NCBI GenBank assembly: GCA_001643675.2
Contig: LSRY02000006.1
Location: forward strand, 682,001-746,000
Origin: Monocercomonoides exilis PA203
Lineage: Eukaryota; Protista; Preaxostyla
DNA: 64,000 bases
Reading direction: 5' to 3'
Below, piece by piece: positions 1-64,000 of this stretch (positions are counted from its first letter, which is position 1; every line of letters begins with the position of its first letter). The position numbers and the translations under genes are program-made. Below the pieces are notes generated by a model. The model saw nothing but the letters and a program-made list of their open reading frames with translations. It ran no database searches and was not told where the DNA came from.

Positions 1-3000
1 GACTCTTTTGTGAGCGTCTCCATCATGTTGGCAACAAATGGCAAAGTTTCATTTGTGATACTCCGTGGCAAATCGACAGCTTTGATGAAAACATCGTTGC
101 CATATTTTGCTTTGTTTGGAGATTGTGGAGGAAAGAGTGGAGCAGAAATGCAAAAGCATGAATTTGAAGAGACGAGATTGAAGTATATTCCACCTCCGTA
201 CCCGGAAGTTTGATCTCCATTTGGCGCGATGCAATTGCTAAATTGGCACTCGCTTATGAAAACAGATGAATGCTCATCAATAGAGCAGAACATACCGCCA
301 CCTCCAGCATCTTTTTCTTCGACGTTGCATTTGTCAAAATTACATTTGCTAACTTTTGTGCTTCGAAGTTCAGATTCAACACTATCACTGCTGACGAAAT
401 GAAGGCAACCTCCCATCCCTTTCACCCTGGAAATTGTTGAAAAATTGCATTCTGTGATATTAATTTCATTACCATTCACAACGCTAATCAAATTTCCAGT
501 TGAAATTTTAAGAGATTCAAAGTAACAGAAGCTCATTTGTATTGAAGCATCACCGTTCGATCCATTCGCAGAAAATACAGCGCCTGTGTTGACAGTTCCA
601 TGACGAAATTGGAATTCAGATATGAGAAGCTTCCCTCCTTCTACGCTTCCGAAAACAAAAGAAATGTATTCTTCTTTCAACTGGATGGCACACCTATTCA
701 AGCTTAATGAATCCGAAAGGCATAAAAATATCAATGAATGAGATATAAGATTTTGTGGAAGCAAAAAGGTTATTCCTTCAAAGGATGTTGACTTTTGAGA
801 TGTTATCAGAGCATTTCTTTTATTGATTGTTGTATCCGTGATTGGACAGGCTATTGAATCTTCCATGCTACCAATTGTATACTCTTTCTGAGAGAAGAAA
901 AGCTCTTCTTGAATGCAAAATGAAGGATGCAAAATCAAATTTTTCGTTATATTGGCAAAGCGTTGTTTCAATGCAGCCAAGATGGACGAACAAGGATATG
1001 TTTCACTTCCGCAGCTGGAAAAGTCCCAAGCTCCAATTCCACCAACATAAATGACAGAAGAATAATTATCCCACAGATAAAGCACCAAAGGAATTGTAAA
1101 AGCGTTGTTGCTTGTCGACCGCTCGTATCCATTGAGGCGAGTGAAATCATTTAAATCGGGATTGGAAGAAATGGAATCAACACTGACAACTTGAGAGAGA
1201 TCATCAGCAACAAGAAACAAATCTTTTCCTTTTGTGCCTTGGCATTGATCGAATAACAATTCATTTAGAACAAATGACGAAGCATTCGATCCAACTTGCA
1301 AGAAAATTCCTCCACCACATCCAGCATTTGTCACAGTGGTAGCTGTTGCAACACACTTCACAATGGAAGTTAAAAGTTGCTCTGAGTCCGTGTTCACACA
1401 ATGCTTTGAAGATAAAGAACTAGCATTTCCAATAAAAAAAGAAGAAGCTCCACTCATTGCTATCCACAGGCCTCCTCCATCTCCATTCAAACTCTTGCAC
1501 TCGGAAATGGTGCCTCCAATTATCTCTAATTTTCCTCCTTCTTCCAAAGTGCACATGATTGAACCACCTTTTGAGTTTTTCTTTTCAAAGCCAGTGATTG
1601 TGTTGTTTGTTAGCTCTATCAAAAAAGGAGCATTTGCGAAGATTGCTCCAAGAGAGAGATCTTTATTGTCCTGAGAATCTGTTGAAGCACTTAACATCGA
1701 ATTCATCAGCCTGAATGTGACCTTCCTTGAAACAGAAAAGATATGAGATGATAATCTTGACGACACTTTTTCTATGTGAACAGAAGAGAAAGAACAGACT
1801 GAATTTTGGCCATTGAAAACAAATAATGGATTACTTCCAAAAAGTAAGGATGTTGATTTAAAAAAAGAAACGTTGAGTAATCCTGCATCAATTTCTAGAA
1901 ACGAAAAGGTCATGATGGAGTCAGGATCTTTTGCGCTGATTGAACAAGAAATGATCTCAAGAAGAGGAGATGATGACTTCATGAACAATTGATGAAATGG
2001 TAGCTCAGCTTGAAGAGCGAACTTCAAGGTTGTTAAGCGTGTGATCGACGAGATGCTGATCAATGAATAAGAATTTTCATTCATTTCATCTGTTACGTCA
2101 AGTCCGCAAGATTCACATGCACCTTGAATTATATATTTATTTTGCTCGATAGTTATATCCTCTGAAAGAGTGACCATATCATTGAATACAACAAATTTGT
2201 CTCCAGATTGACGAGTTAGTGCATAATTCAAAGACGAACATGGAAACTGTTCGAAACCGCAAAGGGGATGATTCAATGCATCATTCTTTGCCACAGTAAT
2301 ATTTTGTGGCTGTTCAAGAAGATACACACATAATGGAATAGGCACAGATGTTGCTTCATTATCCAATCCTCTGATTGTGCTGAAAGTGCTGTTCCAAGGT
2401 ATTTTCAACAATATTTGGCCACTTGTGGAAGTGGCTTGAAGATCTGGAGATTGAACGAACAAGTCGTATCCCCATTTTGCAATATTATTGTTGAATAATG
2501 TGAAAACAGAAAACTCAACTTGAAGATTGCACAATTTTAGGAAAACGCCACCGCCTCTTCCAACTGATGATGATGCATAGCAGTTCTGAATTGTTCCTTC
2601 TTCAATTTTTAGGTGGCATGGGCTATTCAAAGAAATGTGTATAGCCCCTCCATCAACAGAAGATTGACTTCCGCATCCGTCAATGAAACATTTTTTTAGT
2701 GCAATATTTGCAGTTGTAGTTGAAGAATCGATAAGTGCTGCACCTTGAGATGTTCGAATAATGTTTTCAAATGTTGTTTCAAGCAATGAAATCGACAAAA
2801 TTTCTGTCTGTGCCAAATGTATAAAAGATGTTGATGAAAAAAAATGAGTCCATTCAACGCTTTCCATTGTTAATGATCCAGAAACGATTCTAATCATTTC
2901 AGTTTTGAAAGATGTATCAGGAGAATGTGAATTATCAGTTGATATATTTGTGTTTTTCAGATTGATTGCACCTGAACTGGAAATGCAGCATATTCGCGAT

Positions 3001-4901
3001 TCTCTATTGTTATTTATTGAAGAGTCATGAATAACTCTTATATGATTAACATCAAGCGATCCGGTTGACACAGTGAAAAGAGACACGTCTGATTCAGCGA
3101 ACATGGTTTGTATTTCTGCTCCGCTTTCAGTTGGCCCACTTAAAATGTATTGATTGTTAAGGATTTTAATGGGTTGTGCCTCAGGAATTGAACCGTCCAT
3201 CATATAAATATTCGCAACAACTCCAGGAATAAGCTGTGAAACGCAAAAACTGATTGATTCACAGGGATGTTCCATGGAGAATCCACAGCTGTAAGTGTCT
3301 TTTGCATTTGGTTGAATAATGAATGAAGCAACATATCTGATTGGGTCATATTCGCAGGAAAGATAATTGCTTAAGTCTTGACCATCAGAACGGCGAGCAA
3401 CTCTGTTATTGGAGCTTCTTGTCGTTTTGCATGATCCATCAATATGATTTTGTGATGGATTATCAATGATAATGTCATGCCCACATAACCCAGCAGTGTT
3501 ATTATGAAAAAAGCAGAAATACAAAAGGGTTCCATTATTTTCTTTGCTTATGAATGTTGACAAACCTCCGCCAAACCTTCCAGAGTACCCATTTTCAAAT
3601 CGGCAGTTATGCAGGATAATTCCTCCGATCATTTCGCATATGCATAATCCTCCCCCATCACCGTTTCCTGAAGAGTGGCAACTATTGTTCACAAAAGCAC
3701 AATCAACAATACAATCCTTTGTTTTTGTTTGAGAGCTATAGACAAAGATTCCACCTCCATCATTTTGAGACCAATTATCAAAAAAGATACAGTTTTCAAA
3801 ATACGGTTGACTGTTTAAACATTCGCACTGTATTCCTGCCCCACCCCAATCTCTGGATGATACACAATAGCATCCCTGAAATGATGAATCATTTACGGAG
3901 CAAACCGCAATGTTGAGAGCATATATTGCACCGCCAAGTGTGCTTGTTGCGTTGCATCTTACGAATGATGAATTTATAACTTCAAGCACAGCATCGGTAT
4001 TATCATGAACAAATAGAGCTCCTCCACAAGCCGCCTTGCAGTCTTTCCATTCGCAATTACTAAAATTCAATGATGATGATGATTCCGTTCTATTTTTTGA
4101 GATTAACGAGTTATCGATCCTTTCGTTGAGAATAAACGAAGAATTAAAGCAAGTGAAAGCATTCGAATTTTGTGTTTCACATACGACAGAACCTTCCAGC
4201 GCATTTGCAGAACTAGAAATAATACTGTTTGAAAGCACACAGCATTTTGTGAATGGAATAACATTTGAATATGAGTTGTTGAACGCTGAATTGGATATAT
4301 TATTGAAATGGCATTTGTCAATAAGGACGTTATGAGCATTCCCACACCAAATTAAACTTGAATTGAAAATATTTTGCACATTGAAGAATTTGCAACAAAC
4401 AACAGAAATTTTAGTATTCGATGTTAAACTACGAATTAAACCGACTGTGTTTTGTAAAAATGGACGAGGAATAAGTGTGATATTATTGAATGCAATTTGG
4501 CATAGTGACAAACATTGAAAAAGGAACGAAGAATGAGTGGAAGATAAACTGCAGCTCACTAATTGGAGGTTCGAAGAGAAATAAAGTGTAAATTGTGTTT
4601 TCGGATTATTATTAAATGCAAAATTGATTTTGTTCATTATAAGTGAAGTATTAAGCAGGGTTGCATGCCATTTGATTGTACTTTCCCATATAGTATTGCC
4701 AAATGTGGATAAATATCGGTTTTTGATTGTGTTATTCACAGATTCTTGTTCATATCTTTGAATAATTGCATCTCCATTTTCTATTTCTCGAAATTCATTT
4801 GTTTGAGAATATTTATTGACAAAGAAAAGCAATTCATTGATTTCAAATGAGCAAATACAAGAGACGATAATTGTTATTTCAAATGCATGTAATGTTTTCA
4901 T
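1..4901 (-). CDS. Giant receptor-like beta-helix-repeat protein, 5' part (3' end outside window); paralog of 55545-63254
   Basis: Missing from the ORF track because it has no stop in the window. Hand translation from ATG 4901 (MKTLHAFEITIIVSCICSFE...) gives WKDCKAACGGALFVHDN, RYVASFIIQPNAKDTYSCGFSMEHPCESISFC and, in the same frame at the window edge, ITNETLPFVANMMETLTKES. These align with WIECSAECGGALYVHDN, RFVASTQIQANAKDTFSCG and IKNETLPFVKDRLEMLTEDS of 55545-63254. The middle of the ORF was spot-checked, not read codon by codon. Confidence 0.9.
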   Translation of the reverse strand, partial: MKTLHAFEITIIVSCICSFEINELLFFVNKYSQTNEFREIENGDAIIQRYEQESVNNTIKNRYLSTFGNTIWESTIKWHATLLNTSLIMNKINFAFNNNPKTQFTLYFSSNLQLVSCSLSSTHSSFLFQCLSLCQIAFNNITLIPRPFLQNTVGLIRSLTSNTKISVVCCKFFNVQNIFNSSLIWCGNAHNVLIDKCHFNNISNSAFNNSYSNVIPFTKCCVLSNSIISSSANALEGSVVCETQNSNAFTCFNSSFILNERIDNSLISKNRTESSSSLNFSNCEWKDCKAACGGALFVHDNTDAVLEVINSSFVRCNATSTLGGAIYALNIAVCSVNDSSFQGCYCVSSRDWGGAGIQCECLNSQPYFENCIFFDNWSQNDGGGIFVYSSQTKTKDCIVDCAFVNNSCHSSGNGDGGGLCICEMIGGIILHNCRFENGYSGRFGGGLSTFISKENNGTLLYFCFFHNNTAGLCGHDIIIDNPSQNHIDGSCKTTRSSNNRVARRSDGQDLSNYLSCEYDPIRYVASFIIQPNAKDTYSCGFSMEHPCESISFCVSQLIPGVVANIYMMDGSIPEAQPIKILNNQYILSGPTESGAEIQTMFAESDVSLFTVSTGSLDVNHIRVIHDSSINNNRESRICCISSSGAINLKNTNISTDNSHSPDTSFKTEMIRIVSGSLTMESVEWTHFFSSTSFIHLAQTEILSISLLETTFENIIRTSQGAALIDSSTTTANIALKKCFIDGCGSQSSVDGGAIHISLNSPCHLKIEEGTIQNCYASSSVGRGGGVFLKLCNLQVEFSVFTLFNNNIAKWGYDLFVQSPDLQATSTSGQILLKIPWNSTFSTIRGLDNEATSVPIPLCVYLLEQPQNITVAKNDALNHPLCGFEQFPCSSLNYALTRQSGDKFVVFNDMVTLSEDITIEQNKYIIQGACESCGLDVTDEMNENSYSLISISSITRLTTLKFALQAELPFHQLFMKSSSPLLEIISCSISAKDPDSIMTFSFLEIDAGLLNVSFFKSTSLLFGSNPLFVFNGQNSVCSFSSVHIEKVSSRLSSHIFSVSRKVTFRLMNSMLSASTDSQDNKDLSLGAIFANAPFLIELTNNTITGFEKKNSKGGSIMCTLEEGGKLEIIGGTISECKSLNGDGGGLWIAMSGASSFFIGNASSLSSKHCVNTDSEQLLTSIVKCVATATTVTNAGCGGGIFLQVGSNASSFVLNELLFDQCQGTKGKDLFLVADDLSQVVSVDSISSNPDLNDFTRLNGYERSTSNNAFTIPLVLYLWDNYSSVIYVGGIGAWDFSSCGSETYPCSSILAALKQRFANITKNLILHPSFCIQEELFFSQKEYTIGSMEDSIACPITDTTINKRNALITSQKSTSFEGITFLLPQNLISHSLIFLCLSDSLSLNRCAIQLKEEYISFVFGSVEGGKLLISEFQFRHGTVNTGAVFSANGSNGDASIQMSFCYFESLKISTGNLISVVNGNEINITECNFSTISRVKGMGGCLHFVSSDSVESELRSTKVSKCNFDKCNVEEKDAGGGGMFCSIDEHSSVFISECQFSNCIAPNGDQTSGYGGGIYFNLVSSNSCFCISAPLFPPQSPNKAKYGNDVFIKAVDLPRSITNETLPFVANMMETLTKE

Positions 4902-5328
4902 GTTTTCTTGGGATTTATTATTTGAAGTGAATTTTTTTCACTGAATATTTTTCAGAAAAGGAAAGTAATTAAAGAATGAGTTAATTTTTTGATGTCTTAA
5001 GAATTAATATATAAATTAAAATTATGTTTTATTAACGATCAAGAATTAAAATTTCACCACGGCATCATCTGTCACGCTTTGAAAGATTTTTTCAAAATAA
5101 ATGAAAGAAATTCAAATTCTTGCCATTATTTTTTCTTTCGAATTTTTTTTTATCGAATTTAGCTTTGTTTTGAATGTAGCGCACAATAAAAGCATCGGTT
5201 AATCAAGTGCTTTAGTTGATACTGTTGGAATTTCCAATGAGCTTGCTTTCTCTGAAAATTATTTTTGTAGTCAATAATGCGAAGTCATGTTTAACAGTTC
5301 ATTTTTGAATTTAACATTTCGAAATAAA

Positions 5329-5999
5329 ATGACAACACTTGTGCAATGGAAAAATGCATGTTCAAATATGGAAAAACAGGTTGATTCTTTGAATGCTTCG
5401 CTACAAAAATCAAGAGCAAACGAAGCAACAATTACTTCGATAATGTCTTTAAAGCAGCAGATAAATCAACTTGAAAAGGATCTCAAAAGGCTTTCAAAGG
5501 GCATACTGAATAAAGACGATTCCAAAGATTGTACAGATAAACTGAACACTTTGAAAGATAAGTTGGAACGATTTGGGCAAAATACGAAAGTTGTTGTTTC
5601 TAACGTTTCATCATCTTCTTCTTCCTCATGCAAAGGTTCTTTCATGGAAGAAGCATATGGTTTGAAATGATATATGTTGAATATGCAAATTTTAGTATAT
5701 TTTCATTTCCTATTTTTCGAAAAACAATTTCCATATTTTAAGACCTAGAACAAATGTTGTTGCATGAAGAAAAATCAGAAAATGCTCGCAAAGAAGAGGG
5801 TGCTTTCTCAGAGGATGCATTTAACAGATTTTCTATTGATGAAATAGAAAGAAGCAGTTCCACGCAAAAGCGAAGATATAAATTCCCACGATTTTTATGC
5901 ATCGGTATATTGATGTGGTTGGCTTATTTTTGTATGTTGATTGGCTTGATATTATCTGGAGAAGCTGATTCAAGTATAAAAGCATCAAGAAATAAATAA
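5329..5999 (+). CDS. Small coiled-coil protein with C-terminal TM helix (tail-anchored, SNARE-like topology), ~195 aa, 2 exons
   Basis: Exons 5329-5659 and 5743-5999; GT-AG intron 5660-5742 joins the two ORFs in frame (EEAY-DLEQMLL). Heptad-rich N-terminal half; hydrophobic FLCIGILMWLAYFCMLIGLIL near the C-terminus. Confidence 0.65.
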
Positions 6000-6185
6000 C
6001 TGTTTAATTTTTTTTATTTGTTCTTTTACCAATCTCAATTCACATCAGGCATCTTTAAGATGTAATCAAAAAATGAGCCTTGCTAAAAAACACAATTTGC
6101 ATTTAATATATGTTTAATAATTTTTAAAGAAAGAAAAGAGAAATTTTACAACTTCATAAAAATTATGATAATCGTATAAAAAATT

Positions 6186-6259
6186 CGCCCACCAAGGGAC
6201 TCGAACCCTTGACCGTTCGGTTAAAAGCCGAACGCTCTACCAAACTGAGCTAGGTGGGC
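6186..6259 (-). tRNA. tRNA-Lys (anticodon UUU), intronless
   Basis: Reverse complement GCCCACCTAGCTCAGTTTGGTAGAGCGTTCGGCTTTTAACCGAACGGTCAAGGGTTCGAGTCCCTTGGTGGGCG folds as a cloverleaf; anticodon loop CTTTTAA, T-loop TTCGAGT. Confidence 0.97.
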
Positions 6260-6659
6260 TTCGTTAAAAGGGTGATTTTTTATTATACATTTAATTATTT
6301 TTTAGTTTGGAAAAAATTGAGTAATTGAAAAAACTTTAAATCAACATGTTTACAACTTCTTTAAATGTTTTAAAAATTTTTTGTTTTTCATCATTGTGCA
6401 TTTTTTTTGTATGTTAAGAATTGAATTATTAATCGAATTGATAATCAAATTTCGCAGTTTAATTTTTTTAATCAATTTTCTAATTATTTGAGTGATTATT
6501 ACAAAGAAAGTCTAATTGATCAATTCTTTTTGATTACAAAATAATTTTTTCAAAATTTCGAAAGAAACATTTTTTGGAGTTTATTTTTTTGAAAACTTAT
6601 AACAATATTTTTTTGAATCATTTTAGTGGTTTGTTCACATTTTTCGATAACATGTGGCG

Positions 6660-6891
6660 AATTTTTTTTGAAAAGTTCATTTTGTTTAATTTTCTAATAG
6701 AATAAATATTTCATATTTCGATCAATTTTCTGTTCCCACTCACCAAATTTCGCTGTCATGAAAATAATAACATCGCAATGATTTTTCTTTCATGACAGTG
6801 AAATTTGGTGAGTGGGAACAGAAAATTGATCGAAATATGAAATTTTTATTCTATTAGAAAATTAAACAAAAGGAACTTTTCAAAAAAAATT
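6660..6891. repeat. Long palindrome: 104-bp inverted arms with 24-nt spacer
   Basis: 6660-6763 is the reverse complement of 6788-6891 with about 3 mismatches. Confidence 0.92.
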
Positions 6892-8659
6892 AGCCATGTG
6901 TTTGGAAGACAATAATGGTGAGTAATTTATCATTCCCCCCCATTTCAATTGGAACATAAATTTTCTGGCTTCAAAAATCACAAAAGAAAAAAATAAAACA
7001 ATAAAAAACCTTCAAAATTTGATGCTTTTCTGTTCTTTGATAACTTTTCATATTTGTTGATTTTTATAAAGAGATTTTTTTGTTTTTTCGTATATTTTGT
7101 TGATTAAAGACTTGCTCATATTTCAACAATCTTTAGGTTTTGAGTGTTCTGAGTGTTTTCATTGCAATTAAACACAACTCCTTTATTTTTTTGGTTGTAT
7201 TTTGATATTTAATACTTCATTTTATTATTTTAATTGTTTTCATGTGAAAATTTTTTATGTAAAAATTTGAATGAATCGTGAAGTTTGTTTTGTTGTGTAT
7301 TTGGGTGATTATTTTAGAAAACATAACTTTTTTCGGGGTGGATATTATTCTAAAATTGTTGATTTTTGGATAAAAATTTGTTTTCAAATGCACAATTCGT
7401 GACGACAGTGTTAATTATTTGTGTTTTTTCACAAATAAAGACTACGGTTTCTTTAATAAGTTTTTTTCCTTTTTCAGCGTTCTTTTGTTGGTATTAAAGT
7501 GAAATTTTCGTAAAGAAATTTTTGAAAGAAAAAATATGATTTCAAAAATTATCACACACATATTGATGAATCGCAAAACAGATTTTTTTTATTCAAATCA
7601 TTTCAATTTAAAAATTGAACAGAAAGTGTTAATAAATTTTTAATAATAATTTCGCGTACACGTTTATGATAATTTTTGTAATTAAAACTTTTTTCTGAGA
7701 AATTATTGATAAATAATTTACTTCGCTTCGAGTTATTAATCATTCAAACGTTTATTTCAATTGAATTTCTTTCGAAACCAATGAAAGAGATGAAAGAAAA
7801 ACAAAGCTGTATTTCATTATGGAATTATCACTTCTTAGAATTCTTTAACAAAAATTAAAAACTAATTATCCAACCGAAATTTTTGATGCTATTTCGATGA
7901 TTTCAAATCGAACCATATATAAAATATAAAAAATCTGAAACTTAATATTAAATACTATTTATGAAACAAAATATTTTCGAAAGAAAGAATCACTCCATAT
8001 ATGATGAAGCATAATTTCTATTGATGTTTGAGAATTCAACTTCTTCAACAAAATCACAAATATGAATTTCAAACGATGCATATTTAAAGAGAATTTCAGC
8101 TTTTGAAATTTGTCGTTTGTTGAAAACAATTGAGCAGAAAATTTGTCTTTTAAATTTCATTGCATACTCATCACGATAATGCATTTTTAAACAGATCAGA
8201 AAAAGAGAAATAATAACACATACAAACTTCAAAATCTCACTTAATTTGTCAATTTGAATAGTGGTTTGATTCTTATAATTTATTTAAAAAAAAATTGAAT
8301 TTCAGAAAAAACAGAACGAAAAATTTCAAAGCAAATGCAAAGACTGATGCGATAACTCAATCAACAAGAGAATGTTATAAAACAGTATAAACAATTTGGA
8401 GATTCCTCAATAAATACAAATATTAAAAAAATAAAAAGTAAAAAAATAAAGCAGACTTATTGTTCGTTCGATGGACGGATATAGCATTATAATTTTCGAA
8501 AGATAAATTACACCGAATTTTCAAATTAAGGCTTCGACAACAACATTAAAGCTACAAAAACATAAAACACTGCCATTGTAAGAATGTACGAAACATATAA
8601 CACAGAGAATTGAGCATCAGCTCTTAAATAAAAGCTATTTTGTAGCTCCAACAGGCAAA

Positions 8660-10198
8660 TCAAAGTTTTCTTGTATCAATAGCAAAATTTTGGCTTTCGG
8701 AATGACTGGAGGAAGGAAACGAAAAAACTGCGGATGGCGAGTCAGCAAGAGACAAGGAGCGAGAATTTAACACAGGAGAGGAAGAATCTGAGCCTAAAGA
8801 ACAGAAAACTCTGTTGTTCGATGCATAATTAATAGGAGCCTCAGAACAAGAGTCAGAAGAGACGGAAGACTCGTCGCTGGAGACGGACCCTTCGAGATCA
8901 GAGTCAAAAACATCTTCTCGGTTCCGTTTTCCAGAAGCAAGCTTGTAATGAAATGGATAAATTGACTTATTCGACCGCAGAGACAGAAGCGAGCTGGAGG
9001 AGGAGTATCTGTCCAGCGGCTGGCCAGGGTGATTAAGCGACTCTGACAATGACAAAGAAGAAGAATTCAACGAAGGGTTGAGAGATTTCTCTGGAAAAGC
9101 GCGTGAATGCCGTCTCCGTGTTTTTGTGCTACGAGAGCGGTGATGATAAAAACATGGGCAACACGCGATCTCAACAGAAGAGACATACAAGAACAAAAAA
9201 GCGAGTGAGCAAATGATGACAGGCAATGCATCTTCTGTAAATGAAATCAGAGCAGCTTTCCATGGAACATAATGATCAATTGAACCATTCCTTTTAAATT
9301 CAAATTAAACAGAATTTCATCTGAAATAATGAATATTCATAATAAAGCATTTTTGACAAACTTATTTTCTTCTGTTAATAATTTGCTTGAAATGCCAAAA
9401 TTTTTCTTATCAACGTTGGAGCAACGATAACATTCATCAACTATTTCCAATATCGTTGTGCAAGTGCAGGCTACTCCAAGCAAGCAAACCATTATAAGAT
9501 AAATCATCAAATTTTGACGAATTTTTTTTGTCTTATGCTTTTTTGATGATTTCAAACTCTTCAAAACAAATAGCATTCTCGTCATAATTAATATTGCACA
9601 TATCATTTCGAATAAATCCATTATGATGAACATTACACCAATTAAACAACTATTTCGCAAATCTTCACTCAAATAATCATCAAGAATATCCCCAACAAAT
9701 TGAAAGAGAAAAGCGATACAGGCCATTAATATAAAAACGCATTTTACAACGGTCTTAGTACGATTAGATTTTATAAACGGAAAAACAGTCGAAAATAAAA
9801 GCCATTGAAAAGTAATTGTCCAAGCCAAGTAAAACACAAGATCTCCAAGATTATTGCAGATAAAATGTGCAGATGACTTAGAAAGCTTGAGGGGGACAAT
9901 TGAGGTTATACATTCAAAAAGCGAATAAACTGTAAATAGTGAGAATGATATAAGTTTCTGTAGCTGGCTTTTTCTTTGAGATTTCACTTCCATAAAAATC
10001 AAAAAAACTGAAACAAGAAGGCATGCAAAATGTCCTATAAAAACTAAATAATTTATTTTCGACTCATTCCCGTAAACATCTTTAAAAAAGTAAATAATGA
10101 AATCAATCTTGATAAAGAAAAAAAAGCAAACTAGAGCAATACAAAAGAATTTCTAGTTGTAATGAAATACTTTCATTGCTTTCATTGCGTAGTCGCAT
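8660..10198 (-). CDS. Seven-transmembrane protein with Ser-rich C-terminal tail (GPCR-like / TOM1-THH1-GPR137-like topology), ~458 aa, 3 exons
   Basis: Proposed exons 10198-10171, 10079-9362, 9290-8660; GT-AG introns 10080-10170 and 9291-9361 keep the frame. Seven hydrophobic segments, N-terminal NES sequons, E..LP in TM7, CCPC after TM7. Exon 1 is the least certain part. Confidence 0.7.
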
Positions 10199-11068
10199 GC
10201 TTCCGAAAAAAATTTGAATTAATACAACTTTCTATTAAATTTTTATATAATTTGTGTGTTTAGAATGGGTATGTTTTCTTCCGAAAATCTCTCTTTCTAA
10301 ATATTCGCTTTTCTATGAAAAATAATAATAAAAACCTTTGCAATGTTTCCATTCACAATTTGTTGATCAACATTGAAACATCTTTTAAACCAATATTTCT
10401 TGATTTTTGTTTTAAGCAAAAATAAAAAGACTTATAAACTTTTCTGTATCTATTTCTTCATTTTCTTCTCTTCATATTTGTTTTCAATAAAGTATATAAC
10501 TTCAAAAAAAGATATATATGAAGTTCTTCGTTGAGTTTTATAAAATTTTCTTTCATGGTGAACAGTTGTGAGAATGATGAATCTTTCTTGAGCCAGTCAT
10601 AATTTTTTCTCCAATATCTGACACACAGAACAATGTGAGTTGCATTAAATAATTTCTTAGACATACAAATTTATCAGATTTCTCAATTTATATGAATCAT
10701 TTTCTGCTTTGATGAATGAAAAATTTCTGATTGATAATTTGTTGTTTTTGAAAAAAATTCGAATTTTCAAGTGTAAAATTTGGTTAACTTCTTCTTTTTT
10801 AAAACAATGAAGCAGTTAACCAATTATTTACTTTAAGTTTACGGTTATTCAGTGTTTATATGTTGGAAAGATAATTGCTATGCTATTCAGTTGTCTAGAG
10901 TATTTTATATAATGTCATTACAAATATACATTCATGCGCAAATAAATAAATAAATAAATAAATCAAGAAACGTGAAATTAGATTATATAAAAAAATAAGA
11001 TAATGATCTGGTTGTAGTTTATTTCACCACAACTCAACTGAGAAATCGTTCAATCCATTTGAAACTAC

Positions 11069-13066
11069 TTACAGCTGAACGCTTCCCACACCTTGTCCAT
11101 CATCCTTGTGCTCAAGCAGCAGTCTGCTTTCTTCTTCCACACTTCCAGATTTCATTCCACTATTACTATCATATGCGCTATTTCTTTGACCAACTCTCAA
11201 AATCAAAGAACACACTGTGGCCACCGCAGAAACCACTCCTGTTGCAAAGAAGTCCCACTGCAAAAACCAACGCCCATTAACTGCTCGGTCGTCAGGAAGT
11301 GCCGCATTGATTGCTGCACACATTCCTTGTGATATGGTTTGCCCCAGCAAGCAGAAAATGTTCATAACTCCAGTGTAAACTCCAGACTCCTCCTGCGGAA
11401 CTGACATGTTCACGATTGCAAAAGGAACGGAATTGAACATCGAAAAATTGAATGCCATCCCGCAGTATGACACAAACACGGCCCATAAATAGCTTTTGTC
11501 AATATTTCGCGGTATCCACATGGAAAAGAGGGAGAAAGTAGCGAGAAGCTGAGTAAGAAAGTATGTTGCTCTTAGTCCAAAGAATTTTTGCACAAGCTCA
11601 GAAATAGCGGAAAACACGGATGTTAACAACGACATGGCCATCATTGCAAGAGATCCGATCTTGACTCCTTCAATGTATGCATCATTTTCAGGCGTCCCGG
11701 CAGCAGCAAAGACAGATGCAGAGGATGAAACAAAAGATGAAGACAAAAACGCTCCAAAAGAAGTATTTGAGAAAAGTGAAGTGCTAGCCACTTTCTGCGC
11801 AATTGAACAAATTGTGTTTTTGACTCCATTCTTCATCATTGCAACATATCTTTCGTTGTCCATTCCTGTGTGTTGTTGAATAAGCTGTCGCGCTATAAGG
11901 CATACAGCCCCAGGAATTGCACCCGATGCACTTCCTCCCATCGCCATTGCCATCATTGGTACTGTGAGTTGGTTTAGAGCGGTACGAAATCCATTGTTAA
12001 AAGCTTCCGTATAACAGAATTCAAAACAATAAAAAAACAAATTAAAGAAATCAAGAAAATCAAAATTTTTACATTAACAAGAAATGAAATCAAGAAATAA
12101 CATACCATTTTCATCGCTCATTAGACTGGAACCACTATTTTGTAGTGGAGTTCCATGATAAACTGCTTTTGCAACAAACAATGTTCCATTTGTGTTGAAA
12201 GCAAAATACGCACTCCAGCTCATTAGATATACAAACCCAGCACGAAGAACAGGTCCGCCTTTCACAACCTTAAAAAGTGCTCTAAACGTTATTTTGAAGG
12301 GATTTTCTATTTTCTCTCCTTCTGCACGAACATAACGCCTTTCCCTTACGGCGAGAAACGTTGGGACTGAAAGTAAAACCATAAATGCCAAACCGTAAGG
12401 ATATGGATTTTTTACATATGCAGAAAAAATATACGATATAATATTTCCAACGCCGACAAGAAGGGCAATAAAATTGTTGCCCATTGTTTCTTGCCCCTCT
12501 CCACAAACATCAAACACAATTGCACGAGCAGGAAGCATCAAAATGTTGATTGCAACGTTAATGATGATAAATGCAATTAATCCAATAACAATGGCAACCG
12601 TGTTATTTTTAAATGCTTATAAACAAGTGTTTAAAAAAAGTTATTTTTGTTAGTCCTTTCATTAAAAATATAAATTAAACCTCCTTGCTCAATGGCAATA
12701 AAAAATCCATAGCTCAAAAGAACAAAAGCTAAGCCGACAAAAATAAATGGACGCCTCCTACCAAATCTGAACGTTGCTTTATCAGAAAATACACCGATAA
12801 ATGGTTGTAAAAGTCCACAAATTGGTCCCACCAGCCACATAATTGGAGTCAACCATGATTTTACACCAAGTCCTTTATGAGTCAGAATTGTATTAATATT
12901 AAAAAAAAAGATTCACAAAAATAAGCTAACTTGTCATCATCGGCGAAAACAAGGCAAAAGCAAATCCATAAGCTATTTGAACTGAAGTGTATGAAGATGC
13001 TGCACATAATAAACGGAAAGGATGAATTCTAGGTTTGGGTTCTGCTACTTCTCCGATGGATGCCAT
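11069..13066 (-). CDS. MFS transporter, SLC45 / sucrose:H+ symporter (SUT/SUC)-like, ~590 aa, 4 exons
   Basis: Exons 13066-12931, 12872-12681, 12615-12106, 12003-11069 joined in frame by GT-AG introns of 58, 65 and 102 nt. Family motifs: WLVGPICGLLQPFIGVFSD..FGRRRPFI, PARAIVFD, AVYHG.P, Y..GVK.G, SVPFA, GVYTGVMNIF..LGQ. Confidence 0.9.
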
Positions 13067-13504
13067 AAATACACAAAAAAAATAAAACTGATCGAAGATT
13101 TGTGATCGAACTTTTAATAAAAATTATATGAAAATCTGACTGAATTCTTTTATCCTCATTTATAACATAAATTGTTTTGCCATTTTCAGTATTGGACATT
13201 TCTTACAAAAAATAATCTCTTTGAATTTTGTTATTTTTTTTTATTAATTATGAAATTTTATATTTTAGTAATTTGGAATAATCTCCGCAACAAGATAAAT
13301 AAATTAAAAATATTAATAAAAAAAATATTTAATACTGTCTCTTCTTTCCCAATAATATCATTCACATCGTTCGAATTCAATGCATTTTGTGCAACATTTT
13401 TTTTATTTTTGAAAATAACAACGAACAGCTCCAAACGTTTCCAAATATCTCATTACGATAAATCTTTCATTCTCTTGTAAAGAAATACAGTAAAGTTCAC
13501 TATT

Positions 13505-13507
<3 letters not shown>

Positions 13508-13546
<39 letters not shown>
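13508..13546 (+). repeat. Poly(A) tract, 39 nt, between divergently transcribed genes
   Basis: Direct reading of the sequence. Confidence 0.95.
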
Positions 13547-13549
<3 letters not shown>

Positions 13550-13927
13550 ATTTAGATAAAAATTTCGTCGACTTTGAAATACAGAAATTTCACAATCCAA
13601 TTGATAACTTGTGGCAAAACCATAATAGACTCTGATTCACTCAAAATAACACAAACTATTTGGTATTTTATAACAACGAACATAAGATTCAGACAAATAT
13701 CTTTTTTTAAAAAAAGCTTTTCATGATAATTTGAAATAAACAAAATGTCAGAAAAAAAAATTATTGACATATGACATTTCTTAATTTGATTTTCATGTTA
13801 CAAAAAACGCTGTTCAAATAAAAAAGTTAAGAGAAAGATCAAAAAGACCCATAAGAACTCAAATATTATTAAATCAAAAAATATTTTGGAGATTCTTGGG
13901 TTAAAAAGGAGTGACACGCTGTCTGGA

Positions 13928-16900
13928 ATGAATTGCCTGGCTTTCATAATTTGTCTTCAATGGTTTTCAATGGATGCAGCAAATAATGAAGCAGACAAGA
14001 AAGAAGGATCGAATGAATTAGAAAAAGAGATATTCCAAGACAGTTTTATTTCAAATGAAATTCAAAACAGAAATACATTTGAGAAAAATACAATTGAAAA
14101 CAAATTTCATGCTTATAGTGTCCAAAATGAAGACTATGATGAAGGAAATAGCAAAAACGAATTTAAATGTGATTATGAATACAGGAAAAGAAGAAAACCA
14201 CTGGGATACATTCATGAAGGGAAAAAACATTGGAGTTCAAACAACGGTGTTGAAGATAGTTGGATTGAAGGATGCCTGAAAATGATGAATTCTTCAGTTC
14301 TGTGTGTTGATGTGACAATCATGGATAGAACAAACAACTGTGTTATTGAAGCAGAAAAGAAGAGTTGTGTTGAATTAAAACGATGCTTTTTGTCCTTTGG
14401 TGAAGAAAACTCACCTTTGAAATTGACAGGGAGTTGTGCCGTTTTGGTGAATGTTTCACTTGCATCATCAATTCAACATCTTCATTCAATTCCTCCTCTT
14501 TTTGCTTCAGAACGATCAGAAAACCAATTTGACCATTTCGGAAGCATTTCAATATGCTCTTCATGTTTTTCATCCTTTTTGGTCTCAAGACCTCCATTTC
14601 TCTCATCTGCATTTGTTGAGAGCATTTCACTTTCCAATTTGGATTTCTTCAATATCTCGACAATTCCAGCAAAAACAGAATCACTCTCAACTTGCCAATG
14701 TGGAAAAGCAACTTTGATGAATTCTTGTTCATTTCATTCAGTCTGTGATGTATATGATGGAGGAATTGTGCCTTCACTCAACAACCCTTTGACTTCTTTG
14801 ACTTCCTCAAACACCTCATTTGTTGGATGTTGTCGGACAAGAAATGTTGAGTTCATAGGAAGTGAAGAAGAAAAGAAATATCCAGGGAGACAGAACGAAA
14901 CAGAAGATGGACAGAACACATTCATTTTGTGCGAGTGGAATGGATCGAAGGCATCAGGAACTTCAACTTCAGCGACAGATGGGATATCAAGTGGAGGAGC
15001 AATCAACATGTGCAATTTGGAAAATGGAATTCTTTTTGTTTCTCACTGCGCTTTTAATGATTGTTCTGCATACAGTTATGGTGGAGGAATCATGTGCTAT
15101 TTGATTAAATCAGTATCAATCGAGAATAACTTATTCAATTCATGTGTTTCCGAACATGATTTTGGAGGAGGAATGTATTTTTATTTCATATATTCATATT
15201 TCCAAATCTCCAAATGCAAAATTAGGAAATGCGTTGCATGCAATAATGGAGGTGGTTTTTTTCTTCACAATTTTGTTTTTTCTGAATCTGATAGTATTGA
15301 AACAGAAAACGATAGAGAAGGTGATGCTCTTATATTTGAATGTGATTGTATATCATGCTCAGTTACTAACGTCAATGGTGGAGGTCTGTGCTGTTTCGAT
15401 CTTGTTTCTCAATTTAAAATGAGCAGTATTAGGTTCATTGGATGTTCTGCAGTTACTGGAGGAGGAGGATTGCATTTCAGACCTGAAAGAATGAGCGGAC
15501 CAATTGATGGTATTTATTGTTGTTTTTTGTTCTTCCACGAATGCAGATGCACAAACTCCATTCCGTATGGACATGACATTCAACACATTGATGCTTTCAA
15601 TGTTTTCTTGAAATCTGGAAATCCGTTCCATGAATGTTACACAACAAATGCAGATGATCAGAGAGTGTTGTATACATATAATTCATCAGGAGCTTATGTT
15701 AGTCAGCTCACAGAAAAGAAGGAATGGCTGAAGGATGGAGTGATGGATATATTTGTTGGAGTGGCAGGGGACAACACAAATAAATGGTGTGGGGTGAATA
15801 AGTTAAAGCCTTGCAAGACAATTGGATTTGTTATGGAGAATCATATTCCGGAATTAATCTCAAAGATAATTTTGATGGAAGGGAATCACACAAACGAAAC
15901 AACAACAATTGAAATTGGAACAAAGAAGATATCTGTAATTGGGAAAGGAAGAGAGATGAGTGCTATTGGAACAGGAGAACTTTCATTAACAAGAGCTCTG
16001 TTCAGAGTGACAACAGGTCATTTGGGTTTAATGCACTTGGGAATCGATCACAATTCATCAGCGGGTTCTTCACCGAGTGTTGTTGTGGTGACTGGTGGGA
16101 GTGGCTCGCTCTCATTGGAGGATGTTGTGATCACAACGAGTGTTTCTTCAGGAGACTATGTGATGTCGTCGTCAGTGTTTGTGGTTCCTCTCTCTCAGCT
16201 GTCGATGATCGATGTGGAAATCAAAGAAATGAATATTTCTCAATCATTGTTATCAGAACCTGTTTTATCTTCTTTTTCATCCTCTTCCTCTGCATTGCTG
16301 CTGACAACCGCCACATCAAAAGAGAGCTCATTGGCAAATATCACGGTGAAGAATGTGAAGCAAGCGAATGGGGACGGGGTGGTTGTGGCAAAATCAGTTG
16401 CTGAAGAGGAAACGTTTGTGGTGTGGAACGCCACATTTGAAGATTGTGAGTGCAAGAGAGGCAGTGGCGGTGGAATCAAAATCAAACTGGAATCATCAAC
16501 AAGCAAGTTTCGAATGGGAGAAACAGCATCATCCAGTGAAGGAACAACAAAATTCAACAAAACGAATTGCAGTGGGTATGGAGGAGGAGTGATGATGTGG
16601 CTGACAGAGAACTCATTTGACTTTGAGATATCATCAGTGAGTTTTATGAATTGTGATGCAGGATTGGGAGGGAAAGATGTGTTTGCGAATGGGAGCAAGT
16701 TGGAAAGTGGGACAATAACAACCACTAAGCTGAATGTTGGACACAATGGATCAATTTATGATGAGCTGATGGGATATGACCGGAATGAGGAAGAAATGGG
16801 AATATTCCCATTGAATGTGTTTTTTGATTCATTTTCAGGAGCAGCACATGTGGGGATAAAGAAAAATGGATTTGGAGGATTTGATTCGTGGTTTTGTGGG

Positions 16901-19900
16901 TTTGACTGTTTTCCATGCAGAACAATTGCATTTGCAGTTGAAACAAGATTTGCAACAGGAAATAAGAATATTACGTTGGATTCAGGGTTTGAGCTGGAAG
17001 AAGTGGTTTCGATGGCTGGGTCATATGAATGGGAAGTGTTTTGCAGTTTTAACAAGACTGATGTGAATGTGAGGGTGCCCAGTGGAATGACATCTTTGTA
17101 TTTGATAAATGTTGAGAGCAAGAGTTCAATAAAGAACATAGCCTTCCAAATTCCACATCAACTTTCGGGTGCAACATCGCTCATTGGTTTGACCAGCTCA
17201 TCACTCACACTCACAGACTGTTCAGTTGCTCATTCCTCAGAGAGCACATCGAGTGTGGCCTTTGGATACAGCATTGTGAATGCACAGAGTGGGAGTCTGA
17301 AAATGGATCGATTTGTGATTGGTGGAGCGCTTGTGTTTGGAGCTCATTCAGCGATTGAATTTTCTGAAGGGATGGAAAGTGTGGCTTGTTCAGGATGCAA
17401 TATCAATGGAGTCAAAAGGAATGAGGGAGATGGAGGATGGATGAAAGGGAAAGTTGGAACGAGTGGAACGTTGACAGTTGATGGATGCAATGTGAATGAG
17501 TGCAGTTGTGGTGGTGGAAAGGGAGGAGGAACATATGTTGGATTGAAGGGAAATGGGAAAGTGGTTGTGAATGGAACGAGTGTGATTGATAGGAATAAGG
17601 CAGAGAATAATGGAGGGAATGGAGGGAATGGAGGGAGAGGAGGAGGGATGTTTTTATTGATGGAGAGTGAGGGATGTGGACTGACAATTGGGCAGAATGT
17701 TGAGTTTTCGAAAGTGAATGGGAATGTGGCAGAATATGGGAAGGATGTGTTTGTTCATTGTGGGAGTGGAGTGTTTTTGGAGTCAAAAGTGAATACAAGC
17801 TCATTTGCATTTTTTGACACAAGTACAATTCCATCAGATGTGTTGAAACTGAGTGGGAGTGAAAATGGGGAAGAAAGTGGAGTGATTCCGCTGTTTGTGT
17901 ATTTGTGCACAATGGGGACAAAAGTGCTTGTTGATGGGAGTGGAGGAAATGGGATGGATCACAGTCATTGTGGATTTGAAGGATTTGGGTGTTTGACAGT
18001 TGATTATTGTGCAAACTCAAGATTGAATGAAAGTTTAAATGAAATAGAGGTTGTCTCATCTTCATCAATAAGGGATGAAATTGAATTGTCTTTATTTGGT
18101 GTGATAATTTCAGGCAGAATAGTGTCACCTGATAGAGAGAGGATGCAAGTGAATGTGAGTGATGGAGGATTAGCCACACAAGATTGGCTTGTTGGATTTT
18201 CGAGTTCACTGACAATGAGGAGACTTTCATTTGTTGTGAAAGGTCAGTTGAATCCAAGGAGAAGTGTGTTCATTCATTCAACATCAACAATCAACATGAC
18301 GAACTGTTCAGTCTCATTTGAGAGTGGGGCATTGACTGATGGAAAGATCGGATATAATATGATAAACATTGAGGGGGGAGAACTGATTATTGATGGATTT
18401 GTGATGGAAGGGGGAGTGACAATGAATGGGAAATCGCCAATTGCTATTTCAAATGGAGTTGAATTGGAGATGTTGAAGAGCAGAGTGAGTGGTGTGGAAG
18501 TGATAGGAGAAGATGGGGGATGTTTGAATGTTGGGATGAAGGAATGTGGATGCGTGAAAATTGAATTGAGCAATTTTTCATCAACATGTTCAGGTGGAAG
18601 TGGGATGAAAGGAGGAGGAATGATGATATCAGTTGGAAGTGGAGGAAGTTTTGAAATGAAAAATGTGAAATATTCAGGGTGTGAAGTGCCAAGAGAGGAT
18701 GGAGAGGATGGAGGAAGAGGAATTGGAGGAGGGATATTCGCTGAACTGCCCCATCAAATGGGAATATTTGTGCTCGAAGGAATGACATTTGAGGGGTGCA
18801 ATGCATGGAAAGGGAAGAAAATGTTTGTTTCGGGATGGGATCTGAGCAAGATTGCAAACAAGGAGCACTTCAAATGGGAGATGAGTGAAATGGAGTTGGG
18901 ATCATTGGATGAGCTGTGTGGATGGGAGAGGAAGACAACAGGCGAGGAGGGATATGTGATTCCATTGGTTGTGTATTTGTGGAGTAATTGGAGTGGGGAT
19001 GGATTTGTTTCGAAAGATGGAGGAGGAGACTTCAGTGGGTGTGGATATTCCGAAGCACCATGCTCATCGATTGACCACTTGATATCACTGAGATATGAAC
19101 CACTTGGAGAAGGGGAATCACACATCAGCATTGTGGGATCAGGGTTTCTGAGCCATTCCATATCATTTTCTTCATCATTGCCACCGGCTTCACAAGATTC
19201 AGAGTCACAAAAAGTGGTGATTGAAGGAACAAAGAAAGGAACAGCAGTGATTATCAGTGATGAAGATGATGAGAATGATATGATTGGTGGTTCATTAATA
19301 TCATCTGGCGTGAGTCTGACGCTGTCAAATTTGTCATTCTCAAATCCAAATCCAAACGGTCATCATGAGATATTGATCGGATCATCAGGAGCAAACATCT
19401 GTTTGTCAGTCGTGGATTGCTCATTTGGCACATTGAATGGAATGGCAGATGCGGGGTTTTGTGTGATGAAAGTGAATGGAGGGAGAGTTATTGTTCAAGG
19501 ATGTTCGTTGGATGCAGTTGGTCAGTTGAGAGGATTCATCGCTTTCAGTGCAACAGCAACAAAGGAGGTGATTGTGGAAGATGTGAATATCTCGAATGTT
19601 GGGGTTAAAGAGAGAAGTCTGATATCTATGTTTGAGGATGAGCAGACGACTGGGATGAAAGCCAAGAGAGGGATAAACAGGGGAGAAAGCAGACATTCAA
19701 ACAACGAAAAAGTGGTGATAAAAGTGAATGGGTCTTCGTTCACAAACATCACAAATGGAGAAAACAGAGCAGGGATGTTGAGTGTGGATTCATTTGAGAG
19801 TGCGATGGAATGTGTGTTGGAGGGGTGTTCGGTTTCGAGCTGCAGGAGTGAAATGAGCGAGGAAGGAGGAGGGATGAAAGTGTGTCTGAAGAGAGGAGAG

Positions 19901-22900
19901 TTAGAAGTGAGAGTTGTTGGATGCTCGTTGGGGATGTGTTCGTGCTCGGGGGTGAAGGGGAGAGGAGGAGGGGTGATGGTTGATGCACTTGACCCGAATG
20001 AGGGTGGAACCAGTGGATTTGGGCCTGTTGGGATAAGAATGGAGAATGTGAGGTTTTGGGGGAACGAGGCATTTGTGGGGAAAGACGTGTTCATCAGATG
20101 CGAGTCGATTGCCGAACAGATCAATGAGACATTGTTTGTGCTGGATATGAGCCAGGATGCCCTGAAATCCACGAACTCCATCTGTGGGTCAGACAAGGAA
20201 AGGGATGATGTTGATCTGATCCCTCTGATCACATTCTATTATGGCCAGCAGGTGTTTGTCTCATTGAGTGGAAGAGATGACAGACAATGTGGGGCACAGA
20301 ACAGTCCTTGCCTGAGCATTGGCAGTGCTGTGAAGCACATTCAAAGAGGAGTGGGGAATTCCATTTGGATTGATGGGGAAGGGGTGATTGGGGGAGAGTG
20401 TGTGATTGGGGATATGAATGTGAAGAGTCTGAAGAAGACTCAATCCACAATCCATCTTGATGGAAAGATGGAGGTTGTGGGGGATGAAGGGAGCGTGATC
20501 GTGTTTGTGAATGAGAGTGCTGTGGAGAAATGTGAATTCTTGTTTGGGTTGAGCTTTGAATCAGAGCATTCATCCATTGTGAAAGTGAAGAATGGAACAT
20601 TGGGGGTGAGTGAGTGTTGGTGGAAGAGCGTTGGAATGATGAAGCTTTTGAACAGCACAATTGTGGAAGTGGAGGGAGGAGAGCTGGAGATGGAGAAATG
20701 TGTTGTCAGCTGTGTTTGCACTTCACGAGAGATATTGTCAGTCTGTGAAGGGAGCAAGGCTGCGATATATCAGCTGAGGATGAGCGATATCGAGAGCGAG
20801 GATGGAGGGATTGTTGATGTGAAGAAAGCAAGGGTGGAGGCGAAGGAGATGTCGATGAGCAACATCACCAGACAGAACAGAGGGAGCATTGTGAAGATGA
20901 TGGAATGCACAGAAAGAGTGGATTTGATGAATTGCTCGATGAGGATGTGTTTGGGGAAAGAAGAGAGAGGATGGATGGTGAGTGTGTGGAACTGTGAGTG
21001 TGTGAATGTTGATTGTTGTGAGTTTGATGGAGAAGAGGAAGAGAATGAAGAGAGAACAAGAAATGAGCAGGATGAAGGAGAAAGAAGAGAGGAGATATGC
21101 AAGTGGAATGGCTCTATGGTTGAATTTGAGAAGAGTGAAGTTTTCTTGAAAGAATCAACAATTACAAATTCGTCAGAAGGAGGATTGTCAGTGAGTGGAG
21201 GAAATGTGGTGATTGAGAAAGGAGAGTTTGCGAACAACAACCCATCGATTGGAAAATATCCCTCAGCTCGGAGAAACATATTGTGTTCGGATTCTGCTCA
21301 GCTGAATATCATGAGCTTGAAGGGAGGAGATGGGGTTTATCCCAATTCATCGATGTGGATTCTGAATGATGGATGCAGTTTGAATGGGATTGTTGAGGAG
21401 CGAGCATCACCATTGTTCATCCCCACACTCCGATCGGTGGAGACAGAGGAGAAGGAAGGGGTGCTGGATGTTGTGTTCAGAGGCACACTTCTTCTGCCAT
21501 GCAACCTGTCGTTTCGCGTTGTTTCGTCAGTGGGGGATGTGGAGCAGGTGGAGACTCACGAGATAAGTGAGTCTGGGTTTGAGAGTGAAGAGGAAGTGCA
21601 TGGCACAATTGGGCTGGAGATGGTGAGGGGAGCAGAGGCGAGTGCGGAAGTGAGGGTGTGCATCTTGTTTGGAGATGGCCATTCTCCCTCGGCAACTGAG
21701 TCGTTCATCCTGAAGAACAGGAGCGAGACTGATCCAAAGGGAGATGAAAAGATTGTTGAAGGAGGAAAAGAAGGAAAATCGATATGGCCAATCATTGTGA
21801 TTATTATGGCCTTTTTTCTTTTTATAATTCTAATAATTGCGGTGATGTCAACTGTTCGATGGAGAAAGGTTAAGAATGAAGCAGAAGATCTGAGAGAGAT
21901 TGTGAATGATAATATCAGAAAGGATCCTAAGGCGTTTGAGATGGTGACGATGGAGATGTCGCCTGAAGAGCAATGGAGGAGAGCAGAGAGGGAGGCAGAG
22001 AAGAAGAATGATGAGAGGATGAAAAAAAGAATATATGATACGAATATGCAGCATTCGGAGTCATCAGAGCATCTTCTATCTGAGAGCGGATCGACTGAAT
22101 ATATTTTGGGGAGAGATTCAGACAAGATCCCTCAATGGATGCTGGAGAAAGATGAAGAAGAAGAGACAAGAAAAAGAACACCATCACCATCCATCTCATC
22201 CACTTCAACCATAGACACTTCAGACACTGACACAACATTTGTTCGAATGGAAGATATGTGCCCAACAACCTCATCCATGTCGAATCTGGTGGATGCAATG
22301 GCCTGTTCATCTCCTCATGAAAAGCTGATTGTGGATCTGAGGGATTCGCTGTTCATGTTGCTTCATGGGAGGAACGAGAAGAAAGAGATGGCGATTGGCT
22401 CTTTGGAGGAGAGGGAGCTCACAGCAGCCCAGATCCTGTTCTGGGTGGCTAATCTGGCACTCCACTCATTTGATGAAACGGAAGTTCCGCTTCAGTCGCT
22501 GAGCAGTCTGAGCCCGCACATTGTGCTGTTCTCAGAGCACATGGTGATCTGCATTGTGATGCACTCTGACTTATTGTCCGACGATTCAGATTCTTCATCC
22601 ATTTCTTCGTCAACTGTTGTGACATCTGCAAGTGATGACGATGAAGATTCCCTGCCCTCGTCTGCCTTTGAGGATGAGGATGATTTCAAAAAGGAGTGCC
22701 TGAGGTGGAAGGCGCCTGAGTTGCTGATCAACAAGAAGATGGGGGCAACCAAGGAATCTGTATCATTCTCGATCGGGATGATGTTGTGGGAGTGTCTGAC
22801 TCTTCAAATACCGTTTGGGGATTATGAGGCAGAGGTGGCAGGGCAGAAGATTGTGAATGGGGAGAGACTGGAACTGAGGAGCATTGAAACTTCTCAGTTT

Positions 22901-23077
22901 GTGCGAGTTGTGAAGTGCTGTGTGGCATGGAAAGCAGAAGACAGATCATCGCTGACTGAGCTTCGGAAAGAGTTTATCTGTTTTTTTCCAGCAGGCGCAA
23001 CAATGCTGACGATTACAGATGCAATCAGAATTGAGGAATTGAGCGGTGACAGTGAAGGATATACAAGAAACAAATGA
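13928..23077 (+). CDS. Giant single-pass receptor-like protein (~3049 aa): signal peptide, 5 Cys/GGG-rich beta-helix modules, TM, kinase-like (pseudokinase) tail
   Basis: Intronless ORF (track starts at TTG 13886; first ATG 13928, MNCLAFIICLQW). Repeated V...G.D...CG....PC.TI and GGG / N.A..G.DVF motifs, TM IWPIIVIIMAFFLFIILIIAVM, C-lobe motifs RWKAPE and SFSIGMMLWECLTLQIPF. Confidence 0.92.
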   Translation: MNCLAFIICLQWFSMDAANNEADKKEGSNELEKEIFQDSFISNEIQNRNTFEKNTIENKFHAYSVQNEDYDEGNSKNEFKCDYEYRKRRKPLGYIHEGKKHWSSNNGVEDSWIEGCLKMMNSSVLCVDVTIMDRTNNCVIEAEKKSCVELKRCFLSFGEENSPLKLTGSCAVLVNVSLASSIQHLHSIPPLFASERSENQFDHFGSISICSSCFSSFLVSRPPFLSSAFVESISLSNLDFFNISTIPAKTESLSTCQCGKATLMNSCSFHSVCDVYDGGIVPSLNNPLTSLTSSNTSFVGCCRTRNVEFIGSEEEKKYPGRQNETEDGQNTFILCEWNGSKASGTSTSATDGISSGGAINMCNLENGILFVSHCAFNDCSAYSYGGGIMCYLIKSVSIENNLFNSCVSEHDFGGGMYFYFIYSYFQISKCKIRKCVACNNGGGFFLHNFVFSESDSIETENDREGDALIFECDCISCSVTNVNGGGLCCFDLVSQFKMSSIRFIGCSAVTGGGGLHFRPERMSGPIDGIYCCFLFFHECRCTNSIPYGHDIQHIDAFNVFLKSGNPFHECYTTNADDQRVLYTYNSSGAYVSQLTEKKEWLKDGVMDIFVGVAGDNTNKWCGVNKLKPCKTIGFVMENHIPELISKIILMEGNHTNETTTIEIGTKKISVIGKGREMSAIGTGELSLTRALFRVTTGHLGLMHLGIDHNSSAGSSPSVVVVTGGSGSLSLEDVVITTSVSSGDYVMSSSVFVVPLSQLSMIDVEIKEMNISQSLLSEPVLSSFSSSSSALLLTTATSKESSLANITVKNVKQANGDGVVVAKSVAEEETFVVWNATFEDCECKRGSGGGIKIKLESSTSKFRMGETASSSEGTTKFNKTNCSGYGGGVMMWLTENSFDFEISSVSFMNCDAGLGGKDVFANGSKLESGTITTTKLNVGHNGSIYDELMGYDRNEEEMGIFPLNVFFDSFSGAAHVGIKKNGFGGFDSWFCGFDCFPCRTIAFAVETRFATGNKNITLDSGFELEEVVSMAGSYEWEVFCSFNKTDVNVRVPSGMTSLYLINVESKSSIKNIAFQIPHQLSGATSLIGLTSSSLTLTDCSVAHSSESTSSVAFGYSIVNAQSGSLKMDRFVIGGALVFGAHSAIEFSEGMESVACSGCNINGVKRNEGDGGWMKGKVGTSGTLTVDGCNVNECSCGGGKGGGTYVGLKGNGKVVVNGTSVIDRNKAENNGGNGGNGGRGGGMFLLMESEGCGLTIGQNVEFSKVNGNVAEYGKDVFVHCGSGVFLESKVNTSSFAFFDTSTIPSDVLKLSGSENGEESGVIPLFVYLCTMGTKVLVDGSGGNGMDHSHCGFEGFGCLTVDYCANSRLNESLNEIEVVSSSSIRDEIELSLFGVIISGRIVSPDRERMQVNVSDGGLATQDWLVGFSSSLTMRRLSFVVKGQLNPRRSVFIHSTSTINMTNCSVSFESGALTDGKIGYNMINIEGGELIIDGFVMEGGVTMNGKSPIAISNGVELEMLKSRVSGVEVIGEDGGCLNVGMKECGCVKIELSNFSSTCSGGSGMKGGGMMISVGSGGSFEMKNVKYSGCEVPREDGEDGGRGIGGGIFAELPHQMGIFVLEGMTFEGCNAWKGKKMFVSGWDLSKIANKEHFKWEMSEMELGSLDELCGWERKTTGEEGYVIPLVVYLWSNWSGDGFVSKDGGGDFSGCGYSEAPCSSIDHLISLRYEPLGEGESHISIVGSGFLSHSISFSSSLPPASQDSESQKVVIEGTKKGTAVIISDEDDENDMIGGSLISSGVSLTLSNLSFSNPNPNGHHEILIGSSGANICLSVVDCSFGTLNGMADAGFCVMKVNGGRVIVQGCSLDAVGQLRGFIAFSATATKEVIVEDVNISNVGVKERSLISMFEDEQTTGMKAKRGINRGESRHSNNEKVVIKVNGSSFTNITNGENRAGMLSVDSFESAMECVLEGCSVSSCRSEMSEEGGGMKVCLKRGELEVRVVGCSLGMCSCSGVKGRGGGVMVDALDPNEGGTSGFGPVGIRMENVRFWGNEAFVGKDVFIRCESIAEQINETLFVLDMSQDALKSTNSICGSDKERDDVDLIPLITFYYGQQVFVSLSGRDDRQCGAQNSPCLSIGSAVKHIQRGVGNSIWIDGEGVIGGECVIGDMNVKSLKKTQSTIHLDGKMEVVGDEGSVIVFVNESAVEKCEFLFGLSFESEHSSIVKVKNGTLGVSECWWKSVGMMKLLNSTIVEVEGGELEMEKCVVSCVCTSREILSVCEGSKAAIYQLRMSDIESEDGGIVDVKKARVEAKEMSMSNITRQNRGSIVKMMECTERVDLMNCSMRMCLGKEERGWMVSVWNCECVNVDCCEFDGEEEENEERTRNEQDEGERREEICKWNGSMVEFEKSEVFLKESTITNSSEGGLSVSGGNVVIEKGEFANNNPSIGKYPSARRNILCSDSAQLNIMSLKGGDGVYPNSSMWILNDGCSLNGIVEERASPLFIPTLRSVETEEKEGVLDVVFRGTLLLPCNLSFRVVSSVGDVEQVETHEISESGFESEEEVHGTIGLEMVRGAEASAEVRVCILFGDGHSPSATESFILKNRSETDPKGDEKIVEGGKEGKSIWPIIVIIMAFFLFIILIIAVMSTVRWRKVKNEAEDLREIVNDNIRKDPKAFEMVTMEMSPEEQWRRAEREAEKKNDERMKKRIYDTNMQHSESSEHLLSESGSTEYILGRDSDKIPQWMLEKDEEEETRKRTPSPSISSTSTIDTSDTDTTFVRMEDMCPTTSSMSNLVDAMACSSPHEKLIVDLRDSLFMLLHGRNEKKEMAIGSLEERELTAAQILFWVANLALHSFDETEVPLQSLSSLSPHIVLFSEHMVICIVMHSDLLSDDSDSSSISSSTVVTSASDDDEDSLPSSAFEDEDDFKKECLRWKAPELLINKKMGATKESVSFSIGMMLWECLTLQIPFGDYEAEVAGQKIVNGERLELRSIETSQFVRVVKCCVAWKAEDRSSLTELRKEFICFFPAGATMLTITDAIRIEELSGDSEGYTRNK

Positions 23078-23447
23078 ACTGTGAAATCAAATGACTGGGG
23101 AGGCTGATGAGGGAAAGGGAAGGAATCGAAGAATTGATTGGGAAACGTTTTGTATTTTTAATATTATTTATGGATGAGTGGAGAGAGTGTTGTTCTGATA
23201 AAATGATAACAAGCAGTTTGTTCATCTGAACAAACATTATGTTTTGATTTATATATGCATGGATATGTAATATATGTAGACTTTTGTATGTCTTTCTGCA
23301 ATTTGCTTTTCAGAGAAGGTTTTGAAGTTGTGCTTTGTGAACCGAGTTTTGAATTTTGTTCAATGTGATGAGGTGTTTGATTGAATACACAACAATTTTT
23401 CTATGTTAGAGTATTTTCAAAAAATATTTAGTTTAATTTATGTGCTA

Positions 23448-24429
23448 GGGTTACACTTTTACTCTGACCTATATTTTACCCCCACCCTTTTTTTGAAGAG
23501 CTGGCTACGGCTTAATACAAGCCTGTAGCCAACAAAAAATAACTAGAAATGTTTATTTTAATAAATTTAACTTATGCAGAAAAATTTTTTTAACAATTTT
23601 TTTTTAACTTTGAGATCTCGGTATTTTTTAATTTTATTTTTTGATCATTAAATTGATGGTCTTTCCATGAATATAAAATTCTAGAAGTTTCAAGCTACAC
23701 CGTCATTACACATCTTATCCTTTTTATTGTTTTTATAACTTTTCACATTTCACAAGTTTCTTTTTCACTTGTTTTCTCATTTCATCCACTTTTCGAAAAA
23801 ATGCTTTTATTGATTGTATATATAACTATTTTAATATTACATAAGCTGTATCTCATTTGAAACTCTATATATTGTTGAACACTCACGTAATTTTTTGCTG
23901 AAAAAATGTTACTGGTCGGAAAAATCAAAACTTCCGAAATTGATGTTTTTCATTTTTCCATTTCAAATCAAATTTGCAAAGCTTTTTTGTATATCTGCAT
24001 AATTAACATTATAACATATATAAAGGATAATCTTAAAATTTTTAACAAAAATTCATCATTCTTAAAAAATTTTCATTTTTTCGAAAAGTGGATGAAATGA
24101 GAAAACAAGTGAAAAAGAAACTTGTGAAATGTGAAAAGTTATAAAAACAATAAAAAGGATAAGATGTGTAATGACGGTGTAGCTTGAAACTTCTAGAATT
24201 TTATATTCATGGAAAGACCATCAATTTAATGATCAAAAAATAAAATTAAAAAATACCGAGATCTCAAAGTTAAAAAAAAATTGTTAAAAAAATTTTTCTG
24301 CATAAGTTAAATTTATTAAAATAAACATTTCTAGTTATTTTTTGTTGGCTACAGGCTTGTATTAAGCCGTAGCCAGCTCTTCAAAAAAAGGGTGGGGGTA
24401 AAATATAGGTCAGAGTAAAAGTGTAACCC
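23448..24429. mobile_element. Non-autonomous foldback/MITE element FB1 (982 bp), 356-bp terminal inverted repeats, TA target duplication
   Basis: TA|GGGTTACAC...GTGTAACCC|TA; arms 23448-23803 and 24074-24429 look perfect by eye; empty site in the paralogous flank near 63624. Confidence 0.93.
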
Positions 24430-24916
24430 TATGATCATCATAAACATGTGACAGAATTCTTTCATTTATGAAAAAAACTGGGAATTGTTATAAACTTTAC
24501 TACAATCGCATTATTATAAATCAACCGAAACTATGCAAATAATTACAGAAGAATTTTAAAAATTGAGAAAAATAATAGTTTGAGAAGAATGGAACAAAAT
24601 TCATAAAGCAAAATATTTTGTCCTAAATAATAACTGCGATCTGTTCAGCCCTTTTAATCATTAAGAAACTTCACACTTCTTTTTCATATCACATCTTTTC
24701 AATTCATTTCTTACTTATTCTTTCAAATTTCTTTTTATTACACAATGTTTTTATCAGTTGAAATAAATACATTAAAAGCTAAATTGTGTTTTTGCTGATA
24801 GCTTGCAATTTTTTTACAATATTCCAATGGTTGAATAACTATTTCCAATGCCTATCAGTTGTTTTGGTGTTGGAAATAGACACAAATCTTCTTTTTCATA
24901 CACTTTTTGGAAGTTA

Positions 24917-25922
24917 TGGTCAACTTTTTATTGGGACTTTTTTCTTTATTGGAACTTTTTTTGTTTTTGCATGCCAATCATTCAAAAAAGCTAGATGGAC
25001 CTCAACACTCGGATGAGTGTGTTTATAAAACAAATATATTAAATTACCGGTTTGTTTTTGAAATTTTGTCTATTTTTCGTAGAGATACAATAATTTTTTA
25101 TTTATTTTGAAGTGACTTTTTTCAGCCGAGTAAGCATTTCACAAAAATTTGAAATCCATTTTTAAAAACGACTAGCATTATCCTTTTTATATTCAAAATC
25201 TTAAGTTTTACAACTTGTTTTTTCTTGATTTTTTCACATTTTATTTTTTTATCAACATGCGAACAAAAATTTGAAAAATTCTTTGTTATTAAAATGAAGT
25301 GTTAAAAATATAAATATGACATGAAAATTACACACTCTAATGAAGAAGTGTGATAAAAGCTAAACATTAAATTTTTCCACTTGTCTCAAACGCATCACAT
25401 AAGAATTAGTTTGATCGTTGACCTTTCAGTGTTGTGACCATTCACATGTTTGAGATAAAAAGAAAATTTTAATGTTCAACCTTTTTCACACTTCTTCATT
25501 AGAGTGTGTAATTTTCATGTCATATTTATATTTTTAACACTTCATTTTAATAACAAAGAATTTTTCAAATTTTTGTTCGCATGTTGATAAAAAAATAAAA
25601 TGTGAAAAAATCAAGAAAAAACAAGTTGTAAAACTTAAGATTTTGAATATAAAAAGGATAATGCTAGTCGTTTTTAAAAATGGATTTCAAATTTTTGTGA
25701 AATGCTTACTCGGCTGAAAAAAGTCACTTCAAAATAAATAAAAAATTATTGTATCTCTACGAAAAATAGACAAAATTTCAAAAACAAACCGGTAATTTAA
25801 TATATTTGTTTTATAAACACACTCATCCGAGTGTTGAGGTCCATCTAGCTTTTTTGAATGATTGGCATGCAAAAACAAAAAAAGTTCCAATAAAGAAAAA
25901 AGTCCCAATAAAAAGTTGACCA
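24917..25922. mobile_element. Non-autonomous foldback element FB2 (1006 bp), 437-bp inverted arms, TA-flanked
   Basis: TA|TGGTCAAC...GTTGACCA|TA; arms 24917-25353 and 25486-25922, continuing imperfectly into the spacer. The mirror ORFs 24907-25110(+) and 25729-25959(-) arise from this symmetry. Confidence 0.9.
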
Positions 25923-26391
25923 TATCTATTCTATGAATCTTCTTTAAAAGATTCTGCAATACTCATTTTTTCCCCAGCAAATTTTGACAAATAAGTGAAA
26001 GAAAAAGAAAACGGTATAATTTAATAAGTAATAATTCCAAGCGAAAAATTACTTTTTGAATAAGCTTTCCTTTTTAATTTGATCATTTAAGAAATAAAGA
26101 GACTTCCTGTCTCCGTTTCTCATCACATGTCGAATAATTGAAACGAACATTATAAAAATTAACAATATTAGATATGAGAAATACTATAAAATTCAAAGAT
26201 AAGAGTTCGGGTCTGTAAAAATAAGTTGTAAGCAAATCATCAAACTATGCATCCAGCTTTATCTAAAGAGTAATACTCTTTATATAAAGCAAACAATATT
26301 TTAAATTTGCTTTTCAATTGAAACCATTCTCAAGCAAATACACAAAACTTCTGTACAGATATTAAAACTGTTCAAAATAAAATGACAAAAA

Positions 26392-29300
26392 TTAATTTTT
26401 CATAAATAGACTGTGAAGTACCCTCTTTCTTGCTGTAATGAAAGCAGCAAGCAGCTTATCAAAACATGGGCATGCAGAAAAAAGCATGAATGTAAGTTCA
26501 ATTGATGAAGATGGTTTTTGTAAGAATGGAGTTGGTTGGACGAACACCACATGGTGAGTTTGTTCTTTATTTGCTTTACAAATTGCTTCTTTATCTTTTT
26601 GATTTGTGAATATTGATTTTGTTGTATTAACCCACGTTGATCTTCTTTCTGCTTTTCTTCTTTGGGATTGCATTTCCCATTTTTGCCTGAGAATTTTAGT
26701 ATGCTTCCTTTGAGTACTCTTTTCATTTGATTCATCAATACTGTCTCCTTCAAGCCAGCTAACTTCGTTGGAATCGCCAATGCGAGACTGTTTTTTGATA
26801 CATATTTTTTTATTAAATGCAAAGTGAATGGATAAACAAAAGTCACTCTGAACCTTACGTTCTGTGAGTAGCGAGGCTACTATGCTGTTATTTCTCCGAA
26901 TTGTTGAAAGACCTTTCCAGAAAAGAAAAGTTTCTCCAAAAAGTGCATGCTCCGTTGAGGATGGAAAGACAAGTGCTGATGAATGTTTCAACTTAGCTTG
27001 ATGAGGCAGAATGAGAAATGAAGGTAGAAGAGGCGTGATAGAGGCATCTTTCTGACTCTTTAACGATTGAGAGTTCGAAAGAAATCGAAGGACAGTGCTT
27101 TGAATTGATGAGAATGTTCCAGAAAAAGATGGAAGGAAAAAAAGAGATATAAGATCGAGAGATAGCTTCACTAAACCTTCAGACTTTTTTATGAAATAAG
27201 GCTTTCCCTCTGAAAAGTATCTAACAATTGAGCTCCAAAAGAAATTGACAAAATGCATTAACAAGCGTATTTGCGATGGTCTCGAACATAAAATAGAGAG
27301 AGGAAGTCGTGCTGAATAAGATGGCAGAGATTTTGGTACAGAAAAAGAGCGAAAACCGAAATCGTTTCGAGATTCAGAGCGAAGTGGAGGGGGTGGAATT
27401 GGAGGAGGGCGAACAGAATCAGATTGACTTCCAAAAGATGAAGAAAAAGCATTTGTAACAGAAGTGGCAGGAGAAGGAGGCGGAGAATATATGATTGAAT
27501 CTTGTGAAGTGGTGAGTGTGGACGATGGAGAATGAACAATAACACAGTAATCATCCGATCCAGAAGCAGGGGGAGAGGTAGATCTTTTCTCAAGAGCAGT
27601 AGATGAATAGCTAGATGTGTGTGAATTGTTAGATTGATGAATAAATAATGAATGAGGATCTGAAACTTGAAGGAGCAAAGAAGATGGTGTGAATTGAGAA
27701 GTGTAGTGATACAGCAAACAAGATAATTGAATTGGAGTTGACAAAGAGGAGCGCTGTTGAGAAGACGGGTATGGAAATCCAGATTGGTGAACTGATTTAA
27801 ATTGAGTTTGCTTATTTTGAGAAAAATCTAGATGCTTTCTGCATTCTAAGCATCCACACCCAAACCGATGAAGCATTAAAAGGTCATGAAGTGTTACTGA
27901 CGTGTGCTGAAATGAAGAGCTGGTGAGAGTGGGATGGAAATCATAAGTGGAGTGAAATATGGCAACTGAACTTGATTCTCCTTTATCATTTGCATTTTTA
28001 ATCCCAGTATATGAATGTCCATCTATAGCATTCTTGCCATTTGATAACTTTGAAGATTCTAATGAGGTTAGAAGCAATGACTGGGATTGCATCGAAGACT
28101 GTTGGGATGCTTGGAAAAGTAGCTTAGCAGAGGAATTTATAGAAGAAATCAGCGTTGGTGCAGAAATTGATAAAAGAGATTCAACATTCAATTCTTGGAG
28201 AATAAACGTTGATTTACTAATATTTGATAGAAATAGAAGAGACTGAGATAAAAGCACAGTCTGAATGCGTTTGAGGAAGAAAGAGCAGCGCGGTTTGTTC
28301 CACTCACTTTTCAAGCAAGAGTTTGATCGCATTGCTGATGCTTTTGTTTCTCCTTCTTCCAATTCAAAGAATGAAAGATAATCCTTTTCAAAAGCAGCAA
28401 AGCACAACTTTGATTGCTGCATTTCCATGTCTTTTTGAATCCGAGACGAAGAAATCTTCGGTAGCAAAATAAATGGATAAAATTGCATGTCGTTTGAATT
28501 GAAGATCTTTTCCAACGAAGACAACGTATCTTTAATTGAAAACGAACAACTGAATCTTGGAGCAGAAGCAACATTAACAACAGTCTCTGATGGTACATTT
28601 ATCACTTCTCCAATTTTTGGTGTTTGTCGTGCACCTGAAAGATGATTTTCCATCAAAGCATTGCTCCACTTTTGTTGTTTTCTTATCGCTTTAATCTCTG
28701 AAGCTTGTATTTTTGTATTGGCATTCGAAGTTGTATTTGAACACTCATAATCTGTTTCAACATCTCTTTCAATCTCTGTTGTTCTTGCCACAGTTCCGAA
28801 AAGTGTGACCACAACTTCCGCAAAGGATTTAAGAATATCCATTTCTGAGCAAGGAAATCTGTATTGAATTGAGTTGTGCTCTTTTGGAAAAGAGACTGGT
28901 AGGCCATATTTTGTGACATCAGATAAATATTTCATATCCAACTTTGCAGAAGAGGAAGATGAATAAGTCAACGTTTCTGTTGTAATCTGCTGCCGGCGTG
29001 GCTTCAGATGCTCGCGCTGCATCTTTCTATGATGAAAACTCCTTAACTTTTCGATATCAGCATCGGCTGCTCTTTGTCTTTTGCTCTTTTCTTCTTCCTC
29101 CTCACTCTCTTCCTCTTCTTCTTCTTCCTCCTCTTCCTCTTCCTCTTCCTCTTCTTCACTTTCCTCTGTTTCCTCGGTTTCCTCCGTCTCTTCCGTTTCT
29201 TCTTCGTATTCACTTTCTTCTTCTTCATTTTCCTCCTTTGTTGGAATTTTTCTGCTTTTGCTAAGCTTACTTCCTGTATACGAGTTACTTACATGTTTTT

Positions 29301-32300
29301 GCATTCTTGAATGAACAAATTTATTTGTAGTTTCGACATGAGCAGACTTTCTTTGTTTTCCATTGATGGATGGAGAGATTCGTTGCTCATCGACTTCAAA
29401 CTCAGAACTAGAAAGAGGCTTTGGCACCTCTGAACTTTTTGCAGATGATGATATCTCAATGGCTGCTTTTAAGGAAGGGTTTGACTGATTTCGAGATGGT
29501 GGTGGCGGAGGAGGAATTGCACTTCGTGCTTCTCTTTTTGCCATTTGATTAATTTCCTGAAAAGAAGAATTTTGCTTTATTGGTGATGGATGATAGCCAG
29601 AAGGAAGAGGTGGTGGTGGAGATGGTGAATGATTCGGAAACCTAACATTTGAGGCTTTGATTGAAGAAGGTTCAGTAAAACCGTCAGATAGCGATGGAAT
29701 TTCGGATGGAAGGGTGTAATCCCACGAATCTTCGTCTCCACTCGAAAATTCCTGCTTTTGCAACCGAAATGCAATTGGCTTATCTTCCTCTGCTAAATTA
29801 TCTTTCTCGTTTTGAGTAAGTCGAATGCTTTCTGCTTTTTGTTTCGGTTTGCTTGCTTCGTTTGCATCAAAAGTCTCTTCATCCTCCCATTCAACAAGAA
29901 CAACATCATTCCATTTGGGCTTTGCTTCTTCCTTTGGAGGAAGACCAACAGAATGTGAGATCGGTACAGGAACTTCAGAAAGAAGCGTTTTATGAGACAT
30001 TTTCAGCAGCGGCGAGATGTGATCAGGAGAAGTGATAGAAGATGTTGTGGTGGTGCTCTGTGTTGATTTCTTTTCGAAGTTAGCTGAATCAAGTGATTGT
30101 AACTTTTGTTCAGATGAAGAAAATGGACTTTTTGATCTGCTCTTCAATTTCTTGCTTAGCAGTTTTTGTTCAACATTTTGATTTGATTTCAACTTTGAAG
30201 GATGTCTTGTGACAAGCGAAGTGAGGGAGACACGGCACGCTGGTAGAAGAAGACATGATTTGTTGAGAACAATCTCAAGATCCAATGTCGAATGCAGCGG
30301 AGTGCCGAGATTTGAGGCTCTGAAAAGTGACAATGAGCTTTTACTATTTGCAGACAAAGAAGCTTTCCCCATTGAACTGGATTCAGAATTCTGAGATGAA
30401 AGAGGCTGGGATGTTAAACGAAAAGGGGACGAAAGATAAGTAGCATTAACAACATCAACAAAACAAGAGGCGAATGGAGATGGAGACGAAAAAGCTGTCT
30501 TTGTGTCGGATGATGTTCTATTTGAAGCTTTCACAAGAGCCGCAGATTGAGATTGTTTGTCAGATGCTAATTTCTTAATGGACAGAGGCAAAATAATATC
30601 ACTTTCATTGCCTTTGCTGCAACTTCTCGAATGCTCTGGTAAATACATCGGAAATATTGTGTTTTCGTTTGGCAGAGAAGAAGAACTAGCCAGCGAAGCG
30701 AGCGAAGATAGCATATTTTGATAGACTTGCCTTAGGGTGTATGAATGCCACCAACTGAGTTTTGTTGGAGGAGCTTCAAATTCAACATTGATAGAAACTG
30801 CATCAACGGTGCCTGTAGAGCTATGCCTTTTCCTCTTCATCTGTCGAGCTTTTGCACGCTCAAGAAATTGCTTGTTCTTTTCTGTGGTTTTGTTGAGAAT
30901 GCCGATGATTATCCGGCACGCCAGTTCGACAGAAAGAGGACGAAAGAGAAGAGGAACCTGATAAAGATCAGATGTTTTTATTCCAAATGCGCCAATGCCT
31001 GTTAAATCGCGTTCTTCTTGCTTGCGAATGTTCTTAAATTGATTACTTAAAAATTGAAGGAGAGAATCCATAATGCGACAATCGTATTCAAAAGGCAACG
31101 GACGCTGCTCTTCGCTCTCGATTTCCTCACTTCCACGTTCTTCTTTTTGAAGAGATTTAATTTTGGCCTTTTCAGTTTGGGAAGAAGAAATCGCTTTTGA
31201 GCTAATAGAAGAATGCTTGGAAAGTGAAGTCTCAAGCTGTCTTGAATGAATCCGATTTTTCTTTTGTTTGTTTTTGATAGAATTTCTTTTCGTTTTCCTC
31301 AAAATACCTGTGCGATCATGAAAACGCAGATATGTCAGGCATTTACTCGTCACTCGCGTTGATCTGCAGAACTTCACAAGTCGCTGGGGCTTTATCGGTG
31401 TTTGACCTGAGGATCCAAATTGTTCTTGCCTCTTGTAATTCGAAGAAGAGATTCCATTGCTGCTCAACTCCTTTTCCAGTTCGCTTTCTTGCTCTGAATC
31501 AGAATTCAATGACACAACAGACAAGTCGATGTCGAGCTGTGGATCGTTGGGAATGCATTCAGGCAAGACAGACAACGCAGACTGTTCTTCAAACGGAGGT
31601 GAGTCAGATGAAAAAGCTGAATTGTTCAAAGGCAAAGCAGGCAGATCGAGAAGCTGATTCTGATCCTGTAACAGCGGAAGTGGCTGTGCGTTTAAATCAG
31701 AGGGAGAAGTTTCAATGGAATTGGGAGACGAACTTGAGATAACCGGAGAAGATAATTGCTTTACGGGAGTTGAAGGAAACACTCTTGCCGAGGCGTCTGC
31801 AGAAGCAGCATCGTCAGATGGCGAGGGAGACTGGGAAAAGCACTGGGCATCAGTTGGATTTAGCAGTCTGTGTTTTTTGGATGGCTTTCCAACAGTCACG
31901 CGAAGCACAGCATCTGACGGAGGCACCTTCATCTCGTATTTGTGGTCTTTGATGCACAGATGAAGTTGAGATGGTGTCATCCAGCTGATGTCTGCAAATC
32001 GGAGACTCGGAGGCTCTGGGATTGTGAGCAATGAGTCTGGTTCGACTTTCGACTTAATCTTTGTTTTCAGCAATTTCTGTACTTCTATCGTGGTATGTTT
32101 CTCGTCAACGGAAGATATCCAATTGACAGTTTCTGACTTTCGCTTCTCTATCCCTTCGCTCTGTTCCAATGATTGTGGACGTTTGCGTGTGGACTTTGCA
32201 CTCTGATCGGGCACTGCATCTTCGAAGTAATACACAAGATCATACAGCATTGCTGAATTAACATCGGTGAATTCACTTAAAATGGATCCCAGTGATATTG

Positions 32301-35300
32301 TATTATCTTCTGCTCCATATGAAACCAGCACAGCATCCTCGCGTAGCTTATAAGACATATCATATACATTGTTCTTCTTCTTTTCTTTCTTTCCTATTTT
32401 ATCTTTGATTTTCTCTTTGTCCTTCTCTTTTTCTTTTTCTTTCTCTTTTTCTTTTTCTTTCTCTTTTTCTTTCTCTTTTTCTTTTTCTTTGCGCTTCTCT
32501 TTCACTTTTGCTTCGCCCAAAGCCAATTTGCCCGAATCGCCTTTATTCGATAGATATGGCTCGTCCCTAACCCTGATGCAATATTCCACTTGTGAACACT
32601 TCTTGCATATCTTTTGTATGTTGATGCAATACCAAAACGGATGCGGATTGACAAAGAAACGTAGTGAAACATTGGCCGGGACGCTCCACTTCTCAGAAAC
32701 AGATTCCAAAACAGAAGCAGGCGTAGAGCTGGTCTGCATCGACAGCCTGATAATCACCTTTTCTCCGATTAAACTTGCAAACATGAGCGATTGCTGGTTC
32801 AATGGCGTAAGCTGGATGTGAATGAAAGTTTCTTGACTGTTCCTCTTGTTATCCAACGCAGACGACAAGCCATCAACATCACGCGGATCTGAAGCATTAG
32901 CTTCCATCCTTCCCGAACTTTTCAATTTTGCAATTTTGTTCCGTTTTAAGATATTGAGTCTTATTTGCCCAGGTTCGCGTGACACTTCCTCTGAGTTTGT
33001 ATTCTTGGAGCCCATCACAGAATTTAGCAGTTCTTTTGGAATGGGCTTAACATTTTCAAATGGTGCGGTTAAACTCTTATTCGGAGCGACAATCCCCATC
33101 CGCCTTTGTTGTGAGATGTCTATGGTTGTTGACTTCTTCGATTCGAAAGGCTTCGCAGACTCTCTCTCCAGCATCTCCAATCGCTCCTTTATTTTGTTCA
33201 TTTTTTTGTATTGCTTGTTCGCTTTCTTCCGCTCGTCTCTCTCCATTTCCCTTTTGACACTTCTGATAGACATAAGCTTCTCGTATTCTTCCTCTTCTTT
33301 GTTCTTTTCTTCGATTGACAGCTCTTTCAGCGGGTCGCCTTCTTCGATAAAGTCTTCATACGATCTGTGGTGCCTCCTCCTCTTGTGCTTTTTCCCTTCC
33401 AAGCCAAGCAATATCTCCTTTCTCATCCGGCGAAGCCGCTTCCACATTTTTCTCTGCCCTCGGCGCCTTCGTGACAGAGATGACTCTTTCAGAATCTGCG
33501 AAGAAAGCGGAGTGGCAGCTGAAGACCCAGCCCCGTCTTTCGATGAAGGGTCGTTTGCATTGCTTTCAGAATCTGCATTTCCCTTCGCAGCTTTTTCACT
33601 TCGTGATTTGTGATAGTCAAGCTGTGATGCGTTCTCCTTCTCTTTCTTTTGCTCTGATGTTGAGAGGCAGCCTGGGCGATAGACAGGCGACAGACCCAGC
33701 TCTTTCATAAAGAAAGTCGGAACATGAGGAGACTGAAGCAGCGAAAAGAAGAAAAGCAGTGTGGCAACAGGAAGGCAGTCGTCAACAATGTCTGAGGATG
33801 TGTGTGGGAGAAGCTCTGGAAAGGGATCATTCATTAAAGACTGATCCATTTTCGTGTCACAGTCATTTGATATGAAATCTTGTTGATGAAAGAGGTTTTC
33901 CCTGTGTTTCCCTTCTTCGTCAAGAAGACTGCCAAATTCTTCCCCGAGCGACGAATGCTCCGCTGCGTGCATAAGCTTCCTGAACAGCCTGTCGTCTTTC
34001 CCATTCGATCTGCAAGGCGCATTCAACATCCGGTCGAAAAGGACAAAGCACAAATCGCCCTCAGAATGGAGCTGGTGCAGCGAACGTGCCCATTCTGCAT
34101 CGAAAGCAGAGGAAACGCGGTTTGAGGGAAACGAATGGACAGACAGAGGAGAGTAGCCTTTTGGAGGCGGCAGAGGAGAAGATGATTGAAAAGACATAGA
34201 CAGCGACAGGGAAGAGGATGTGGATGTGGATGGAGGATACAGCACAGGCAAAGGAGAAGGGAGTGGAGGAGATTGGAAATGCAGTTTTTGAGAGGAAGAG
34301 GAGGAGGAAGAAGAAGAAACTGAAGAGTTCGAAAGAACTGAGGGAGAACCATGTGCAGATGAAGGGTATTGAGGTGTTGGTGATTGTTGTGATAACGAAG
34401 AAGACGCAGAAGCAGAGGAAGAAGCAGAAGAGGAGGAAGAGGAAGAAGAAGCAGAAGGTGTGCTTTTCACAGACCAGTGCTTCAGAAAGCGCTCTTTGTT
34501 TATTTTGTCTTCGATCATTTTCTTCTCTGCCTCTTTATCAACAGCGTCCTGCAGCCGCATGGAATTCAGCTTCGACACAATAATCTCCTCCTTCTGGTGC
34601 ACAAAGCGCTGCACGATGCCTTCTGCAGCGAGCAAGTCGTTAAACACACCGTCGAGTGTGTTTGCGTCGAGTGATTCGAAGCGGATGATGAATGAGAAGA
34701 GTGACACAAGCTGCTGCGGAGACAGCGCTGGCGCCAGCTTCGAAGAAGGAACGTTTGACAGCGGGCGGAGGGAGTGCATTGCAATTGAGGCGAGTCTGAA
34801 GAAAAATGGGGTGTTTTCTTTGTTTTCTTTGTCTTCGATGGCTTCTGTGATGGAGCAAGATTCGTTGATGGCAAATGCAGCAAGTCGAAGTGCGGTGAGT
34901 GAAGCGTGTGTGGTGGTGACTTGTCCAGCTGAAATGAGTTCAGAAATGGATGAAGTGGAAGCAAATGAGGAGGTGGATGATGAAGATGAAGAAGAAGATG
35001 ATGAAAACAATGAAGAAGAAGAAGAAGAAGAAGAAGGGAGAGGAAGCATTGAAGACGACACATTCGAAAGTGGAGAAGGAGCCGAGTGAAAAGGCTGATC
35101 AGGCGAAGAAACAGCAGGCAGCGGCGGAAGCTCTGGGAGCTGCATGGCAGACGCAGCGTATGTCGAGTAGACTGAGGGAGAAGGTGTGGATTCGACATAA
35201 ACAGCGTGCAGAAGCGGGTCAGACGCAACAGCAGCACACACAGCACGCAGTGGAGACAAGCTGTTCCCAGCGATTTGGCTGGCGATGTGCTGGTTGATCT

Positions 35301-38300
35301 CAAAGTAGTCTGACTGTGGCATGACCCACTTCACACGCCCCAGCGCCATCCCTTGCTGTGCTGGAAGATAAGTCGTGTCGAACAGACTGCTGTCAGACGA
35401 CGACTGCGACGACGAGTCGCTCAGCGCGTCTCCTTCGCTCGCAAAGTCGTCCTTCAGAAACAGCTTGCTCACACTCTCTTTTTCAGCTTCGCCTTTTTCT
35501 CCACCTCCCCTTCTGTCGTGTGATTTGCCCCTCACTTTTGACTTCGACTTCGACTTTGTTTTCGTTTTTGATTCAGATTGGGATTGGGATTTGTGTTTGG
35601 ATTTGAACTCAACTTTTTTTGTCTCTCTCTTCTTCAGCAGGGGTTCTTCTGAATGTTCACTCGACACTTCCTCTCCGCTGCTCGATTCGCTCTCTTCTCC
35701 ACTCAGCACTTCTTCTTCATCATCATCGTCTTCTTCCTCCTCTTCCTCGTCTTCATCGTCGCATTCATCGCAGTCGTCGCTCCACGGGAGGTTTGGCTGG
35801 GTAGCGAGGCAGGTTGCCACGATGGCCTCAGCGTCAATCTGAAAGTGGCTGAAGATGGAAGGTGTTTGCCGGGCAGAGAGGAGCGTGTGCTGTTGAAGTG
35901 TCGATGCAATCAGATTGTAATCTGGAGCAGTAGCAGAATAAGAAGAAGAAGATGATGATAAAGAAATAGAAGAAGAATAATATGAAGAAGAAGAAGAAAA
36001 TGATGGCGATGAAGATAACGATGACGAAGCAGCAGAAGATGAAGCAGGAAAAAGACCAACGTCATCTGTTTTTGTCGACTTGATGATCTTCACGTCAGCC
36101 AGCAGTGGAATGTCCCTCTTGTCTGGAGAAGAAGCGGAAGGTGGAGCAGCAGCAAGGTCAGAGTGCGGCGAGGGCTCAAAGGGAACTGTGCCTTCCTCTT
36201 CTTGCGAGAGAATGAGCGAAAGCGGCAGAGGAAACGGGGAATGTGCGAACGGGGCGTGGAGCGTGCTGGAGATGTCACCAAGATCTCCATCGCTTTCCCT
36301 TGAGCTGCTGTCGCTGAAGAGCATCATCAGCTTCTGCGCGTATTTCAGCTGCCGCTTCGCAAACCGCTCTTTCTCTTCTCTTTCTTCGCGCTTCTTTCGC
36401 GCTTCTTCTCTTTGTTGTTCTGTAAGGAATGCACCTTTAGAGGCAGCATCGACATCGAAGATGGGGAAAGCTAAAGAAGCAGAAGCAGAAGAGGAAGAGG
36501 AGGAGGAAGAAGACGATGATGAGGTCAGCATTGATGACAGGGAAAAGATCTCAGGAAGAGGAGGAAGGAGAATTGCAGTTGCGATGTGAGCAGGAAGCGT
36601 GCAAAGCAGAGTGAATGGAGGCAGTGTGAGTGTGCTTGAGGTGCTTGATTGTTTAGAAGAAGCAGAAGAAGAAGAATTAGAAGGCAAATTAGCAAATGGA
36701 GAAGAAAAAGCCGGAAGTATCTCCAAAGGGTGCGAAGAGAAGTAGAGCAGATGGCAGAGGGAGTGAGTGATGACAGGCGGAAGAGAGGAAGAAAGAATGA
36801 CAGAGAACAAGAAGAGGCAGATGGACGTGGGAATGGTGGGAAGAGGGATGGAAGATGCAGAAGAAGGCAGAGAAGTTGAAGTGGAAGAAGCAGAGGAAGA
36901 CGAAGATGCAGAGGAAAAGGGGTTTGTGGAAGAGGAGGAAGAAGGGGAAGAAGAATGTGAAGAGAATCCTTTCAGAATAGAAGCAGGCGAATCCAGCCAA
37001 TCGCACATTCTTTTTCCAGTGGAGATGTCTCCGTCACTTTGGCGAGGCGACGCAAATTTCACGTCAACTCTCCAGAACTGCCTGGAAAGCGGGATGAGGA
37101 ACAAGCTGATGAGAGCAGTGGCGAGGCGGTGGGAGATCTGGGTGATGCCGATGCGGAAGATGTCCACGACAAACAGGATGGTTTCGCTGAAGTCGGACAG
37201 CAGATCGTCCAGCGGCACGACAGAAGACGATAACTGCGAGGAGCCTGCGTGCGCTGAAGAAGAAGAGATAGGAAGAGAGTCTCCAGATGCGCTGGCAAGA
37301 GAAGAAGAAGAAGAAGAAGAAGGTGAAGGAGAAAGCAGCGTATGGATGGAATCGCTGGAGCTGCGCCGAGCAGAAGGAGATGTGGAATGTGCATATTCCT
37401 TTCGAGTGTCTTGTGTCGAGTTGCGGTGAAGTTGAGGGAAAAGAAGCTTGTGGATTGTCTTTGTGCGTTCATTCTGCATTGCAGCGGATACAGACAACAT
37501 GTCACAAACACGCAAAGAGTACAAAATATCATTCGCCTTCTTCTTTCGTTGGCTTTTAGTGTCTTTGATTTGGCTTTGGGAAACTGAGTTTATGTTAATC
37601 GCTTTATGCAACAGCAATAATCCCGAATGGAAAATTGACGAAACCCAACTATCTGAAGGAGAGCATAGCGAAGCAGAGGAAATATCGTAGCAAATGGACA
37701 TTAAATAAGATGATAAATATTCGAAAAAATTGCAGCTGGAACTGCAAATTCTGTCGATTATCAAAGGATGTCTAACTTTTAGCACAGTCAGAATTGTTGT
37801 TCGAGCTGCAGTCTTGATAAGATTTTCAGGAAAGTCCACAAAGCGAAGTGCTAAATTAAGGACACCCAGATCTGATTTATCATCCTAAAAAAAAAAGTTA
37901 ATATAAATGTAAATAGAAGTATAAAAATAAAGAATAATTTTTTTTTAGGATGAAATAACCTTATCGATAAATAAAGTCATATTTTCGAAAGTGATTTGAA
38001 AGGCAACTGCTCGCAAAGCAGAAACGTAGTAGGATAATAACTCAGTGTTACAATCATCTATGGGTATTTCAAGAAGATTTCTAATTTGATTATTCTCAAA
38101 ATATACAGTAAAGGCTGATTTTTGTTTTATATTTTGTGTTAGGATACTAATGGCTTGATATATCTCCGCTTTTAGCAATGGGTCGCAAGACAAATGCAGA
38201 GCTTTCTCAAAAATAGGGATGACTTTTTCAATTAGCTCAGAAAAGTAACTTTTTTGAAAAAAGAAAGAATAAAGTTAAAAATACGAAATAATAATTTATT

Positions 38301-38507
38301 ACTTTTGCATTGCAAAAAAGGAAAATTCACAAACATTTTAGATTCTTTGCTATTGCACTTTTCGATGTCAAGAAGTGAATGAACAAGAGCTTTCACTTCT
38401 CCAACAACTGCATCGTCAAATGTAATTTTTGATAGCAATACATCTTCTATGCAATTGCATCCTTTGATAACAATATTTTTTGCTGCTAAAAGAATCTCAT
38501 TTTGCAT
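26392..38507 (-). CDS. CLEC16A/TT9/GOP-1-like protein (N-terminal FPL domain) greatly expanded by low-complexity sequence, ~3984 aa, 3 exons
   Basis: Exons 38507-38335, 38248-37960, 37884-26392 (GT-AG introns of 86 and 75 nt, in frame). QAISILTQNI...NNQIRNLL...ELLSYYVSALR...LALRFVDFPENLIKTAARTTILTVLKV matches the recalled FPL pattern QTLNILFENI...NN.VNSII...EIMAYYISFLK...AIKFFNHPESMVRIAVRTITLNVYKV. Confidence 0.8.
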
Positions 38508-41500
38508 TAAATAAGGACAATAATAAAAATTGTTCTGGGTTATGGGTTCATATTTCTCAAAGCTAATAATTGTGACAATGCAATTTTTGAAAATCTAATC
38601 GTTGAGGAAAATGAACTGGACATTATGAAACAAAGAATAACAAAAAATAATTCATAGGTGCTTGCACAAGAAAAATTTTTTGTTCAATTAAAAAATGTTT
38701 GTATCTGTGTGAGTAAAAAATCGGTTTTATAACCCAAATGGGTGATTATTACTGAAATCGTAATATTTCGTTCGTAATTTTGGGTTCAAATTTTTATCTT
38801 GTATATCAATATAAAAAATTGAAAAGAAAAAAAGTTTATTGAAAACATTTTTATCTTTGATTCAGTTAAAACATTTGTTTTTTTAAACAATCGTCATGCT
38901 TCTTTTCTTTTGAAATAAAAATTTTTATCAAAAAACTTTCAATCTTTGAAAAATCGACACCCAGAAAAAAAATATGATTTCAAAAATAATCTCACAAATA
39001 AATAAAAAAAGAAAAGAAAAAGAAAAAGAAAAGAAATAAAAATTTTTAACCTTGTGAAATACAAACATTCACTTTTTTCATTCAAAAAAAATGTCACTAT
39101 TTTACAATATTTACAACTCTTTGTTAATGTTTTCGGAAAAAATACCACTTCACATTACAAATAATATTCTTTTTGTAGTAATTTTTTAAAATTAGATTAC
39201 ACCTTTACGTCACATGAACATTTCGCATCCACGTCAATCAGTTTCGTCCCACAGTTTTTCACAAAAAAGAAATATTATTATTTATTAAATCTATTGAATT
39301 GTTTTTATTTAAAAAATTATAATTATTTGATATTCATTCTTAAATGATATATATTTTTTGATCAAATATTTATGAATAAAAAAATAATCCACACTCATCC
39401 ATGTTGAAACCATTGAATATGTCTGGATTTTCCATAATAAAATATTTAAAGTTGTATATTTTTATTGATGAATATTTAGATGAACAAAAACGAGTATGTC
39501 CAAATAGAGTGTGATGTTTGTTTCTCATCTGCCACATCCTTGCCATTAATTGAAAATTTCTCTTCCACAACTTATGAAATTCTCTGTGTGATTGTTTTTC
39601 AATTTTAATAGGGTTTATTTATGTTATCAGAATATTGACTCATTATTGTTTGAATATTTTAAAATCAATCAAAGACAGCAATGGTATTGAAAGATTTTCA
39701 TGGAATATTAATTCGTTGTGGAAAGTTCATATTTTTTTAAACTTATTTCTAAAAAAAGCTAATTATTTTATCTGAAGCTCTTCTGACATAAAGACATTAA
39801 CAGGTTATTTCTTTTCTAATCACTTTAATTGAATAAGCTGAACGAAATTCATTCAATCTTTTTTTATGATCGTTTCATCAAGACAAGAAATTAATAGCTG
39901 TTTTCTCTTCGTTGAAAGTTAAGATCTTGTTTCCGCTGTTTTCATTTTGATTATTAATCTTTTTTTGTTTGCAAACAAACATTTCATTGCCATATCACAT
40001 ATTTTCCCAAGCGAACAAATAAATAAAAATCTTGTATTAAAAAGATAGATTCAAATGTGAATTTGAGAAAGCATTTCAACTTTTTTGCTTGTTAATCTTT
40101 GGACAAAGAACTGATGAACAAGTTTATTTTTCAAAGATAAATAAAAAAGAAATAATCTTTGCGAAATAACACTTAACATTATGAAAGAAACACAACCGAA
40201 TGAATATTAAAGGAAGAAATGTGAAACTTGCAGTTATAACTTTTAATGTCAAAAAATGTTTCCACAAAACAAAAAAACAAAATGCATCACTTCTTTGACA
40301 ACTTTCATTTTATAATTCAAGTGAGAATAAATATGAAACTTAGGTTTACTTCAATTAAAAGTGGTTATAATATTTATGAATTCATTTAATTCTAATTTCT
40401 TTATTAAATAATTGAATAACAATATAATAAAAATTATTTCTTTCTAATTCAAACAATATGAATAATAAGTTTTTTGCTTCACTTATTAATCTTTCTTTCG
40501 TCATTGTTTGTTATTGACAAATCTTCATTCCTAAATGAAATGTTACACTTTTTTCCACTCATCAGTTCACGCATCATTTCTTTCTGTGCTTTCACTTTTG
40601 CTTCCTCTTTTTTCTGCGACTTTGTAAGTTTTATATGTTATGTCACACATTTATAACTTTATGTTTCTTTTTAAAAATTATTATGAAAACTTTATTTCAA
40701 ACTTTCACAATTTGTGATTTAAACTTTGATTTCAATGTTTATTTTCTTCTAAACATGAAAAGTTGAATAATATGTTTTGTATACAAAGTCCAACATCACA
40801 CTATGATAGCCTTTTTCACAAAGTTTTCTCAATCAAATGTTTGAAAATATATATTATTTTAAACAGTTTGCTTATTCAACGGTCGTTTTGTTGACTGAAA
40901 TTACAAAAATTTAATACGTGAGATGAAAACTATCAAACATTAACAAACGAAACATTGTTTTACAAAAAACAAACAATCACAAACGCATAAGTGTGTTCAA
41001 AGAAATCAATGAAAGAGAATGTCTTCTATCTCCAACAATTCTTCTTGCCTTCGAAAACATACGTTCGCAAAAGGCTTCACTGCATGGGGATGCAATTAAA
41101 TTGAAGGCAAAATTAGAATAAACAGTTTCCATATCACCTTTCAGAGCCAGCTCTTCGTAATAGACATATGGATCGTCCTCAATAACAGCATCATCCTGAA
41201 CAAGCAGACTTCTTCGAAAAAGTGCTTTACATCCTGAAATAAGAATATCATCCATTCCTTGCAAAATTATATTTGTTACTTCGTTGAAGGCAACAATTAG
41301 TCGAGGATACCAATCATCAAAAACAGCTTTTTGAGTTTGCTCCAATGCTTCATTTTCAATTGTTGAATCACATTGTAATATTCTTTTCCTTGACGAAAAG
41401 TTTCCAAAGCAGAGGATATCATCTTCATATGCAAATGATCTTTCGCGCTCTCGTCTTATCATTTTATCTTCGTTACAGATTTCCTTTTCTGCATCATTTT

Positions 41501-43989
41501 CTTCTTTGTTTCCAGCTGGATTTTTTTCATCTTTCGCTCCAGTGGTATTTCTTGTATGGTATGTTGAGACGTTATCTTTATCTGAAAATGATTCCGAATT
41601 GTTTTCGAAATAATATTCATCATTTGATGAAAAACATTCGCCACTTTCGAATTCTTCCTCTTCCATATCATATTCTAATTCTTCATAATATCCATCACTT
41701 TCGCTTTCATCTTCTTTTGCAATTTCTATTTCGGTTTTTTCAATATGATCAATAATTTCACAAACAAATTTCATTATTTCTGAGCAATTTCCAATGTTTG
41801 CAAAGTCTGTTTTGCTTGGGCAAATCAATGTTTATGTAGAATACAATTGTTGTGTGCGGTAACTAAATCGATTCTGAAATCTTTCCATTGTTGTTTTGAC
41901 ATGCAGAATGTCGAAATGAGTGAAATTTGGAACAGTTGAGTTCGGCTGTGAAGATGAAGATATAAACGGAATTGTATTTGATAAAATATGAGTTGTACAA
42001 GAAATGAGCAGTGGAGACATTTGTTGTTGAATGTGAGAGGATAACTGAGAAGAGGAAGAATGTTTTTGAGTTGAAGATAATTGAAATGGGATCGTTGATG
42101 ACGAGGAAGTTGGCTGAGAATAACTTGAAGATGAAAATGATTTGACAAATGATTCAATCGCATTTGATGAAGATGGAATGTTCGATAAATAGTCCTTTAT
42201 TATGCTTTGGTGCTTCGAAATTTCAGAAAATACTATATCGCAATTTGTGAACAAACCTTTTCGATATTTTCCTGCTCCAATTGGTGAAAGGGCATAAGCA
42301 AAGGCAAAAAATCTGCCTCTTTCACCAGAAAATGTGTGGTTGAAAAGCAGAATGATAATGTCTGTTATTGCATTGTGCCAATCTTTCTGTTGTAATATAT
42401 TCAATGTTGAATTATAGAAGAATAAGCTCATTGCGTTCAATAAAATAGGAAACACAAAAGATATCTTTGTGGAGTCTTTTTCGAATTGGAGATGCAAATA
42501 GTTAATCGGAAATAGTAGAAGTTCTGTTATTCCAGCAGCTTTAATGTTTTCTTCATTCAGTAACTTGCTCAAACGAACCCTTTGGATGTTTGTCCTAATA
42601 TAATTGCATATTTGAAATAAACACAACCACCTTTGTTCGGATATAAGTCGGACATTTCCGAACCAATATTTTTCGATTGACTGTTATATGCGACGCGGTG
42701 CTAAAATTAACGAGCATTTCTCTCACATTGTTCAAGAATTTATTATCTTGAAATGCATGACTGACGATCAAATTCACCAGATGACTCAAACAAGGAACGA
42801 AAATATGATTAAACAACGACAGACTGTCAGCATGTTCCATTGGAACCTGGTTAAACGATTGGTATAATTTTGTGAGTGCTTGAACCTGCGATTTCAAGCC
42901 ATCAGAACAAAAACATCTGACATTCGAACCAATTTTTCCAAACTCAATCAACAAAGTCTGTCCAAGTTCGAAGTAATCTTTTTCAGTTGAACAGCCTTCA
43001 AACAAATTCAAGAACAAAGGAACAGAATTAAAAGATAATGGCACAACTCAAACAACAGTGTAATTTTTGTTTCCAATTTTTCCGCTATCCATCATAATTG
43101 CTATTGGTTAATTTCTTATTGTTGACAATAAATTAGTTACCTTTGAATCATTTGTTTGAAGAATGATTTTTGAAATAGATTTTCTCGTTAAATAGGGGAA
43201 TATGTCTTCTCTCTTTGAATGAGGATGTAACTGAGACTCTTTGATTAAAGTGGTTAATAAATCGTTCAGGAAACTGCAGGAAGATTTAAGAAAAGATATG
43301 TTACAAGTACCTACTAATGAAATGAATGTGTCCATTAATTTATAACTATTGTTGCGGTTTAGGTGTAACTGCGTCCCTTTTGCATTTCTTGTTTTTAAAC
43401 ATTAATGTTGTGATGACTGAAAAGCAAAAATTGTTTAATAACTTTTATATGGACCGATTTTTCGTAAAACTTTTTGCTTCTCGTGAAAAAACTTTTTTAA
43501 AAAAATCACCCATAAATATGAGTATTTTTTCAAAAAAATTTATTAAAATAAGATAATTTTGAAACAAAAAGTGAATGAAATGTTATTAATTATTATATTG
43601 TCCTTCATTAATAATAAAAATTTGAGAAATAAAACAGAAAAAAAATAAATTAAAAAATTAAAATATTTTGATCAATCCCACAATAAAATTTTTAATATCC
43701 AAAATATTAGAATTTGCTTTTTTTCGCCAAGAATTGAACCCCCGCTTGCGAAAATAAGACAAATCAAATGTTTAGAAATATTATAAAAGTGTGCACTGGA
43801 TGATTTTTAACATTTCATTCAATTCTTTATAATTTTTGATTATGTTTTTAAGTGAGATTGTTTACCTGCAGTACAAGGATATTATAATTTACCTATGGAA
43901 CCAATAAATAAAAAAGCACTATCAAAGTTTATGAAACATTTGTTTCTATAATTTATATTGTGTTATTAAATTTTTTGACAAAACACATA

Positions 43990-44984
43990 GGGTGATTTAT
44001 AAACCCGAACATTTTCATAAACCCGGTTATTTTTTTTGTTCGTTGAAACAGAATTAATACCATAAAAAATATAAAATGCAAACTTTTATATGTTTATTTT
44101 ACTATTTTATGAAAGTACTAAAATTTTTTTGTTTCAATTTTTGTTTTTGATGAAGATCAAAGGAATTTTTATTTTATTTTTGATCATTTGTTTTGTTCGT
44201 TTTGAATCAACTTTCATTTTTTGTTTGTTTTTAATTACAAGGTCATAAAACATACATAATGAAGTTTTATTATTCGAAATGTTTTATCTTTTTATCTATT
44301 TTGTCTATTGTTTTTCTCATTTCATCATTTTTGACAAAAAATATTATAATATGAAAATTATGAGCTGTGCGATATTTTTTACTTTTTTAAAAATGATGTG
44401 CATGAAAAGAAAAATATTTGCGCAAAGCATTTATTATGTTAGAATTTTGTGAATGTTGTTGCTCAAATACACATCAATTTTTGAAAATGATAAACATGCT
44501 AATTTCATATCAAACAAAACTTAAAATGACTAATTATTAAGAATACCAATGCATTATTATCTTATTTACATTACATCGTAATTAGTGATTCTTAAAATCA
44601 AATATAAGTTCAGAAAATTTCATATTTTCATATTTTTTGTCAAAAATGATGAAATGAGAAAAACAATAGACAAAATAGATAAAAAGATAAAACATTTCGA
44701 ATAATAAAACTTCATTATGTATGTTTTATGACCTTGTAATTAAAAACAAACAAAAAATGAAAGTTGATTCAAAACGAACAAAACAAATGATCAAAAATAA
44801 AATAAAAATTCCTTTGATCTTCATCAAAAACAAAAATTGAAACAAAAAAATTTTAGTACTTTCATAAAATAGTAAAATAAACATATAAAAGTTTGCATTT
44901 TATATTTTTTATGGTATTAATTCTGTTTCAACGAACAAAAAAAATAACCGGGTTTATGAAAATGTTCGGGTTTATGAATCACCC
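43990..44984. mobile_element. Non-autonomous foldback element FB4 (995 bp), 355-bp inverted arms, TA-flanked, nested in FB3
   Basis: TA|GGGTGATT...AATCACCC|TA; arms 43990-44344 and 44630-44984 with one visible mismatch near the terminus; subterminal ATAAACCCG doublet. Confidence 0.92.
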
Positions 44985-45104
44985 TATAATTTCATATATT
45001 CACTTATGAAATTGAATAGATGTTTATAATCAGCATTATTCAATGAAGCTGCATCAGTGTATTATTAGGAATAGCATATTTGCAACAAAAAGGATAGAGT
45101 TATT

Positions 45105-47101
45105 TTGATTAATATTTATTATTGTTCGTTCAATAACAAAACAGAAAGAGTGGGAAATGATATTTTCATTGATAGTTATAACATCACGTCTCAAATAAAT
45201 GAAAGCCAATTCCAGTTTGATCTTCGAGAGAATCATTATTCACGAATTAATGCGATTTATGGAAGAGATTTCTGTGATTATCAAAGTGATTCAAATTTGA
45301 TTGAGTTTGTGACTATCCATCAGAGTGACACAATTGTTGTGAGCAGTGTGAATGGATCGAATGACAGACAATGTGAACAATCACGCTTCCATGCTACTCG
45401 ATTGTACATGGACTGGTGCATCTGAAATCTGAATATGTGAGTCTATTGCATGTTGACACTGAGAGTGTGATTGGAAGAGAAATTAATCTGGAGGTGATGA
45501 GTTTGAGTTCGAAGAGCAGAGAAATTTGTAAAGTTGAAGTGAAATCAAGCATTGGAAAAACAAGAAGGGAATTGATAACAATAACAGGAACAGTTTCATT
45601 GATGAGAGTGAATTTTGTGTTTGATCCAAATTTCGTTTCTCAATATGAATCATTGATGTCTCCAGAGGGATAAATTCTTGAGATGATGAATTGTTCATTC
45701 ACATCAAAGCAATTGATGGAAGAAGGAAACGCAAGATTAGCAAACATTCCATTTCACATTATCAATATGGAAAAAGGAGAATTGCAACTTGATGGATGCA
45801 CAGCGTCAAATCTCATTCTTCATGAGTCTGCATTGTGTCTTTCATCACAACTTCCATCAGAAATTGATTCATTAACGATTTGTAATTCAACAATTTCACA
45901 CTCAATAATTGAAATCATTGAATGTGGACAGTTGAATATGGATAGATTATTTGTTGAAAATATCACAGTTGAAGGAAATGGAGAATCACTGATATCTTGT
46001 TTGTCAATGAAAAAGACGATGCAATTGGCAAATTGCACAATAGGTGGAGTCGGTTCAAAGACCACAAAAGGGAAATTGATGAAATTGGAGAATAGTTTAG
46101 ATGTTAAAATGGACAGCTGCGTGTTTGATGGGAATTCAAAGGAAAGAAATGAGCAATATTAGAATGAAGGGGAAGAGATGTGCAGATGGTCAGGATCTCT
46201 TGTGGATGTTGTGAAGAGCAATGAGGAGATGAAAGACACAACAATATCGAATTCACCAGAAGGTGGAATAACAATGAGTGGAGGAAATGTGATCATTGAG
46301 ATGGGGTTATTTGAGAATAATAATCCATCAATTGAAGGATATCCATCATTGAGAAGAAACATTATATGTTCGGATTCAGGAACATTGAATGTGATGAGTT
46401 TGAAAGGAGGAGATGGATTGAAAGATAATACATCGCTTTGGATGTCGAATGAAGGGTGCAGTTTTGAAGGGATTGCTTCAGAAAGGGATTCATCGTTTTT
46501 CATTCCAGTTCTGGAGAGTGTGGAAGCCAAAGAAGAGGCAAATAGAATGAAGCTGACATTCAAAGGGATGCTTCTTGTTCCATGCAACTTGTCTTTCTCA
46601 GTTGTGAAGAGGAAGGGAGAAGAGAAAGAGATTGAAAAACATGATTTTGATTCAAATGGATTCTTATCAGAAAGAGAAGCAGAAGGAAGTGTGACAAAAG
46701 ATCTCATCAGCAGTTGTGGAAATGATGTTGAGGTGAGCGTAAAAATTTTGTTTGGGAATGCAGAAGCTCCTTCATCAACAAATTCGTTCATTCTGAAGAA
46801 TGCAAGTATCGCTCCTCCAAAATGAGATGAAAAGATAGTTGAAAGTCTGAAAGAAGGAAAATCATCATGGGCATTGATTGTGATTGTGATATTTGCAATA
46901 ATGTTTCTGATTGTTTTTATTGCATCAATTATTCTAGCTGTTCGTTGGAAAAAAGCTAAGAATGAAACAAAAAAATATAAAGAGATTGTTGAAGATACTG
47001 TTAAGAAGGATCCGAAGGCATTTGAGATGGTGACGATGGAGATGTCACCAGAGGCGCAGTGGAGGAGAGCAGAAAAGAGCAGAAAGAAAGAAAGAAAATG
47101 A
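45105..47101 (+). pseudogene. Decayed internal fragment of the giant receptor-like family (last module, stalk, TM, juxtamembrane; no kinase-like tail)
   Basis: Broken ORFs contain GSNDRQC, CRWSGSLV, NNPSIEGYPSLRRNIICSDSG, SLKGGDG, PCNLSF, KSSWALIVIV and KKDPKAFEMVTMEMSPE; stops at 45671, 46160 and 46823 plus frameshifts; ends in an AG-rich repeat. Confidence 0.9.
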
Positions 47102-47178
47102 GAGAGAAAGAGAAAGAGAAAGAGAGAAAGAAAAAGAGAGAAAGAGAAAGAGAAAAAGAGTGAGAGAGAGAGATAGAG
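47085..47178 (+). repeat. AG-rich microsatellite (AGAAAG/AG)n at the truncation point of the receptor fragment
   Basis: Direct reading of the sequence. Confidence 0.85.
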
Positions 47179-49347
47179 TTTGAAATTTCTTGAAATGGAA
47201 ATATTGTTCATTCCGTTATTTGTTTGTCAATTTTTAATCAAGCAATTTTTTCGTCGTTTTTTGATCTCTCATATAAGTGAAGCATGCAATTGAAAGGCTG
47301 ATGAATTAAAAGAACGCTCTTTTTTCTCAACGAACTGATTAAAAATTTAAAAAGTGATTTGGAAAAATGAATATGAAATTACTATATTTTTTCGATGAAG
47401 TTTTTTTCAAGGAGAAACCATAAAAATTCATTCGTTTTTTTTCAAAAAGAAATCACAATATTAACATTAAAAGTTATTGATTCTTATCAAATTGAATCGA
47501 ATATTGATAAGCAGCATGCTGGAAAAAACAAAAAAAGAAAAAATAAATATATGAATATTATGAATGAACATTTTCGAAAAAAACAATATAATACTATTCT
47601 ATCAAAAACGAGGAATCCATGAATTATATTTTCAAAACTGAAATGTTTCTGAAATGAACAAAAATGATCTTTGATATGCAAAATGAAAATACGAGACAAA
47701 TTGAAACAAACTCAACTGTTAATTTTCATCTAATAATGTGATATTTCATTTTCATGAAGTTTGATTCAGATTTGCCATTATTTACACAATCTATCATTCC
47801 AGAAAGCAAAAACAAATTCCTTTTAAATAAGAAATTTAATTGTGGGATTGATCAAAATATTTTAATTTTTTAATTTATTTTTTTTCTGTTTTATTTCTCA
47901 AATTTTTATTATTAATGAAGGACAATATAATAATTAATAACATTTCATTCACTTTTTGTTTCAAAATTATCTTATTTTAATAAATTTTTTTGAAAAAATA
48001 CTCATATTTATGGGTGATTTTTTTAAAAAAGTTTTTTCACGAGAAGCAAAAAGTTTTACGAAAAATCGGTCCATATAAAAGTTATTAAACAATTTTTGCT
48101 TTTCAGTCATCACAACATTAATGTTTAAAAACAAGAAATGCAAAAGGGACGCAGTTACACCTATGCCAGTGTTGCAAAGTTGTTCGCTGTGTGTATTAAC
48201 TGTTGAGCTTTTATTATCCATGTCAATTTTTGCACTCAGGAAAAATCTCTGAATTGAGTTCTGCTTTAGCAACTTGCATTTGTGAAATTTGATTGATGAG
48301 TAGTCTCTTCTTCCTGTAATTCCACATATTGAATCAGATGTTGCATTTGGGCACAAATACAAACGATGGGACATTTTTTTATCTGATGAGCTGAGATAAA
48401 CAGGAGAAAATCCAATAAACAAATTACTATTCACCACTTCAAATGCAATTTTGCTGAGGGCAAAATTCTTATTTGTTGGATGTTTTGTAATCTTTGAAGT
48501 GATAAATTTGAACAAAAAAATCAAACATAATGTTAAGATCATAATAGCAAACATTGCCTTTTTGGAGTTGATTGCAACTTCTCCAAAGTGATGACATGCC
48601 CTTTCTCCATTTGCAAAAGTTTAACATGCTTTATATATGCTGTGCGCTTGAAAAAGAAATATTTAAATTTGTTAAAACAGTTGATAACAAGTTAATCAGA
48701 AAGAATATTAAACCACATTAGGATCTTTTAAGCTCAGTTTGAGTTCATCATTCAATTCGAATGTTGACAATAAGTCTTCTCGATCCATGTTTATATAATA
48801 ATCAACAAATCTACGTATGACGGGAACTTTTTTCCTTCCGTGTCAGATTTTTCAAAAATCCGCAATTCAAATCTGCCGCGGAACAACCCATTTTGATTTT
48901 TTTATAAAACATTTCCCTTTCGAAAAATTGTTGTTCATGTTTTATTCATTTTTTTGTTGTATTTATAAAATCCTGGTGTATTGAACTATGACGTAAAAAA
49001 CTTTTCTCCGTAAGTCACATTGGCTTTTTAAAAAAGTCAAAGGCAGATTGCCGCAATGATTTACATTAGATTAATAATTTTTGAAATCATAACTTGTTTA
49101 GGAACTTTGATATTTCAAGTGTTTCATTTCTTTCGAAAGTGATTTTTCATTTTCAAGAAAAATGTTTTATAAATATTTAAAAAGGCAATGTCTGAGATGA
49201 TATTCATTAAAAATATTATGTTTGAAAGGATTTTAAACTTTTTTGTGTTCATTTATCAAATTTCAAAGTGAACTCTCAAACCGAAAATTATGATAGAGAA
49301 AATTTGGATTCAAAAACAATCACACAAATTCAAAAGAAAATAACATA

Positions 49348-49616
49348 TGGGGGAAAATACGGATTTTCAAGCTTTTTTTGAACAAGGCATTGAAAAATTG
49401 TTTCACTCATAACTTAATTTCACTTTCTCAAATTTCAAAATAAATTAGATTTTCATATCCGTAAACAGGCATCGTAGAAATTAAAACATAAAGTTTTCCA
49501 ACATTTCACTCATGTCGAAAAATGGACCCATTTTTATTCGATTTTTGATCTCAAAAAGTCAATGAAAAGTACATTATTTTTCAATAAAAAAGCTTGAAGT
49601 TGCATATTTTTCCCCA
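49348..49616. mobile_element. Short MITE (269 bp), ~38-bp imperfect TIRs, TA-flanked
   Basis: TA|TGGGGGAAAATAC..TTCAAGCTTTTTT ... AAAAAAGCTTGAA..TATTTTTCCCCA|TA; diverged inverted copy at ~63720-63931. Confidence 0.75.
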
Positions 49617-49852
49617 TATAAAGTTGAGTCTGAAAATGAAGGAAATTCAGAAATCTGAATAAAAACAAAAAATCAAATATTTCACTCATTCATTATAAAA
49701 ATAATTAATTTAAAGTGAAGTGTATTTTCAAATTTTGCCTGATATCTTCTCACTTTTCTCTTTTCTTTTCTGCTCCACTTATTTTTTACATTTGTAATTA
49801 AAAACACACTTTCAAGTTTTATATTAATTTTTAATTTAATTTTCATTTTCAG

Positions 49853-49995
49853 TTTTATTTTTATTTTATTTTATTTTATTTTATTTTATTTTATTTTATT
49901 TTATTTTATTTTATTTTATTTTATTTTATTTTATTTTATTTTATTTTATTTTATTTTATTTTATTTTATTTTATTTTATTTTATTTTATTTTATT
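49853..49995 (+). repeat. (TTTTA)n microsatellite, ~28 units
   Basis: Direct reading of the sequence. Confidence 0.97.
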
Positions 49996-50313
49996 TATTT
50001 TTTTGTGGCTGACAAAAGAATTTGTAACAAGTCATGTCACAGAGGGATAATTTTCAGATCAATGAAAAGAAAAATGAAAATACTCAACTTCATTTTGAAA
50101 AAGGAAAATTTTGATAAATTTTTAAATTTTAGTACAAATTATTATTTTAAAAGATTGAAAATTTCTTCGAAGATTAAATTAATAAAGTGTTATGAACACC
50201 AATGGGGATTGCACTAAAAATTGATTTTTCATTTCAATTGATTGCTATCGCATTAAGGGTTAGATCATTTTATCACAAGATTAACATCTTTTGCCAGTTG
50301 AAGTAATTTTCTT

Positions 50314-51159
50314 ATGATATTTTATTTATTTGCTTCAGTTATTGCAGAATCAATTGTTGAAACAGTTAACAACGATCCAAGCTCCACATGGGTTGCAATT
50401 GAATATCCAAGAGAAGTTATCACTTTAGCAAAGATGAGAGCAATGCTTGGTGAAGAAGCTCTTCCTATCGAAGACGTTGAATACGTTGAACCAAACAATG
50501 TCCCAGAGAACTTCGATGCACGTGAACAATGGCCAGGAAAGATTTATCCAGTGCGCTCACAAGCTTCTTGCGGATCATGCTGGGCCCACACTGCATCAGA
50601 AGCCATTGGAAACAGATTCTCAATCAAAGGATGCGGAAAGGGAATGCTTTCAGTCCAAGATCTCGTTTCATGCGACAAAAGTGATTCTGGCTGCAAAAGT
50701 GGTTCTGGACCAATAGTTACAAAATGGCTTGCTTCAAATGGAGTCACAACTGAAGAATGCCTCCCATATGTTTCTGGAAATGGACGTGTTCCATCATGTC
50801 CAACAAAATGTGCTAATGGATCAAGAATTGTTCGTTACAAATATGAGAAAGCTGAGACTTACACAGTCAAGAATGTTCAAGAAGAATTGATGAAAAACGG
50901 TCCAGTTTACTTCCGTTTCACAGTTTATACAGATTTTATGAACTACAAGAGCGGAATTTATCAACACAAATCAGGATACCAAGAAGGAGGACATGCTGTA
51001 CTTTTGATCGGATGGGGCGTTGAAGATGGTGTTCCATACTGGCTTCTTCAGAACTCATGGGGAACAGGGTGGGGAGAGAAAGGTCACTTTAAGTTCATCA
51101 GAGGAAAAAATGATTGCGGATGTGAACAAGGATTCTACGCAGGACCTGTTAAATGCTAA
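50314..51159 (+). CDS. CTSB: Cathepsin B-like cysteine protease (papain family C1A), 281 aa
   Basis: Signal peptide and short propeptide, FDAREQWP, QASCGSCWA (catalytic Cys), LSVQDLVSC, GPV, YKSGIY, GGHAV (His), WLLQNSWG (Asn). Confidence 0.96.
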   Translation: MIFYLFASVIAESIVETVNNDPSSTWVAIEYPREVITLAKMRAMLGEEALPIEDVEYVEPNNVPENFDAREQWPGKIYPVRSQASCGSCWAHTASEAIGNRFSIKGCGKGMLSVQDLVSCDKSDSGCKSGSGPIVTKWLASNGVTTEECLPYVSGNGRVPSCPTKCANGSRIVRYKYEKAETYTVKNVQEELMKNGPVYFRFTVYTDFMNYKSGIYQHKSGYQEGGHAVLLIGWGVEDGVPYWLLQNSWGTGWGEKGHFKFIRGKNDCGCEQGFYAGPVKC

Positions 51160-51968
51160 TCTTGCAGAGAAATATGAAAGAGATTTTAAATGTTTTTTTG
51201 TTTAGAACCAGTTTTATGTTTGACTTTCCCAAGAAATACGGGGAAGTGAGGATTTTTGCGTTTTTAAAGTTTATGTCAGTTGAATGCAACTTGATATTTC
51301 TGTTTGTATGTTTTTCTTTTGATATTTTGAGTTGACTGAAACATTGATTTTTAAATTGTATACTTCAATTTTTTTTTTTGAAAAAAATGAACTAAAACAA
51401 GCGATTCATCGAAAGGTTGAACCGAGAAAAGCGTTTTTTTGAATCAAAAAGAAGTGATAAACATTAAATTGAATGAAAAGATAATGCTTTAGGAAAATGT
51501 CAAAAGTTGATTGTTGCTCTTTGGAGAGATGTTTTTTGAGTTAAATGATGCAAGAAATGTTACAAAATCATTTTCTCTATTTTCTTTGTTTTTATCAAAA
51601 TCTTCTAAAAATATACTCTTGAGTGATGGCTTGGGAGAGAAGAGAAAAATTACTCAAAAAATAAAAAAATACGATCTCAAAAGATGTGAAAATGGATAAA
51701 AAATACAACACTTGATAAAACATGCAATATAAAACGCATTGAATAGAAGAGCTATAAAATTTAAATGCTGCATTCTTTTTCTTCGTTGAATAACTATGCT
51801 CAACGAAAAAATGCAACATCTCAAAAAATAAAAGAATCTCGAACTCTGTTATGAACGAGTGCACACAAGCTGAATAATACCAGCCTTTCATAAATAACAT
51901 TTTAAAAATAAAGAACTTGAAAAAAAAAAAAAATCAAAAGAAAAATAACAGAAGATAAAAGCAAGGAG

Positions 51969-52406
51969 TTACACCCACATGACAGTTTTGTCCCTCCAAA
52001 AAGGAACAAAAGATGATTCTTTCACTCGTTCATATCTCAAAATCTCTGCAGTTGCACCTGCTTTGTCCATAGCTACGCCCACTTGCACGCACTCTGGGAT
52101 GTGTGTGTAGATCACCCGCTGCCTCTGGTTCTTCACAAAGAACAGCACCCTCCTCTTGTCCATGTCCACCTCCATCCCCACGACATCCTTGTTGCCCCAT
52201 CTGTCGTTCCCGCTTGTGGACACACCGCCCTGGAAGCACTGTCCAGACGTGTAGAATGAACAGCTGTCTCTGTCCTGTCCGAAGCAGTTCAGCGGCGTCT
52301 GTGTCCACGGGCATCTGGACAGCCCAATGACAGGTGTCCACTCGCAACCAATACAAGCGTTGATGATCTTCACATCAAACCGCCAGATTCCTTCGTTGAT
52401 GATCAA
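51969..52406 (-). CDS. SPRY/B30.2-domain protein (5' end unresolved; possibly partial)
   Basis: EGIWRFDV, IGL, GQDRDSCSFY, W..KDVVGMEVDMDKRRVLFFVKN pattern; GC-rich coding-like island; no clean ATG in frame. Confidence 0.7.
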   Translation of the reverse strand: MIINEGIWRFDVKIINACIGCEWTPVIGLSRCPWTQTPLNCFGQDRDSCSFYTSGQCFQGGVSTSGNDRWGNKDVVGMEVDMDKRRVLFFVKNQRQRVIYTHIPECVQVGVAMDKAGATAEILRYERVKESSFVPFWRDKTVMWV

Positions 52407-55400
52407 TCTTCACATTCACCTCCTTTTATCCTTTCATTTGTCTTTTGTACAATCACCTCCACTTCCTTCTCTCTCTTCTTTTCTTTCTCATCTTCTTCCT
52501 CTTCTCTTATATTTTTATTCTTATGATGCTTTTAAACATGTGAAACAAAAATGCGCATTTTTCTTTAAAGTGCAAAAAAATATGTGCATTTTACTATTCT
52601 TGAAACTTCTTTTGCTCAAACGAAGATATTTTTTTTATTTAATATTGTTTTCGTTTTGATTTTGCTCGGAGAAAATTACTAAAAGATAATCGTCAAATCA
52701 ACTGATCCAAAGTAATATAAAATACTCAATAACACAGAATTGAAGTTTTCTCTTTTGAAAGCTTGAGATCGTTATTGTGCACGATACACGGAAATGAAAT
52801 TTCAGATTTGAACATGTAAATGCAGCTAAAATAAAGAATAATTCAGAGTCGAACTCTTTAAAGCTGATTTAAATTCATCAGATCATTGCGAGACCAGGAT
52901 TTTTCATTTACATGATTTTTCAAAAGAGTTTCTTGCCAAAGAACAAAAGATGAAAATTTTCACATTCACGGGTTTATTTTTTCTTATCATGTTTTCATAG
53001 ATGAAATATGTATAAATGTTTAAGAAATTAAATATTTGTATTTTAACTGCACTTTTAAAAAAACGCATTCTTAATTTGTTGCAATTATACAATGTTAAGT
53101 GTGTTTCCCCGATGAAGAAAGCTTGAGAAAGTTATTATGCTTCTTTCAACGTGTTATTTTTATACGTTGCTTTGTAATTTTTGCATGTGTAAATTTAGTT
53201 CTGTTAAGAAATCGAAAGAATTTTAAAAACATTTGCTGTCTAGCTCGCTCAAAATCATCTTTTGTACAATCTTCAAACTGAAAAATTTTATGATGAACAA
53301 ATCGTGAATACCTCATTTCATTTAAAGATGCAATAGCTATTTACTCCTATAAGACGAAATCAGAGAGAAACTAGGAATGACAAAAAAGTGGCACTGATAG
53401 TGAACCACATATTCGAGATTCCTACAAGCCTCCTGCAATTAGAAATACCATCAAAGACATTGTGTTGCATCAACAAGCAGAAAAGTGAAAATCAGAAACA
53501 TTACTTTTCAACTCACGAAATAACATTTCAGCGCTTGGTTTGAGAGAATGCTTTTTTCAGAACCAATGCACGTAATCAACAAGCACAAAACTATAATAAG
53601 ATTCAATAAATGAGAAGATGAAGTAATATGAAATCACCTCGGTTATTTTCCCAATGACATTAACATTATTTACATAGCCTTTTGGTACAAACCGATTTCG
53701 CTCACTATTAAAATCTTTCAGTGAAGATTTATGACAAAGCCTCACGCATTGAAGAAGATTATATTTCCAACAACTGTTTACTGATTATTAAGTGAAATAG
53801 TCGTTTTTGAAAATGAATTTGATTCAGGTTAAGTTCTGCCTTTGTCTTATTATTGACCTTTCTTCTTTCCATTTCTGTCTTCGTTTTTTCTGTTCTGACA
53901 GCAAAATTGGAGAAGTATTCAGATCACAGTTAAGTTCTACATCCTTCTTCTACAATTTCAGAATGACAATTTATGAAAAGAATTTCAATGCCTGCAAATT
54001 TTCGCGTCTGCAAAGCACCAATATCATCGCTCGTCAAATTATACCTTTTTTTTTACACATTGCATTTCAAATGAAGTTAAACAAACGACATACATAATTG
54101 GAAATGTGCTTCCATGAAATGAGCCAAAAAATAACTCTTCTTTCAAAATGTTGTCTAAACAGTCATCTTTGCAGCTATTGAAGTGTCGTCTATCAATTGA
54201 AAATCATATTTTTATCGTCTTTCATGGATTAATGGATTTTGATATTGGTGAAGCATCAAGCGCAGGAAAAGAGAACTTTGTTTAAAAATGAATTGGAAGG
54301 ATACTTGAAAGGAAACAGGTGACAAAGAAATTTATTGAGACATTCAAAGAAAACTAACAACAAATGGATTCAAATGGCTCAAAGAGAAAGTTAGCATGAT
54401 GAGTATAACAAAGAAAAGAGATGGAAAGAGCGAAGAAGAAAAGCAATAGACAAGAGAGTCGTCATTGTTGAGAGTGGATCTTCAGACAAGGGAAGAACAA
54501 TGGAAATAGTTAATGAACTTGATTATATTTTGAATTGTTGGTAAAACATAATCAAGACAATAATTGAACAATGAACATTGCCTTTTCCGCATATACGTTG
54601 GTTGCATTCGCATTCAGGATCTCAGTTCGATGAAAGAATAACAATGCGAAGAGAATTAAGATATTTTCTAGGAACAATTTGATTTAAATATTACATTTGA
54701 GCATCTGCTTTATTTGTTATATTCATACTACAAGTGCAACTTATTCCATTTGCACGTTAACAGCGATAAAACCAAAGCGTTCGACAATGGACGCAGATAA
54801 ACGGATAAATTTTAATCTGTTGTTTTTTCCACCTGCTTTTATGATGATGTTAACATTCGTAATGGAAACAAAAAATGAAAATTTGAAATGGAATAGAATA
54901 AAATGCGAATCAAAAGAGGAATCAAATGAAGAAAACTCAGATAAGAGAAGGAACAGAGGAGCTGACAACAAAAATCAATTTCTGTTTTTGAAAAACAAGA
55001 AAAAAAGAGATACTGCTGGAAAGAATTACTGGAAAATAAGGTTTTGGATGCATCGAGAAGAGTTGAAGCCATTTTTTTCTGAATGAGGCACAAGCAGTAT
55101 TTACAGTTTTGTAACATTCAAATTAATTTCTTGGCAAATTATTTTCGTTTCTTTTCGTTTTTAGGCATTTAGATTACCTTTTGTATATTCAGAAGTCACT
55201 GAAATCTTGCAAAGAAAACAGGTCGATTCAGAATAAAAGCCAACAATTTCATGAAGATGCACGGAGACGAAAAAGGAGCAAAATGGATGATGCATTTCTT
55301 TCAAACAGAATATGTAGGCAAAGATGAGATTAGAAAATTTGTTGAAAAAGAGGAAATTAATTGAAAATAGCAGTTTCTTGGAACTAACATTAGAATTGAT

Positions 55401-55544
55401 TTGATATGACAAATGGAAATAAAATCATAGAATTGGAACCTGAAAATGGAAATGGTGAAGGAAATAATATTTTTTTTAATTCCGCAAGATTATGGGATAT
55501 TATCAGAAATTTGGGTTCAAAAACCCATAATCATCATTGAAACA

Positions 55545-58500
55545 ATGATTCCCTTCGTTTTTCTTTCATGTTTGTTCTCAATTATTTGTGGAAAAGATTG
55601 CCATGAAAGGTTAAGCTGTGAATGTTCTGCTTTATACGTTTCTGAGACGGAGAAGAATGGTATTTTTGTGAAGAAAAGTGTTGTTCGAATGTTCTGCGAA
55701 ATATACAACTCATCAGCTGAATTAAAGTGGATGTTGCTTGAAAACCCAGATAATTGTGTGATGTTCGAAATAAAAGCAGGATCATTGCTGCAGGTTGAGG
55801 GAAGTGTGTTTGTGAGAGACAATGAGTGGAATGGGAATTATGTGAGGAATGGAGGGACATGCAGGCTGATAAACACGAGTTTGGGTGTTGGAAATGGTCA
55901 GGAATGTGGAATGATGGAGAGTGTGGTGAAGATGGAAGGAGGTGATTTGTCTTCGTTGCTTGTGAGAAACAGTGAATTTGAGAATGCTGTGTTTTGTGGG
56001 AGTGGAGGAAGTTTTCTGAGGGATGGTTCAGGAAGTTTTGAAGGAATCCAAAACTGTGTGTTCGCGAATATCACAAAGAAATTTAACGAGACAGAGGAAA
56101 TACAAACTGGAAAAGAGAGGATGATGAGGATGAGTTCAATGGAAGATTGTGATGTTGAAAGATCGATGAATGTTCTTGAGAGAGGGATTGTGAGTGGAAC
56201 AGAAGGATCTGGCTCATTTTTGTGCAACAATTGCACATTTGTTCGGAATGAAAGAGTGGATAGGAAAGTGAGAAATACAGATAGAGTTGAAACCACCGAA
56301 TCTCTCAACTTCACGAATGCTGAATGGATTGAATGCTCTGCAGAATGCGGTGGAGCGCTGTATGTGCATGACAATTCAAATGCAACACTGAATGTTGAGA
56401 ATTCGTCATTTGAGAGATGCAATGCAACATCAACAAGGGGAGGAGGTATTTTTGTTGAGAACGTTGGAGTGTGTTCTGTGAATCACTCCCGATTTAAAGA
56501 ATGTTACTGTGTGTCTTCAGATAACCACGGAGGAGCTGGAGTGGAAATTTTAGGAATCATCGTTCAACCGTTTGTTTTTAATTGCATTTTTGAAGATTGC
56601 TGGTCTGGAAATGATGCTGGTGGTTTGGGGGTGTGGACTTCAAAAACAACAAAAACGAAAGATTGCATTCTTGATTGCTCTTTTAAGAATTGCAGTGGTC
56701 ATATGCAAGGAGATTCTGATGGAGGAGGTTTTATTAGCTGGTATCCAATCGATAAAGTTGTTGTGAGAAACTGCCTTTTTCAAGATTGTCATTCAGATGA
56801 TCGTGGAGGAGGGGTATCTCTCAATTTAACAGATTATCATGGAGAACTGTTATGGTTTTGCTTTTTTCACAATAACAGTGCTCCACATGGAAATGATATT
56901 TTTGTTTATGATTATTTTGCAGATTCTCAACTGGTTTGGTGTTATTCAACAAGGACAGAAGGAGTGAGATATTATGCGGGTGGAGATAAGAGCGAATGGT
57001 TGCCGAACAACGGTGGAAAATGCAGATTTGTTGCTTCAACTCAAATTCAGGCAAATGCGAAAGACACATTCAGCTGCGGATTGAACGAAAGTTATGCATG
57101 CTTATCAATCAGCCATTGTTTGTCCCAAATGATTTCTGGGTTTGTTGAAGAAATCAAGGTGCTTTCTGGAACAGTTGTGGAAGGAAAAGGAGTTGACGTT
57201 GGAGAGAAAACAATCAGTGTGAATGGAGCTTCACCATATGGATCTATCATTGAGACAAAATTTGAGGCAAATGGATTGAGTCTATTCTGTATTGGAACAG
57301 GAAAATTGAATGTGAGTGATCTATCTGTGATTCACAATACGTCATTTGAAAACAATAGACAAAGCAGACTATTTGAGGTTGAGGGAAGCGGGTTGATGGA
57401 TGTGAAGAGAATGAACATTTCAATGGATTCTTCTCATTCAGAGGAGAGGAGCATTCAGAATTCGCTTGTAAAAATCGATGATGGAGAGTTGAAGATGCAA
57501 GATGTGAAATGGGGCCAAACATTCATAACCACAAATGTGATATCTTTGTCTCTGGAGGCAACGGTTTCGTTGACTTTGGATAACTGCACATTTAGCAACA
57601 TTGTGAGAACAACAGCTGGATCATCGCTGATGTGTGTGGGTGAAGGGTCATATTCGATAACTCTTGAAGGATGCAGAATTGATGGGTGTGGGAATGAAGA
57701 CTGTGAGTTTGGAGGGGGAATGATGGTTGAAGCGGGAAGTGGGAGTTCATTGAAGATGAATGGAGGCATTGTGAAGAACTGTTATGCCTCAGCCACTCAA
57801 GGGAGGGGAGGAGGAATTGGGCTGAAAGTGAGAAACGCAAATGCAGATTTTCTGATTTCATCAGCATTTGAAGGAAACATGGCCAGATGGGGAAGTGATA
57901 TTTTTGTTGACTCGATCGATCTGGAATCAACAACAAGAAGTGAGAAGATCACTTCATTGACAGCTTCATTGGAAACAAAGAGCAAGATGCAGGGATATGA
58001 AAATGGGGATGAATCGTTCCCAATTCCATTATGTGTCTATTTGTGGAACAACTTTTCAGGATCTGCATTTGTTGGAGGAGGATCATTGAGTCATGATTTT
58101 TCGAAGTGTGGATTTGAAGAGTTTCCATGTTCCACAATCACGAAGGCAGCATCTGTCCACTTTGAAGGGAAGAAAAAAGATGTTGCTCTTCTTGAACCAT
58201 TTGCCTTTGAGGATGAATTGAGGTTGACTTCGAATGGATGGAGCATCAAAGGAAAAGTGGAAAAAATAAAGTGTGATGTTTCTGATCAGAAAGAGGGAAC
58301 ACAAAATGGATTGATAGAGAATACAATCGCTGCATCTGTGACAGGTATTGTGTTTTCAATGAAAAAGTCACTGATTTTTCATGAAAGTGTGTTTGAGTGC
58401 TGTTCAGGGAAACTTATTCTCATCAAATGTGGGATGGAAGGAGGCACTGAAGCAATTTCTACAGTGCTTGTGAAGGCTATTGGAGGGGCTGTAGAATTGA

Positions 58501-61500
58501 TTGAGTTTGGATCGGAGAGTGCTGCCAAATGGGGTTCATCGATATTTGTTGTTGAAGGTCATTCTGGAAGCATTCCTTCGATAAATATGACGAAGAGCGA
58601 TTTTGGAGAAATCACATTTAACGACGGGTGCGTTATTGAGTGTCATAATGGAAATATCGAGAAGATAACAGGATGCTCCTTTTCATCGATTTCTCGTTCG
58701 AAGGGAAGTGGAGGATGTATAAGTGTTTCAAACAATGAGGATGAAAATGGAGATTATAAAGTGGAAATATTTGACTGCACATTTGAAGGGTGTTCTGTTG
58801 AAGAAGAGGGAACTGAGATTGGAGGAGGTGCGTTCTTTTTTGAAGCATCAACAAATACGAACCTGTTGATGAAAGAATGCAAGTTTTATTGTTGCACAGC
58901 ACAATTTGAAGAGGGAAGTGTTGGATATGGAGGAGGAATTATGCTGAAGATACTGAAAGAAGAAGAAGCAGGGTTTGTGATATCCTCACCTGTTTTTTCA
59001 TCTGATAAGCCAAACAATGCAAAGTTTGGGAAGGACCTGTTCATTTCATCTCCATCGCTTGCCAAGAGCATCAAGAACGAAACTCTGCCATTTGTGAAAG
59101 ACAGATTGGAGATGCTAACCGAAGACTCAATGAGAGGGTATGATGGAGGAGACAGAGAGTGTGCAATTCCCCTGATCTATTTCTGGAAAGCGATTGAATC
59201 GAGTGTGCATGTTGCAAGAACAGGAAACAATGTGGTTGTGTGTGGATTGGAAGAGTATCCTTGTGATTCTGTTGATTATGGGACGAAAAGAGGCAGTAGT
59301 TTGGGGATTGAATCGATTGCAGTTCAGGGACTATGCGATGTGAGGAATGAAATGTGCATGAGTGGAATGAGACTAGAAGGAACAAATGGTGAAACAGATA
59401 AAATCAAATTTGTGAAAGAGATTGAAGGGAGTAGTGGTGCTGTTGTTGAGTGCAAAGGAATTGTTCAATTCAAAGAAGTGGGGATTCTGATCCCTAGTGC
59501 CTTCGATAACGAGGCAAACATCCTCATCCAGACAGGCACAGATGCAATCAAAACGACTATTGCAGGATGTTCAATTCACATAAGTGACAATGCTGAAGGT
59601 GAATTGACATTTGTATTGATAAGTGCCACAAAAGGAATTGTTTCTATTGAAAAGGCAAAGATGGCAGGGTTGGCATCAATGCATGAGATAATGAGCATAT
59701 CAGTTGGATGTGTGATAACCATGAGCGATGTTTCCTTTGAAGAAATTTCATTGAGCAGGAAAAGTGCAATTGTGATGAATGAAAATGAGATTCCAGAAAA
59801 TGGAAATGATAATGCAGAAGAAGAGTGGAATGTTCTGTTTGAGCAATGTTTATTTTTGAATGTGAAGTACAGTGTGTCAAACAACCCTTCGTTGCTTTGC
59901 TGTGATGTGCAGAATGAAGTGAGATTGAAAATGGAGAACTCCACAATTGACGAATGCGGATCGACAAGCTCGAATGAAGGAGGAGGAATGTTTTTCCTTC
60001 TCAACGAGAAAGGGAGTTTGGAGATGAATCACACAAAGATGACAGACTGTTTCTGCTCGAACAATGGGAGAGGAGGAGGGTTGTTTTTGAAATCAATGAG
60101 CGCCACACAGAAGGCATTGCCATTTGTGCTGTCAAACATCACATTCAAAGGGAATGTTGCACTGAAGGGGAGAGACATGTTTGTGAAGTGCACTGATCTT
60201 GACTCGCAAATAAGTGAATCACAGTTTCTGATAAATTTTGGAGAGCCGTTTGTGAAGGATCTGGCTATTTGGGGGTGCGCAGTAAATGATTATGGGGATG
60301 AAGAGGATCTGTTGGGGAGGGTGTATGTGTTCAGGAGCGAATTCATATTTGTGTCTTCGATTGTGGGGAACAGCAGCGACAGCAAGAACTGTGGGGAAAT
60401 GAAGGGTGCATGCTCATCGCTGAATATTGGTGTGAGTCACGTTATTCCTTCAGATTATTCACAGTTGTATATCTGGAATGAAACAACACTAACTGGTTCG
60501 TGCTCCGCTCAGAAGGTGACGATCAAGTCGATGGAATCGAATAGAAATTCAGAGATAAAAGTGCGTGAGATCAAGTTGGGCGATAAAGAAGCTGTGACAA
60601 CTTTGGGGTCTGTTCGATTTGAGAAAGTTTCATTTGTTTTTGGTGGAATTCAGAATGTTGTCTGCTCGTCCTTAATTCTCCAATTGAATGGATCTCTTAT
60701 TCTCGAATCTGTTTCATTCTTGTCAGAGAGCAGAACAACGGAGAATTCACACACCCTTTATAATTTTTCTCTTCTTGTTGTTGAAAATGGGATATTTGAG
60801 GCAGAAAAGTGTAATGTTGATCATTTAAGATTATTGAAGCCTGTGTTCATGATATTGAATTCAGAAAGAGCAACTTTCGAAGAGCTAACGATTTGCAATG
60901 TTCAATGCACAAGTTCAGTGATTGATTGTGGAAAGAGTGAGAAAATAAGAATTTCGAAGTTGGCAGCCGCAAACATCACTCTCCAAGGCGAGTGTTTGAT
61001 TTCGATTGGCCATGATCCTTCTTTTTCGCTTTCATTGTTGCATTCGTCGTTTGAACGCATCAGCCATTCAGCATCAGATGCATGCATTGTTCACTTGTCG
61101 AACATGAGATTTGCATTTGAAATGTTCAACTGCTCTATTTGTGATTGTACATCAGACTCTGAGAAAGGAAGTCAGGTGATGATTTCCTCATCAAATAACA
61201 TCCTGATGGAATTGTGCAAGTTTGAGGGAAACACAACATCTGAAGCAGAAGAAATGAATGGAAATACTGATAAGGTCTGCCAGTGGAATGGGTCAGTTGT
61301 TGATTTCACAAGAAGTGAAGTTTTCTTGAAAGAATCAATTATTGCAAATTCATCGGAAGGAGGATTGTCAGTGAGAGGAGGAAATGTGGTGATTGAGAAA
61401 GGAGAGTTTGTGAACAACAACCCATCGATTGGAAAATATCCCTCAGCTCGGAGAAACATATTGTGCTCGGATTCTGCTCAGCTGAATATCATGAGCTTGA

Positions 61501-63254
61501 AGGGAGGAGACGGAGTGAAAGATGATTCATCGATGTGGATTCTGAATGAAGGATGCACTTTGAAGGGGATTGTTGAGGAGCGAGCATCGCCATTATTCAT
61601 ACCCACGCTGCGGTGGGTGGAGACAGAGGAGAAGGAAGAGGTGCTGGATGTTGTGTTCAGGGGCACACTTCTTCTGCCATGCAACCTGTCGTTTCGCATT
61701 GTTTCGTCGGTGGGGGATGTGGAGCAGGTGGAGACACACGAGATAAGTGAGTCTGGGTTTGTGAGTGAAGAGGAAGTGCATGGCACAACTGGGCCGGAGA
61801 TGGTGAGGGGAGCAGAGGCGAGTGCGGAAGTGAGGGTGAGCATCTTGTTTGGAGATGGCCATTCTCCCTCGGCAACTGAGTCATTCATTCTGAAGAACAG
61901 GAGCGAGACTTATCCAAAGGGAGATGAAAGGATTGTTGAAGGTGGAAAAGAAGGGAAATCATCATGGGCATTGATTGTAATTGTGCTTGTTGTTGTTCTT
62001 TTGATTATTCTAATAATTGCGGTGATATTCATTGTTCGATGGAGAAAGCAAAAGAGAAGAACGGAAGAGTTGGAGATAATTGTGGAAGACACAGTGAAGA
62101 AGGATCCGAAGGCGTTTGAGATGGTGACGATGGAGATGTCACCAGAGGAACAGTGGAGGAGAGCTGAGAGGGAAGCTGAAAAGAAAAATGATGAGAGGAT
62201 GAAGAAGAGAATAAATGATACGAATATGCAGCACTCAGAGTCATCCGAGCATTTACTGAGTGAGAGTGGTTCCACAGAATATATCCTTGGAAGAGATTCA
62301 GACAAGATCCCTCAATGGATTCTGGAGAAAGATGATTATGAGGAAACAAGGAAGAGAACTCCTTCTCCATCCATCTCATCCACTTCAACTACTGATTCAG
62401 ATTCCACATTTGCTCGGAGAGAGGATCTGTGCCCAACCACCTCATCCATCTCGAACTTGGTGGATGCAATGGCCTGCTCATCTCCTCATGAGAAACTGAT
62501 TGTTGATCTGAGGGATTCACTGTTCATGCTGCTTCATGGAAGGAACGAGAAGAAGGAGATGGCGATTGGCACTCTGCAGGAGAGGGAGCTGACAGCTGCT
62601 CAGATCCTGTTCTGGGTGGCGAACGGTGCACTTCACTCATTTGATGAAATGGAAAATCCGCTCTCTTCTCTTGACAATCTGACTCCTCACATTGTGTTGT
62701 TCTCCGAGCACATGGTCATTTGCTTTGTCATGCGCTCCGACTTCTCTTCTGATGATTCGGACTCATCATCTATCTCTTCATCAACTGTTGTGACGTCCGC
62801 AAGTGATAATGATGATGATGATGACTCTCTTCCCTCGTCCGCGTTTGAGGATGAGGATGACTTCAAAAAAGAGTGCCTGAGGTGGAAGGCACCTGAGCTG
62901 CTGATGAACAAGAAGATGGGTGCAACCAAGGAGTCGGTGGCATTTTCGATCGGGATGATGCTGTGGGAGTGTCTGACGCTCCAGATTCCGTTTGGTGATT
63001 ATGAGGCAGAGGTGGCAGGGCAGAAGATCGTGAATGGGGAGAGACTGGAACTGAGGAGCATTGAAACTTCTCAGTTTGTGCGAGTTGTGAAGTGCTGCGT
63101 GGCATGGAAAGCAGAAGACAGGCCATCACTGACTGAGCTTCGGAAGGAGTTTATCTGTTTTTTTCCAGCAGGTGCAACAATGCTGACGATCACAGATGCA
63201 ATCAGAATTGAGGAAGCGAGCAGTGAGAGCGAAGGATACACAAAAAACAAATGA
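55545..63254 (+). CDS. Giant single-pass receptor-like protein (~2569 aa): signal peptide, 4 beta-helix modules, TM, pseudokinase tail
   Basis: Intronless ORF (track 55446-63254; ATG 55545 gives the signal-like MIPFVFLSCLFSIICG). Same architecture and highly similar C-terminus to 13928-23077. Confidence 0.92.
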   Translation: MIPFVFLSCLFSIICGKDCHERLSCECSALYVSETEKNGIFVKKSVVRMFCEIYNSSAELKWMLLENPDNCVMFEIKAGSLLQVEGSVFVRDNEWNGNYVRNGGTCRLINTSLGVGNGQECGMMESVVKMEGGDLSSLLVRNSEFENAVFCGSGGSFLRDGSGSFEGIQNCVFANITKKFNETEEIQTGKERMMRMSSMEDCDVERSMNVLERGIVSGTEGSGSFLCNNCTFVRNERVDRKVRNTDRVETTESLNFTNAEWIECSAECGGALYVHDNSNATLNVENSSFERCNATSTRGGGIFVENVGVCSVNHSRFKECYCVSSDNHGGAGVEILGIIVQPFVFNCIFEDCWSGNDAGGLGVWTSKTTKTKDCILDCSFKNCSGHMQGDSDGGGFISWYPIDKVVVRNCLFQDCHSDDRGGGVSLNLTDYHGELLWFCFFHNNSAPHGNDIFVYDYFADSQLVWCYSTRTEGVRYYAGGDKSEWLPNNGGKCRFVASTQIQANAKDTFSCGLNESYACLSISHCLSQMISGFVEEIKVLSGTVVEGKGVDVGEKTISVNGASPYGSIIETKFEANGLSLFCIGTGKLNVSDLSVIHNTSFENNRQSRLFEVEGSGLMDVKRMNISMDSSHSEERSIQNSLVKIDDGELKMQDVKWGQTFITTNVISLSLEATVSLTLDNCTFSNIVRTTAGSSLMCVGEGSYSITLEGCRIDGCGNEDCEFGGGMMVEAGSGSSLKMNGGIVKNCYASATQGRGGGIGLKVRNANADFLISSAFEGNMARWGSDIFVDSIDLESTTRSEKITSLTASLETKSKMQGYENGDESFPIPLCVYLWNNFSGSAFVGGGSLSHDFSKCGFEEFPCSTITKAASVHFEGKKKDVALLEPFAFEDELRLTSNGWSIKGKVEKIKCDVSDQKEGTQNGLIENTIAASVTGIVFSMKKSLIFHESVFECCSGKLILIKCGMEGGTEAISTVLVKAIGGAVELIEFGSESAAKWGSSIFVVEGHSGSIPSINMTKSDFGEITFNDGCVIECHNGNIEKITGCSFSSISRSKGSGGCISVSNNEDENGDYKVEIFDCTFEGCSVEEEGTEIGGGAFFFEASTNTNLLMKECKFYCCTAQFEEGSVGYGGGIMLKILKEEEAGFVISSPVFSSDKPNNAKFGKDLFISSPSLAKSIKNETLPFVKDRLEMLTEDSMRGYDGGDRECAIPLIYFWKAIESSVHVARTGNNVVVCGLEEYPCDSVDYGTKRGSSLGIESIAVQGLCDVRNEMCMSGMRLEGTNGETDKIKFVKEIEGSSGAVVECKGIVQFKEVGILIPSAFDNEANILIQTGTDAIKTTIAGCSIHISDNAEGELTFVLISATKGIVSIEKAKMAGLASMHEIMSISVGCVITMSDVSFEEISLSRKSAIVMNENEIPENGNDNAEEEWNVLFEQCLFLNVKYSVSNNPSLLCCDVQNEVRLKMENSTIDECGSTSSNEGGGMFFLLNEKGSLEMNHTKMTDCFCSNNGRGGGLFLKSMSATQKALPFVLSNITFKGNVALKGRDMFVKCTDLDSQISESQFLINFGEPFVKDLAIWGCAVNDYGDEEDLLGRVYVFRSEFIFVSSIVGNSSDSKNCGEMKGACSSLNIGVSHVIPSDYSQLYIWNETTLTGSCSAQKVTIKSMESNRNSEIKVREIKLGDKEAVTTLGSVRFEKVSFVFGGIQNVVCSSLILQLNGSLILESVSFLSESRTTENSHTLYNFSLLVVENGIFEAEKCNVDHLRLLKPVFMILNSERATFEELTICNVQCTSSVIDCGKSEKIRISKLAAANITLQGECLISIGHDPSFSLSLLHSSFERISHSASDACIVHLSNMRFAFEMFNCSICDCTSDSEKGSQVMISSSNNILMELCKFEGNTTSEAEEMNGNTDKVCQWNGSVVDFTRSEVFLKESIIANSSEGGLSVRGGNVVIEKGEFVNNNPSIGKYPSARRNILCSDSAQLNIMSLKGGDGVKDDSSMWILNEGCTLKGIVEERASPLFIPTLRWVETEEKEEVLDVVFRGTLLLPCNLSFRIVSSVGDVEQVETHEISESGFVSEEEVHGTTGPEMVRGAEASAEVRVSILFGDGHSPSATESFILKNRSETYPKGDERIVEGGKEGKSSWALIVIVLVVVLLIILIIAVIFIVRWRKQKRRTEELEIIVEDTVKKDPKAFEMVTMEMSPEEQWRRAEREAEKKNDERMKKRINDTNMQHSESSEHLLSESGSTEYILGRDSDKIPQWILEKDDYEETRKRTPSPSISSTSTTDSDSTFARREDLCPTTSSISNLVDAMACSSPHEKLIVDLRDSLFMLLHGRNEKKEMAIGTLQERELTAAQILFWVANGALHSFDEMENPLSSLDNLTPHIVLFSEHMVICFVMRSDFSSDDSDSSSISSSTVVTSASDNDDDDDSLPSSAFEDEDDFKKECLRWKAPELLMNKKMGATKESVAFSIGMMLWECLTLQIPFGDYEAEVAGQKIVNGERLELRSIETSQFVRVVKCCVAWKAEDRPSLTELRKEFICFFPAGATMLTITDAIRIEEASSESEGYTKNK

Positions 63255-63719
63255 ACTGTGAAATCAAATGACTGGAGAGGTTGATGAGGGAAAGGGAAGG
63301 AATAGTAGATTTGACTGGGAAATGTTTTGTTGTTTTACAGAATATTAGTTAATGAATAGAGAAAGGGTTGTTCCGATAAAATGATAACAAGCAGTTTGTT
63401 CATCTGAACAAACATTATGTTTTGATTTATATATGTATGGATATGTTTAATATGCAGACTTTTGAATGTCTTTCTGCAATTTGCTTTTCAGAGAAGGTTT
63501 TGAAGTTGTGTTTTGTGAACCGAGTTTTGAATTTTGTTAAATGTGATGAGGTGTTTGATTGAATACACAACAGTTTTTCTATGAAAGAGTATTTTCAAAA
63601 AATATTTTGTTTAATTTTTGTGCTATAATCATTATATATTTTTATATATTCAGATTAGCATTTTTTTCAAATTTGAACTTATTGTATTTGTTGGCGAAAT
63701 GGAATAATTTCGAAGTGAA

Positions 63720-63931
63720 ACTTTTCAGTTCAAAAAACACAATAAAAATGGGTCCATTTTTAGACAATTGTGAAATGTTGGAAAACTTTATATTTTTATT
63801 TCAACGATGCCTGTTTACGGATATGAAAATCAAATTTATTTTGAAATTTGAGTAAGCGAAATAAAGCTCTGAGTGAAACAATTTTTCAATGCCTTGTTCA
63901 AAAAATGCTTGAAAGACAGTAGTTTCCCCCA
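63720..63931 (-). mobile_element. Diverged, one-ended inverted copy of the 49348-49616 MITE
   Basis: Shared blocks (AATAAAAATGGGTCCATTTT, CGATGCCTGTTTACGGATATGAAAAT, GAGTGAAACAATTTTTCAATGCCTTGTTCAAAAAA); ends TTTCCCCCA|TA; other terminus not visible. Confidence 0.75.
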
Positions 63932-64000
63932 TATATATCTAACCCTGTGATTAAATGCGATCGGTAATGAATGAAAATTTCATTAAAATGTTCTTGCACA

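Follow-up and report, generated by a model that had tools for sequence, protein, structure and literature searches.

What kind of process leaves two large receptor genes with outer parts that cannot be aligned as DNA and with other parts that are nearly identical? The question is raised by a stretch of 64,000 nucleotides of the Monocercomonoides exilis PA203 genome (contig LSRY02000006.1, positions 682,001 to 746,000), here called the window, which contains two such genes, A and B, and part of a third, C (Table 1). In our reading, the patchwork very probably reflects ordinary non-allelic homologous recombination among linked paralogs over evolutionary time, bounded where homology ends.

Genes A and B are members of the published M. 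exilis 'tyrosine kinase' family and belong to different ectodomain classes. Database matches of the genes are MONOS_ proteins, either 'uncharacterized' or annotated as 'putative protein tyrosine and serine/threonine kinase', and the best 120 of the 548 matches are all from M. exilis (120/120). According to passages in PMC6759080 and PMC8767320, the 'protein tyrosine kinases, tyrosine kinase-like group' is the largest gene family of this organism, with 332 members; a motif count across the M. exilis genome, which includes fragments, gave about 900 copies. The passages on the kinase family in these two papers describe neither ectodomains nor a mosaic structure, and by term search "gene conversion" is absent from the text of PMC8767320 and "transmembrane" from that of PMC6759080. 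A literature search for Monocercomonoides and gene conversion returned nothing relevant. The analysis presented here covers 27 genes at the DNA level and 95 proteins at the protein level, out of the roughly 900 copies, all in one assembly of one strain.

Gene A consists of a Gly-rich repeat ectodomain, a stalk, one predicted transmembrane (TM) helix and a tail in which only the C-lobe of a kinase is present. Four further class I genes of the contig match it at 79-81% from end to end, while the closest relatives of B (76-79%, full length) are two genes of this contig, at 402 kb and 452 kb. The N-terminal half of B had been likened to gene C, at the left end of the window. Residues 211-1017 do align, at 38% amino-acid identity, but this reflects a shared ectodomain class only, B having closer relatives at 402 and 452 kb. 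Gene C itself is a distant class II-like member whose stalk is not homogenised: window painting against A gave identities of 0.33-0.68 in the stalk and of 0.93-0.97 in several tail windows, and C has tail patches in common with both of its neighbours, A and B.

Table 1. Positions of the genes, gene segments and mobile elements discussed (window coordinates).
Feature	Position	Strand	Remarks
Gene C, N-terminal 1630 codons	3..4901	-	3056 aa in all; exits the left end of the window
Gene A	13928..23077	+	ORF, 3049 aa, class I
5' junction zone	21093..21236	+	class-specific ectodomain to shared stalk, right after the CxWNGS motif
Homogenised stalk of A	21134..21750	+	equivalent in B: 61314-61930
Hypervariable TM helix and dimorphic juxtamembrane patch of A	21764..21910	+	B: 61944-62090
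Tail 1 of A	21911..22800	+	B: about 62091-62980; fine-scale mosaic
Tail 2 (last ~90 codons) and 3' flank of A, 'type 1'	22808..23447	+	B: 62985-63625
Foldback MITE in the 3' flank of A	23446..24431	.	arms 23446-23803 / 24431-24074, 358 bp, 100% identical
TA-flanked element	43360..48163	.	361-bp inverted ends, 96.7% identity
Gene B	55545..63254	+	ORF, about 2570-2600 aa, class II; architecture as gene A

When the window is compared with itself by BLAST, 21098-23447 aligns with 61278-63625 at 87.5% identity over 2363 bp. In 60-nt sliding windows, A and B are only 38-55% identical upstream of 21104, i.e. unalignable as DNA, while the ectodomains remain homologous at the protein level (24-42% identity). 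Identity is 78% at 21104 and 92-98% across 21134-21730, then 63-77% in the transmembrane region (21764-21900) and 65-93% in the cytoplasmic tail up to about 22800. Over the last ~270 coding bases, starting at 22808, it is again 92-98%, and it is 83-100% over some 370 bp of 3' flank, where homology stops at 23447/63625. The 24-mer at the junction occurs exactly twice, at 21134 and 61314, with none expected by chance. The first-pass annotation had reported divergent ectodomains that give way abruptly to near-identity at 21134/61314, as well as near-identity in the last coding stretch and about 370 bp of 3' flank, and both observations are confirmed. Near-identity beyond the ectodomain holds for the stalk and the C-terminus, but not for the tail from the TM helix to 22800, where 60-nt windows are only 72-92% identical.

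The junction between A and B is one instance of a more general pattern. The genes of the contig fall into three ectodomain classes with one stalk common to all, and in all inter-class pairs the change-point lies at 21093-98, 21134 (the junction of A with class II genes), 21149-82, 21200-11 or 21227-36. As had been anticipated, breakpoints cluster at the stalk boundary marked by CxWNGS, in a zone of 140 nt, where five or more different positions serve as junctions. Pairwise-distance matrices lose their correlation there (from about 0.9 to about 0), and a second hard boundary is found near 22800. The 5' junction coincides with a domain boundary. The membrane-proximal half of the stalk is predicted to form an Ig-like (IPT/TIG-like) beta-sandwich, its top matches being IPT/TIG-type domains with Z of 8-9; since this barely exceeds the background of the tool (7-8), we label it only "Ig-like". 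It is the only interpretable half of the stalk model, in which residues 1-106 have pLDDT below 50. Homogenisation of the stalk is largely private to the contig: median dS is 0.20 among the genes of this contig versus 1.49 among those of other contigs, and copies at least 91% identical were found at 18 places on the contig and at one on C50, beyond which there are three intermediate copies and all others are at most 77% identical.

After the predicted Ig-like domain there follows directly one hydrophobic stretch of 23-25 residues and then RWRK. Among the 95 proteins this helix has 88 distinct sequences, and the juxtamembrane patch comes in 64 V-type, 25 Q-type and five hybrid forms, distributed over most contigs. 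A second cluster of breakpoints had been suspected at the TM helix, but the dip in identity there corresponds to a hypervariable hydrophobic helix next to a patch that is dimorphic throughout the family. Tail 1 is different again. Its nearest paralog switches every 60-200 nt, and distance matrices of adjacent 90-nt windows are nearly uncorrelated, the near-zero correlation spanning 21266-22800. Among the contig's genes its median dN is 0.054 and its median dS 0.715. Stalk and tail had been described together as homogenised, which is borne out for the stalk by its low dS but does not apply to the tail, where dS is 0.6-0.85 and omega about 0.05. Tail 1, a mosaic of small patches, is old at silent sites and is maintained by purifying selection.

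The same tail is predicted to be a dead kinase. In gene A, Pfam PF07714 covers only profile positions 162-257 of 258; PF07714 and PF00069 match at profile positions 161-259 only, that is, the C-lobe from the APE motif onward, and PDB kinases align solely to tail residues 255-363. No complete kinase domain (N-lobe, catalytic loop and activation segment) was found in the Pfam and PDB comparisons. An AlphaFold2 model of the tail, based on an alignment of 15 paralogs, was unusable (mean pLDDT 39) and allows no conclusion about a pseudokinase fold.

Could such patches be written into the genes by a programmed system, in which silent cassettes, including those borne by transposons, are copied into expressed genes at defined junctions? 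The tight clustering of junctions after the CxWNGS motif, the huge family with its variable outer parts and the presence of receptor fragments inside transposons are what one would expect of antigenic variation, and contigs from RNA libraries (bulk libraries, assembled unitigs) exactly match A-specific stretches, for at least this copy. The flank homology of A and B ends at the start of a foldback MITE with TA at both ends, for which B has the empty site; past the foldback about ten bases are similar and then none. Nested in the larger TA-flanked element, a candidate Pack-type (gene-fragment-carrying) cut-and-paste transposon, are a foldback (43987-44987) and, at 46144-47120, a dead receptor fragment comprising stalk, TM and juxtamembrane region. 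This fragment had been reported to resemble the TM region of B more than A does, which is so in two of the four TM/juxtamembrane windows (0.74 versus 0.70 and 0.87 versus 0.78) but not in the remaining two. The proposal that such element-borne fragments act as donors finds no support: the fragment, the only broken one in the window, is only 66-68% identical to A and B, whereas B's TM and juxtamembrane windows have matches of 97-100% in intact full-length genes of this contig. Its nearest relatives (82-85%) are on other contigs, and the search for them found no second copy of the element carrying it. As a recipient of neighbouring sequence the fragment was likewise rejected: none of its windows exceeds 0.87 to A or B, so that recent exchange is not apparent either to or from it.

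The analogy with cassette-based antigenic variation does not hold for the other copies on the contig either. Fifteen of the 17 that we reconstructed have a long open frame and a start codon of their own and are not promoterless cassettes (the exceptions are g965k, truncated to 1439 aa, and g284k, which lacks its front), and neither an expression site nor a silent archive was found among the seventeen. The junctions, at five or more positions, define no single signal. Similarity decays with chromosomal distance, as for untargeted repair (Mantel test against physical distance: r=0.59, p<0.001 for tail 1; r=0.31, p=0.008 for the stalk; no such trend, r=-0.01, for the ectodomain), and across 95 proteins from 22 contigs identity is higher within a contig than between contigs. 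Finally, the exchanged stalk tracts are themselves diverged (dS 0.1-0.2), which points to exchange over evolutionary, not somatic, time. We therefore regard programmed diversification as very unlikely, and nothing points to a dedicated switching system.

One may also ask whether recombination is needed at all, or whether differences in constraint alone, stalk and tail being conserved and ectodomain and TM helix evolving fast, would suffice. Purifying selection on tail 1 is certainly strong (omega about 0.05), hydrophobic residues can replace one another in the TM helix, and the junction is a domain boundary. Silent sites, however, tell otherwise. Median dS (NG86, 16-17 genes of the contig) is 1.70 in the membrane-proximal ectodomain, 0.20 in the stalk, 0.67 in TM and juxtamembrane region, 0.72 in tail 1 and 1.0 in tail 2, so that adjacent segments of the same genes differ 3.5- to 8-fold, and tail 1, the most constrained protein segment, has the higher dS. 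Within one class, the ectodomain has a dS of 0.06-0.2 and tail 1 of 0.63-0.85 (omega 0.04-0.06). A young ectodomain combined with an old tail fits recent duplication followed by overwriting of the tail, and it also fits ongoing homogenisation of ectodomains within the class. Further observations that constraint leaves unexplained are the restriction of stalk conservation to the contig and the conservation of a non-coding flank together with tail 2.

The segment trees are mutually incompatible. In the ectodomain tree genes group by class, across contigs; in the stalk tree all genes of the contig come together whatever their class. AU tests, for clades chosen after inspection of the alignment but with extreme p-values, reject a one-contig clade for the ectodomain (p=2e-48), clades of classes II, IIb and III for the stalk (p=8e-61, 3e-5 and 0.0013) and clades of classes III and II for tail 2 (p=1e-69 and 5e-177); tail 1 alone is uninformative (p 0.03-0.46). 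In the PHI test the module had a z of -63, and the stalk (-17.6), tail 1 (-8.8) and the class I ectodomain (-38.5) were likewise significant; in each of the four, none of 1000 permutations reached so low a value. A GENECONV-like test found a globally significant identical fragment in 95 of 120 pairs. Both are our own implementations rather than the published GENECONV, RDP or GARD programs, and as site-permutation tests they may be inflated by regional rate differences. Identical internal tracts nevertheless exist: the cleanest, 502 bp long, is shared by a class II and a class I gene located 32 kb apart; next to it the two genes are 95% identical in one direction and 77-89% in the other, and their 3' flanks are unrelated. 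Uniform dS and congruent segment trees, which would have spoken for purifying selection alone, were looked for, and the strongly non-uniform dS and conflicting trees of ectodomain, stalk and C-terminus contradict both; the view of these paralogs as mosaics made by recombination stands. Constraint is refuted as the sole cause, a role in which we consider it highly improbable, and remains a contributor to tail conservation and TM variability.

It is extremely improbable that the mosaics are chimeric gene models, produced by collapsed or mis-joined repeats in the long-read assembly: the family is highly repetitive, unclassified repeats overlap genes of the 'tyrosine kinase' family according to a passage in PMC8767320, and public unitigs of 70-355 bp from eight runs are too short to bridge the junctions, but shared tracts are 87-98% rather than 100% identical with private differences in each copy, 16 separate intact ORFs (2,600-4,100 codons, free of frameshifts) repeat the same kind of mosaic, DNA unitigs of 2016 and 2022 from the same strain match A-specific stretches (TM, tail and flank-MITE junction) with 0-1 differences, and many of the gene models were already MONOS_ proteins in the earlier 454-based annotation. 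A 'joint' from 21362 to 21936, seen in a single read-set contig with just 20 nt on one side, was disregarded.

The 3' ends of the genes show a coarser kind of exchange. The tail-2 tree has three types, which cut across the ectodomain classes, and every type has its own 3' flank, of 155-370 bp, at least 1413 bp or 384-433 bp; the ORF listing for the type-2 flank contains no convincing gene. Tail 2 and its flank are inherited as a single unit, an indication of crossovers or long tracts. The orientation of a gene is associated with its tail-2 type (Fisher p=0.003, post hoc). In two cases a pair of genes makes up the arms of an inverted duplication: one pair is ~100% identical over 4.9 kb, and the other, a class I and a class III gene, is 100% identical over at least 1.7 kb of the 3' end. 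Such observations, including types that bring at least 1.4 kb of their own flank, would suit a history consisting mainly of unequal crossing-over and segmental (including palindromic) duplication, with whole 3' ends swapped rather than short tracts converted. As the main process this is scarcely credible: it cannot account for patches inside the genes that lie between unrelated sequences, the 502-bp tract among them, nor for the near-zero correlation between adjacent 90-nt windows over 21266-22800. We prefer to regard unequal crossing-over as an additional mode in which this process acts on the 3' block.

Three strata can be distinguished in these genes. Ectodomains form separate classes, and recombination among them stays within a class; the ~600-bp stalk, with its predicted Ig-like domain at the end, has been homogenised across all classes on the contig; and the TM helix and cytoplasmic tail swap patches measuring tens of bases to ~500 bp among numerous partners. 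Such non-allelic exchange among linked paralogs would arise during DNA repair, mostly between genes on the same chromosome. The sharp 5' boundary would simply be the point where identity becomes too low for strand exchange; for this reason it may be self-reinforcing, requiring no dedicated signal or enzyme. The consequence would be an ongoing re-assortment of ectodomain classes, TM types, tail patches and 3' ends with their flank. One may go further and consider the conserved stalk-TM-tail module a selected 'recombination handle', kept nearly identical between receptor classes that otherwise cannot be aligned, through which recognition domains would be re-assorted with TM types, tail variants and 3' regulatory flanks, chromosome by chromosome. 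We consider this rather unlikely. Were such exchange also frequent in clonal growth, it would provide a shifting receptor repertoire without a dedicated enzyme.

The family has the features of a non-allelic gene conversion family, namely silent-site tracts, incongruent trees, positive recombination statistics and an excess of exchange among linked copies, and we see in it an instance of a familiar evolutionary process rather than a new mechanism. A close parallel are the var genes (PfEMP1) of Plasmodium falciparum, a large parasite surface family diversified by ectopic recombination. Here, too, there are big (predicted) single-pass proteins with a hyper-diverse outer part and a conserved TM and cytoplasmic part, mosaics formed by recombination of non-allelic paralogs, and exchange that is structured by chromosomal location and orientation. 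Unlike var, the M. exilis genes have no introns and no obvious subtelomeric restriction, being spread over a 2-Mb contig, and their outer part is a Gly-rich beta-helix-like rod instead of DBL/CIDR domains; moreover, M. exilis is a gut commensal of the chinchilla and not known as an immune-evading pathogen. In the VSG genes of Trypanosoma brucei, Borrelia vlsE and Neisseria pilE/pilS, silent and often broken donors are copied into one expression site at high somatic frequency. Segmental conversion among family members, bounded by conserved flanking sequence, is common to these systems and to ours, whereas in M. exilis both partners are intact genes and the broken fragment that we tested was no donor.

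The variant-specific surface proteins of Giardia and the transmembrane kinases of Entamoeba also combine a variable ectodomain, in their case with Cys-rich CXXC repeats, with a single TM helix and a C-terminal part that is highly conserved, and those of Entamoeba have kinase or pseudokinase tails like the M. exilis family, but they are roughly 5 to 10 times smaller. To our knowledge, no chromosome-private homogenised stalk has been reported for either. In clustered receptor-kinase and resistance genes of plants (rice Xa21, tomato Cf), break-points are concentrated in a short and highly conserved stretch, and recognition domains that themselves escape homogenisation are likewise re-assorted against signalling or flanking parts. 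Those genes, however, have LRRs and an active kinase and form far smaller families in tandem clusters, whereas the M. exilis genes are 30-100 kb apart.

For annotation, this means that repeat maskers hit genes of the family, that gene trees of whole proteins are meaningless and that a conserved tail is no sign of recent duplication. The family, which the literature lists only as 'tyrosine kinases', may occupy close to one tenth of the genome, a rough estimate based on about 900 motif matches of about 9 kb each in a genome of 82 Mb. In M. exilis, the first eukaryote known to lack mitochondria, the outer parts of these proteins form isolated classes, one stalk is homogenised per chromosome, and the putative dead-kinase tail is a family-wide pool of short patches. 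These results draw a concrete picture of how a free-standing eukaryotic receptor repertoire arises and stays diverse.

The receptor-like paralogs of this region are mosaics produced by recombination. In a self-BLAST of the window, A 21098-23447 and B 61278-63625 are 87.5% identical over 2363 bp, and the 24-mer with which the first-pass annotation had marked the onset of similarity lies exactly at 21134 and 61314. In 60-nt windows, A/B identity is 38-55% (unalignable) upstream of 21134, leaps to 92-98% at that position, goes down to 63-77% at the transmembrane (TM) helix (21764-21900), fluctuates from 65% to 93% along the tail, is again 92-98% between 22808 and the stop codon and is 83-100% over ~370 bp of 3' flank. 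Thus, of the patchwork that had been described for this pair, the abrupt onset, the TM dip and the similar C-terminus and 3' flank stand, but similarity in the middle of the tail is no more than moderate. Homology between the two flanks stops in A at 23447, at a foldback element that has inserted into a TA; B represents the empty site.

Features of the window
Feature	Position	Strand	Remarks
Gene A	13928-23077	+	complete, intronless, 3049 aa
Gene B	55545-63254	+	complete, intronless, about 2570-2600 aa
Gene C	3-4901	-	first 1630 codons; continues past the window's left end
Two neighbouring ORFs	11069-12541	-	major-facilitator transporter matches
Foldback element	23446-24431		in A's 3' flank
Ser-rich 3815-aa ORF	26392-37839	-	unrelated to receptors; no informative domain
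Two adjacent ORFs	40977-42626	-	283 and 264 aa
Composite element	43360-48163		361-bp inverted ends (43360-43720/47803-48163), TA-flanked; nested foldback 43987-44987 and 977-bp receptor fragment
MITE-like element pair	49345-49556/63722-63934
Papain-family cysteine protease	50314-51159	+	PF00112, E=8e-57

The family is large. The 647-aa C-terminal module of A (stalk, TM and tail) is matched at 70-91% amino-acid identity by at least 68 copies, which lie in open frames of 2,500-4,200 codons; the top 18 are all on C58 (contig LSRY02000006.1). With up to 3 mismatches allowed, a conserved juxtamembrane 24-mer is found 915 times (reversed control, 0). The best 120 of 548 database matches are M. exilis proteins annotated as "uncharacterized" or "putative protein tyrosine and serine/threonine kinase". 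The protein tyrosine kinases of the tyrosine kinase-like group are described as the largest M. exilis family, with 332 models, whose genes are overlapped by unclassified repeats (PMC6759080; PMC8767320); the kinase-family passages retrieved from these papers contain nothing on ectodomains or mosaicism, term searches gave no match to "gene conversion" in PMC8767320 or to "transmembrane" in PMC6759080, and a literature search for Monocercomonoides with "gene conversion" returned nothing relevant. Only the C-lobe of the kinase is detectable (Pfam profile positions 161-259), PDB kinases being alignable only from the APE motif onward, and the 100 residues preceding the TM helix are predicted to form an Ig-like beta-sandwich (pLDDT 82-90) that best matches IPT/TIG domains of NF-kB, plexin and Met (Z 8-9). 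G-over-C skew on the receptor coding strand is very strong (0.3-0.48 in 2-kb windows, at 16000-22000 and 56000-62000), which accounts for long spurious antisense ORFs. Elsewhere in the window, the first ORF at 40977-42626 weakly matches a hAT C-terminal dimerisation domain (E=5.6e-4, under the Pfam cut-off), and the pair is probably a broken hAT transposase beside the composite element.

The 17 full-length genes that we reconstructed from contig C58 fall into three classes by ectodomain (the part N-terminal of the stalk): class I (~3070 aa; A and seven others), class II (~2600 aa; B, the 402-kb and 452-kb genes, so named by position on the contig, and, more distantly, the 111-kb gene and gene C) and class III (~4120 aa; four genes). 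Since protein identity is 76-94% across the whole length within classes and 25-45% in the ectodomain between them, A and B represent different classes rather than a single pair whose heads were exchanged; the likeness of B to gene C (38-43%), previously read as part of the mosaic, is class membership only. The abrupt A/B onset at 21134 is exactly a class II-type patch carried by A and the 596-kb gene and absent from the other six class I genes. In the membrane-distal ectodomain, class I has a hypervariable region (A 14951-15740) with 53-68% DNA identity and dS of 1.1-1.6 between A and other class I genes, as opposed to 0.07-0.4 in the rest of the ectodomain; omega stays near 0.3, which suggests that the sequence is older or imported and not a product of positive selection.

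The genes have two hard boundaries with a fine-scale patchwork between them. When pairwise-distance matrices were correlated between successive 90-nt windows, the ectodomain up to ~21175 formed one block (r about 0.9), the correlation fell to about 0 at 21176-21266, neighbouring windows were almost uncorrelated from 21266 to 22800 ("confetti"), and a second block extended from 22808 to the stop codon (r 0.8-0.9). Change-point fits to all inter-class pairs placed the 5' junctions at discrete sites (21093-98, 21134, 21149-82, 21200-11 and 21227-36). The nearest paralog of A and of B switches every 60-200 nt, at local identities of 93-100% in 60-nt windows, and comes from all three classes. The 3' flank goes together with the type of tail 2, the last ~90 codons. 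In type 1, which comprises A, B and three further genes, the common flank is 155-370 bp long; the eight type 2 genes, from classes I and III, have at least 1413 bp in common at 92-99.9%, and those of type 3 have 384-433 bp. Orientation is linked to this type among 16 contig C58 genes (types 1 and 2, 11 plus and one minus; types 3 and 4, four of four minus; Fisher p=0.003, post hoc). Receptor genes are also found as arms of large inverted duplications: C58:234473-239380 and 243960-248867, copies 7.4 kb apart of which one is truncated to 1156 codons, are ~100% identical over the 4.9 kb examined, a convergent class I/class III pair (C58:268604-273520 and 282521-287431) is 100% identical at the 3' end for at least 1.7 kb, and a stalk search found many further inverted pairs, close together and scoring equally, on contigs C9, C55, C7 and C16.

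Flanked by a homogenised stalk on one side and a tail of high conservation on the other, the TM helix (21764-21850 and equivalents) is hypervariable: 95 proteins have 88 different sequences, and a few types recur on more than one contig. The following 25-residue juxtamembrane patch (21851-21925, 62031-62105) is dimorphic family-wide (64 V-type, 25 Q-type and five hybrid among 95 proteins), with both forms on most contigs, and is without chromosomal structure (z=1.2), unlike every adjoining segment. A is V-type; B, gene C and the dead receptor fragment inside the composite element are Q-type, which explains why B had seemed to resemble the fragment, just as the hypervariable helix explains the TM dip. 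The fragment had also been proposed as a donor, which it is not: in B's four TM/juxtamembrane windows it scores 0.74, 0.50, 0.87 and 0.77, versus 0.81, 0.97, 1.00 and 0.88 for intact contig C58 genes, and window-wise identity revealed no recent patches in it from neighbouring genes. Its identity to A and to B is 66-68%, and its best genomic matches (82-85%) lie on C42, C25, C41, C69 and other contigs, none on C58; it is therefore an old relic of another sub-lineage. Exchange takes place between intact genes. A programmed system diversifying the receptors, likened in the first-pass annotation to cassette-based variation, is highly unlikely; no single junction signal, silent archive or expression site was found. 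The foldback and MITE-like elements of the window belong to several unrelated families with TA-flanked arms of ~360 bp, identical at 100% in one element.

Silent-site divergence is not uniform along the genes. With 27 genes aligned by codon over the module and 1.4 kb of ectodomain, NG86 medians of dS and dN among contig C58 genes were 1.70 and 1.05 in the membrane-proximal ectodomain, 0.20 and 0.077 in the stalk, 0.67 and 0.27 in TM plus juxtamembrane, 0.72 and 0.054 in tail 1 (the cytoplasmic tail to ~22800) and 1.0 and 0.37 in tail 2. Stalk dS is 1.49 among genes on other contigs; the stalk has therefore been homogenised on contig C58. For the tail, which had been thought homogenised too, the opposite holds: inside class I or class III, tail 1 has dS of 0.63-0.85 versus 0.06-0.2 in the ectodomain, and with omega of 0.04-0.06 it is kept by purifying selection and old at silent sites. 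That selection alone, evident in tail 1, made the whole pattern, with its uneven dS and conflicting segment trees, is very improbable.

In maximum-likelihood trees, ectodomains group by class across contigs (B beside C47 and C36 genes, the 111-kb gene beside C9, C55 and C40 genes), stalks of all contig C58 genes and one C50 gene group together whatever their class, and tail 2 forms three types, each mixing ectodomain classes. In AU tests, ectodomain data reject a one-contig clade (p=2e-48), stalk data reject clades of class II (p=8e-61), IIb (p=3e-5) and III (p=0.0013), and tail-2 data reject those of class III (p=1e-69) and II (p=5e-177), tail 1 being uninformative; the margins are very large, and the formal p-values are weakened by our having named the groups after the alignment was seen. 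Our own implementations of PHI and of a GENECONV-like longest-identical-fragment test (27 genes at the DNA level, one assembly, one strain) bear out the suspected recombination: PHI z is -63 for the module, -17.6 and -8.8 for the stalk and tail 1 taken separately, and -38.5 and -3.9 for the ectodomains of classes I and III (0 of 1000 permutations as low for each), and fragments are globally significant in 95 of 120 pairs. Crossover or duplication as the only process is scarcely credible, because a 502-bp perfectly identical tract (at the equivalent of 21640-22141) shared by the 402-kb class II and 434-kb class I genes is internal (95% identity upstream, 77-89% downstream, unrelated 3' flanks), and hence gene conversion rather than crossover.

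Exchange is strongly biased to the same chromosome and depends on distance. The A-type stalk occurs at 91% identity or more in 18 places on contig C58 and one on C50, beyond which there are three copies at 85-87% and the rest at 77% or less; a C9 stalk query matched mostly C9 and C55 copies, graded 80-90%. Among 95 proteins from 22 contigs, identity within versus between contigs is 0.72 versus 0.57 for the stalk and 0.52 versus 0.39 for tail 2, differs slightly for tail 1 (0.91 versus 0.87) and does not differ for the juxtamembrane patch (0.74 versus 0.73). On contig C58, genes that lie farther apart differ more in tail 1 (Mantel r=0.59, p<0.001), in the stalk (r=0.31, p=0.008) and in tail 2 (r=0.26, p=0.013), but not in the ectodomain (r=-0.01).

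We compared public runs as short unitigs, which do not bridge the junctions. In two DNA data sets from the sequenced strain, unitigs matched A-specific stretches, including the flank/foldback junction, with 0-1 differences, and RNA-library contigs exactly matched A's private TM region (21781-21865) and 23201-23555. These matches argue against gross mis-assembly, and we give an assembly artefact very little credence. The exact RNA matches also suggest that A-specific sequence is transcribed; the contig at 23201-23555 passes from A's 3' flank into the foldback element.

Patches would arise via non-crossover gene conversion in ordinary homology-dependent repair, crossovers or long tracts would move the 3' block, and the 5' boundary may be sharp since strand exchange cannot enter ectodomains diverged past alignability. 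Taken as a whole, it is very probable that the receptors of M. exilis owe their mosaic structure to ordinary recombination among paralogs, with no dedicated system.

Follow-up and report, generated by a model that had tools for sequence, protein, structure and literature searches.

How did about 2 kb of a giant receptor gene come to lie between long inverted repeats inside a transposase-like reading frame of the protist Monocercomonoides exilis PA203? The window analyzed here (64,000 bp; positions 682,001-746,000 of contig LSRY02000006.1) had been given a first-pass annotation in which a TA-flanked element with 323 bp arms, at 43362-48161, had captured the receptor fragment and inserted into a hAT transposase gene. 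A repeat search of the window does find inverted arms at 43360-43720 and 47803-48163 (361 nt, 97% complementary). The evidence below indicates that the segment at 43356-48167 is very probably a Merlin (IS1595-type DDE) transposon copy that is non-autonomous through loss of internal sequence, and that its cargo was inherited rather than captured by this copy. It spans 4.8 kb in total, lacks a transposase and occupies an old hAT-like gene.

The interrupted gene is on the minus strand and was already decayed; its downstream (C-terminal) part is at 40977-43347 and its upstream part at 48176-48800, the two being joined in paralogues on contigs C81, C48, C27 and C36. Removal of the element joins these ORF pieces in frame, as the annotation had observed when it argued for a single insertion. 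This fusion holds under both sets of limits because the lengths excised (4820 nt as corrected here and 4802 nt as first drawn) differ by 18 nt. The ORF probably encoded a hAT transposase, although the Dimer_Tnp_hAT (PF05699) match within 40977-41828 (E-value: 5.6e-4, 20.1 bits) is weak and falls below the Pfam cutoff of 21.4. Among the 30 Atlas neighbour clusters that have names, 26 also contain the domain (score 0.90), and PCLSHLVNL, in the ORF at 42595-43044, resembles the hAT CxxH block. PDB sequence searches with two hAT pieces returned nothing useful.

Uninterrupted copies of the gene identify the element ends. Five hAT paralogues cross the junction, and by their coordinates 8 bp separate the left flank from the right. 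At three of these empty sites (C81, C48 and C27), the left flank, one 8-mer and the right flank align without gaps. The 8-mer on C48 is AGTGTTGC, identical to the sequence immediately right of the element (48168-48175), while the copy to its left (43348-43355) is ATTGTTGC, with a single G-to-T change, such that the flanking direct repeats agree at 7 of 8 positions. With the element ends set accordingly at 43356 and 48167, the arms are 365 nt in length (43356-43720 on the plus strand and 47803-48167 on the minus strand), longer than first reported. The left arm starts with GGTTTAGGTGTAAC, which differs at two positions from the terminus typical of the family, GGCATAGGTGTAAC, and the right arm ends with the unmutated family terminus (reverse complement of GGCATAGGTGTAAC).

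These boundaries replace the TA flanks of the first-pass annotation. If the segment at 43362-48161 were a TA-targeting (Tc1/mariner- or Stowaway-like) Pack element that itself captured the receptor fragment, the TA found on either side of GGTGTAAC would be its target site duplication (TSD), and a foldback element nested in the left half of the copy is genuinely flanked by TA. However, in nearly all other copies examined GGCATA directly precedes GGTGTAAC on its outer side (a few differ by one base), and the TA is thus part of the terminus and not a TSD. Furthermore, this model expects 26 nt between the flank positions where the empty sites have 8, the transposase of related elements is of the IS1595 type and not of the Tc1/mariner type, and autonomous relatives already contain the cargo. 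We therefore consider a TA-targeting element to be extremely improbable.

Support for the junctions is assembly-internal, and a chimeric joining of repeats in the nanopore assembly was also considered. The region is rich in repeats, and the DNA runs available with this stretch come from one sample of one study, possibly the source of the assembly itself, and so would not constitute independent support. A misjoin, however, would not yield a target-site duplication, and at both junctions the family terminus is followed by the same 8-mer, equal to the single 8-mer of the empty sites. An assembly artefact is accordingly very unlikely.

The terminus recurs throughout the genome. GGCATAGGTGTAACTG has 35 perfect sites and 15 with one mismatch; when up to two mismatches are allowed, the counts are 56 on the forward and 59 on the reverse strand, compared to 14 and 20 for the control. 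The termini of the family (GGCATAGG-type) begin with 5'-GG and its elements have 8-bp TSDs, in line with the GG start and the 8- or 9-bp TSD demanded of a Merlin. Perfect 8-bp direct repeats flank eight elements: L031, L032, L041, L042, C61, C8, C7 and a copy nested in L044, which has ACTTCAAT on either side (8/8). No matching 8-mers were found at the ends of L040 and of three long elements. Because the window copy encodes no transposase, it is classified by its termini and TSD and by the elements related to it.

Those relatives include autonomous elements with the same termini that encode a Merlin-type transposase. In L031 (3933-5078), the DDE_Tnp_IS1595 domain (PF12762) is matched over positions 6-153 of 153 (E-value: 2e-21), and a 534-aa ORF of L034 matches the full-length domain (E-value: 6.9e-20). 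Transposase matches at 66% or greater amino acid identity were found at approximately 23 loci, seven of which are stop-free. L031 and L032 are approximately 100% identical across 8.2 kb but occupy different sites with different TSDs, which points to recent transposition. There was no match in the transposase to Zn_Tnp_IS1595 (PF12760) at E ≤ 0.01; the N-terminal region has a CxxC...CxxC motif with a weak rubredoxin-type match (PF16919, E-value: 0.0026). All described Merlins are stated to lack an N-terminal Zn_Tnp_IS1595 domain (PMC8101967).

The same paper describes seven Merlin families (F1-F7) from Monocercomonoides sp. PA203 with a DDE_Tnp_IS1595 domain, 8-bp TSDs, GG termini, more than 100 copies and ORFs that are intact or broken (Lopes et al. 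2021, PMC8101967). It gives TIRs of 23-29 bp, some with unclear inner borders, and includes no passenger genes. The present family shares the organism, transposase domain, TSD length and GG termini with F1-F7, but its arms are 0.36-2.7 kb in length and contain receptor sequence; F1-F7 may include the family characterized here.

The interior of the window copy begins with a non-coding terminal region of approximately 630 bp (43356-43989, plus strand), found family-wide and 77-87% identical to that of other copies. This is followed by the nested foldback MITE (43990-44984; 995 bp, arms of 373 nt at 99%), which the first-pass annotation had noted at the same length. The MITE is flanked by a TA duplication (43988-43989 and 44985-44986), is cleanly missing from sister copies L036, L039 and L040, and belongs to a family with at least 30 full-length copies of approximately 1 kb in the genome. 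Farther right in the window, a giant element was considered between a 202-nt inverted pair (49345-49546 and 63733-63934) with genes for cathepsin B and for a receptor of 2602 aa lying inside it, but this was dropped: 49345-49619 forms a small MITE in itself, complete with inverted ends.

To the right of the foldback is a transposon-internal spacer (44987-45128, plus strand) that is common to L036, L039 and L044 and absent from chromosomal receptor genes. The receptor-gene fragment itself (45129-47101, plus strand; approximately 2 kb) encodes the last part of the ectodomain, a transmembrane (TM) helix (approximately 46868-46942) and approximately 50 juxtamembrane residues. Its translation shares 77-78% amino acid identity with residues 272-921 of a receptor ORF on a chromosome, the alignment reaching approximately 50 aa past the TM helix; this confirms the cargo first described. 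The fragment is a pseudogene: the frame shifts near 45375, and stop codons interrupt it at 45671, 46160 and 46823. A purine-rich low-complexity run (approximately 47071-47180) opens the adjoining "tail" (47111-47800, plus strand), a segment found only in a non-autonomous subtype of seven copies. Neither the ORFs nor a domain search revealed a transposase between the arms, in agreement with the earlier reading. The window copy is a decayed relic without a likely function.

Is the cargo peculiar to this copy? We compared 16 transposon copies and seven chromosomal genes (L045 and six others). All 15 other transposon copies examined, autonomous ones included, contain 0.9-5.6 kb of receptor/kinase-like gene, oriented inward from one or both ends. 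Receptor sequence is present in the transposase-encoding elements L031-L035, L037-L039, L043 and L046 and in the outer element of L044, frequently on both of the long arms; in L031 it lies in both 2.7-kb arms. Receptor ORFs adjoin the transposase in L034 (586 and 1280 aa), L038 (1390 and 441 aa) and L046 (977 aa). The window copy thus has the build of a Pack-type element (TIRs and a TSD, a host gene fragment inside and no transposase), but Pack-type self-capture implies a cargo absent from autonomous relatives, which is not the case here. Because transposase-encoding relatives hold the same receptor sequence, the window copy is best read as an internally deleted derivative with inherited cargo. 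The terminus census also includes pairs outside this comparison, some of which could be without cargo: on C1 (733533-737123 and 801515-805104), C27 (63114-65787 and 98518-101190) and C25 (765401-768552 and 1178062-1181217), and on C57, C91 and C29.

The subtype with the tail bears on a further suggestion of the first-pass annotation, that the element was still free of cargo when it inserted here and that the receptor fragment came into its spacer later. Seven full copies of this subtype were found genome-wide with every candidate scored, and four of the five members examined have 8-bp duplications of their own (7/8 in the window copy; 8/8 in L041, L042 and the copy nested in L044). Through cargo and tail, L040 and L041 run collinear with the window copy at 77-80% identity. 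Late entry of the cargo would fit with the closer similarity of its DNA to chromosomal genes on contig C42 (84-88%) than to sister transposon copies (76-80%). However, the terminal region, cargo boundary, tail and short right arm recur in the same order in the other tail-type copies examined, three of which have perfect TSDs, and the 5' cargo boundary (approximately 45129-45138) is common to transposon copies. In chromosomal relatives, open frames of at least 1120 aa extend upstream of this boundary, and neither the family terminus nor a transposase was found near them. Late entry is therefore scarcely credible. The annotation's proposal of a non-autonomous element that mobilizes receptor pieces survives in part: the build has transposed, while the cargo of autonomous relatives argues against capture by this element.

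Inherited cargo in a Merlin lineage can be set against several known systems. Kaonashi MULEs are autonomous elements that carry a captured ULP1-like protease; in both cases the passenger is mobilized together with the transposase and its coding sequence is constrained, but Kaonashi differs in superfamily and in passenger from the Merlin elements and their receptor cargo. Pack-MULEs and other Pack-TIR elements resemble the window copy in being transposase-less TIR elements with an inner host fragment, TSDs and several loci (PMC8277862). In a survey of Pack-TIRs, 87% were hAT or TcMariner and 1.4% were multicopy (Tan et al. 2021, PMC8277862); the word "Merlin" is absent from its main text. The present family differs from Pack-TIRs in that the cargo is also carried by autonomous elements, comes from one gene family only and can retain open frames of 900-1390 aa. 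Turmoil-1 of Caenorhabditis elegans likewise holds transduplicated protein-coding fragments within inverted terminal repeats (Sela et al. 2008, PMC2572040), but these are short and derive from two unrelated genes, whereas the cargo here amounts to kilobases from a single giant receptor gene, with signs of continuing exchange with the chromosomal family.

Several transposon-borne receptor frames are open, with a dN/dS of about 0.29, similar to that of chromosomal genes. L033 and L031 have backbones that are 98-100% identical, yet their TM-to-kinase segments are 76-92% identical in both arms; part of the cargo has thus been swapped while the backbone stayed nearly the same, which hints at exchange with chromosomal genes. 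No donor above 85-86% identity was found for the swapped kinase segments of either element. The cargo tree is star-like and unrooted. A single clade of all transposon cargos, as expected from one capture, was weakly rejected (p-AU 0.034), which is not proof of multiple captures.

One explanation for the affinity of the window cargo is that inherited sequence was partly overwritten in this lineage by ectopic gene conversion with C42-type chromosomal genes, with transposon and chromosomal copies forming one recombining pool. The window cargo clusters with the C42 genes (support 99/99), and forcing all transposon cargos together costs 41 log-likelihood units, although the resulting p-value is weak and the tested group was chosen after related data had been seen. 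Affinity to C42 peaks in the last ~300 alignment columns, and elsewhere C42 is mostly the closest or near-closest row. Cargo dS (0.55-0.64) also exceeds the non-coding terminal divergence of the same pairs (JC 0.15-0.34), but constraint on the terminal regions may deflate the latter. Similarly, constrained chromosomal genes may appear closer if dead transposon copies decay faster. The lack of a donor above 86% for either swapped segment and the poor resolution of the rest of the cargo tree also count against conversion, which we regard as a real possibility with somewhat less than an even chance. A broader proposal is more tentative still, and we would not favour it at present: that the passenger is not inert, its frame being kept open by selection or by ectopic gene conversion with more than 1000 chromosomal homologues, and that this Merlin family serves to copy, move and reshuffle pieces of the receptor family.

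A history consistent with inherited cargo can be outlined. The receptor piece, which derives from the 3' portion of a giant gene of the receptor/kinase-like kind, is a standing component of the family and was probably first captured from the chromosomal receptor family; that transfer ran from host gene to transposon is suggested by family size and architecture rather than by a rooted tree. By internal deletion, the window subtype would have retained the left terminal region, the ectodomain-to-juxtamembrane piece and, at the right end, 365 bp; the kinase part would have gone together with the transposase, and the 0.7-kb tail would have been gained. The window copy then integrated at AGTGTTGC within the hAT-like pseudogene, with duplication of 8 bp, its GGCATAGGTGTAACTG... 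termini presumably being recognized by family transposase acting in trans. After integration, the 995-bp TA-targeting foldback MITE inserted, the left terminus and left TSD mutated, and the cargo gained one frameshift and three stops.

Merlin elements have been described from M. exilis before, and TIR transposons are known to capture genes. A Merlin family with kilobase arms of host receptor gene and multicopy non-autonomous derivatives was absent from the literature searched. The M. exilis genome paper reports 29 Mb of "unclassified repeats" overlapping protein tyrosine kinases, which make up 35% of the genome and are unexplained (PMC8767320). The cargo is a piece of the giant receptor/kinase-like genes, which form the largest gene family of this protist. 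In annotations, receptor ORFs of 900-1390 aa that lie on transposons may pass as ordinary members of this family. A Merlin that carries, and apparently exchanges, receptor pieces offers a testable mechanism for part of the overlap between repeats and tyrosine kinases; if the reshuffling is true, it could explain part of that 35%, and the same mechanism could bear on the expansion and mosaic evolution of the receptor family.

Most of the matches obtained when the left arm of the element was searched against its own assembly (82,301,135 bases, 101 contigs, with the window at C58:682001-746000; 221 candidates, of which 41 were scored as matches) form inverted pairs spaced 3-14 kb apart. In the window, a repeat search placed the arms at 43360-43720 and 47803-48163 as an inverted repeat of 361 nt with 97% complementarity; the arms described in the first-pass annotation are present, with a length of 361-365 nt instead of 323. 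Nearly all copies have GGCATA immediately outside GGTGTAAC (with one base changed in a few), so the TA that had been read as a target duplication represents the last two bases of a conserved terminus, GGCATAGGTGTAAC. Beyond this terminus, perfect direct repeats of 8 bp were identified: CTCCTAAC, AGAAAAAG, AAAACGTA, ATTCATGG, AGAATTGG, ATAAATCC and ATGAAAAA. The window element, whose left terminus is GGTTTA, has ATTGTTGC at 43348-43355 and AGTGTTGC at 48168-48175, matching at 7/8 bases. Uninterrupted copies of the disrupted gene, which had been proposed as a check, were found: both insertion flanks adjoin in five paralogues, with a spacing of 8 bp by coordinates. All three of the empty sites fetched (on contigs C81, C48 and C27) align without gaps to the left flank, one 8-mer and the right flank, and the C48 site has the sequence AGTGTTGC. 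A TA-flanked model predicts 26 nt at these sites and is refuted by the 8 bp between the flanks. Based on the conserved terminus, the 8-bp repeats and the empty sites, the element spans 43356-48167 (4812 bp) with an 8-bp target duplication (TSD), and not 43362-48161 as first annotated. As the corrected excision differs from the original one by 18 nt, it still joins the minus-strand ORF pieces in frame (...SEQLCNNSYKLMD...).

These minus-strand ORF pieces, from approximately 48800 to 40977, belong to one decayed gene, the paralogous copies of which are likewise broken. In the last of them, a match to the hAT dimerisation domain falls just under Pfam's cutoff (E 5.6e-4), and an Atlas feature search identified this domain in 26 of 30 named neighbour clusters. 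The interrupted ORF is real as annotated; its identity as a hAT transposase is probable rather than proven. At C81:5709-8983, within 9 kb of the contig start, two hAT-like pseudogene copies lie head to head, both with an empty Merlin insertion site.

Merlin elements are defined by an IS1595-type DDE transposase, 8-bp TSDs and termini beginning with GG. As first annotated, no ORF between the outer arms of the window element matches any transposase. Three 8.2-kb relatives, L031 (C40:438310-447516), L032 (C13) and L033 (C25:1445011-1454185), carry a central ORF of 381-520 aa that matches the whole DDE_Tnp_IS1595 domain (PF12762, E 2e-21), and a 534-aa ORF of the 13.2-kb relative L034 (C61) matches the same domain (E 6.9e-20). 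The best outside relative of this transposase (47% identity) is annotated as an "ISXO2-like transposase" of Monocercomonoides exilis. Lopes et al. described more than 100 Merlin copies in this species, in at least seven families, all with 8-bp TSDs (PMC8101967). A genome-wide census of the family terminus gave 35 perfect and 15 one-mismatch sites, and approximately 23 loci encode the family transposase at ≥ 66% aa identity, seven of them without stops. Recent movement of the family is indicated by L031 and L032, which occupy separate sites, have distinct TSDs and are ~100% identical across 8.2 kb. Sister Merlin subfamilies have the termini GGCATAGGTGTAAATT or GGCATAGGTCTAAATG, which have their first nine to thirteen bases in common with this family. 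These termini pair at 3-11 kb, and the transposases that they enclose have only 41-57% identity to that of the present family. The L031 transposase (3933-5078, plus strand) has a zinc-ribbon-like CxxC...CxxC motif N-terminal to the DDE domain (~residues 44-72), with a weak match to PF16919 (E 0.0026) and none to PF12760; Merlin transposases are described as being without the IS1595 zinc-finger domain (PMC8101967).

Receptor cargo is a trait of this Merlin family. The inverted arms of L031 are 2.7 kb long (495-3232 and 5988-8713), and each encodes a receptor end consisting of an ectodomain piece, a TM helix and a kinase-like C-lobe (PF07714, E 5e-6). The encoded proteins share 65-74% identity with the C-terminal ~575 residues of both giant receptors in the window (13886-23077, 3063 aa; 55446-63254, 2602 aa). 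Larger elements hold more receptor sequence than the 8.2-kb relatives: frames of 586 and 1280 aa in L034, 1390 and 441 aa in L038 and 977 aa in L046, each followed by the transposase. Collinearity between L034 and chromosomal genes extends ~2 kb upstream of the window cargo boundary. L040 (C52) and L041 (C49) align collinearly with the window copy through the cargo and a 0.7-kb tail 3' of it (77-80%), and exactly seven full copies of this tail exist genome-wide, all candidates having been scored. Four of the five tail-type copies examined have their own 8-bp TSD (7/8 in the window; 8/8 in L041, L042 and a copy nested in L044), while L040 has no matching 8-bp TSD at its ends. The nested copy, a 3.9-kb non-autonomous element at 4076-7974 of L044 (C25:1200657-1210656) with the perfect repeat ACTTCAAT, is lodged centrally in another family member, one that bears a transposase. 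The first-pass annotation had considered that the cargo might have entered after insertion, or be unique among cargo-free copies, and had proposed looking for it at other loci. It was found there with separate TSDs and in all 15 other copies examined, and later entry is rejected. The window element is therefore best read as a deletion derivative, one to which the cargo was passed on and which was mobilised in that form; the term Pack-type applies only in a loose sense, as the cargo is inherited and is also present in transposase-bearing relatives.

The receptor fragment noted between the arms (45129-47101) was confirmed: it covers residues 272-921 of the closest chromosomal ORF, on C42 (77-78% aa identity), and ends ~50 residues past the TM helix. 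Its reading frame is broken by a single frameshift (near 45375) and by three in-frame stops (45671, 46160 and 46823). The nested 995-bp foldback (43990-44984) is likewise borne out by a second inverted pair within the outer arms (43987-44359 and 44615-44987) and by sister copies that lack it exactly at a duplicated TA; its family has at least 30 full-length copies of ~1 kb each. Because of the mutated terminus, broken cargo frame and nested foldback, the window copy is old and probably immobile. It is a real though decayed copy of a non-autonomous Merlin element, its receptor cargo inherited, and the bounds and class first assigned to it were wrong. Further ~1-kb foldbacks lie between the two giant genes at 23446-24431 and 24912-25927 (arms of 358 nt at 100% and 480 nt at 98%, respectively). 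Two inverted copies of a small MITE (ends TATGGGGGAAAA...), 14 kb apart at 49345-49619 and 63733-63934, bracket a cathepsin B-like gene (50314-51159) and the 2602-aa receptor gene; as the first copy is complete by itself, the pair is probably not one large element.

A DNA search of the assembly with the cargo gave 1146 first-look candidates, the best being chromosomal genes. One of these, L045 (C42), has an open frame of >2300 aa around the match, with neither terminus nor transposase within 10 kb. Among six further chromosomal matches, five have a single open frame of ~1120 aa through 1.4 kb upstream, and C42b, the remaining one, shows two. All six lack a terminal region, and no census terminus lies close to any of them. 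The kinase profile match is limited to the C-lobe. The genes closest to the window cargo, C42:322574-324530 (+) and C42:364336-366290 (-), are mutually identical across 2 kb, inverted and ~40 kb apart, and both have two overlapping open frames, compared to one in other chromosomal genes.

Fully open frames of ~450-650 codons are present in four of nine transposon-borne cargos that differ from each other by ~20% at the DNA level, and pairwise comparisons give a dN/dS of 0.29 for transposon copies and 0.30 for chromosomal genes. It is suggested, but not proven, that the passenger is not simply junk. Ectopic gene conversion between the family members on transposons and those on chromosomes is the simplest explanation, with selection on the passenger as an alternative. 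For the same pairs of elements, dS in the cargo (0.55-0.64) is higher than the divergence of the non-coding terminal regions (JC 0.15-0.34). The cargos form a star-like tree except for the grouping of the window cargo with the C42 genes (99/99), and a single clade of transposon cargos is weakly rejected (p-AU 0.034). L033 matches L031 at 98-100% in its termini, transposase and outer arms, but in both arms identity drops to 76-92% across the TM-to-kinase segment (L031 coordinates 1895-3294 and 5893-7282, on an 8.2-kb backbone); no donor for this swapped segment exceeds 86% identity in the assembly.

In the M. exilis literature, this receptor family goes under the name of protein tyrosine kinases, mostly TKL, and is the largest gene family of the organism, with 332 members (PMC6759080); 29 Mb of "unclassified repeats" overlap it (PMC8767320). 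The Merlin family of the window element represents a new variant among known gene-carrying transposons, and its interest rests on its possible link with the organism's largest gene family.
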